Notes under the pieces: generated by a model
The model's database searches: none
Seen by the model: only the letters and a program-made list of their open reading frames with translations
Told to the model about the DNA's origin: nothing
Shown: piece by piece, positions 1 through 32,000 of the stretch
Numbering within the stretch: the stretch's first letter is position 1
Layout of the letters: each line of letters opens with the position of its first letter
Made by a program: the position numbers and the translations under genes
Assembly: GCA_965231035.1 (NCBI GenBank)
Contig: OZ246409.1
Span: forward strand, 481,101 to 513,100
DNA: 32,000 nt
From: an uncultured Muribaculaceae bacterium
GTDB lineage: Bacteria > Pseudomonadota > Alphaproteobacteria > Rs-D84
Direction of reading: 5' to 3'

Positions 1-1589
1 TTGATTCTGCTTATATAACTGGAAATTTTGGAAACTCTAATTTTGAGATGATTGCAAAAAGTACCGTATGGAATGGTGATCATAAAATTACAGAATCAGA
101 TGTAAGATATCAAATAAGTCAAATTACCCCAAATGCAGAATTTTATCCAATGCACATTGTACCGCTACGTTATGATACTTCGCATGCCAGAAATTTATTA
201 ACCCCTATTGGACATACAGACAAACAATTAATTTCTATTTTTGGGGTAGTAAGTTATGAAAATGAAAGACTGAACACAATATTATCCCAGCTTCGCAGTG
301 CACATATCCAAGTCGAAAATATGTTTGATCCATCTTTTATATTGGATACTGCATTGCGCGATTCAAAACAATCTGTTTTGTTTATGGATATGGGCGCAGA
401 ATTCACCAGTATTTCAATCTGGACTGGACGTGGACCGGTATTTTTCGAAAAGATTCCCAAGGGTCAGGATTTTATAACAAAAACAATTGCCAGTGAATTA
501 AATATAAAGATAAAAGATGCCGTTAAAATCAAACACCAGGTTGCCAGCGTAATTGCTAGTGAAATGGACAGATTTACCCCTGCTGATACTTTGTATGATT
601 TTTCGCGTGCTGATTTGAATGAAATAATACTTCCGACATTATCAGATATTGTTGAAACAGTCAGCGAATCTTTGGAAACAGCTATTTCAAAATATAACCC
701 TTGTAAAATATTCCTTTCTGGCGGTGGTGCATGTATCCAAGGAATCGAAGAAATGGTCACAGATACATTTGGAATAGAAACACAAAATATTGGATCAGAT
801 GCGGTTATACGTGCACTTTCGGATTATGTTTGGAAACAAGAATCTGGACATGTAAAAGCTTTCTTGGACCGACATGAAAAATGGCAGAACACTTTTGCAA
901 AGGTATTAAATAAATTCAAAAAGAATAAAAACAAAGGAACCAGATTTATTCCAATAATGCCCAGCACATTGGCGTTTGATATGAAAAGCAAAGAAACTTA
1001 TGAACTTTTCAAATCTGGCGGAATTTCAATGATTCATGTTGATATTATGGATGGTTTTTTTGTGGATCGTATTGCCGGTGGAATTGAAGAATTGAAAACC
1101 ATACGTGAAAACACTCACTCTCATCTGCATGTTCATTTGATGACGGAAAGCCCTGCTGCTTGGGCGGCTGCGGCTGCAAATGCAGGTGCAGATACAATAA
1201 TTGTATCAACAAATACTGCGGGTGTTCGTGCTGCACTTCGTCAAATAAAAGAAATGGGCAAAAGATCTGGAATTGCACTAAATCCGGAAAGTCCTGTTGA
1301 AATATTAAAACCAATATTAAAAGAAATTGATGAAGTTTTGATAATGTCTGTCAGACCTGGTGCAGGCGGACAAGAATTTAATGAAAATATTCTAAGAAAA
1401 ATCTCTGTTTTGGCAAACACCAGAAAACGGTTTGGATTAAAATTCAAAATATCCGTAGACGGTGGAATTACACCTGGTGCAGCTGAATTTTGCTGGCGCG
1501 CTGGTGCAGACTTTTTGGTCAGTGGAACATACCTATCTGAAAGTCATGATTTCCCGTTGGCAGTACAAAGTCTTTTACACAAAGAATAA
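1..1589 (+). CDS. 5'-truncated FtsA-like actin-fold cell-division ATPase running in frame into a complete ribulose-phosphate 3-epimerase (Rpe) module
   Basis: The frame is open from nt 3, so the 5' end lies outside the window. N-part: FtsA/actin-fold motifs LFMDMGAEFTSISIW and IFLSGGGACIQGIEEM, then an amphipathic tail WQNTFAKVLNKFKK. C-part from ATG 957: Rpe motifs IHVDIMDG, HVHLM, MSVRPGAGGQEF, SVDGG. There is no stop codon between the modules. Confidence 0.75.
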   Translation, partial: DSAYITGNFGNSNFEMIAKSTVWNGDHKITESDVRYQISQITPNAEFYPMHIVPLRYDTSHARNLLTPIGHTDKQLISIFGVVSYENERLNTILSQLRSAHIQVENMFDPSFILDTALRDSKQSVLFMDMGAEFTSISIWTGRGPVFFEKIPKGQDFITKTIASELNIKIKDAVKIKHQVASVIASEMDRFTPADTLYDFSRADLNEIILPTLSDIVETVSESLETAISKYNPCKIFLSGGGACIQGIEEMVTDTFGIETQNIGSDAVIRALSDYVWKQESGHVKAFLDRHEKWQNTFAKVLNKFKKNKNKGTRFIPIMPSTLAFDMKSKETYELFKSGGISMIHVDIMDGFFVDRIAGGIEELKTIRENTHSHLHVHLMTESPAAWAAAAANAGADTIIVSTNTAGVRAALRQIKEMGKRSGIALNPESPVEILKPILKEIDEVLIMSVRPGAGGQEFNENILRKISVLANTRKRFGLKFKISVDGGITPGAAEFCWRAGADFLVSGTYLSESHDFPLAVQSLLHKE

Positions 1590-1591
1590 AT

Positions 1592-1987
1592 CTATTTTAT
1601 TATAATTTTTCTGCCGTCACCAAATTCTTCTATGAAAATATGAATTGTGTTTTTTGGTAACTTATCTTCTGCTATTTCTGGCCATTCAATTAATGTAATA
1701 TCATTTTCAATTGCATACATCAGACCAATCTCTTCCAGTTCTGATGGATCATTTATTCGATATAAATCAAAGTGCGATATTCCATCGTAATTTTGCACCA
1801 GAGTAAATGTAGGACTGGGGACTATTGTATCAGACCCACGTAAAGTTTGAATTATTGTGCGTGCAATTTCAGATTTTCCCATACCAAGGTTTCCATGCAA
1901 TGCGACAGTTTGTGGCGCATGCAAGGTTTTTGCAAAATCATGTGCCCAATTTCTTGTTTCATCAATGTTTTTTAAAATCTTTTCCAT
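1592..1987 (-). CDS. tsaE: tRNA t6A37 biosynthesis ATPase TsaE (YjeE family)
   Basis: 131 aa. P-loop GNLGMGKS plus PSPTFTL and HFDLYRI motifs. Starts 3 nt after the uvrB stop on the same strand. Confidence 0.85.
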   Translation of the reverse strand: MEKILKNIDETRNWAHDFAKTLHAPQTVALHGNLGMGKSEIARTIIQTLRGSDTIVPSPTFTLVQNYDGISHFDLYRINDPSELEEIGLMYAIENDITLIEWPEIAEDKLPKNTIHIFIEEFGDGRKIIIK

Positions 1988-1990
1988 TTA

Positions 1991-3991
1991 TTACCCCAAT
2001 AACAATAAATCGTCTTCCATTTGATGTATTTTGTCGCGAAGTATACCAGCCTCTTCAAATTCCAAATTCTCGGCATGCTTGTACATTTGCTTTTTGTTTT
2101 TTTCTATCTCGCGGCGCAAAGTTTCCGCATCCATAACACCACCATCTTTACTGTACACGAATTTATTTTTCTTGTCAGTTTTTTCTTCGCGTTCTTTGAC
2201 TTCTGCAAATATAGCCTTTTGAACAGATTTTGGTGTTATTTTGTGTTCAAGATTATATTTTTCTTGTTTTTCGCGTCTGCGTTCTGTTTCATCCATTGCA
2301 GCACGCATAGATTCAGTTATTCTATCGGCGTATAGAATTACGCGACCATTTGCATTTCGTGCGGCGCGGCCAATTGTTTGAATCAAAGAACGTGTAGAAC
2401 GCAGAAAGCCTTCCTTGTCCGCATCCATTATCGCAACCAGTTCACATTCTGGTACATCTAAACCTTCACGTAATAAATTAATTCCAACCAATACATCATA
2501 TTTACCCATACGCAATTCGCGTAACAATTCAATACGCTCTAATGTTTCAATATCACTGTGCAGATATTTTGCATGAACACCGTTTTCTGTTAAATAATCT
2601 GTCAGCTGTTCTGCCATCTTTTTGGTCAATGTTGTTATCAGAACACGACTTGGCACAACCTTTTTAACTTCTTCTAACAAATCATCAACCTGGTGTTCTG
2701 TTGGGCGAACTTGGACAATCGGATCCAACAAACCTGTTGGGCGAATAACCTGCTCTGCGACAATACCATTTGATTGTTCCAATTCCCAATCTGCTGGTGT
2801 TGCAGACACAAATACAGTCTGAGGACGCAAAAAATTCCATTCTTCAAAAGTCAGTGGTCTGTTATCAATACACGAAGGTAATCTGAATCCATAATTAGAA
2901 AGCGTTTCTTTGCGTACACGATCGCCACGCGCCATAGCACCAATTTGTGGAACACTGACGTGGCTTTCGTCCACAAACAAAATAGCATCACTTGGCAAAT
3001 ATTCAAATAATGTTGGTGGCGGTTCACCAGGTGCGCGTCCTGATAAATACCTGGAATAATTTTCAATACCGCGACATGTGCCTGTAGCCTCCATCATTTC
3101 AATATCAAATCCAACACGTTCGCGCAGTCTTTGTTCCTCGACATATTTCATATTTTCGTGAAAATATTCCAAACGTTCTTTTAAATCTTGTTTTATCTGA
3201 CCGATTGCCTGTAATACCGTTGGCATTGGTGTTGCATAGTGTGTATTTGGATAAACAGTTACCGTATCCATCTGTTTAACCTTGGCACCGGTTAACGTAT
3301 CAAATTCCCAAATTTCTTCAATCTCGTCCCCAAAAAAAGAAAGCTTCCATGCACGATCTTGGGAGTGAGATGGAAATATATCCAAAGTATCCCCACGAAC
3401 ACGAAATTCACCACGTGAAAAACCAATATCGTTTCTTTTATATTGAACATCAACCAGGCTGCGCATAACATCCTTGGAACTGATTTTTTCATTTACATTA
3501 AAAACTATTTTCATCCCTGCATATTTTTCTGGTGATCCTATACCATAAATAGATGAAACAGATGATACGATTACAACATCGTGTTCTTCTAATAATGCGC
3601 GTGTTGCAGAATGTCGCATACGATCCAGTTGTTCGTTTATGGAAGCATCCTTGTCAATATATGTATCTGTGGTTGGGATATAAGCCTCAGGTTGATAATA
3701 ATCATAATAAGAAACAAAATATTCAACATGATTGTTTGGGAAAAATCCCTTCATTTCAGTATAAAGCTGTGCTGCCAGAATCTTGTTTGGTGCCATAATT
3801 AACGCAGGTCTTCCTATATTCGCAATAACATTTGCCATGGTAAAGGTTTTACCCGATCCAGTCACCCCTAATAAAACTTGGGATTTTTTACCAGATTTTA
3901 CACCATTTGTCAGATCGGCGATTGCGGTTGGTTGATCACCCATTGGTTTATAATCACTTTGAAGATCAAATATTTTTTTATTCACAAACAT
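1991..3991 (-). CDS. uvrB: excinuclease ABC subunit B
   Basis: 666 aa. Walker [10 protein letters not shown], helicase motif FVDESH, C-terminal UVR motif ([13 protein letters not shown]). Confidence 0.97.
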
Positions 3992-4010
3992 AAATATAAA
4001 GCATTATAAT
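3981..4010 (+). promoter_or_regulatory. sigma70-like promoter for the AsmA-family gene
   Basis: TTCACA (3981-3986), 18-nt spacer, TATAAT (4005-4010). Lies 26 nt upstream of the TTG start, which has an AAGAGAG SD. Confidence 0.4.
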
Positions 4011-4035
4011 CAAATTACAAGCAAAGAGAGAATTT

Positions 4036-6519
4036 TTGAAAAAACTAAAACCACGTCATAAACGCCGGCTTTTTTGGGTTATTTTATCGGCATTCGCGGC
4101 AATGCTGGTTGCCATTATTGTTGTTCCACCATTTATAAAATTGAATGGTATTAAACCAGACCTGGAACATGCGATTTCTATACAAACAGGAATAGAAACA
4201 AAAATAGATGGAAATATAAATTTCAGCCTGCTTGGCAGATTAAACATTGTTGCGCATGATGTATTGTTACCAAGTGGTAAAATTGAATCTTTACAATTTG
4301 CGGTTCCTTTATCAAAAATCTTTAATCCTGCATCAGCAGAAATTTCAGGCAAGGTTTTTATATACGGTGCGAATTTACAAATAGATACTCTGACCCCACC
4401 ACGCATAAATAACAAACTGGAAATCAGAAATTCTGTAATATCATTTATGGGCAAAGATTATGAAATAGTCCAAGGACAACTGTCCAATGGTATGCTGAAT
4501 GGCACAGTAAGAACCGACCAGCATAAATATGACTTTGATTCAAATGGTGACGAATTTCATATACAAAACAAAAACAATGACTTGAATATTTCTGGACATT
4601 TATATTCGGACGGAACCGCAACTGGAACATTATCTATTGATACAAATGATGCGAACAAGTTTTTTGACTTTACAGAACCCAAGATTCATAAAAATGTGAA
4701 ATTAACTACGGATTTTACATGGAATGGAAAACATGGAATAAAGTTTGCAAACATCCGCGGTGGTGATTTTACTGGGGAAATAGAACTGTTTGAAGACGGT
4801 CATCGTGAAATAACATTAATGTCTGATGATATAAAATTTGATATATCGTTTTTAATGCGCCCTACTTCGGTATTTTTCAACACCAAGTTTAATATTAATC
4901 TAAGTGGCAGTTTGAAACTGGAAAACAAAATATTTAAACATATAAAAATAGATGCGGTTGGCGAAAAATCCAGAATAAAGATAAATCAAATTGTGGCTGA
5001 TGACATTATAATAAATGGTGGCGAAATAAATGTTAATGGTGCTGAAAATTTGGGGTTAAATTTAAAACTTTATGGCGAAGATGCTTATTGTTTGTTTTCA
5101 GGAACACCTGATGATTGGAATTGTTCAGAATTAAAACAAGGCGAGTTCTATGGCAAAGCCAGCAGCAACAAAAATAGATTTGAACTGTATGTAAAATCCG
5201 ATAAAAATATGCCTGCAAAGGCTATTCTGCTTAAAAAACTTGGATTTCTGGGAAAAAATGGTTATGTTAATTTTAAATTTGCAGATGCAGCTGGAGAAAT
5301 CGATTTAAAAAATTCCATAATCAATCCACACTATGAATTTGTTAAAAACAAGACATTATCTTGGTTGGGGGTAAAGCTGTTCTTTTTACCAGATTATATG
5401 AATACATTGCCTGGTGATTTTAGTTGGTCAAAGAATGATATATTTTTTGAAACTTATTCCAAAAATATTAAATTTGTAATTGGTTCTGACTATTTTGTAA
5501 TAACCGGTAAAGATATCAAAGATTGGTTTCCAAATTCAGATTTAAAATTCTTGAATGACAATATGGCTTATTCGATTTCTGGAAACTATAAGAATTCCAG
5601 TATTTCAAATCTTGAACTTAAAATCGCAGGACACGTTTTCAAAGGAACCGTCGTAGGAAATAATATAACATTAAAAACAGATTTGTTAAATATTGATACT
5701 TTTACCAATCAAAAATTTATTGATAACTTTGATGAAAATCAATTTTTAACTGCTGAACCATTGATGATTCCTTTTGATTTTGGGGTAAATGTTTCGTTTG
5801 CCTCTGACATGATTATATATAATGGAAACCAGTTTACTAATTTTGTGTATTCATTAAAATCAGGTTCATCCCAAGATTTTTCTATAACAGACAGTATGCA
5901 TGGAAATTTATTGGCTGATATTACAAAGTACAAGAATAAATATAACATCACATTACAGCTGAATAAATTTGATATTCCAGAAAGATTGTTTTCATCCACA
6001 ATGCCTGTAAACCTTGAAAACACAACTGTTACAGCCCAGGCTGATTTGACCACAAATGGTAAAATTGCCTATGACATTTGGAATAACCTGTCCGGAAATA
6101 TTGACATGTCTTTCGAAGGTGGAAATATTATCGGTCTGGGGGTTGATGGTTTTTATGCAAATGCAGAAAAAATAACAACTCTGAATGCCGAAGAAATATT
6201 GTCCAATGCCTTGGAAGACGGTAAATCAAAAATCAAAAAAATCCGAGTCACAGGAAAATATAATCACGGTAATTTTACCAGCACACAGCCTTTTGCACTT
6301 TCATTGTACAGGGCAGATTCTATGGGTCGAGTAAATATTGAAAATGGCAAAATGCATATAAAAATGAATTTGATTTTGCGTGGAACATCACCTTCGCCTG
6401 ACCAGATAAATTTGGAAATTATGCCTGATGGAAAACGTGTTTATTCACTGTCTGAAATTATGAAAAACTTTGATCCAGATTTCTTGCGTGAATTTTCAAA
6501 AACACATGAAAAGTTTTAA
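4036..6519 (+). CDS. AsmA-family outer-membrane biogenesis / lipid transport protein
   Basis: 827 aa with a TTG start. Basic N-terminus plus a single TM anchor (LFWVILSAFAAMLVAIIVVPPF), then a long beta-rich body. The C-terminal segment LSGNIDMSFEGGNIIGLGVDG resembles the AsmA-like C-terminal region. Confidence 0.6.
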   Translation: MKKLKPRHKRRLFWVILSAFAAMLVAIIVVPPFIKLNGIKPDLEHAISIQTGIETKIDGNINFSLLGRLNIVAHDVLLPSGKIESLQFAVPLSKIFNPASAEISGKVFIYGANLQIDTLTPPRINNKLEIRNSVISFMGKDYEIVQGQLSNGMLNGTVRTDQHKYDFDSNGDEFHIQNKNNDLNISGHLYSDGTATGTLSIDTNDANKFFDFTEPKIHKNVKLTTDFTWNGKHGIKFANIRGGDFTGEIELFEDGHREITLMSDDIKFDISFLMRPTSVFFNTKFNINLSGSLKLENKIFKHIKIDAVGEKSRIKINQIVADDIIINGGEINVNGAENLGLNLKLYGEDAYCLFSGTPDDWNCSELKQGEFYGKASSNKNRFELYVKSDKNMPAKAILLKKLGFLGKNGYVNFKFADAAGEIDLKNSIINPHYEFVKNKTLSWLGVKLFFLPDYMNTLPGDFSWSKNDIFFETYSKNIKFVIGSDYFVITGKDIKDWFPNSDLKFLNDNMAYSISGNYKNSSISNLELKIAGHVFKGTVVGNNITLKTDLLNIDTFTNQKFIDNFDENQFLTAEPLMIPFDFGVNVSFASDMIIYNGNQFTNFVYSLKSGSSQDFSITDSMHGNLLADITKYKNKYNITLQLNKFDIPERLFSSTMPVNLENTTVTAQADLTTNGKIAYDIWNNLSGNIDMSFEGGNIIGLGVDGFYANAEKITTLNAEEILSNALEDGKSKIKKIRVTGKYNHGNFTSTQPFALSLYRADSMGRVNIENGKMHIKMNLILRGTSPSPDQINLEIMPDGKRVYSLSEIMKNFDPDFLREFSKTHEKF

Positions 6520-6869
6520 ATCACACGAATAAAGTTTCTGCAACATATAGGATCACCAAAAGCATTTAAATGATATTTTTTACCATTTCTGCGAACCAAA
6601 CAACATCCTTCGGTGTAAACATGTATGCCACGTTGATTATAAATTAGAATCCTGTCTGCACCTATTAAATCAGCACGTCTGCCACGAATAATTTTTACAA
6701 ATAAATCATAAAAACCTGATGGTTCGTCATTTTGATACGGGGCATATAATATTCCACCTTTCTTTACCAATCCACCCATATCATACTTATAGAAATTATG
6801 TTCCAGCACACAAACCTGGTAATAAGTCAGGTTTAAACGTTGCGATAAATCTGCAATTTGATTTCTCAC
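6516..6869 (-). CDS. hypothetical protein, Cys-rich C-terminus, no family recognised
   Basis: 117 aa, GTG start preceded by an AAAGAGAAAA purine tract. The C-terminal half contains GCC and ICC doublets. Its stop overlaps the convergent AsmA-family stop by 4 nt. Lies between the aspS terminator and the asmA-family gene. Confidence 0.45.
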   Translation of the reverse strand: MRNQIADLSQRLNLTYYQVCVLEHNFYKYDMGGLVKKGGILYAPYQNDEPSGFYDLFVKIIRGRRADLIGADRILIYNQRGIHVYTEGCCLVRRNGKKYHLNAFGDPICCRNFIRVI

Positions 6870-6936
6870 TCTGTTTTCTCTTTGATGTAAATTATATCGA
6901 AAAAACAGGTTGATATTTATAGGCTTGTATTCTTAC

Positions 6937-6964
6937 TAAAAAACCGCCATACAGGCGGTTTTTC
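6937..6964 (-). terminator. Rho-independent terminator after aspS (symmetric, could work in both directions)
   Basis: CCGCC (6944-6948) / ATACA loop / GGCGG (6954-6958). Flanked by an A-run on one side and a T-run on the other. Immediately downstream of the aspS stop. Confidence 0.7.
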
Positions 6965-8719
6965 TTAGTTCTTTTTTCTGACTTGGATATGAACCTCGCG
7001 CAGTTGTTTTTCTGTAACTTCGCGTGGGGCACCCAACATCAAATCTTGGCCACGTTGATTAGTTGGGAACAATACAACCTCGCGCAGATTTTCTGCCCCA
7101 GACAGCAACATTACCAATCTGTCGATTCCAAATGCACATCCGCCATGTGGTGGTGCACCATACTGGAACGCAGCATACATTCCGCCAAACTTTTCTTTGA
7201 CCACATCTTCGCCATATCCTGCAATTGCAAAAGCTTTTACCATTGTTTCAGGATTATAGTTGCGAAGACCACCACTGCATATTTCATTTCCATTCAAAAC
7301 CATATCAAATTGATTTGCTTTGATTGTCAATGGGTCGCCATCTAATGAACCCTTGGGCAAGCTGAATGGGTTATGTCCAAAATCAATTGTGCCGGTCTCT
7401 TCATTTAATTCGTACATTGGGAAATCTTCGACCCAACATAATCTGAATTCCTTTGGATCAATCAGATTCAAATCTTCACCCAACTTGTTACGCAATTTTC
7501 CTGCTGCTTTGGCTGCGATTTCAGCTTTGTCACATACAAAGAACAAAGATGCATTGTCACCTGCAATTTTGCGCAATTTTGCAATACGATCTGCATCTAA
7601 TTTCTTTGCGACTGGACCTTTGGCCTCTTCTGCAAAAATTATATATCCTAATCCGCCAAGTCCCAGCTCTTTGGTTGCAAACTCACCCAGCTTGTCAAAC
7701 CAAGAACGTGGCTGTGAAGCAGAATTTGGTGCAGGGATTGCGCGAACAACACTGCCACCTGCAACTGCATCAGCAAAGATTCCAAAATCAGACCCACGGA
7801 ATATTTCAGTAACATCAGAAATTTCAATCGGGTTACGCAAATCTGGTTTATCAGACCCATATTTCAACATTGCAGTATCAAATGGTATATGTGGTATTTC
7901 AGAACCGATTTTAGCGTCTGGGGCAAACTTTCTTATCATTTCAGGTATAATTTCATCACCAACAGCCTGGATATCGCGCAGATCAACAAATGACATTTCC
8001 AAATCCAATTGATAAAATTCCAATAATCTGTCTGCACGCAAATCTTCATCACGGAAACATGGCGCAATCTGAAAATAGCGATCAAATCCAGAAATCTGAA
8101 TCAACTGTTTGAACTGCTGTGGGGCCTGAGGTAACGCATAGAACATCCCATGATGATAACGGCTGGGGACGATATAATCGCGTGCACCTTCTGGGCTGCT
8201 GACGGTCAAAATAGGCGTTTGGAATTCTGAAAATCCCATATCCCACATTTTATCACGCAAGAATTTTATAACACTGTTACGGAACAATATATTTTTATGT
8301 AGTGATTCACGACGCAAATCAATATAACGGTATTTCAAACGCAAGTCTTCGCTGACACTGCCATCGTCACCAAATACTTGGAAAGGCAAAACATCTGAAT
8401 TGGTTAAAATTTCCCATGCGCTTGATTGGACTTCAATACTGCCGGTTGGAATTTTATCATTCACTGCTGATTTTTCGCGGGCTACAACCGTTCCAGTAAC
8501 CATAATTACAGATTCAGGACGCAATTTTTCCAAATTCGCATCGCCACCATTAAATACAATTTGTGTAATTCCATAGTTATCACGCAGGTCAATAAACAAC
8601 AAAGACCCATGGTCGCGTTTACGATGAACCCAACCTGATAAAACAACTGTTTCACCAACATTTTTTGTGTTCAGTTCACCACAAGTATGTGTACGATATT
8701 TAGATTTTAATGATAGCAT
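6965..8719 (-). CDS. aspS: aspartate--tRNA ligase (bacterial type)
   Basis: 584 aa. N-terminal OB fold (LSGWVHRKRDHGSLLFIDLRD), class II motif 2 FRDEDLRADR, motif 3 GGCAFGIDRL. Confidence 0.97.
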   Translation of the reverse strand: MLSLKSKYRTHTCGELNTKNVGETVVLSGWVHRKRDHGSLLFIDLRDNYGITQIVFNGGDANLEKLRPESVIMVTGTVVAREKSAVNDKIPTGSIEVQSSAWEILTNSDVLPFQVFGDDGSVSEDLRLKYRYIDLRRESLHKNILFRNSVIKFLRDKMWDMGFSEFQTPILTVSSPEGARDYIVPSRYHHGMFYALPQAPQQFKQLIQISGFDRYFQIAPCFRDEDLRADRLLEFYQLDLEMSFVDLRDIQAVGDEIIPEMIRKFAPDAKIGSEIPHIPFDTAMLKYGSDKPDLRNPIEISDVTEIFRGSDFGIFADAVAGGSVVRAIPAPNSASQPRSWFDKLGEFATKELGLGGLGYIIFAEEAKGPVAKKLDADRIAKLRKIAGDNASLFFVCDKAEIAAKAAGKLRNKLGEDLNLIDPKEFRLCWVEDFPMYELNEETGTIDFGHNPFSLPKGSLDGDPLTIKANQFDMVLNGNEICSGGLRNYNPETMVKAFAIAGYGEDVVKEKFGGMYAAFQYGAPPHGGCAFGIDRLVMLLSGAENLREVVLFPTNQRGQDLMLGAPREVTEKQLREVHIQVRKKN

Positions 8720-8765
8720 TTTGACACCCTTTTTTATTCATGATTCTGATTTCATATTTATGAAA

Positions 8766-8865
8766 CCACAGGGGCGGTAATCAACCGCGGTGCCACCCTG
8801 GCTTGTAACTTTATTTAAGTTTTCTGTTCTGCTCGCCGGTCGTTAATCGGGTCAACGCTGAACAC
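8766..8865 (-). other. GC-rich structured element in the tRNA-Thr to aspS spacer (leader, processing element or small RNA of unknown class)
   Basis: About 100 nt, clearly more GC-rich than the flanking AT-rich spacer. On the minus-strand RNA there are two predicted helices. First: UGUUCAGC...GCAGAACA. Second: CAGGG-[bulge]-GCGGU-UGAUU-ACCGC-CCCUG. No terminator separates it from tRNA-Thr upstream or aspS downstream. Confidence 0.3.
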
Positions 8866-8911
8866 ATTTGGATTTTACATCTATTTTTGTTAAATTCAAG
8901 GGATTATTTAA

Positions 8912-8985
8912 TGGTGCCCGCAGCAAGAATCGGACTTGCGCCTCGTCCTTACCAAGGACGTGTTCTACCACTATACTATGCGGGC
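8912..8985 (-). tRNA. tRNA-Thr (anticodon GGU), CCA encoded
   Basis: Cloverleaf: acceptor GCCCGCA/TGCGGGC, anticodon arm CGTCC-TTGGTAA-GGACG, T arm GCAAG-TCCGATT-CTTGC. The T-loop is non-canonical (TCC instead of TTC) and the D stem has an A-A mismatch. Confidence 0.85.
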
Positions 8986-8995
8986 AATGGAAATG

Positions 8996-9023
8996 ATTAT
9001 ACATTCAGATTACTAAAAATCAA
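8996..9023 (-). promoter_or_regulatory. sigma70-like promoter for tRNA-Thr
   Basis: On the minus strand: TTGATT (9023-9018), 16-nt spacer, TATAAT (9001-8996). It ends 10 nt before the mature tRNA 5' end. Confidence 0.5.
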
Positions 9024-9040
9024 TTGTTTTGTGAAAATTC

Positions 9041-9067
9041 AAAAAATAAAACCAGGATAAACCTGGT
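9041..9067 (-). terminator. Rho-independent terminator after tRNA(CAU)
   Basis: On the minus strand: ACCAGG-TTTAT-CCTGGT hairpin followed by TTTTATTTTTT. Confidence 0.6.
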
Positions 9068-9074
9068 TAAAATC

Positions 9075-9149
9075 TGGTAGCGGGTGAGGGATTTGAACCC
9101 CCGACCAAAGGATTATGATTCCTGTGCTCTACCACTGAGCTAACCCGCC
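9075..9149 (-). tRNA. tRNA with CAU anticodon (elongator Met or lysidine-type Ile2; not initiator), CCA encoded
   Basis: GGCGGGTTAGCTCAGTGGTAGAGCACAGGAATCATAATCCTTTGGTCGGGGGTTCAAATCCCTCACCCGCTACCA. Positions 1 and 72 pair (G-U) and the T-loop is canonical. The body (TTAGCTCAGTGGT, TTGGTC variable loop) resembles ileX-type tRNAs. Confidence 0.9.
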
Positions 9150-9159
9150 AACAGGGCGC

Positions 9160-9187
9160 ATTATAACATTCAAAAATTAAAAATCAA
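9160..9187 (-). promoter_or_regulatory. sigma70-like promoter with extended -10 for tRNA(CAU)
   Basis: On the minus strand: TTGATT (9187-9182), 16-nt spacer, TGTTATAAT (9168-9160). Lies 10 nt upstream of the tRNA 5' end. Confidence 0.5.
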
Positions 9188-9204
9188 TTATGAATTTATA
9201 CTAT

Positions 9205-9233
9205 TTGTTTTGTTATCTAAAAAAAGATATAAT
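9205..9233 (+). promoter_or_regulatory. candidate promoter for the PagL-like gene (would give a leaderless or near-leaderless mRNA)
   Basis: TTGTTT (9205-9210), 17-nt spacer, TATAAT (9228-9233). Only 7 nt (TACCCAT, no SD) separate the -10 from ATG 9241. Confidence 0.35.
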
Positions 9234-9240
9234 TACCCAT

Positions 9241-9828
9241 ATGAAGAATTATATTTTCGCATTTTTACCACTTTTTATACTGGTATCACCAGCAATTGCT
9301 GATGATAACCCGTTTTTTGGAACCGCACGTAACCAAATTGCTGTGAATATCGGTCAGGGTTTTAATTCATTCAGTTTGATACCAACACCTGATATGCCAG
9401 TACCATTTAATATGATACAAATTCAGTATTCACAACCAACAGAATTCTTTCGTATGCCAGCCAGACGTTCGTTGAACGCAATTCAAACTATTGGTTATGG
9501 TAAGAAATATCAGTATACCGATTATGTTAAAACATTTGAATGGGATTGGACAAAGTATTCTGAACAAATCGCCTTGTTGTCCGAAGATGTTATACTTTAC
9601 AACACAACCAAGTTTTACTTTGGTGCTGGACTGGCCGTTGGTATCCAGGGTCAGGAAAACGAACGCGAAGGAACAAAATTTTTAACCGGATTTAAACTGC
9701 TTGCCGGATATAAGATTTCGGAAAAATTTAATTCAGAATTGTTTATGCAACATTTTTCAAACGGCAGCACTGATCCACAAAATTATTCTTATAATTTCTG
9801 GGGTTTGGGGGTTTCTTATAATTTCTAA
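9241..9828 (+). CDS. PagL-like lipid A 3-O-deacylase / acyloxyacyl hydrolase outer-membrane beta-barrel
   Basis: Signal peptide MKNYIFAFLPLFILVSPAIA from ATG 9241. The ORF-track start at 9190 overlaps the tRNA promoter. C-terminal catalytic-type motif HFSNG and terminal aromatic residues (GLGVSYNF). Confidence 0.6.
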   Translation: MKNYIFAFLPLFILVSPAIADDNPFFGTARNQIAVNIGQGFNSFSLIPTPDMPVPFNMIQIQYSQPTEFFRMPARRSLNAIQTIGYGKKYQYTDYVKTFEWDWTKYSEQIALLSEDVILYNTTKFYFGAGLAVGIQGQENEREGTKFLTGFKLLAGYKISEKFNSELFMQHFSNGSTDPQNYSYNFWGLGVSYNF

Positions 9829-10491
9829 TTACCAATTTATTGGACTTGAACCATTTTTAACTAAATATTCGTTTGTACGTGAAAATTGATGATTACCAAA
9901 GAATCCGCGATGTGCAGATAATGGCGATGGATGAACACTTTTTAATATTAGATTTTCAGAAGTATTTACAAATTCTGCTTTTTTCTGGGCATAACTTCCC
10001 CACAACAAATAAACAATGTTTTTACGTGTTGTCAGCGCACTAATTACCGCGTCTGTAAATTGCTCCCACCCCTTACCTGCATGAGAAGCCGCTGTATGTG
10101 CCTGAACAGTCAAAGTTGAATTCAACAATAATACGCCCTGCTCGGCCCATTTTGTTAAATCGCCATTTGTTATACTTTTTCGACCCAGATCGTTTTCAAT
10201 TTCTTTATAAATATTTATTAATGACGGTGGAAGTTTTATGCCATCTTGGACTGAAAAACAAAGGCCGTGAGCTTGCCTCGGTTCATGATATGGATCTTGC
10301 CCAATTATTACAACCCTAACTTTATCAAATGGGCATAAATTAAAAGCGTTGAACACGTTTGCTGGTGCCGGATAGACGGTTTTACCAGATAAATATTCAG
10401 AGCGTACAAAATCAGTTAATTTGATAAAATAATCTTTATCAAATTCCGCACCCAACACCTGTTTCCAAGATTCTTCAATTTTTACATTCAT
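9829..10491 (-). CDS. ung: uracil-DNA glycosylase, family 1
   Basis: 220 aa. GQDPYH and HPSPLSA motifs. The ATG overlaps the upstream stop as ATGA. Confidence 0.95.
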   Translation of the reverse strand: MNVKIEESWKQVLGAEFDKDYFIKLTDFVRSEYLSGKTVYPAPANVFNAFNLCPFDKVRVVIIGQDPYHEPRQAHGLCFSVQDGIKLPPSLINIYKEIENDLGRKSITNGDLTKWAEQGVLLLNSTLTVQAHTAASHAGKGWEQFTDAVISALTTRKNIVYLLWGSYAQKKAEFVNTSENLILKSVHPSPLSAHRGFFGNHQFSRTNEYLVKNGSSPINW

Positions 10492-10829
10492 GTCAAATTT
10501 TCAACCTTGTTTTTTAATATTTTATATCTTTCTATTGTTTCTTTATCATGAAAGTTTCTTTTTATAAAAATAGAATTTTCATAATTTACTGTTTCTGTAA
10601 ATTGATCTTTTGTTGAATCTATTATTTCTCCATCTATAAAATTAAAGAAGTGAGATACACCATTAACTTTTATTTTTCTTATTTCTCCACCAAATTTATC
10701 TTGAATACATAATGCTGAAACAGAACATTGTCCTGTTGATTTTGGTTCTCTTTTATCATTATAAAGAGATGTTTCCGCAGACCAACACTTTGAAAGTTTT
10801 TCAATAAACTTTATAATATCTTTATTCAT
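10488..10829 (-). CDS. YunG-like small protein of unknown function
   Basis: Motif pattern CWSAETS...STGQCSVSALCIQDKFGGEI...HFFNFIDGEIIDSTKDQF, matching the YunG-type family as I remember it. The likely start, ATG 10829, overlaps the upstream stop (ATGA). The ORF-track start at 10862 would overlap the upstream gene by 37 nt. Confidence 0.4.
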   Translation of the reverse strand: MNKDIIKFIEKLSKCWSAETSLYNDKREPKSTGQCSVSALCIQDKFGGEIRKIKVNGVSHFFNFIDGEIIDSTKDQFTETVNYENSIFIKRNFHDKETIERYKILKNKVENLT

Positions 10830-11479
10830 AATTTTATGTATCCATTCTGACAGGCCTTCCACAGGACAACATCAATATACCCGCGTGGCAGACCAGTTTC
10901 AGATTCAAGAAAAGAAAACATATTATCGCAAACTGATTTTATTTCTGGGTTTAGTTTTCCGTTATCTATTTTATCGTTTAGATTAAAGTCCCCACTGTGT
11001 AGCACGCCCAGCCTTTGAATCCAAATATCATATTTTACAACATTTTCACCCAGGTTTCTTGCCAGATGATTTGCAGTAATTTTTCCAATATGTGGTAACG
11101 ATGTTAAAAATGTAATTTTTGAATCCAGATCAGAAATTGAATAATAATCATTTCTGTATTTTTCGCGATTCTGCCAAATTTTTAAAATCGCACCTGTCTT
11201 ATTTTTGTTATTAAAGATTTTTAATAAATCTTCATGATTCGCTAAAATACCGGCTTTTTTGATATAATTTATAATTTCGGCATGTTTTCTTTTGGCAGTT
11301 TTTTGTGAAAAACCCCCAGCCAAAATTACATAGGCAACCATTTCTGCAAATTCATCCGGGGACAGTATTTTTTTGTTCACAAGATTGGCTTTGATTTCAT
11401 CAAATGAACTTGAATCCGAATCCAAACCTGCTGCACGCAGATTTTTTTCTAATTCAAAAAACCAATCGCGTGTGAACAT
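10826..11479 (-). CDS. HhH-GPD superfamily DNA glycosylase-like protein (no Fe-S cluster)
   Basis: The helix-hairpin-helix region LPHIGKITANHLARNLGENVVKYDIWIQRL aligns with EndoIII LPGVGRKTANVVLN....VDTHIFRV, and the catalytic Asp position is conserved. Upstream helix VILAGGFSQKTAKRK. The ATG at 11479 overlaps the upstream TGA; the track uses TTG 11482. Confidence 0.5.
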   Translation of the reverse strand: MFTRDWFFELEKNLRAAGLDSDSSSFDEIKANLVNKKILSPDEFAEMVAYVILAGGFSQKTAKRKHAEIINYIKKAGILANHEDLLKIFNNKNKTGAILKIWQNREKYRNDYYSISDLDSKITFLTSLPHIGKITANHLARNLGENVVKYDIWIQRLGVLHSGDFNLNDKIDNGKLNPEIKSVCDNMFSFLESETGLPRGYIDVVLWKACQNGYIKL

Positions 11480-11772
11480 CAAGACTCTTTCCAGCTTTCT
11501 ATTTTTTCAGACCATTTATCTGGCATTTTATTATCAAGGTAATTCCAAATCTCTTTATCAGAAAAGTTATAAATCTTTTTTATGAATTCCAACATAATAT
11601 AAACATCTGCTGTTTCTTCAAAAATATCTTTTATGTTATCTTTTCCTCTATAAATATTTTTCATAAGTTCTGCTGTTAATTCATTGCACTCTACAATTGT
11701 GCCTATTACAGCAAAATCTTTACCTTTATATTTTAAAATATCATTAAGTATTTGTTCTGTTTTTTTATTCAT
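11479..11772 (-). CDS. MazG-like all-alpha nucleoside triphosphate pyrophosphohydrolase (small single-domain type)
   Basis: ExxE...EExxD signature: IVECNELTAEL and FEETADVYIML. ATG 11772 is preceded by an AAAGG SD, 12-18 nt after the gyrB stop. The track start is TTG 11778. Confidence 0.55.
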   Translation of the reverse strand: MNKKTEQILNDILKYKGKDFAVIGTIVECNELTAELMKNIYRGKDNIKDIFEETADVYIMLEFIKKIYNFSDKEIWNYLDNKMPDKWSEKIESWKES

Positions 11773-11790
11773 AAACAAACCTTTTATATC

Positions 11791-14190
<2,400 letters not shown>

Positions 14191-14223
14191 TTAACTTCCT
14201 TTTGTTTTTCTTTCTTTTTTACC

Positions 14224-14251
14224 TGAAAAAGATAGCAATTTTTGGTATAAT
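14224..14251 (+). promoter_or_regulatory. candidate promoter with extended -10 for the RusA-like gene
   Basis: TGAAAA (14224-14229), 16-nt spacer, TGgTATAAT (14243-14251). An AAGGGG SD lies 6 nt before ATG 14297. Confidence 0.4.
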
Positions 14252-14296
14252 TAGCAAGTAAAAAGGCATAAAAAACACCATAAAAAGGGGTCTTAA

Positions 14297-14866
14297 ATGA
14301 AGTTTAAATTACTGTATTTCGGAGACGTTTTATCAAATCCAAAAAAGCGTGCCCAGCATATCGCTGATATTCGTATGCAATTTCATCCTCAGTTAAAAAA
14401 ATTGATTGAACACAGTCCTTGGAACAACCTTAGCAATTATATGATGCCTGATGCTAAAAAAAGTCCAATTATAACAAAGCATATCGGTGGGATTGATTGG
14501 AACCCTATAATTACACCAACATTAAAAATGATTGCAGAACTGGATATTCAGATGTTACATCCAGAAATTGTAGGAGTGGCCAGAACGGATGTTGATAACC
14601 GTGTAAAAACAATTATGGATGGTTTACGTTGTCCACAAAATGAACATGAAATTGGTGAAAACACACCTAAAAATATGGGTCCAATTTATACTCTTTTGGA
14701 TGACGATCACTTGGTTACAAAAATATCAGTTAATACAAGCCATTTATTATCAAAAGATCTTTTCAAAAATGTTTTGAACGGTGTCAATGAACCGGTCTTT
14801 ATGATGATTGATGTAAACGTTCGTGTGGTTGAAGGGACTTTGGATAATTTACCATTTATGGTTTAA
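14297..14866 (+). CDS. divergent RusA-like endonuclease-fold protein (hypothetical)
   Basis: 189 aa. RTDVDNRVKTIMDGL ... LLDDDHLV reproduces the RusA catalytic pattern DxDNxxKxxxDxL ... DDxxV. There is a roughly 20-aa insertion between the two halves and an extra N-terminal region of about 85 aa. Confidence 0.4.
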   Translation: MKFKLLYFGDVLSNPKKRAQHIADIRMQFHPQLKKLIEHSPWNNLSNYMMPDAKKSPIITKHIGGIDWNPIITPTLKMIAELDIQMLHPEIVGVARTDVDNRVKTIMDGLRCPQNEHEIGENTPKNMGPIYTLLDDDHLVTKISVNTSHLLSKDLFKNVLNGVNEPVFMMIDVNVRVVEGTLDNLPFMV

Positions 14867-14870
14867 TAAA

Positions 14871-14896
14871 AAACCGGCAAAATGCCGGTTTTTTTG
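14871..14896. terminator. bidirectional Rho-independent terminator shared by the RusA-like gene and the pilus-like operon
   Basis: AAAAA-ACCGGCA-AAA-TGCCGGT-TTTTTT. A perfect 7-bp stem with an A-run and a T-run, between two convergent stops. Confidence 0.75.
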
Positions 14897-15967
14897 TTAA
14901 GTTAATGCAGCTGTGATTTGATCCTGCATTTGGAATGTTCCGAATACAACCCAACCTATAATCAAAGAAATAAGTAAAACTCCAACACTATTTAAGGTAT
15001 TTGATATAGATTCCATTTTTCTGACTGATTCATCCAAATAATCATTTGCTATCTTGGAAAGATTTTGATCAAAGGAATTCATATCTGCGTAAATTGCCAA
15101 ATCACCTGCAATTTCATCGTTTGGAAAATTACGGCCTGTATTTGCCAGTGCAGTACCCAAATTATCACCGTTCGCAATAAAATGCAGTGTCAAGTTCAAT
15201 ATGTTTTTAAGATAACTTGAAGAGTTATCTGCTAACATTTTAATTGCCACAGGAACTGTACAGCCAGAAGCAACCATCGAAGACATAGACATTAACCAAC
15301 TAACAGAAACCTGGATTTTATACATATTCCAAGGGGGTAAACCATCAAACAAATTTCTAATTCTGCCAGACCAATTACCCAAACTGAACCATATAATAAT
15401 AATTGCACCAAAGAAAACAGTAACAAAAGCCGGCCAATATTGTGTCGAAAAATTCGCAACCCAAACCAAAGATGCAGCAGATCCACGCCATACAACTTCT
15501 GTTCCGGCTGCTTCGGTCAATGGTGGGACCAAATACATCCCCACCATTACGATAATTCCAATTGTCAATGCTAATAAAAATAATGGGTATGCCAATGCAG
15601 AAAATATTGCTCTTTTCATTTTTTGGCTACCATCTGTGACACGTGTAATATTATCCAAAGCAATTGATAATTTTGAAACATCACCCAATGTTAACAATAA
15701 AGTTTCTTCTGTTGGAACCCAGCCACGTGTAGCTTCGGGAAAAGATTGTCCACGTTCCAGATTCTTTTGCCACGCACGCATTAATATTGCAAAAGGCTCG
15801 TTAGGTTTAATACCTCCGCGGGATTCTATTTGTTCTATACGACCCAAAGCTTCCATCAAGGTAAAATCATTACGCAGTAAAGAAGACAGCTTACGATAAG
15901 TCGCCATTCTTTTTTCTGTATTTATTTTAAAAAGAAGTTTTGCATACAGCAAATCCAATTTTGACAT
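14897..15967 (-). CDS. type IV pilus / T2SS platform protein, GspF/PilC family (PilR/BfpE/TcpE-like)
   Basis: About 356 aa. Polytopic, with three hydrophobic segments (LAYPLFLLALTIGIIVMVGMYLV, YWPAFVTVFFGAIIIIWF, VGVLLISLIIGWVVFG). Size and position directly after the ATPase fit this family. ATG 15967 overlaps the ATPase stop (TGATG). Confidence 0.8.
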   Translation of the reverse strand: MSKLDLLYAKLLFKINTEKRMATYRKLSSLLRNDFTLMEALGRIEQIESRGGIKPNEPFAILMRAWQKNLERGQSFPEATRGWVPTEETLLLTLGDVSKLSIALDNITRVTDGSQKMKRAIFSALAYPLFLLALTIGIIVMVGMYLVPPLTEAAGTEVVWRGSAASLVWVANFSTQYWPAFVTVFFGAIIIIWFSLGNWSGRIRNLFDGLPPWNMYKIQVSVSWLMSMSSMVASGCTVPVAIKMLADNSSSYLKNILNLTLHFIANGDNLGTALANTGRNFPNDEIAGDLAIYADMNSFDQNLSKIANDYLDESVRKMESISNTLNSVGVLLISLIIGWVVFGTFQMQDQITAALT

Positions 15968-17598
15968 CAATAAACCCCTGGCTGATCAAGTAATCCGACC
16001 CAACGTTCCAACTCGTCAACACTGATTATTCCTTGTAACATTAATTCCATTGCTGATTCTTTCAAAGTGCGTCCATCCAGGTTTTCCAACCAATAGCGCG
16101 TTGCACCATTTGTATCACCAGATAATGCCAAGCGCAAAAACTCACTGTCTGTTATGATTATTTCGCCAGCCTTGATACGACCAATTGTGCCTGTGCCTTT
16201 ACATTCTTCGCATCCAGCACCACGGATATAAACCTGCTGTAACCCAATTTCACCAAAAGCATCCAGAACACGTTTGTATGCCGAGTGATTTGGGTGATCC
16301 ACTAATCTTTCGCGACAATACGGACAAACTTTTTTAAACAAACGCATAGAAACCAATCCACGCATCATTGTCTCATCTTTCAACTTAAACGCTTCAATAC
16401 CAATATCCAACAATCTTGTCAACGCCGCCATTGCAGAATTTGCATGCAAAGTTGTCCAAACATTATGACCAGAAAGTGCGCCCTTGACCGTTAATTGTGC
16501 CGCCGCCAAAGTTCTAATTTCACCAACCATCAGTGTATCAGGATCACTGCGTAATGCTGCTGCCAAGGCTTCTGTAAATTTTTCTTCACGTTGCTCTTCG
16601 TTTGAAGTATTTACAACCGGCATTTGGTGCGCACCAAATATTTTCTGTTCCGCAGGATCTTCAACAGTTATCATATTAATTTCGTAATTTCTTTCCTTTA
16701 ACATCATCGACATATTACGAACCAATGTTGTTGATTTACCAGAACTGGTTGGACCTGCAACAACCACTAAACCTGTTGGATATGCACGCAGACGCATTAA
16801 CAATCTTTGTTCATATTCATTAAATTCTTGTTCGGTTTTTATACCCTCAGATGGATTATCATACAACAAACGCAAAACAACATATCGACTGCCAAACGCA
16901 ATTGGATTGAATTGCATTCTGATACCGATTATTCCATCAGGCAGATATAAATCTTTGGTTCCTCGAAGTGGTGTGCGACCATCTTTTTGTGCGGCCTGGT
17001 ATTCATTCTGGGCATAGTTGGAATTTGAAATATCAGCAGATGCAAATGCGGCACGAACAAAAGATTCACCCCATTGTGAATTATATTCTGATACAGCCTG
17101 CATACTGCCATCTATACGAAAATAAATTGTGGTTTGATCTGCAACTTCGATATGAATATCTGATACTTTCTTGGCTGATGCACGTGCAATAATATCAACA
17201 AAATCTTTTTGCATCTGGTTATCATAATCCAATCTGGATTTGATATCACCGCCACCTATACGACTTTCATATGTTTTATATATACTGGATAATAATCCCA
17301 GATCAGAATAAAAAGGTGTCAGAACAAGACGATTTTCTTTCTTTAATAAATCCAAAAAAGCCAGCACACGACCATCATATCTGTGTGTTCTGGAAATTAT
17401 AACTTCGCCACCAGAAAAATAAGCAACCAAATTTTGTGTATCTTTGGACAGTTCTAACTCGGCAGCTGTGGCCGTCAACAAACGATTACCATCAGAAAAA
17501 AGAAAATCCACAATATCTTTATTTGGTGAGTTTTCTAATCCAGATGGAACAGATTGCTGAATGTTTTTTTTTGTTAAAATATTGTCTGGGGTATCCAT
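15967..17598 (-). CDS. type IV pilus / T2SS assembly ATPase, GspE/PilB family (BfpD / R64 PilQ-like size)
   Basis: 543 aa. Walker A GPTSSGKST, Asp box TVEDPAE, Walker B LMVGEIR, His box TLHANSA, tetracysteine motif CPYC...CEEC. Confidence 0.92.
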   Translation of the reverse strand: MDTPDNILTKKNIQQSVPSGLENSPNKDIVDFLFSDGNRLLTATAAELELSKDTQNLVAYFSGGEVIISRTHRYDGRVLAFLDLLKKENRLVLTPFYSDLGLLSSIYKTYESRIGGGDIKSRLDYDNQMQKDFVDIIARASAKKVSDIHIEVADQTTIYFRIDGSMQAVSEYNSQWGESFVRAAFASADISNSNYAQNEYQAAQKDGRTPLRGTKDLYLPDGIIGIRMQFNPIAFGSRYVVLRLLYDNPSEGIKTEQEFNEYEQRLLMRLRAYPTGLVVVAGPTSSGKSTTLVRNMSMMLKERNYEINMITVEDPAEQKIFGAHQMPVVNTSNEEQREEKFTEALAAALRSDPDTLMVGEIRTLAAAQLTVKGALSGHNVWTTLHANSAMAALTRLLDIGIEAFKLKDETMMRGLVSMRLFKKVCPYCRERLVDHPNHSAYKRVLDAFGEIGLQQVYIRGAGCEECKGTGTIGRIKAGEIIITDSEFLRLALSGDTNGATRYWLENLDGRTLKESAMELMLQGIISVDELERWVGLLDQPGVY

Positions 17599-17619
17599 AA
17601 TTTTCCCGTAAATTTTTAA

Positions 17620-18282
17620 TTATTTAGATTTACTGATATTCAAGTTTTCTGTAATATCATCCTTTTGAAAAACAACTCCATCATCCAAAGATATTGATTT
17701 TATTGTGTATCCATCCAAAACTTTGCCAACAGAAATCTTTTTATGCTGACCGTTTTCAAGGTTTTCCAATGTTGCCTGCAACTGATTATCTATGCCAATA
17801 ATATCTATCAGTTTATACATATCTGATATTGCTTCTTCTTTTTCTTCATCATCCTTGGCTCTTGCAACAGGTGCTGAGCTTTTTGTTTGATTATTATTTT
17901 GCACACTTGCGGATTGTTTTTGTTTTTCAATTCTGGCAGCTTCTTCTTCCAGTTTTGCTCTTTCATCTGCCAAGGCTTGTTTTTGTTGTTCTGTATTACT
18001 TGATAATGTTTCCATTTCCATACGCAGTTTTTCTTTCTCAGAAGCAAGTCTGTCCATATCCAGATCAATCTGTGCTTTTTCTTTCTGCAATTGCATAATT
18101 ACTTTTTGCTGTTCCAAATCTGTAATCTTTTGAAAAACAGATCCATCAGCATTGTAATCAGAAATAGCATCAGCTGACATTTTGTCAGCTTCCTGATTTT
18201 CATCCGCCATAACAGGTAAAGTAAAAGCACTAAACAATACAAACACTGTCAGCAAAAGATTTTTCATTATTTTATTTTGCAT
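17620..18282 (-). CDS. periplasmic coiled-coil protein with PilP/GspC-HR-like C-terminal domain (PilP/BfpU position)
   Basis: 220 aa. Signal peptide ending PVMA|DE, long coiled coil (QQKVIMQLQKEKAQIDLDMDRLASEKEKLRMEMETL...), low-complexity linker. C-terminal beta domain LIDIIGIDNQLQATLENLENGQHKKISVGKVLDGYTIKSISLDDGVVF. A strong GAGGTGA SD precedes ATG 18282. Confidence 0.45.
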   Translation of the reverse strand: MQNKIMKNLLLTVFVLFSAFTLPVMADENQEADKMSADAISDYNADGSVFQKITDLEQQKVIMQLQKEKAQIDLDMDRLASEKEKLRMEMETLSSNTEQQKQALADERAKLEEEAARIEKQKQSASVQNNNQTKSSAPVARAKDDEEKEEAISDMYKLIDIIGIDNQLQATLENLENGQHKKISVGKVLDGYTIKSISLDDGVVFQKDDITENLNISKSK

Positions 18283-19534
18283 AGATTATCACCTCATAGT
18301 TCCAAGTTCTGGATTCAGCATCCCAGGCACTTCGTGTCATATAGACACCGCTGAAATCGCTAAAAATTTTCATAAATTCTGGTGGTGTTAGTTTAGAAGA
18401 AGCACCTACTTCTACAATATTAACATCAACACTTTCTGTTTCATTAGAAATTGTATTCACAGAAATATTTGTATCCACAGACATATCTAGTTTTTGGAAA
18501 ACTGTATTAACATCTCGTGCAATTGTATTTGGATCTTTTTCTTCCTGTGATGCTTCTGTCTTTATTTCTGGTAATTTTGCACGAACAAAAATCTCTGATT
18601 CTGATTTTTCTTCAACAAAAGCACCAGGCATTAAATCAGTTGCAACTTCGTAAAAATCACCTAAATTACCAAAGCTACGTTTGAAAGTTATACTGGCATA
18701 ATTTTCATTACATTCTGCATTTGTCTGATTCCAACCTGGTACAGGCTGCATCAAAAAAGCAATCGCTTGATAGCATAAATCCGCGCGTTCTTTAACATTT
18801 GGCAAATTATCATACGGCATTTTTAAAGGTTCTGATTGTTTTACTTTTTGCGTATCAAATTTTTTATCCAGCTCTTCGTTTTTCTCTTCGATTTTACGTT
18901 TATACTCTTCTGCCAATATTGGGTTAACATTTGCAATCTGGGGTTTTGGTGTCAACATTTCACTTATAGGTTCTTTGAAAAATTCAGCAATACTAATCAA
19001 GAAAACCATGAACAAAATCAAAGAAAAGATATCTGCCTTTAAATGACTTATTGGTTGTAATGTTGCTTTGACATTTGCAAATACAATTTCTTCCAGTTTT
19101 TTCTCTATAGATCTTGGCATTCCCCACGCAGCAGGCGCAAAGAAAGATCCCCAATCAGGCATTGTTGATAATCTTGTATATTCTGATATTGCTTCGCTTT
19201 CCATATCAAATAAATGGTCTTCGACGATTATACCGTTACGAACAGCAACCAACCAAAACATATTATTTGTCTTGAAAACCGCCAGAAAAGAAGAAAATTC
19301 TGTAAAAGCTTCCATTACCTCGACCGCAGCGCTGGGCATACCAACACTGTGTCCTGAACGTCTGGAACCCAATCCAACCATCGCACGATATTCTGAATAT
19401 AAATTCAGCTTTTTATCAACATTTCTAGATAACTGATGCGCATAATTACGCCCAACAAAGCCAATCGCAACAGGTTGCCAAAACAAACCTGTGGCGTATT
19501 TTTTTTTATCCAAATATATGACTTGATCAACCAA
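18272..19534 (-). CDS. bitopic pilus-assembly protein, R64 PilO / BfpC-like (cytoplasmic domain - TM - periplasmic domain)
   Basis: N-terminal YATGLFWQP-type motif, one central TM (IFSLILFMVFLISIAEFF), about 420 aa, positioned immediately upstream of the PilP-like, ATPase and platform genes. The preferred start is TTG 19534, with a GAGAGAGA SD. The track start, TTG 19591, coincides with the -35 hexamer of the predicted promoter for this gene. Confidence 0.5.
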   Translation of the reverse strand: MVDQVIYLDKKKYATGLFWQPVAIGFVGRNYAHQLSRNVDKKLNLYSEYRAMVGLGSRRSGHSVGMPSAAVEVMEAFTEFSSFLAVFKTNNMFWLVAVRNGIIVEDHLFDMESEAISEYTRLSTMPDWGSFFAPAAWGMPRSIEKKLEEIVFANVKATLQPISHLKADIFSLILFMVFLISIAEFFKEPISEMLTPKPQIANVNPILAEEYKRKIEEKNEELDKKFDTQKVKQSEPLKMPYDNLPNVKERADLCYQAIAFLMQPVPGWNQTNAECNENYASITFKRSFGNLGDFYEVATDLMPGAFVEEKSESEIFVRAKLPEIKTEASQEEKDPNTIARDVNTVFQKLDMSVDTNISVNTISNETESVDVNIVEVGASSKLTPPEFMKIFSDFSGVYMTRSAWDAESRTWNYEVIIYAK

Positions 19535-19561
19535 ATTATGTCTCTCTCTGGTATTTGTATG

Positions 19562-19591
19562 ATTATAACACAAAAGCAAAATAAATAGCAA
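19562..19591 (-). promoter_or_regulatory. sigma70-like promoter with extended -10 for the four-gene pilus-like operon
   Basis: On the minus strand: TTGCTA (19591-19586), 18-nt spacer, TGTTATAAT (19570-19562). Confidence 0.45.
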
Positions 19592-19632
19592 ACACAGAAT
19601 AGCTTGTTTACCGGCTTTTTAACAATATTAAA

Positions 19633-19654
19633 AAGGGACGAAAATTCATCCCTT
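19633..19654 (-). terminator. weak hairpin terminator candidate after the lipoprotein gene
   Basis: On the minus strand: AAGGGA-(10-nt loop)-TCCCTT followed by TTTAATATT. The stem is only 6 bp and the loop is large. Confidence 0.3.
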
Positions 19655-19675
19655 TATTTTGTATTAAAAATTGCT

Positions 19676-20023
19676 TTATTTATTTGTTTGAACAAAACGT
19701 GGGTTTGGACAATCATAAACATTGGCAGTCAGTATAAATGCACGTTCTGGGCCAAATATTACCCATTCATTTGGACGTGTTCTTTGACTGGTTACCCAAT
19801 AAGCGTTTCCAGGTCTGGATTGATCTGCAATTCTATTTTCCAAATATCTACGAGCGTCGTCAGCATCATAAACCGAAACCTCGGATTCTATTTTATAAAG
19901 ATACACACAACCATTTGGTTCTGAATCCAATTTTACCAGATATTCACTGCCGTTTTGGTTTTTAACAAATCCCCCACAGCCAGCCAAAGCCAGTACAAAG
20001 GAAAAAATAGCTATTTTTTTCAT
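19676..20023 (-). CDS. small lipoprotein of unknown function
   Basis: Lipobox FVLALAG|C after MKKIAIFS. ATG 20023 has a GGGG SD; the alternative ATG 20035 lies 2 nt after the lpxC stop. Confidence 0.6.
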   Translation of the reverse strand: MKKIAIFSFVLALAGCGGFVKNQNGSEYLVKLDSEPNGCVYLYKIESEVSVYDADDARRYLENRIADQSRPGNAYWVTSQRTRPNEWVIFGPERAFILTANVYDCPNPRFVQTNK

Positions 20024-20037
20024 TTTAAACCCCATTT

Positions 20038-20976
20038 TTATTCTGGTTTTATTATATCATAATTATTTGAATCACTGAACAGTTTTTTCAAAACTAAATT
20101 ATTCAGTGCATGTCCGCTTTTATATGCTTCTATTTTACCAAAAACAAAACCACCAGATGTAAACATATCGCCCAGTAAATCAACTAATTGATGACGAACA
20201 AATTCATCTGGCCATTTCAGTTTATTTATTGTTCCATCACCTTTATCATTTAATGCGATTACATTATTTTCATTTGCTCCTCTGGCCATTCCCTTAGATT
20301 TCAGATATTCCCATTCAGAATATCTTCCAAATGTTCTGGCTGCAGAGATTTCTGCCTTGAAAACATTCACTGATTTTTTTGTTCCATCAAATAAAAATTC
20401 AAAACTTTGGCGACCTATGATTTTGTCAGGATAATCAAAAGTAGCATTTATTTTTAACCCTTCGGAAAATGGTGACAATTTTATAAACCCATTATTTTTT
20501 CTTCCCAACAGCCAGTCATGTGCCAAAACCTTTAATCTTGATATTATTGATAACTGTTTCATAACTTCTGATTTTTTAATAACAATCTCTTTTTTAACAA
20601 TAATTTTTTGCAATTTTTTTCCAACTACTTGGTGCTTGGAAAATATTTCTAAAAATTCTTTTGCACTGCCGTCCAAGATTGGTGTTTCTGGACCATCAAT
20701 TTCTATTATTGCACTGTCCACACCAGAAATAAACAGCGCAGCCATCAAATGTTCAATTGTTTGAACATGTGCGCCATTCAGTTTTCCAATTGTTGTATTT
20801 CTGAATTTTGTTTCCCCAACATTGTCATATCTTGCAGGAATAAGTCCACTGCCTTTAATATCAACACGTTTGAAAAATATTCCATATTTTGCAGATGGTT
20901 TTATTTTGATTTTTACTGGTGTTCCAGAATGAATTCCAACCCCAGAAATTTTTATTTCATCTTTAAATGATGCCAT
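20038..20976 (-). CDS. lpxC: UDP-3-O-acyl-N-acetylglucosamine deacetylase
   Basis: 312 aa. TIEHLMAAL and SGHALNN motifs. Overlaps lpxK by 14 nt. Confidence 0.93.
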   Translation of the reverse strand: MASFKDEIKISGVGIHSGTPVKIKIKPSAKYGIFFKRVDIKGSGLIPARYDNVGETKFRNTTIGKLNGAHVQTIEHLMAALFISGVDSAIIEIDGPETPILDGSAKEFLEIFSKHQVVGKKLQKIIVKKEIVIKKSEVMKQLSIISRLKVLAHDWLLGRKNNGFIKLSPFSEGLKINATFDYPDKIIGRQSFEFLFDGTKKSVNVFKAEISAARTFGRYSEWEYLKSKGMARGANENNVIALNDKGDGTINKLKWPDEFVRHQLVDLLGDMFTSGGFVFGKIEAYKSGHALNNLVLKKLFSDSNNYDIIKPE

Positions 20977-21871
20977 TTGTTTTTCCTTTTAACCATGCCC
21001 AAAAAGCCGGTTCTATTGTTGTTTCCAGTTTTGCAACTTTGATTTTTTTCTGAATATCTGATGGTAATCTGACCCAATCTTTTTCAGTTGTTACCAAATC
21101 AGCATTTTCTTTTCTTGCCAATGAAAATAATTTATCTAAATCTGATTTTTTATAATTATAATGATCTGGGAATTTTTTAACTATTTCTGCCCGTGGCGAC
21201 AAACTATCAAAAAACTTTTGCGGATATCCAATTCCTGCAAAAGCAATTATCTTATTTTTAACCTTTGGCAAAATCGTTTTATTTGTTGCATAAAAAACAG
21301 GCTTGCCATAAAACTTATGTTTTAATTTCTGTTTTACACTCTTTATTATTATTACAGCATCAGCACGTTTTATTGCAAAAATAGGTTCACGTAACGGACC
21401 CGCAGGTAAAACAAAACCATTTCCAACACCAATATTTTCATCAAATACAATTATTGATAAATCTTTTTTTATGGTCGGATTTTGAAATCCATCATCCATA
21501 ACTATTGGTGTTTTTGATTTTTGTTTATTTAACAAAACTATATTTTTCTTACGGCTGCCAACATAGACATCTATGCCAGCTTTTTGAAGCATTTTTGCCT
21601 CGTCCCCTGATTGTAAATTCTTATTATTTTTTTTATAACCACGCATAACAACTGGCGCGTTTAAAAACTTTGCAACTTCCATAACTATCGGTGTTTTTCC
21701 AACACCACCTGCCAAAATATTTCCAATACAAATTACCGGTCTTTTTGAAGCTTTTTGCCAAAAAAGCCGGTAAAAATAAATGATCTTACTTGCAATATAA
21801 TAAACCACTGCAAACGGCAACAACAGGTATGCCCATAAGTTTTTTCTTAAAAACCATTCTGGGGTTTTCAT
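20963..21871 (-). CDS. lpxK: tetraacyldisaccharide 4'-kinase
   Basis: 302 aa. N-terminal TM and P-loop GNILAGGVGKTP. Confidence 0.9.
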   Translation of the reverse strand: MKTPEWFLRKNLWAYLLLPFAVVYYIASKIIYFYRLFWQKASKRPVICIGNILAGGVGKTPIVMEVAKFLNAPVVMRGYKKNNKNLQSGDEAKMLQKAGIDVYVGSRKKNIVLLNKQKSKTPIVMDDGFQNPTIKKDLSIIVFDENIGVGNGFVLPAGPLREPIFAIKRADAVIIIKSVKQKLKHKFYGKPVFYATNKTILPKVKNKIIAFAGIGYPQKFFDSLSPRAEIVKKFPDHYNYKKSDLDKLFSLARKENADLVTTEKDWVRLPSDIQKKIKVAKLETTIEPAFWAWLKGKTNGII

Positions 21872-22632
21872 TTCTTTTTATTTTCGCGTTTGTGCTTTTT
21901 ATACTCACGTGCAGTTTGATCTTGTTCCACCACTGGCAGATTAAATTCAGCATCCATACGACGTACTTGATTAACCATAAAATCTTCAAGTTTTTTACGT
22001 GCTATTTCAAAATCTTCTTTGCTTATTTCTGGGTCAATAAAAATAGGTTGACCAAATTCACAGGTTAGTTTTGAAAATGGTTTCGCAACCAAATATCTAT
22101 CCCATCTGTCTTGGAACCAAGCCCGAGAACAAGAATAACATACAGGAATAATTGGTGCACCAGTCATTTTTGCAAAATACAGGGCACCTTCTTGTAAACG
22201 CAACGATGGACCACCAGGTCCGTCAGGTGAAAGGCTTAGAACATTTCCACCGGCCCTTAATTTTTTAACACCTTGACGCAAAACAGATATTCCACCTTCG
22301 GAAGTGCTGCCATAAATAGGTTTCAGACCAAACAGTCTTTGCAACTTCGCCATCATTCTTCCATCACGATGACGGCTGGATATAGCATAACCACGAATTC
22401 CATAACGTCTTACAATTGGTGATAACATCATGCTGCGACCATGCCAGAATATAAATATTGAAGGTTTTCTGCGATATTCATTGAATATTTTACGACCTGT
22501 TATTTTTTTCCAACTGGTATAAAAAACAAACCAAATTGCAGTAGCCATTAAAACTGCAACTACCCATTGCATAAAAGGTAATTTTAGAATTGGCTCCCAA
22601 AAAGTTTTCCAAATTTTTCTGAACGTTTTCAT
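21868..22632 (-). CDS. DUF374 domain protein (lysophospholipid acyltransferase-like, typically linked to kdtA/lpxK)
   Basis: 254 aa. N-terminal TM. Motifs FWHGR, SRHRDG, SPDGPGGP. 4-nt overlap with lpxK. Confidence 0.75.
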   Translation of the reverse strand: MKTFRKIWKTFWEPILKLPFMQWVVAVLMATAIWFVFYTSWKKITGRKIFNEYRRKPSIFIFWHGRSMMLSPIVRRYGIRGYAISSRHRDGRMMAKLQRLFGLKPIYGSTSEGGISVLRQGVKKLRAGGNVLSLSPDGPGGPSLRLQEGALYFAKMTGAPIIPVCYSCSRAWFQDRWDRYLVAKPFSKLTCEFGQPIFIDPEISKEDFEIARKKLEDFMVNQVRRMDAEFNLPVVEQDQTAREYKKHKRENKKK

Positions 22633-22711
22633 ATTTTCCTCTAATTCCGGGAAATTCTATCAAGTTTAATCAAACATTTCAAGGGAATCAAAGGCTTTGA
22701 AAGTTTTTTAT

Positions 22712-22739
22712 TTGACAGAGGCTTGTTTTGCTATATAAT
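22712..22739 (+). promoter_or_regulatory. consensus sigma70 promoter for initiator tRNA
   Basis: Perfect TTGACA (22712-22717), 16-nt spacer, perfect TATAAT (22734-22739). Lies 15 nt upstream of the tRNA. Confidence 0.65.
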
Positions 22740-22754
22740 GCAGCGACTATTTAT

Positions 22755-22831
<77 letters not shown>

Positions 22832-22865
22832 AATAAAAAATAAACCGCCTGTTTTTGGCGATTTT
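22832..22865. terminator. weak bidirectional hairpin between tRNA-fMet and the HExxH gene
   Basis: CGCC (22846-22849) / 7-nt loop / GGCG (22857-22860), with an A-run on the left and a T-run on the right. The stem is only 4 bp. Confidence 0.3.
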
Positions 22866-23495
22866 TTAATCATAAACCATACATTGTTTTATTCGGTCGT
22901 TGCTGCTGTTTTCGTCCACTTGTTTATTACGGATTTCTTGCTCGGCCTGTATTTTCTGATTAATTAATATTAAGTCTGGATGTTCTTGCATTTTTTTATT
23001 AAGTAGATCCAAAGCACCATCTATTTGGCTTTCATCGCTGACAAATACAGGCATTATCGAATTGGCAGCAGAATACACAGATTTTATTATCTTTTCTTGG
23101 TAATTATCTATTACAGATAAATATGCGCGTATATGTTCGTCTTCATGCGCCAAAACCGCGTTATATGCACAAGATTCTGGAATATGACTTGAATCAATTT
23201 TAACCAAGAAATCACTGTAACCGATTGTTGCATGGACCGATTTCAAACTGATACAAAAACCATCTTCAATAGATGTTGTATCACCTATAATATCATAATT
23301 TTCATCCAAGGTCGCAATCACATCACCATGCAATAAATCCATTGGTTTTAACGGCTGCACAACTTCTTTGGTCCAATCTGGCGTTTCTAATTCTATTTTT
23401 GGATTTAATTTATAAGACAAACAATCAACATCATCTGCCCATGCAGACAATGAGAAAATAACAAAAAGTAAAGAGCAAACGAAAACTTTTTTCAT
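22866..23495 (-). CDS. secreted HExxH protein, possibly DUF922/COG5661-type predicted Zn protease
   Basis: 209 aa. Signal peptide ending SAWA|DD. Motif LAHEDEHIRAY (HExxH) after a Cys-containing beta-rich half. Helical C-terminus. Confidence 0.4.
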   Translation of the reverse strand: MKKVFVCSLLFVIFSLSAWADDVDCLSYKLNPKIELETPDWTKEVVQPLKPMDLLHGDVIATLDENYDIIGDTTSIEDGFCISLKSVHATIGYSDFLVKIDSSHIPESCAYNAVLAHEDEHIRAYLSVIDNYQEKIIKSVYSAANSIMPVFVSDESQIDGALDLLNKKMQEHPDLILINQKIQAEQEIRNKQVDENSSNDRIKQCMVYD

Positions 23496-23501
23496 AGGTT
23501 T

Positions 23502-23531
23502 ATTATACTAGAAATAATACAAATTCTACAA
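23502..23531 (-). promoter_or_regulatory. candidate internal promoter for the HExxH gene (near-leaderless)
   Basis: On the minus strand: TTGTAG (23531-23526), 18-nt spacer, TATAAT (23507-23502). Only 6 nt (AAACCT, no SD) precede ATG 23495. Confidence 0.3.
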
Positions 23532-23534
23532 AAA

Positions 23535-25943
23535 CTATTCTGTTACACCCTGTTTACGAAGGTATTCAGCAACAAAGTTGTTTCCATATTGTTTATATAA
23601 ATCTTCGGCCAATAATACAGAAGATCTGCCAGATTCAAACAATCTCAACAAATTACCTAATCCACCAAGTTCAGTGTTTAAAATCACAGATTCTCCGTTT
23701 ACTGGGCGTGACAGCAAGACCGCACGTTTCAAGTTTGGATATGCTTTACCTTGAATAAACGCCATTTCCAAAGGATTCAAATTCCAATACTGATAATCGT
23801 TTGCATCGGCAGCTGGGTTACGGAAGAACATAACCGTTTGTGCTTGACCACGAACTACATCGCCTATATTTAATTTATCAAGAACATTTGCGCGTTGAAA
23901 TGATACCATATACGCTTGTCTATTCTTACGACCTTCTTGTAATCCGACAACAAAATTATCGCGAAACATTTTGTTTTCCAACATAGGTGCTGTTTCGTCA
24001 ATCATAATCAAGCTAGGATTTCCACCGCTGACAGTTGTATTGTTTATTCTGTGTAGAATATAAGAAATAACAGCCGGAGCCAATGTTTCATCTTGTAATA
24101 TTTCTGTAAAATCAAATGTTGTCAGTCTGGATTTTAAATCCAAAGTGTCTGAATCTTCATTAAATATCTGACCATACTGCAATGGATCAACCCATTTTTT
24201 TATTTCAGCACGCATTTTACCATCTGATGAAAAACAACTTTCCCACAGGTTTTTCAACTGTCTATTTTCATTTGATAAATAATCAAAATTCACAGATACA
24301 GCACGCGCGATTTCATCTTCTGACTGTGGATCGTTTTGCCCAGAAATCATTGCAAACCAACGACGAAGAAATGCACGGTTTGCAACAGAATCTTCCATTT
24401 TTAAAGGATTTAAATGTGCCTCAAAATTCATTCCTTCGGATTTTTCTTTGCCTTGCATAGTTACATATTTTCCACCAACAGAAAGTGTAAATATTTCTGC
24501 ACCTTTATTTCTATCAAAGAAGAATGCTTTCAATTTTGGATGACGTAAAGATTGTGCGATTAGGAAAGAAAATAATGTTGTTTTACCGCTTCCTGTTGGA
24601 CCAATGGTCAAAGTATGTCCGACCGCGGCTGGTTTATCAGAAATATGGAATTGAAATTGGTATGGTGTTCCCTGGGCGGTTGGAAAAACAACCAATGGTC
24701 CTGCACCCCAATCACAATTTTCAACACCGCGAGGAGTATTTGACATAGGAATACTGATAGCTGCTGTTTTTGAAAGCATTTTGAAACTGCGTGGAAAAAC
24801 ATCAAAACCTGGAATTTGTGCAAACCAAGAAACTTTGGATGCGAAATTTTCTATAATCGGTGATATACCAAACCCGGCACAAATTTTTTTAAATTCTTCT
24901 ATGTTTTTTTGCAAAGAATCTTCTGTTTCGCCAAACAAAACAAACAATGGATAATAATTTATTAAACTCTGTGTGCCGCTGATATTTTCATCCATAGCGT
25001 TTTCAGCTTCATATATTTGTGTTTCAGTAACATTTTCATTTTGTTCCGTAGTTGATCTTCTTTGACGAATAACAGTATCTATGGCTGTTGTTCCCATTAT
25101 TTTAAAAGCATTCATACAAACCATTTCACATTGAATAGTTGTTACAGAATTAAAAAATTCTTCATCCAGAAAATCTGGTGAAACCTTGAACGAGGCTGTT
25201 GCTGAAAAAGATTGCTTTGAACCACTGGTAGATTTGATTAAACCATTACTTAAAAATTCTACACTATCAACAGTTATTAGTTCTGTAACTTTTTGATCAC
25301 ACTTTTGTGGTTTTGGTTTTGTTATCGGTGATAATATTCGACCCATTAATTTTGCCATATTTTCAGAATTATCATTCTTTAATAAACTTGGTCGATAAGC
25401 AGCCAAAATAGACTCCAGGTAACTGCTGTATTGTTTTAACCTCTCGTTGGCCTTTTGTCCAGAAACAGAAATTATAACATAGTAATTATTCGTGAAAATC
25501 TTTAATCCTTGGTCGCGCCAGTTATCATATATTTTTTGTAATACAGGTTGATCAAATTCATAATCTGTTTTTTCTTCTGCAAAATCACGTATTGTGAAAA
25601 ATCTCATCGTTACGTTAGGATCACGAATCTGATTAAATAATTGTGTTCTTAAATCCAAGAATTGTTCACGAGTTTTATCATCTTGCATACTTGTTTGGAC
25701 ACCTTCTAATTTATATGCACAAATAACAGATCCATCAGTTAAATTAATTGTATTATCGGTATTTACAGATTTAAAAGGTAAATATTGTGAATATTTTTTA
25801 TAACCAAATTTTGGGAATACTAGAACTGTTAATGTTGGGATATATAACATCATTATAACAAAAACAAAAATTACTGCCATAACCAGAATAACCAAAGTTA
25901 TAGGAAAGCCGCCTCCAACAAAATATTCAAAAAAGTTTTTCAT
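23535..25943 (-). CDS. virB4: type IV secretion system ATPase VirB4/TrbE family
   Basis: 802 aa. Walker A GPTGSGKTT, Walker B LIMIDETA. Hydrophobic N-terminal extension (ITLVILVMAVIFVFVIMMLYIPTLTVLVF). Starts 1 nt after the virB3 stop. Confidence 0.9.
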   Translation of the reverse strand: MKNFFEYFVGGGFPITLVILVMAVIFVFVIMMLYIPTLTVLVFPKFGYKKYSQYLPFKSVNTDNTINLTDGSVICAYKLEGVQTSMQDDKTREQFLDLRTQLFNQIRDPNVTMRFFTIRDFAEEKTDYEFDQPVLQKIYDNWRDQGLKIFTNNYYVIISVSGQKANERLKQYSSYLESILAAYRPSLLKNDNSENMAKLMGRILSPITKPKPQKCDQKVTELITVDSVEFLSNGLIKSTSGSKQSFSATASFKVSPDFLDEEFFNSVTTIQCEMVCMNAFKIMGTTAIDTVIRQRRSTTEQNENVTETQIYEAENAMDENISGTQSLINYYPLFVLFGETEDSLQKNIEEFKKICAGFGISPIIENFASKVSWFAQIPGFDVFPRSFKMLSKTAAISIPMSNTPRGVENCDWGAGPLVVFPTAQGTPYQFQFHISDKPAAVGHTLTIGPTGSGKTTLFSFLIAQSLRHPKLKAFFFDRNKGAEIFTLSVGGKYVTMQGKEKSEGMNFEAHLNPLKMEDSVANRAFLRRWFAMISGQNDPQSEDEIARAVSVNFDYLSNENRQLKNLWESCFSSDGKMRAEIKKWVDPLQYGQIFNEDSDTLDLKSRLTTFDFTEILQDETLAPAVISYILHRINNTTVSGGNPSLIMIDETAPMLENKMFRDNFVVGLQEGRKNRQAYMVSFQRANVLDKLNIGDVVRGQAQTVMFFRNPAADANDYQYWNLNPLEMAFIQGKAYPNLKRAVLLSRPVNGESVILNTELGGLGNLLRLFESGRSSVLLAEDLYKQYGNNFVAEYLRKQGVTE

Positions 25944-25944
25944 T

Positions 25945-26241
25945 TTATGCTTTCAATCCCTTTGGTATTCTTGCTTTGAAAAGTTGTATTTTAGATGAAA
26001 TAATTTGTGCTAATTGTGGTTCTTGTTTTGAAAAACCAGCAATTATTGTATGTGTTATTATTACAGATATTAAGAAAATTAAAGGATCTGCACTGGATCT
26101 ACCGCCTGAAACTATTAAACTACCTATAAAAATAATTATAAAAATTATAAATTGTACAGCAAAATTAACTACCGCCAAAGAATACGGTACATAAAATATT
26201 CGCGATGGATTGGCTAAGGCTTTTAAAACCTGCTGTCTCAT
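25945..26241 (-). CDS. virB3: type IV secretion system protein VirB3/TrbD family
   Basis: 98 aa. LKALANPSRIFYVPYSLAVVNF motif followed by two TM helices. AGGGAG SD. Confidence 0.8.
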   Translation of the reverse strand: MRQQVLKALANPSRIFYVPYSLAVVNFAVQFIIFIIIFIGSLIVSGGRSSADPLIFLISVIITHTIIAGFSKQEPQLAQIISSKIQLFKARIPKGLKA

Positions 26242-26261
26242 ACTTCTCCCTACCTTTTGAA

Positions 26262-26290
26262 ATTATAACAATTTCAACAGTTTTCAACAA
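26262..26290 (-). promoter_or_regulatory. sigma70-like promoter with extended -10 for virB3-virB4
   Basis: On the minus strand: TTGTTG (26290-26285), 17-nt spacer, TGTTATAAT (26270-26262). A short leader carries the AGGGAG SD. Confidence 0.45.
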
Positions 26291-26313
26291 GCATAAAAAC
26301 AAAATTGGAAAAA

Positions 26314-26422
26314 TTGTTAAAAATACTTAAAACTATTGTTTTTTTAACTGTTAATTATTTGTATAAATTTTTAACAATTTTTTATTTTTTATTATAAAAC
26401 TAATATTTTTTTGTTAAAAATA
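26314..26422 (+). repeat. exact 12-mer direct repeat TTGTTAAAAATA (26314-26325 and 26411-26422) plus a 10-bp inverted pair in the AT-rich spacer
   Basis: Read directly from the sequence. AAATTGTTAA (26311-26320) is the exact reverse complement of TTAACAATTT (26371-26380). Confidence 0.5.
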
Positions 26423-26497
26423 TGTTTATTATTTATTAAATATTTATTTAAACAAAACTGACAGATACAACAAAAACAACAATAATATAATAAAAGA

Positions 26498-26525
26498 TTG
26501 ATTTTTTATAAAAACCGTTTATAAT
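26498..26525 (+). promoter_or_regulatory. sigma70-like promoter for rpmJ
   Basis: TTGATT (26498-26503), 16-nt spacer, TATAAT (26520-26525). AAAAGGA SD before ATG 26549. Confidence 0.5.
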
Positions 26526-26548
26526 CGCAAAGCAAAAAGGAAATTAAT

Positions 26549-26683
26549 ATGAAATTTTTAAGCTCTTTAAAGGCTTGGAAGAAGCGCGGTAACATAAAAC
26601 AAATACGCCGTGGTAAGCAAGTCATTCTTATTGACCCTGATAAGCCTAAATTTAAGGCCAAACAAGGTTTTAAGAAAAAATAA
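26549..26683 (+). CDS. rpmJ: 50S ribosomal protein bL36 (Cys-less type)
   Basis: 44 aa, so below the ORF-track cutoff. The sequence MKFLSSLKAWKKRGNIKQIRRGKQVILIDPDKPKFKAKQGFKKK matches the MKVxSSLKxxKxR...RRxGxxxVIxxxxPxFKAxQG pattern. It has an SD, a promoter and a terminator. Confidence 0.85.
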   Translation: MKFLSSLKAWKKRGNIKQIRRGKQVILIDPDKPKFKAKQGFKKK

Positions 26684-26684
26684 G

Positions 26685-26710
26685 AAATCCGCGTTATGCG
26701 GGTTTTTTAT
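26685..26710. terminator. Rho-independent terminator after rpmJ (also faces the convergent SufD-like gene)
   Basis: CCGC (26689-26692) / GTTAT loop / GCGG (26698-26701), extended by A-T pairs, then TTTTTT (26703-26708). Confidence 0.65.
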
Positions 26711-26714
26711 TTTA

Positions 26715-27395
26715 TTAAAATAGCTCGAAATTATTAATAAAAGCCTCTTCTAAGACATTTTTTATTTCTTGGGATGATAACCCAGCTTCACGTAAAAACT
26801 CTACCTGGAAATTGTTTGGTTTATAAATAGACGCAGAATGACCAGCTGATAATGGTGCAGAAGAAATAAGTTGAGATGGTAAAAATTCAATCTTGGCAGA
26901 TTTATCAGCTAAAGCAGAAAAAGTAATATCAGAATCACAATTAGAAAATCTGGAACCTATTTTTGCAGTACCGTTTAATATTGTGTTTGAATTTTTATGT
27001 GCAACAAATTTATTATGAATTTTTACAGTTGTGTCAGATTCCAAATGTTCTGCAATTTCTTCTATTTTTAATTCAGAATAATTTTGTGCTATTACTTCAC
27101 CAAGAAACGAAGAGTTTTTACCGGTATTTTTGATAAAAATATTCAAAAAAGCCGGTTTTTTATTTTGAATTTTTGCAGTTAAAAAAACTTCCTGGTTTGG
27201 GATTTTAATATTAATATTTAAACTTTTGTCACCTTCAATATCCCCAAAATAAATAATATGAATCGGCAAATTATATTTTTTATCAATAACAACAGATTCC
27301 AAAGTTGATAGTTCTGGAACAAAAACACCGTCACGGTAAACAATAGTTTCCGCTAGAAAGGTTTTTATATTGAATTCTTGCCAAAGATAGTTCAT
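26715..27395 (-). CDS. short stand-alone SufD/SufB-family (SufBD core domain) protein
   Basis: 226 aa. The C-terminal signature SAGHSASIYKPNNFQVEFLREAGLSSQEIKNVLEEAFI matches the SufB/SufD pattern (H.A..G.....Q.FYL..RGl....A..ll..aF). About half the length of canonical SufD. Confidence 0.6.
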   Translation of the reverse strand: MNYLWQEFNIKTFLAETIVYRDGVFVPELSTLESVVIDKKYNLPIHIIYFGDIEGDKSLNINIKIPNQEVFLTAKIQNKKPAFLNIFIKNTGKNSSFLGEVIAQNYSELKIEEIAEHLESDTTVKIHNKFVAHKNSNTILNGTAKIGSRFSNCDSDITFSALADKSAKIEFLPSQLISSAPLSAGHSASIYKPNNFQVEFLREAGLSSQEIKNVLEEAFINNFELF

Positions 27396-27436
27396 ATTAG
27401 CCTCGTCAACTTATAATCATTATAGAGGAAATAAAA

Positions 27437-28516
27437 ATGGGTTTCAATTGTGGAATTGTTGGATTACCAAATGTTGGAAAATCGACTTTGTTTAATGCAC
27501 TGACTGAAAGTGCAGCGGCTGATGCTCAAAATTATCCTTTTTGTACAATAGAGCCAAATACTGGGCGTGTAGTGGTCCCAGATGAAATTTTATTAAAACT
27601 AGCAGCAGTTGAAAAATCACAAAAAATCATACCAACACAGCTTGAAATAGTTGATATTGCAGGTCTGGTCAAAGGTGCCAGCAGTGGCGAAGGTTTAGGA
27701 AATAAATTTTTAGGAAATATTTTAGCTGTGGATGCAATAATCCATGTTATCAGATGTTTTGAAAATGATGATATTGTGCATGTAAATGGAAAAATAGATC
27801 CGTTATCAGATATAGAAATAATTGAAACAGAATTGATGTTGGCGGATTTAGAATCCTTGGACAAGCAGATAAAAAATCTGGAAAAAAAGGCTCGTGGTCT
27901 GGATAAAGAGGCAGTAAAAATGCTGTCGGATGCTACCGAAGTTAAAAAAGGTCTAGAATCTGGAATACCAGCCAGATTACAACAAATTGATGCAACCCCG
28001 TTTAATTTATTAACAAAAAAGCCGGTAATTTATGTTTGCAATGTCGAAGAGTCGTCTGCTGCAACCGGAAATAAATTTTCTGATATGGTAAAAAACAAAT
28101 TGGATGGTCAATCGCCAGTTCTGGTAATTTCATCAAAAATAGAAATGGAAATTTCACAAATTGTTGATTTAGAAGAAAGAAAGATGTTTTTAAACGATTT
28201 GGGATTAAACGAATCTGGACTGTCCCAGGTTATCCGTGTTGGTTATGAAACATTGGGGTTACAGACATTTTATACTGTTGGGCCAAAGGAAGCACACGCA
28301 TGGACAATAACACGCGGTATGACTGCACCCCAGGCAGCCGGTAAAATTCATACAGATTTTGAAAAAGGTTTTATTCGTGCAGAAATAATTTCACCAGCAG
28401 ATTATTTGGCATTGGGCAGCGAAACGGCGGTCAAGGAAGCTGGAAAAATGCGTCTAGTCGGCAGAGATTATGTGATGACCGAAGGTGATATCTGTCATTT
28501 CTTGTTTAATAATTAA
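27437..28516 (+). CDS. ychF: ribosome-binding ATPase YchF (Obg-like)
   Basis: 359 aa. G1 motif GIVGLPNVGKST, then DIAGLVKGAS. C-terminal TGS-like domain (GFIRAEI). Confidence 0.95.
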   Translation: MGFNCGIVGLPNVGKSTLFNALTESAAADAQNYPFCTIEPNTGRVVVPDEILLKLAAVEKSQKIIPTQLEIVDIAGLVKGASSGEGLGNKFLGNILAVDAIIHVIRCFENDDIVHVNGKIDPLSDIEIIETELMLADLESLDKQIKNLEKKARGLDKEAVKMLSDATEVKKGLESGIPARLQQIDATPFNLLTKKPVIYVCNVEESSAATGNKFSDMVKNKLDGQSPVLVISSKIEMEISQIVDLEERKMFLNDLGLNESGLSQVIRVGYETLGLQTFYTVGPKEAHAWTITRGMTAPQAAGKIHTDFEKGFIRAEIISPADYLALGSETAVKEAGKMRLVGRDYVMTEGDICHFLFNN

Positions 28517-28517
28517 T

Positions 28518-30140
28518 TTACAAAACTATTGATTCTAAACGTTCTATGGATTTTTTTATTTCTGTATCAATTGCAGCTATCTTGGTTCTAACAGTTTCAT
28601 CACCACCCAATAATTTTGCGGTTAATTCTTTTTTCTGAGCGTTTAATTTTTCCAGATATTTTTTTAGTTTTAATGAAACAATAAATTTTTCTGCATCTTG
28701 CAGGTTAATATCAACACTACCGCCACCAACCCCATCAAAAGATATATTCAAAGTTGCCAAAAATTCCGCATGTATTTCTGCCAGGTCCGGATATTTTTCA
28801 ACAATTGCACGCAATGTTCCCACAGTAATTTTATCTATTTCTGGAACCGCTATATCTGGTAATTTTTTCTTTTTATCCCATTTGTGCCATTGATTAAATT
28901 TACGGCTGTTAAATTCTTTTTCGAATTCAGATCTTAAATCTGGGTCTTTGATTTTTTCTAATTCTTTTTTAATAAATTTCTCGGCTTGGCTGCGACCACC
29001 TGGGGTTGAAATTAAAAAGCTTTTATTAACAAGGTTCCAAAAGAAATCAACAAACGCTTCGGCAGAATCAATAATCTTTTTCATAGATTCAATACCGTTT
29101 TTGCATTTCAAAACCTCGTCAGGGTCTTTACCACCAGTCATAAAAGCAAATTTAACATCAGAAGTATCACGCAAAAATGGTAAAATTATTGAACATGCGC
29201 GTGCTGCTGCCTTTTGACCCGCCGCATCACCGTCAAAACAAAAAGTTATATTTCTGTTCAGTTTACACAAAATTCCGATATGGTCTTCGGTCAATGCAGT
29301 GCCAAGTGGTGCAACTGTTTCGCCAAAACCATGAACCTGCATTTGTATTGCGTCAATTTGTCCTTCGACAACAATACTGCGATTGGTTCTGTGAATTGAT
29401 TCGCGTGCAAAGTTCAAACCAAATATAGTTTTTCTTTTATGAAACAATTCAGTATCTACAGTGTTTATATATTTTGGTTCAGATCCATCCAAACTGCGAC
29501 CTGAAAAAGCAACAACCTGGCCCATTGGATTAAAAATTGGAAACATTAATTTTTCACGGAAAAAGTCATAATTTCCGTATTCTCCCCTGCGAACCAATCC
29601 GGTTGCAGAAAGTTTTTCAAATGGAGTGGTTGCAAATTTTGCAGAAATTACATTGTTTTTTGGTGCGTAACCAATACCATATCTTTTTATAATTTCATCA
29701 GAAAATCCACGACCACGGATATATTCCAAAGCATTACGGCCATCCGGTTCAAACAGTTTTTTTTGATATACATTTGCTGCCGCCGTCATAATATCAATAT
29801 ACGAATCTTCACGCGCTTTTTCTTCTGTGGTTTTTTGTTTAAATTCAGGAACTTTTAATCCCGCCATATTTGCCAGCTCACCAATAGCAGCACGAAAATC
29901 CATATTGTTGGATTTCATTGTGAATGAAATTATATCGCCATGTTCGCCACAGCCAAAACAGTGGTAAAATCCTTTTTCTTCGTTAACAGAAAAACTGGGT
30001 GTTTTTTCATTATGAAATGGACAGCAACCCCAGTAATTTTGACCTTTTTTTGCCAAGGGTACACGTTTACCAACAACGTCCACAATTGATAGACGTTCAC
30101 GTAGTTCATCAGTAAAATTGCGGTCATAATTATTTGGCAT
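28518..30140 (-). CDS. dnaG: DNA primase
   Basis: 540 aa. Zinc ribbon CPFHNEKTPSF...HCFGCGEHGD. Toprim motifs VVEGQIDAI and DGDAAGQKAA. Confidence 0.95.
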   Translation of the reverse strand: MPNNYDRNFTDELRERLSIVDVVGKRVPLAKKGQNYWGCCPFHNEKTPSFSVNEEKGFYHCFGCGEHGDIISFTMKSNNMDFRAAIGELANMAGLKVPEFKQKTTEEKAREDSYIDIMTAAANVYQKKLFEPDGRNALEYIRGRGFSDEIIKRYGIGYAPKNNVISAKFATTPFEKLSATGLVRRGEYGNYDFFREKLMFPIFNPMGQVVAFSGRSLDGSEPKYINTVDTELFHKRKTIFGLNFARESIHRTNRSIVVEGQIDAIQMQVHGFGETVAPLGTALTEDHIGILCKLNRNITFCFDGDAAGQKAAARACSIILPFLRDTSDVKFAFMTGGKDPDEVLKCKNGIESMKKIIDSAEAFVDFFWNLVNKSFLISTPGGRSQAEKFIKKELEKIKDPDLRSEFEKEFNSRKFNQWHKWDKKKKLPDIAVPEIDKITVGTLRAIVEKYPDLAEIHAEFLATLNISFDGVGGGSVDINLQDAEKFIVSLKLKKYLEKLNAQKKELTAKLLGGDETVRTKIAAIDTEIKKSIERLESIVL

Positions 30141-30152
30141 TAACTTTTTATT

Positions 30153-32000
30153 CTATTTCTTTCTACCCCAGGATTTTTTAGCACTTGGTTTTTTATTGTT
30201 AATTAAATCAGCAGCGGTTGCCAAATCAGGTTGCTCTTTCACACTGACATTAACTTTGTTTGATGAAATGTATGCACCATAACGACCTTCGGCATAATAC
30301 AAAATAGGTTTATCTGTTTTTGGGTTGATGCCCAACTCGATACCTTCGGCTTTTTTCTTTTCCCCAGATAAGAGTTCATTAGCAATTTCTAAAGTAATTG
30401 TGTCAGCATTATATTTTTTTGCAGATGCGTTTTTTTTGCCATCTGTAACATATGGGCCAAAACGACCGGTTTTGAATTTAATTCCATTACCTAAATCTTT
30501 TTCTGATGCACCGGCTTTTTCTTCAGAATTTTCACCATTTACCGGCATATTTGACAGTTTTTGAGTATAATCACAAGTTGGATAGTTTGAACAACCTATA
30601 AAAGCACCATATTTAGACAACTTTAAAGAAAGTGCTCCACCACATTTTGGACACTTATCGCCGGCTTTTTTGAATAAATGTTCATACATGTTTTTATTAA
30701 TTTCATCAATAATTTCGGTTGTTTTAATGTCTTTTGCGGAATCAATCATCTTTTGGGTTGGTTGCCAAAACTCGGATAAAGCCGGTGTTTTTGCAACTTT
30801 TCCATTTGAAACATCGTCCAAAGTATCTTCGGTCTTAGCAGTAAAATTAACATCAACCAGGTCAGGAAAATACTTTGACAGATATGCAGCAATGACCCAA
30901 CCGCCTGATGTTGGCGAAAAACGGCGCTGTTTATCCTGTTCTACATAGTTTCTATCAACAATAGTGCTCATAATAGCAGCATAAGTTGATGGTCGACCTA
31001 TTCCAAGCTCTTCCAGCTTTTTTACCAGTGAAGCTTCGGTATATTTGGCTGGCGGTTGAGTGAAATGTTGATCTGGGGTCAGTTTTTTAATAGTTATAAA
31101 ATCACCCACAGATAATGTTGGTAATTTTTCTTCAGCGTCATCATCAGATGAATCATCAGTATCTTCTTGATAAACCTTCATAAATCCATCAAATGTTCGG
31201 GTTGTTCCAACCGCATGAAAGGTGGCTAACTTTTTATTATCTTGAATATCCACAGAAACACTGTCAAATTCGGCGTTTGTCATTTGGCATGCAATTGTGC
31301 GTTTCCAAATAAGGTCATAAAGTTTTATTTCATCACCTTCTGCGCTGCAAGCCGCAGAATCAAAGTGTGTAGGGCGAATTGCTTCGTGGGCTTCTTGGGC
31401 ATTTTTTGACTTAGTTACATATATATTTGGTGTTTCTGGCAGGAAGTTTTTACCGTATTCATGTTCAATAAAGCCCTGAATTCCGGTAATACTGTCAATA
31501 GACAGGTTGGTTGAATCGGTTCTCATATAGGTTATTAGACCTTGCTCATAAAGTCGCTGGGCGGCAGCCATAGTGCGTTTGGAGCTGAAATAAAGCTTCC
31601 TGGCAGCCTCTTGTTGAAGGGTGCTGGTAGTGAACGGAGCCGCAGGTTTTCGGGATATTTTGCGTTTTTCTAGTAAAATTACAGATGCGGCAATAGGTAC
31701 TTGCAATTTTGATAAAATATTATCCATTTGACCCTTAGATTCAATGGTCATCTTGTCGATTTTTTGCCCGTTTTCTGCGAAAAGTTTGGCATTAAAGGAA
31801 TTTTGTCCTTTTTCGCATATTGCGGTCAGTGACCAATACTCTTTTGGTACAAATTTTTCGATTTCTCGCTCGCGATCTACCACTAATTTGACCGCAACTG
31901 ACTGTACACGACCAGCAGATTTTCCCAGATTCCTGCGCCATAGAAGCGGAGAAATGCCAAAACCAATCAAATAATCCAAAGCACGGCGTACAAGATAGGC
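30153..32000 (-). CDS. topA: DNA topoisomerase I (N-terminus lies beyond the window end)
   Basis: The frame stays open to nt 32000 (…RALDYLIGFGISPLLWRR). Active-site region ITYMRTDST, Zn ribbon CPKCGG...CSNYPTCDY, Lys-rich C-terminal tail. Confidence 0.95.
   Translation of the reverse strand, partial: AYLVRRALDYLIGFGISPLLWRRNLGKSAGRVQSVAVKLVVDREREIEKFVPKEYWSLTAICEKGQNSFNAKLFAENGQKIDKMTIESKGQMDNILSKLQVPIAASVILLEKRKISRKPAAPFTTSTLQQEAARKLYFSSKRTMAAAQRLYEQGLITYMRTDSTNLSIDSITGIQGFIEHEYGKNFLPETPNIYVTKSKNAQEAHEAIRPTHFDSAACSAEGDEIKLYDLIWKRTIACQMTNAEFDSVSVDIQDNKKLATFHAVGTTRTFDGFMKVYQEDTDDSSDDDAEEKLPTLSVGDFITIKKLTPDQHFTQPPAKYTEASLVKKLEELGIGRPSTYAAIMSTIVDRNYVEQDKQRRFSPTSGGWVIAAYLSKYFPDLVDVNFTAKTEDTLDDVSNGKVAKTPALSEFWQPTQKMIDSAKDIKTTEIIDEINKNMYEHLFKKAGDKCPKCGGALSLKLSKYGAFIGCSNYPTCDYTQKLSNMPVNGENSEEKAGASEKDLGNGIKFKTGRFGPYVTDGKKNASAKKYNADTITLEIANELLSGEKKKAEGIELGINPKTDKPILYYAEGRYGAYISSNKVNVSVKEQPDLATAADLINNKKPSAKKSWGRKK

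Follow-up and report, generated by a model that had tools for sequence, protein, structure and literature searches.

The word AAAAAGCCGG, over-represented in the 32,000-nucleotide stretch of DNA analysed here (the window), belongs to a cluster of short near-palindromic sites that is confined to one 55-kb block on the origin side of a 716-kb genome. These sites are most likely candidate docking sites for an origin-organising protein, and we put the probability that they form an accessory protein-binding array of the origin domain at roughly 40%. Somewhat more tentatively, the system as a whole may be a putative centromere-like array of about 15 AAAAARCCGGYTTTTT copies, placed in housekeeping coding sequences beside parABS, in gut Alphaproteobacteria with tiny genomes where ParB lacks Arg173 and Gly201 and parS has shifted to TTTCAYRTGAAA. 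To our knowledge, parS apart, few motif arrays near the origin have been described, all of them in Firmicutes (ram, ricS); if the present reading is true, no earlier system of this sort would be known from the Alphaproteobacteria, nor from an uncultured, strongly reduced and probably partner-dependent bacterium. It would also mean that marks of the origin domain can be written almost wholly into coding sequence, at a cost in rare codons and amino acid changes.

The window holds nine exact copies of the word where dinucleotide shuffles predict 0.17, and none of 100 shuffles reached nine. All nine lie at the coordinates and on the strands given in the initial annotation, which had also correctly recorded that six of the nine have a sixth A, that seven are followed by T and that three share TCAAAAAAGCCGG (Table 1). 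The near-variants that it listed at 435, 15424, 21735/6, 27121 and 30778 are likewise present, the GCCGG/CCGGC pentamers that it had put by eye at roughly two dozen number 29, and the GCC codon that it called rare is indeed uncommon (14% of Ala codons). CCG makes up 12% of Pro codons and CGG 3% of Arg codons.

Table 1. Copies of the word and related elements, in window coordinates, with scores of 16-mers against AAAAAR-CCGG-YTTTTT; G001, G004, G041, G043 and G044 are relatives.
Position	Strand	Feature	Score	Context	Relatives
4065-4074 (16-mer 4059..4074)	-	Exact word	10/12	~30 nt into longest AsmA-like ORF (TTG start 4036); ~75 nt from divergent uvrB start; codons CGC CGG CTT TTT	
11250-11259 (16-mer 11244..11259)	-	Exact word	11/12	Sense strand of hypothetical ORF 10826-11482 (KKAG)	Missing at orthologous position in G043, G044
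14868..14894	.	Bidirectional intrinsic terminator, AAAAAACCGGC-AAAA-TGCCGGTTTTTT; near-variant, not exact word		Between ORF 14297-14866 and pilC-like gene	
15424..15433	+	Near-variant CAAAAGCCGG		Inside T2SS-F/PilC-like gene	
19611..19620	-	Exact word		Intergenic spacer, 20 nt upstream of ORF 18272-19591, pilus-type operon	Core retained in G001
21001..21016	+	Exact word	10/12	3' end of lpxK, just upstream of lpxC start; antisense to lpxK (PAF)	Missing in G001, G044
21736..21770	+	Inverted pair: CCGGTCTTTTT, 14-nt spacer, exact word 21761-21770		5' part of lpxK	Exact word kept in G001; missing in G041, G043, G044
27121..27161	+	Inverted pair: CCGGTATTTTT, spacer, exact word 27146-27155	12/12 (16-mer 27146-27161)	SufBD-like gene	Best-conserved coding site: in G001, G004, G041, G043; 34 nt identical in G001
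28016..28031	+	Exact word	10/12	ychF, sense strand (KKPV)	Retained in G004; one mismatch in G001
30511..30520	-	Exact word		Variable linker of topA (EEKAG)	Common to G001 only
30661..30670	-	Exact word		topA (KKAG)	Common to G001 only; different residues encoded in G004 and more distant relatives
30776..30791	+	Near-variant ATAAAGCCGGTGTTTT	10/12	topA	

Across the whole genome there are 21 copies, 16 of them within a single block (485,165-539,763) that makes up 7.7% of the total. Against a shuffle that preserves protein and codons, the block has 16 copies where 3.3 are expected, an excess of about fivefold, and the rest of the genome has five where about 4.2 are expected. The excess over a codon-aware expectation, which the initial annotation had proposed to count genome-wide, thus holds inside the block and vanishes outside it; this regional character was beyond what could be seen from the window. 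None of 200,000 clustering simulations gave a cluster of 15, and for regional clustering the word ranked first among 10,257 ten-mers, each with at least ten dispersed copies. Similarly, when the block was contrasted with the rest of the genome for k = 6-10, the word was the top region-specific sequence and the overall composition of the block was ordinary. For motif scans generally, a genome-wide observed/expected ratio would have rated this word as mildly enriched, and the signal lies in the location of its copies.

Behind the word stands a 16-base near-palindrome, AAAAAR-CCGG-YTTTTT, of which the word is the left half. When CCGG sites were scored on these flanks, 15 of the 20 that reached at least 10 of 12 lay in the block, as against 5-12% of those scoring six or less, which is near the 8% background. 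Enrichment of the word is strongest for two-sided palindromic sites, and this therefore points to a dimeric binder. Good copies of the near-palindrome number about 15, or roughly one per 3-4 kb across the 55 kb. The block copies are divided equally between the strands (eight plus and eight minus, in a single replichore) and are without bias for the sense or antisense strand of the host gene; 13 of the 16 lie in coding sequence without a hairpin, and word sites occur in all reading frames, often with rare codons. A peptide motif or codon usage is ruled out as the cause by this variety of frames and by the codon-preserving shuffle. The earlier view that the signal acts at the level of DNA is borne out by the three sense frames and the antisense frames, by the rare codons, by counts above the codon-aware null and by conservation far beyond that of the flanks. 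Among the functions then offered, a protein-recognition word, the third of them, fits best, whereas a guide sequence like Chi or KOPS can be set aside, because strand polarity relative to replication is absent and the word is not distributed genome-wide.

The block carries gidA, gidB, parA and parB and ends at gidB-parA-parB, at the minimum of cumulative GC skew, so that it is origin-proximal and lies in one replichore. This placement of the origin draws only on GC skew and gene content; a search for oriC by clustered DnaA boxes gave no convincing cluster. An AT-rich spacer (window positions 26242-26505), considered as a candidate origin, proved to be the promoter region preceding a small rpmJ-like gene.

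The relatives are uncultured gut Alphaproteobacteria (Rs-D84 / Candidatus Enterousia), and clustering on the parB side recurs among them: in at least nine, the stretch within roughly 50-100 kb of parB holds between a third and three quarters of the copies. Most sites are lineage-specific, having arisen through both synonymous and non-synonymous changes, and relatives hold sites of their own elsewhere in the same block. The word is under purifying selection; its conservation in relatives, as a word, was a check that the initial annotation had asked for. Between G000 and G001 (77% nucleotide identity) it is fully conserved at eight of 13 sites, whereas random ten-mers are so conserved in 12% of cases and other A5+S5 words in 25%. 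Its conservation thus exceeds that of random ten-mers about fivefold and that of composition-matched words 2.5-fold, and is far above that of the flanks. In G003, a member of the same genus with 27% GC, the block is collinear and ParB is kept, yet there are no copies in the block and one in the whole genome. As G003 retains the block and ParB in this way, the array is evidently dispensable. In several family members the gidB copy is the only one within 10 kb of parB, and in relatives further removed, three or four conserved sites account for much of the clustering. The cluster is one-sided with respect to parB in G000, G001 and G041, an arrangement that an origin-centred function does not require and that counts against such a function.

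We propose that a dimeric, sequence-specific DNA-binding protein would bind the 16-bp near-palindromes and that this protein would mark, compact or anchor the origin domain, the array being an accessory centromere-like element of the RacA/ram, RicO/ricS or multi-site parS kind. We infer both the protein that would read the sites and its role in the origin domain from the arrangement of the sites. In Bacillus subtilis, RacA is reported to have about 25 preferred ram copies that flank oriC, are apart from parS and anchor the origin region (bioRxiv 10.64898/2026.03.06.710092). The present sites resemble ram in being short, GC-cored inverted repeats on the origin side, confined there and distinct from parS. 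However, ram sites span about 600 kb, whereas the array described here covers 55 kb, lies mostly on one side of parB and falls almost entirely within coding sequences; the sequence and the phylum also differ, and a RacA-like reader was not found here. In Staphylococcus aureus, ricS is an origin-proximal motif, independent of ParB/parS, that is bound by the origin-anchoring protein RicO; it is an 18-bp non-palindromic sequence with nine copies over about 700 kb (bioRxiv 10.64898/2026.03.06.710092). Our array is likewise a specific motif restricted to the origin-proximal part of the chromosome, but it consists of about 15 copies of a 16-bp near-palindrome in 55 kb.

A search for the reader protein found none among the hypothetical ORFs of the block, which have no DNA-binding Pfam match. 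Gene loss in G003 was also followed: 207 G000 ORFs have no match there, and those lying in the block, which the screen covered, are YunG, an HD-domain protein, GpsA and small ORFs without a DNA-binding signature. A MerR-type reader, by analogy with RacA, was rejected as the genome has one MerR-family gene and G003, with no copy of the word in the block, has it too. A literature search for the word returned only primers.

Of the alternatives, the one that survives best, though we consider it unlikely, is that the excess serves no function today: it would be what is left of an old import, or reflect mutational or recombinational bias in this region, and have been passed on along with a conserved synteny block. 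The cluster does track the same block in every relative, even in G041, which has the block on the opposite side of parB; G003 has lost every block copy and kept the genes, and several relatives have few copies. Against this reading stand the preferential conservation of the word, the independent new copies in G000/G001, G041, G043 and G044, which always arise within the block, and the overriding of codon preference at the sites. The block is also not foreign DNA, because no other word distinguishes it; in the k-mer contrast only this word family differs, and the collinearity of the block with that of relatives likewise speaks against foreign or chimeric DNA.

It is rather improbable that ParB itself uses the word sites for loading, as secondary or lineage-specific sites, in an order in which the residues of ParB that govern DNA specificity have changed. 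The resemblance to a multi-copy chromosomal parS array is real: these are many 16-bp palindromes adjoining parAB and the origin. Canonical parS was not found near parB and, at up to one mismatch, is absent from the whole complete genome G041; the search led instead to a variant parS. Arg173 and Gly201, reported to be invariant in ParB (PMC7383237), are replaced in all ParB orthologues examined, by E/Q/A/D/V and by Ser, respectively (Caulobacter numbering), and a site resembling the word overlaps the second copy of the variant parS (genome positions 534,858-534,884). Nevertheless, a better candidate for the ParB site is TRTTTCAYRTGAAAYA, which lies beside parA at the gidB/parA junction in many relatives and shares 12-15 of 16 positions with canonical parS. 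The core of this variant, TTTCAYRTGAAA, occurs exactly twice in G000, both times within 4 kb of parAB, and is conserved more strongly than the word. It also occurs twice in G003, where ParB is retained and the word has gone from the block. Because the variant parS is conserved even in this word-less congener, the word is probably not a ParB site. The half-sites of the word, moreover, have no similarity to those of the parS consensus TGTTNCACGTGNAACA, and the abundance of the word does not track the residue at position 173. The change in ParB and parS, with reportedly invariant residues replaced and the core altered, is directly testable with purified proteins.

The idea favoured in the initial annotation, a DNA-uptake signal of the DUS/USS type that biases natural transformation, we regard as highly improbable. 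As with the DUS of Neisseria and the USS of Pasteurellaceae, a short word is in excess in every frame and on either strand, and the genome keeps competence machinery (PilB/PilC-type pilus genes in the window, ComEC and DprA); a few of the copies also form inverted pairs or terminators. Known uptake sequences number hundreds to thousands per genome (PMC2346458). Here, however, the 716 kb hold just 21 copies, the number outside the block being the expected one, and frame- and strand-independence with a codon-aware excess is seen inside the block only. Unlike the asymmetric, genome-wide DUS and USS, the word is palindromic, with two-sided sites the most enriched, and confined to one block. It has also been lost from that block in G003, which keeps the block and the pilus genes and still has matches for the ComEC and DprA ORFs. 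The pilus operon in the window, once cited in support of uptake, is a neighbour of the sites and not evidence for it.

The least probable reading is that the copies are not protein sites but belong to hairpins of RNA or DNA, serving as intrinsic terminators, attenuators or processing sites: terminators of this genome do have an A-tract / GC-stem / T-tract form, the element at 14868-14894 is a terminator, as is the copy after parB, and inverted pairs occur in lpxK, the SufBD-like gene and gidB, but natural terminator arms are AAAAAACCGGC and GCCGGTTTTTT and not AAAAAGCCGG, a genome-wide hairpin census (arms CCGCC/GGCGG or CCGGC/GCCGG) placed one of the 16 block copies, that after parB, in a terminator, most copies have no inverted partner, and sense and antisense copies are equally frequent. 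Finally, a five-copy tandem array in the relative G042 has no connection with the origin array and proved to be a Lys/Ala/Pro-repeat (histone-H1-like) gene; these five copies have a coding reason, because AKKPV is encoded there by GCT AAA AAG CCG GTT.

The ten-mer AAAAAGCCGG (the word) occurs nine times in the window, compared with 0.17 copies expected, and none of 100 dinucleotide-preserving shuffles reached nine; allowing up to one mismatch, there are 19 matches compared with 2.9 expected. The initial annotation, which had drawn attention to these copies, was accurate in its details. All nine are present at the coordinates and on the strands that it gave; six have a sixth A, seven a following T, and three share TCAAAAAAGCCGG, and the near-variants at 435, 15424, 21735, 27121 and 30778 all exist. 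Similarly, the GCCGG/CCGGC pentamers, which it put at roughly two dozen, total 29 in the window, and GCC, which it called rare, is a minor codon (14% of Ala), although CCG (12% of Pro) and CGG (3% of Arg), likewise used at word sites, are rarer.

Across the genome under study (G000), we counted 21 copies of the word, compared with approximately 3 expected (Markov orders 3-5), and 16 of these lie within 485,165-539,763, only 7.7% of the genome (hereafter the block), with none across 246.5-485 kb or past 540 kb. When 20 random sites were simulated 200,000 times, no span of this size held more than 11. Furthermore, the word was the most regionally clustered of 10,257 ten-mers (all those with at least 10 dispersed copies; scan p ~6e-10), the next unrelated ten-mer being weaker by four orders of magnitude, and AAA(AA)GCCGG(T) was the top word at each k from 6 to 10 when the block was contrasted with the rest. 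The possibility that the block is foreign DNA was ruled out, because its general composition is the same as elsewhere. The initial annotation had considered that an observed/expected ratio near 1 under a genome-wide, codon-aware model would speak against a signal. With all protein sequences and the codon pool of each gene left unchanged, the ratio is indeed close to this outside the block (5 copies compared with ~4.2) but clearly not inside it (16 compared with 3.3, of which 2 are non-coding and could not be shuffled).

The window occupies positions 481,101-513,100 of a single contig of 716,531 bp (~36% GC) and carries ordinary housekeeping genes (the FtsA-Rpe fusion, tsaE, uvrB, aspS, UDG, gyrB, PilB/PilC-type pilus genes, lpxC, lpxK, a VirB4-like ATPase gene, a SufBD-like gene, ychF, dnaG and topA). 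Between it and parB lie gidA, fabG, several aminoacyl-tRNA synthetase genes and mreC/PBP2/rodA genes, and the minus strand carries most genes of the block. As the cumulative GC skew minimum (~530-545 kb) and parB both coincide with the block end, the block is the origin-proximal 55 kb of the leftward-replicated replichore. The dnaA gene is located away from the block, at 374 kb, and a search of G000 for oriC via DnaA boxes gave no placement.

Features with coordinates in the window, in G000 and in a related genome
Feature	Location	Remark
FtsA-like domain joined to ribulose-phosphate 3-epimerase	window 48-1589	one ORF
Small VirB-type membrane ORF	window 25947-26241	divergent from rpmJ-like gene
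Spacer, 260 bp, 16% GC	window 26242-26505	upstream of 44-codon gene
44-codon gene	window 26550-26681	resembles ribosomal protein L36 (rpmJ)
Inverted word pair	window 21736-21770	lpxK
Inverted word pair	window 27121-27161	SufBD-like gene
Inverted word pair	G000 537,831-537,870	gidB
Bidirectional terminators (examples)	window 14868-14894; G000 4613, 17669, 47767, 132979	
Variant palindromes with core TTTCAYRTGAAA	G000 534,858-534,873 and 537,971-537,986	outside window
parB	G000 538.9-539.8 kb; L003:1402-2274	gidB and parA precede
TGTTNCACGTGNAACA, sole perfect genome match	G000 336,433-336,448	200 kb from parB
Lys/Ala/Pro-repeat (histone-H1-like) protein gene, 141 aa	L110:5203-5628 (G042:C1, ~81.2-81.6 kb)	AKKPV repeats

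In block copies, GCCGG is followed by C or T and then by a T-rich stretch, features that copies elsewhere lack. Among 104 distinct contexts taken from G000 and related genomes, the base that follows is C or T in 94, and T makes up 60-68% at the positions three to four bases beyond it. We scored all CCGG sites in G000 by how well their left and right flanks matched AAAAAR and YTTTTT, respectively (maximum 12). Sites scoring at least 10 lie mostly in the block (15 of 20), compared with 5-12% of those scoring 6 or less, near the 8% background, and region specificity is much lower where a perfect half-site faces a poor partner (9 of 26 in the block). Because high two-sided scores concentrate in the block and lone half-sites do so less, the functional unit is the 16-bp near-palindrome AAAAAR-CCGG-YTTTTT, of which the word is the left half, and this symmetry suggests a dimeric reader. 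Strand polarity is absent (8 block copies per strand), and there is no bias towards sense or antisense relative to the host gene. Imperfect inverted pairs of the word, 25-30 nt apart and able to form a stem of ~10 bp, lie in three coding sequences; in the gidB pair, both arms keep the same codons in different genera and the intervening codons are variable.

The relatives of ParB come from MAGs of uncultured gut Alphaproteobacteria, Candidatus Enterousia among them. The word outnumbers its reversed control in most family members and, wherever contigs are long enough (G001, G004, G017, G018, G035 and G041-G045), one-third to three-quarters of copies fall within ~50-100 kb of parB. In the complete 958-kb chromosome of G041, for example, parB is at 158.8 kb and 6 of 12 copies lie in 157.7-204.2 kb. 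The synteny block from fabG to an AsmA-like gene adjoins parB in all these relatives, in G041 on the opposite side. In G042, the word count is inflated for a coding reason, as the AKKPV repeats of one protein are encoded with AAAAAGCCGG five times. By codon-level mapping, only the sites in gidB (CGG CTT TTT), the SufBD-like gene and, partly, ychF are widely conserved. The G000/G001 lineage gained two topA sites, those at window 11250 and 21761, and those in pheT and ileS, through both synonymous and non-synonymous changes, and G041, G043 and G044 have sites of their own elsewhere in the block (for example, lpxC holds two in G044 and dnaG holds one in G041). Of the 13 sites that could be aligned between G000 and G001 (77% nucleotide identity), 8 retain the word in full, compared with 12% of random ten-mers and 25% of other A5+S5 words; G001 has 17 copies, of which 13 fall in the same block, five of them missing in G000. 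Turnover, retained location and purifying selection in combination mark the word as a DNA signal under selection. It is unlikely that the excess is a relic without function or reflects a mutational bias of the region, either of which fits poorly with the excess conservation and the repeated independent gains.

Canonical parS was not found near parB in G000, nor, at up to one mismatch, anywhere in the complete genome of G041. Arg173 and Gly201 are reported to be absolutely conserved in ParB and to read parS positions 1 and 6 (PMC7383237), but in G000, all 23 readable relatives and G003 (a same-genus genome), position 173 is E/Q/A/D/V and position 201 is Ser (Caulobacter numbering). The palindrome TRTTTCAYRTGAAAYA, a variant parS, is a better candidate target for ParB. 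Many relatives carry it where gidB meets parA, often together with a further copy 1-3 kb upstream, and its core TTTCAYRTGAAA has exactly two occurrences in G000 (534,860 and 537,973), next to parA. Together, the residue changes and the variant parS look like co-evolution. The TGTTNCACGTGNAACA match has no counterpart near parB in relatives and is probably a chance or coding match. The whole genome of G003 (724 kb; 27% GC compared with 36% in G000) is collinear with G000 across the block and over at least 45 kb, and it retains ParB as well as, upstream of parB, two TTTCAYRTGAAA sites. However, the word is missing from its block and occurs once in the genome as a whole, and no CCGG site on its 186-kb block-bearing contig scores at least 10. 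As G003 keeps ParB and the TTTCAYRTGAAA sites but not the word, the target of ParB is most likely the variant parS, and the word most likely represents a separate, dispensable layer. Of 730 crudely called ORFs in G000, 207 are without a tblastn match in G003.

Among known systems, the nearest are origin-marking motif arrays independent of parS, namely RacA/ram, with ~25 sites flanking oriC as summarised in bioRxiv 10.64898/2026.03.06.710092, and the recently described RicO/ricS, with nine sites in the origin-proximal 700 kb (bioRxiv 10.64898/2026.03.06.710092). By analogy, and with a probability of roughly 40%, the word sites may form an accessory origin-region array, which would mark this region as a layer apart from parS. 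Counting against such an array are its dispensability in G003, its weakness in some family members, its one-sidedness relative to parB in several genomes and the fact that location-linked and gene-block-linked causes both fit. A further weak point is that no reader protein was found among the block ORFs, including those that lack a G003 match, and that the single MerR-family gene is also present in G003.

The role that the initial annotation raised as attractive but unproven, a DNA-uptake signal, now seems very improbable. Transformation is plausible in G000, since ComEC, DprA and pilus genes are encoded. However, an uptake sequence is expected to be spread genome-wide and need not be palindromic, whereas the word is symmetric and not spread across the genome. 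In addition, G003 has lost the word although matches to the ComEC and DprA ORFs persist there.

Intrinsic terminators were rejected as the source of the word because their arms are different words: a genome-wide hairpin census gave the forms AAAAAA-CCGCC...GGCGG-TTTTTT or AAAAAA-CCGGC...GCCGG-TTTTTT, and the copy after parB is the only one belonging to a terminator-type hairpin. Bidirectional intrinsic terminators with near-identical arms, AAAAAA-CCGCC(A)...(T)GGCGG-TTTTTT, occur genome-wide. Terminators also explain the excess of AAAAAACCGCCA, the most over-represented GC-containing 12-mer of the genome, whose 33 copies are evenly spread.

Follow-up and report, generated by a model that had tools for sequence, protein, structure and literature searches.

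A probable type IVb pilus assembly subcomplex encoded by a four-gene operon in the Rs-D84 group

Four genes, pilO-pilP-pilQ-pilR, very likely specify the inner-membrane subcomplex for assembly of a type IVb (T4b) pilus of the R64/PAPI-1 'PilO2' variant, which in Rs-D84 is chromosomal, vertically inherited and dispersed. They were found in a 32-kb stretch of DNA, analysed as a whole and called the window here; its source organism belongs to the reduced-genome Rs-D84/Candidatus Enterousia group. A preceding sequence-only reading had described a four-gene motor, and this observation is confirmed. The same reading considered the motor to be self-contained and possibly repurposed. This part did not hold, as a secretin gene pair is located elsewhere in Rs-D84 genomes and orphan pilin genes are present in Enterousia-type genomes. 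Since the partners are encoded elsewhere in close relatives, the unit is to be seen as a piece of a scattered, ordinary pilus system rather than a stand-alone machine. A published survey of Rs-D84 genomes lists type IV pilus genes for UBA9783 alone, which is a separate lineage, and reports none in Rs-D84 (PMC12306168).

Layout and boundaries of the operon

The four co-oriented open reading frames form a tight operon on the minus strand of the window (14897-19534). The following features were located:

18272..19534, minus strand: pilO2/bfpC-family gene (420 aa; TTG start)
17620..18282, minus strand: pilP-family gene (220 aa; 11-nt overlap with the pilO stop)
15967..17598, minus strand: pilQ/bfpD-type assembly ATPase gene, GspE/PilB superfamily (543 aa)
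14897..15970, minus strand: pilR/bfpE-type platform protein gene, GspF/PilC family (357 aa; 4-nt overlap with the ATPase stop)
19562..19591, minus strand: sigma-70-like promoter upstream of pilO (TTGCTA, 18 nt spacer, TG-TATAAT; consensus match only)
14871..14896, both strands: intrinsic-terminator-like bidirectional hairpin, common to the pilR end and a convergent 189-aa open reading frame
19632..19655, minus strand: terminator-like hairpin at the end of the upstream lpxK-lpxC-lipoprotein unit, between that unit and the pil operon

The longest reading frame of pilO (18272-19591) would encode 439 aa. The true start is almost certainly the TTG codon at 19534, giving 420 aa, because the orthologues are all about 420 aa long and an identical 420-aa protein (P0001) is present in the database. 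A Shine-Dalgarno-like run, GAGAGAGA, is situated upstream of this TTG, and the 439-aa version would overlap the promoter-like site.

The promoter-like site matches the consensus at 10 of 12 positions and carries the extended -10 TG; promoter-like sites are regionally no commoner than in shuffled sequence. For the hairpin at 14871-14896 folding energies of -15.8 and -17.7 kcal/mol were calculated on the two strands (z = -4.7 and -4.6), and for that at 19632-19655 -13.0 kcal/mol (z = -4.0). The unit is bracketed, as had been proposed, by a promoter-like site and by stable hairpins at both ends. The 119-aa lipoprotein gene was likewise correctly assigned to lpxC and not to the pil unit: it is found alongside lpxC and in no case with pilO alone, a pattern which together with the promoter-like site and the hairpin supports a transcriptional separation of the pil unit from the lpxC-lipoprotein genes. 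The name 'RusA-like' for the 189-aa neighbour found no support in Pfam, NCBIfam, PHROGs and PDB sequence searches.

The four proteins

PilO is a bitopic protein that crosses the inner membrane once, by a transmembrane segment at about residues 165-185; its N-domain is cytoplasmic and actin-like, its C-domain periplasmic. The PilO of the window gave no match in a Pfam search; PF06864 is matched by 8 of 10 orthologues. The database contains 913 homologues, and there NCBI uses the name 'type 4b pilus protein PilO2' and PF06864 is precomputed. When the family profile was compared with the PDB, BfpC (3VHJ, 1.9e-10) and PilO2Bp (4BYZ/4BZ0, 1.3e-6) were retrieved. With the AF2 model (pLDDT 91) Foldseek found 4BYZ (E=8.5e-10, TM 0.71) and 3VHJ (TM 0.81). 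The bitopic protein had been suspected to be BfpC-like, and the comparison of the models agrees, as the fold matches both BfpC and PilO2Bp; the sequence identity to BfpC is just ~17-20%.

PilP begins with a Sec signal peptide; a long coiled coil follows (about residues 48-129), joined by a low-complexity linker to a small C-terminal beta-domain. It scores above the cutoff of TIGR03021 (pilP_fam; 36.1 vs 34.65 bits, E=1e-8), a family matched by 10 of the 11 aligned PilP orthologues and analogues, and the earlier description as a PilP-like coiled-coil periplasmic protein stands. In the single-sequence AF2 model the coiled coil is confident and the C-domain is not resolved; in the alignment of orthologues the C-domain is conserved.

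The assignment of the two remaining proteins as a GspE-family ATPase and a GspF-family platform was borne out by Pfam. PilQ matches PF00437 (E=9e-63), and all its motifs are intact: Walker A (GPTSSGKS), Asp box, Walker B (DPDTLMVGEIR), His box and CPYC...CEEC with two CxxC pairs; in addition, it has a conserved N-terminal extension of ~125 aa. PilR matches PF00482 (T2SSF) in two stretches (E=2e-23) and contains three hydrophobic or transmembrane segments. Both proteins fall far short of the equivalog models for GspE (215 vs a 630-bit cutoff) and GspF (49 vs 424 bits), and the PilB model is not reached either (199 vs 676 bits). PilQ is 72-74% identical to its outgroup counterparts, compared with 78-91% across Rs-D84; its best plasmid matches (31-37% identity) fall within T4b clusters, and PilR is 29-34% identical to plasmid T4b platforms.

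Partner genes in close relatives

No secretin, TcpQ or A24 prepilin peptidase was detected in the 32-kb window by tblastn and Pfam, and regex scans of the window found no reading frame with a class III signal peptide, in agreement with the sequence-only reading. In the outgroups L084, L090 and L092, however, tcpQ, secretin and pilOPQR are contiguous, with tcpQ and a PilN-type lipoprotein secretin gene immediately preceding pilO, in the syntenic position near gyrB/aspS/asmA. In Rs-D84 genomes the orthologous tcpQ-secretin pair is located away from pilOPQR, so that at the level of the lineage the unit is indeed split off from a T4b locus. In GCA_964313715.1 the pair (~582-584.6 kb) and pilOPQR (~455.6-460.2 kb) lie on the same 887-kb contig, ~122 kb apart. 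In Zod_Metabat.497, the closest sequenced relative of the window (PilO 73% identical), the two are on different contigs, pilO on JAFGMU010000036.1 and the tcpQ-secretin pair on JAFGMU010000010.1.

The secretin of L084 has ~60% identical orthologues in >100 protein clusters, some of them on contigs of 886,885, 515,092 and 327,652 bp, the same sizes as pilO-carrying Rs-D84 contigs, and across the group the pair is kept at ~60-67% identity. The window's own contig is absent from the best 80 of 147 metagenome matches to the secretin. The best family for the secretin is TIGR02520 (PilN type IVB secretin, E=3.5e-73), below the equivalog cutoff (247 vs 288 bits); the paired protein has a TcpQ domain (PF10671). 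Variable Cys-rich secreted proteins adjoin the secretin in some genomes, with a Cys-rich neighbour in 7 loci only.

Pilin genes encoding class III signal peptides occur as orphans and were found only in the Enterousia-type genomes L033, L070, L081, L116, L146, L171 and L175, whereas the window belongs to the Zodletone-like sublineage. These pilins share the invariant leader ESG|RS[LM]IE and, at the C-terminus, a pair of Cys; they have at least 6,831 database relatives, some named prepilin-type or type II secretion system (T2SS) proteins by NCBI. The major pilin (~154 aa, a short leader of 5-9 aa, Arg at +1) matches no NCBIfam pilin model and is in size and leader nearer to a T4a pilin or T2SS pseudopilin than to a classical T4b pilin. 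L070 and L081 hold three reading frames of 405-451 aa with pilin-like N-termini, resembling large minor pilins. No prepilin peptidase was found in ~2.8 Mb of loci examined, and no PilT-like retraction ATPase in any locus examined.

From these results the following course of events can be proposed. In an ancestor tcpQ-secretin would have been located directly upstream of pilO, and a rearrangement would have parted the pair from pilOPQR in Rs-D84. Other loci would encode the secretin pair together with the major and the large minor pilins, and presumably also a prepilin peptidase. By analogy with homologous machines, a hexameric PilQ-type ATPase would turn the PilR platform, which would pull processed pilins out of the inner membrane and add them at the base of the fibre. 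The cytoplasmic actin-like domain of PilO2 would anchor the ATPase while its C-domain extends into the periplasm; the PilP coiled coil would span the periplasm and its C-terminal beta-domain dock onto the N-terminal domain of the PilN-type lipoprotein secretin, which would act together with its TcpQ/PilL-like partner. Docking and energy coupling are modelled here on work on PilO2Bp and BfpC (PMC3984277) and on general knowledge of type IV filaments (PMC6668835). The pilus probably serves to attach the cell to a partner or host; it may additionally take up DNA or secrete a colonisation factor.

Relation to known systems and alternative readings

The core order (TcpQ/PilL-like protein, PilN-type secretin, PilO2, PilP, ATPase, platform) is that of the R64 thin pilus, PAPI-1 and Burkholderia pseudomallei Tfp7 and matches the annotated plasmid T4b clusters, as had been suggested. 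The PilP and secretin families are likewise shared, and the PilO N-domain has the actin-like fold of PilO2Bp (PMC3984277). Identities to plasmid T4b proteins are 22-34% (blastp) and up to 37% (tblastn). Unlike these systems, the present one is chromosomal, belongs to a reduced genome in which it is inherited vertically, and is spread over at least three loci; it lacks a linkage to conjugation genes, its pilin is small with the short leader and Arg at +1 described above, and downstream of the platform gene there is neither a PilT-like ATPase nor an A24 peptidase nor a transglycosylase.

The proposed likeness in gene order to bfpC-bfpU-bfpD-bfpE of EPEC also stands: bitopic actin-fold protein, small periplasmic protein, ATPase and platform follow in the same order, and the cytoplasmic domain of BfpC is among the top structural and profile matches of PilO. 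In BFP a single operon on a plasmid also encodes the pilin, the secretin BfpB, the lipoprotein BfpG, the peptidase BfpP and the retraction ATPase BfpF, whereas the genes here are dispersed and the PilO-BfpC identity is low. With the Vibrio cholerae TCP the system shares the pairing of a TcpQ-domain protein with a secretin, TcpB-sized minor-pilin-like proteins and the lack of a retraction ATPase in the loci examined. TCP, however, is one pathogenicity-island operon, pilin first and peptidase last, and the major pilin here is T4a-like in size and leader. The type IVa organisation (pilMNOPQ, pilBCD, and pilA apart) is similarly multi-locus, chromosomal and vertically inherited, but the components here are of T4b type, with a low PilB score and no T4a-type PilM, PilN or PilO. 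Such multi-locus chromosomal organisation has been tied to low horizontal transfer (Denise et al. 2019, PMC6668835).

The T2SS series GspL-GspC-GspE-GspF offers a further parallel in its actin-like bitopic ATPase anchor, Zn-binding GspE-type ATPase, GspF platform and periplasmic protein whose small beta-domain contacts the N-terminal domain of the secretin. Membership of the T2SS was rejected on the GspE and GspF scores, the lack of GspC, GspL and GspM families and the PilN-type secretin with TcpQ. We consider it unlikely that the complete machine is mainly a type II-like secretion or short-pseudopilus device exporting a colonisation factor or adhesin and not a long adhesive or motile pilus. 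The small pilin with its short leader, the NCBI name 'type II secretion system protein' for some pilins, the lack of a PilT-like ATPase in the loci examined and the Cys-rich proteins beside the secretin in some genomes would fit such a device, and T4b systems such as TCP and CFA/III secrete proteins. The accessory set of TcpQ, PilN-type lipoprotein secretin, PilO2 and PilP is nevertheless that of T4b and not GspC/L/M, in size the large pilin-like proteins resemble the tip or initiator minor pilins of T4b systems, and both the GspE and GspF scores and the small number of loci with a Cys-rich neighbour argue against it.

An autonomous inner-membrane motor without pilin, secretin and peptidase, repurposed for instance with a VirB-type system or another envelope machine, is very improbable. 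In its favour, the partner genes are absent from the window, no peptidase was found in any locus examined, and virB3-virB4, of a VirB-type secretion system, lie 4 kb from the pil operon in the window and nearby in L002. Against it, this adjacency is lost in L001, and therefore the VirB genes and the pil operon are not linked. Moreover, the tcpQ-secretin pair is conserved: GCA_964313715.1 has it on the chromosome that also carries pilOPQR, and the closest relative has it too. Enterousia-type genomes keep both the pilins and the large minor pilins, and the C-domain of PilP, which would dock onto the secretin, is conserved.

The dispersed T4b pilus is to be preferred, and its operon is well maintained: pilO-P-Q-R occur together in all 92 loci where the contig allows, at identities to the window of 78-91% (PilQ), 63-69% (PilR), 52-73% (PilO) and 45-60% (PilP) compared with 83-85% for GyrB, so that the ATPase roughly equals GyrB in conservation. 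That the operon is a non-functional, decaying conjugative thin-pilus module of the R64/PAPI-1 type taken over from a plasmid or ICE is hardly credible. Plasmids and ICEs do carry the nearest characterised relatives of PilO2 clusters, and the cluster is locally incomplete. All loci examined, however, have the four reading frames conserved and intact, as had been noted for the window; the level of conservation of the ATPase is close to that of GyrB; the flanks contain neither a relaxase nor an integrase nor any other mobile-element gene; dead 4.7-kb operons are rarely kept in genomes <1 Mb; the G+C content is no different from that of the flanks; and the synteny with housekeeping genes is stable, gyrB-aspS-asmA following the pil genes both in the window and in the outgroup L090.

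Protein families and signals of the pilOPQR operon

Four minus-strand open reading frames of the window share one orientation, and their boundaries overlap or nearly abut. The operon, which we refer to as pilOPQR, and the features next to it are as follows.

Features of the operon region
14297-14866, plus strand, 189-aa ORF, conserved and convergent with pilR
14897-15970, minus strand, platform gene (pilR), 357 aa
15967-17598, minus strand, assembly ATPase gene (pilQ), 543 aa
17620-18282, minus strand, pilP-like gene, 220 aa
18272-19534, minus strand, pilO-like gene, TTG start, 420 aa
19591-19562, minus strand, promoter-like site (TTGCTA, 18 nt, TG-TATAAT)
19676-20035, minus strand, 119-aa lipoprotein gene directly after lpxC, present in 78 loci

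A longer reading of pilO with 439 aa (to 19591) was rejected because it would cross the promoter-like site and the orthologues are all about 420 aa long. In shuffled sequence, promoter-like matches were no less common than in the region. Both hairpins (14871-14896 and 19632-19655) were far more stable than shuffled sequences (z -4.0 to -4.7), and the G+C content of the operon equals that of its flanks. Motif scans of the 32-kb window found class III signal peptides in none of its ORFs, and no secretin, TcpQ or A24 peptidase was found in it. The sequence-only reading had described a four-gene unit accompanied in the window by neither pilin nor secretin nor peptidase, and with respect to ORFs, hairpins and absences this description is correct. 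Within the pilP coding region lies a perfect 8-bp inverted repeat, AGCTGACA aaa TGTCAGCT (18172-18190), which a terminator scan flagged as terminator-like on both strands. An Rfam scan of the window returned three tRNAs and nothing else.

The ATPase matched PF00437 (E=9e-63) and contains the Walker A, Asp box, Walker B and His box motifs as well as the CPYC...CEEC zinc motif of assembly ATPases. The platform protein has two T2SSF repeats (Pfam) and three hydrophobic segments. The 220-aa protein begins with a signal peptide, followed by a long coiled coil and, at the C-terminus, a small conserved domain; it matched TIGR03021 (type IV pilus biogenesis protein PilP) with 36.1 bits at a cutoff of 34.65, as did 10 of 11 aligned relatives. 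In its single-sequence AlphaFold model only the coiled coil was resolved, the C-terminal domain having a pLDDT below 50.

The 420-aa protein, which has one TM segment, did not itself match any Pfam family, whereas PF06864 was found in 8 of 10 orthologues. Searches of PDB sequences with PilO alone or PilP alone were empty. With the PilO family profile, however, BfpC (3VHJ, E=1.9e-10) and the PilO2Bp protein of B. pseudomallei (4BYZ/4BZ0, 1.3e-6) were retrieved. The AlphaFold (AF2) model of PilO reached a pLDDT of 91, and its N-terminal domain superposes on 4BYZ, 4BZ0 and 3VHJ with target-normalised TM scores of 0.71-0.81. The protein that had been read as bitopic thus matches the BfpC and PilO2Bp structures; an actin-like fold is the defining feature of the PilO2 family (PMC3984277). 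As the orthologues already bear the name "type 4b pilus protein PilO2" in the NCBI annotation, the identification of the genes brings nothing new.

Secretin, pilin and peptidase loci

In the outgroup loci (L084, L090 and L092; PilO identity 27-36%) a TcpQ-domain protein, a secretin, PilO, PilP and the ATPase are encoded in one block, which in L084 and L090 also includes the platform. After the block of L090 come gyrB-aspS-asmA, just as in the window, indicating that the window operon is the orthologous locus and that the arrangement with tcpQ-secretin upstream of pilO is older. In L090 the tcpQ-secretin-pilOPQR region is flanked by two asmA-like genes, of which one adjoins uvrB and the other aspS; in the window, gyrB...aspS-asmA-uvrB form a single run (1991-8719). 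It is a matter of speculation that asmA paralogues may have taken part in a rearrangement removing tcpQ-secretin.

With the L084 secretin as query, about 60% identical, 542-aa orthologues were found in more than 100 protein clusters, several of them on contigs of the same length in bp as pilO-bearing Rs-D84 contigs. On one and the same 886,885-bp contig of the Rs-D84 genome GCA_964313715.1, tcpQ-secretin (about 582-584.6 kb) and pilOPQR (about 455.6-460.2 kb) lie about 122 kb apart. The closest sequenced relative, Zod_Metabat.497, carries pilO on JAFGMU010000036.1 and tcpQ-secretin on JAFGMU010000010.1. Among the metagenome secretin loci of the best 80 of 147 relatives, TcpQ was paired with the secretin in 76 of 80, and only in one (L168) was the distance from pilOPQR to the secretin at most 10 kb; the same proximity was seen in the genome locus L040. 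The 558,416-bp contig of the window was not among these best 80 of 147 secretin relatives (metagenome scan, secretin alignment). Two further contigs, of 716,531 and 848,746 bp, belong to the species of the window. The secretins bear a lipobox, and their best family is TIGR02520 (PilN type IVB secretin; 247 bits against a cutoff of 288).

In the secretin loci L087 and L177, tcpQ-secretin is located about 6-8 kb from dprA-dnaA, in an order that is kept from the Zodletone MAG to Enterousia. The pilin gene (locus L175) is situated about 10 kb beyond dnaA on the other side, and so by their distances both pilus loci are near dnaA. In L087 a 1,112-aa secreted protein rich in Cys, Thr, Gly and Ser and two smaller Cys-rich paralogues flank tcpQ-secretin (12212-15550, 5555-6978). 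The large protein was considered as a conserved secretin-linked substrate and ruled out; as homologues occur in only 7 fetched loci, these are variable surface proteins and not fixed partners.

When all fetched loci were scanned for the pilin motif, genes for pilins came to light in Enterousia-type genomes only. These pilins of 152-158 aa have an invariant ESG|RS(L/M)IE junction (G-1/E+5), their N-helix is hydrophobic, and they carry a pair of cysteines at the C-terminal end; a short leader precedes a mature protein of about 148 aa. The gene is typically an orphan adjoining uvrC. Using a pilin profile, at least 6,831 proteins were retrieved, some of which are named prepilin-type or T2SS proteins by NCBI, and one pilin relative and one secretin match are both on contigs of 591,085 bp. 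Classical T4b pilins have a long leader and about 190 aa and are accompanied by a large minor pilin. Compared with these, the Enterousia-type major pilin is smaller and its leader shorter. Two loci, L070 (2023-5896, minus strand) and L081 (2002-5869, minus strand), contain three adjacent ORFs of 405-451 aa with the pilin-like N-termini RG|NVLVE, RG|ASITE and RG|NFLLQ. They had no family match, and by their size they recall T4b minor pilins or tip adhesins like TcpB and PilV. None of the pilin models of NCBIfam and Pfam matched the Enterousia-type pilins or these large pilin-like ORFs.

The prepilin peptidase was searched for by tblastn with the A24 peptidase of the E. coli plasmid T4b cluster, a GxGD-K motif scan, clustering of polytopic ORFs and Pfam searches of unknown neighbours. 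A24 peptidase (PF01478) was not found in about 2.8 Mb of fetched neighbourhoods, and the motif scan of the fetched loci matched PlsY only. Prepilin peptidases can be common to several systems (PMC6668835).

Comparison with known systems, conservation and possible role

We compared the operon with the annotated T4b clusters of an E. coli and a Bosea plasmid (L093 and L094). In both, TcpQ-secretin-PilO2-(PilP)-ATPase-platform are encoded in succession, and a PilT-like ATPase comes next. An A24 peptidase and a transglycosylase are additionally present in the E. coli cluster, which has pilin genes upstream, and the Bosea cluster has a PilV gene downstream. In contrast, no retraction ATPase was seen in the loci of the Rs-D84 system that were examined, and no peptidase in the fetched loci. 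The succession PilO, PilP, ATPase and platform is common to the window operon and the PilO2-variant T4b pili (R64/PAPI-1), and the four genes of the window show the defining features of this variant that were tested. The likening of the unit to pilO-P-Q-R of R64 and bfpC-U-D-E of BFP in the sequence-only reading was therefore sound, as the order of the plasmid T4b clusters and the protein families agree with it.

To judge by family scores, the system is neither a T2SS nor a T4a nor a Tad system. With regard to T2SS the scores were 215 versus 630 bits for GspE (TIGR02533) and 49 versus 424 bits for GspF (TIGR02120), and Pfam and NCBIfam gave no matches to GspC, GspL or GspM. For T4a, PilB TIGR02538 gave 199 versus 676 bits, and none of the T4a families PilM, PilN and PilO was found in the operon. 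Tad/Flp (type IVc) systems have a TadA/CpaF ATPase, whereas the ATPase of the operon is of the GspE/PilB type, extended at the N-terminus and bearing a tetracysteine motif. Instead of paired TadB/TadC there is only one platform gene, whose product has two T2SSF repeats, and the ORF scan found no Flp-like ORF.

In the best-supported interpretation, a dispersed type IVb pilus has its inner-membrane assembly subcomplex encoded by pilOPQR. As in homologous machines, the ATPase would drive the platform to extrude pilins, PilO2 would tether the ATPase via its actin-like domain, and PilP would bridge to the secretin. That partners are missing from the 32-kb window is weak evidence for a new machine. 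Whereas the described T4b systems are usually encoded in a single locus with the pilins inside (PMC6668835), the present one is chromosomal and multi-locus. This dispersed layout is a trait of organisation, not of mechanism. A T4b system can thus become multi-locus and vertically inherited, and the case of Rs-D84 fits the proposed link of single-locus organisation with horizontal transfer (PMC6668835).

The PilO protein has 913 relatives; each of the top 120 shares at least 53% identity with it and derives from a MAG that carries the label Alphaproteobacteria or Rickettsiales. Scanning species-representative genomes gave 80 loci, and Candidatus Enterousia is the name given to many of them. The nearest genome relatives of the window are the Zodletone spring MAGs (PilO identity 71-73%). 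Across the 92 loci compared, pilO-P-Q-R was never split. The ATPase is 78-91% identical to that of the window, the platform 63-69%, PilO 52-73% and PilP 45-60%; with 83-85% for GyrB, the pilus ATPase shows about the same degree of conservation. Modestly new is a strongly conserved, scattered T4b pilus as a core feature of Rs-D84.

Type IVb pili are normally horizontally mobile, single-locus accessories of plasmids, ICEs and pathogenicity islands. We put forward tentatively, as the less probable case, that in Rs-D84 a T4b pilus might have been fixed as a core, dispersed and strongly conserved organelle and as the main host- or partner-engaging device of the whole order of Rs-D84/Enterousia with its genomes below 1 Mb. 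If this is true, the pilus would serve attachment and possibly the acquisition of DNA or nutrients, analogous to the pili of Saccharibacteria, Bdellovibrio and Liberibacter.

Enterousia belongs to the GTDB order Rs-D84, gut bacteria with genomes below 1 Mb and a predicted dependence on partner cells (PMC12306168). The published Rs-D84 survey gives type IV pilus genes for UBA9783 only, a different lineage, and proposes that contact to the partner cell is made via unknown membrane proteins (PMC12306168). On T4b pili in the Rs-D84/Enterousia group no literature was found. These bacteria are common in animal and human guts, uncultured and predicted to be cell-dependent, and the pilus is a testable candidate for the contact organelle. 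In view of the reduced, auxotrophic genomes, the pilus would most likely serve to attach the cell to a partner or host. DNA uptake or the secretion of factors are possible roles; DNA or nutrient acquisition was considered since Rs-D84 bacteria do not have nucleotide and amino-acid biosynthesis. The gene dprA is near tcpQ-secretin in L087 and L177. Pilus-dependent DNA uptake by a nucleotide auxotroph has a reported precedent in Liberibacter (PMC8513845).

Neighbouring genes in the window

The 119-aa lipoprotein was found only together with lpxC, and the earlier view that it is coupled to this gene and set apart from the operon was confirmed. As a BfpG/PilM-like component it was ruled out, being bound to lpxC and absent from eight loci in which pilO has other upstream neighbours (upstream region intact). 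Its link is probably with the outer membrane or LPS and not with the pilus. The 189-aa ORF on the other side of the operon had been called RusA-like, but searches of Pfam, NCBIfam, PHROGs and PDB sequences all came back empty, so the label is unsupported. Where synteny breaks (for example in locus L056), this ORF stays with gyrB. As the lipoprotein follows lpxC and the 189-aa ORF follows gyrB, neither is part of the pil unit.

At 48-1589 (plus strand) a 513-aa ORF joins an FtsA-like stretch (PF14450, residues 113-245) to a complete ribulose-phosphate 3-epimerase domain (PF00834, residues 303-496). The PF14450 stretch has an actin fold and matches PilM_2 weakly; the ORF may have arisen by gene fusion, or two genes may have been misjoined. 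The region 22866-26241 (minus strand) encodes VirB3 (98 aa), VirB4 (802 aa) and a 209-aa protein with a signal peptide, a trio also present in the related locus L002. No other type IV secretion genes were found near virB3-virB4, a layout that resembles the scattered vir genes of Rickettsiales. Finally, the window contains a PagL-like lipid A deacylase gene (9190-9828, plus strand) and the genes for LpxC, LpxK and a DUF374 protein (20038-22632, minus strand), and genes for lipid A synthesis and remodelling are thus retained in a very small genome.
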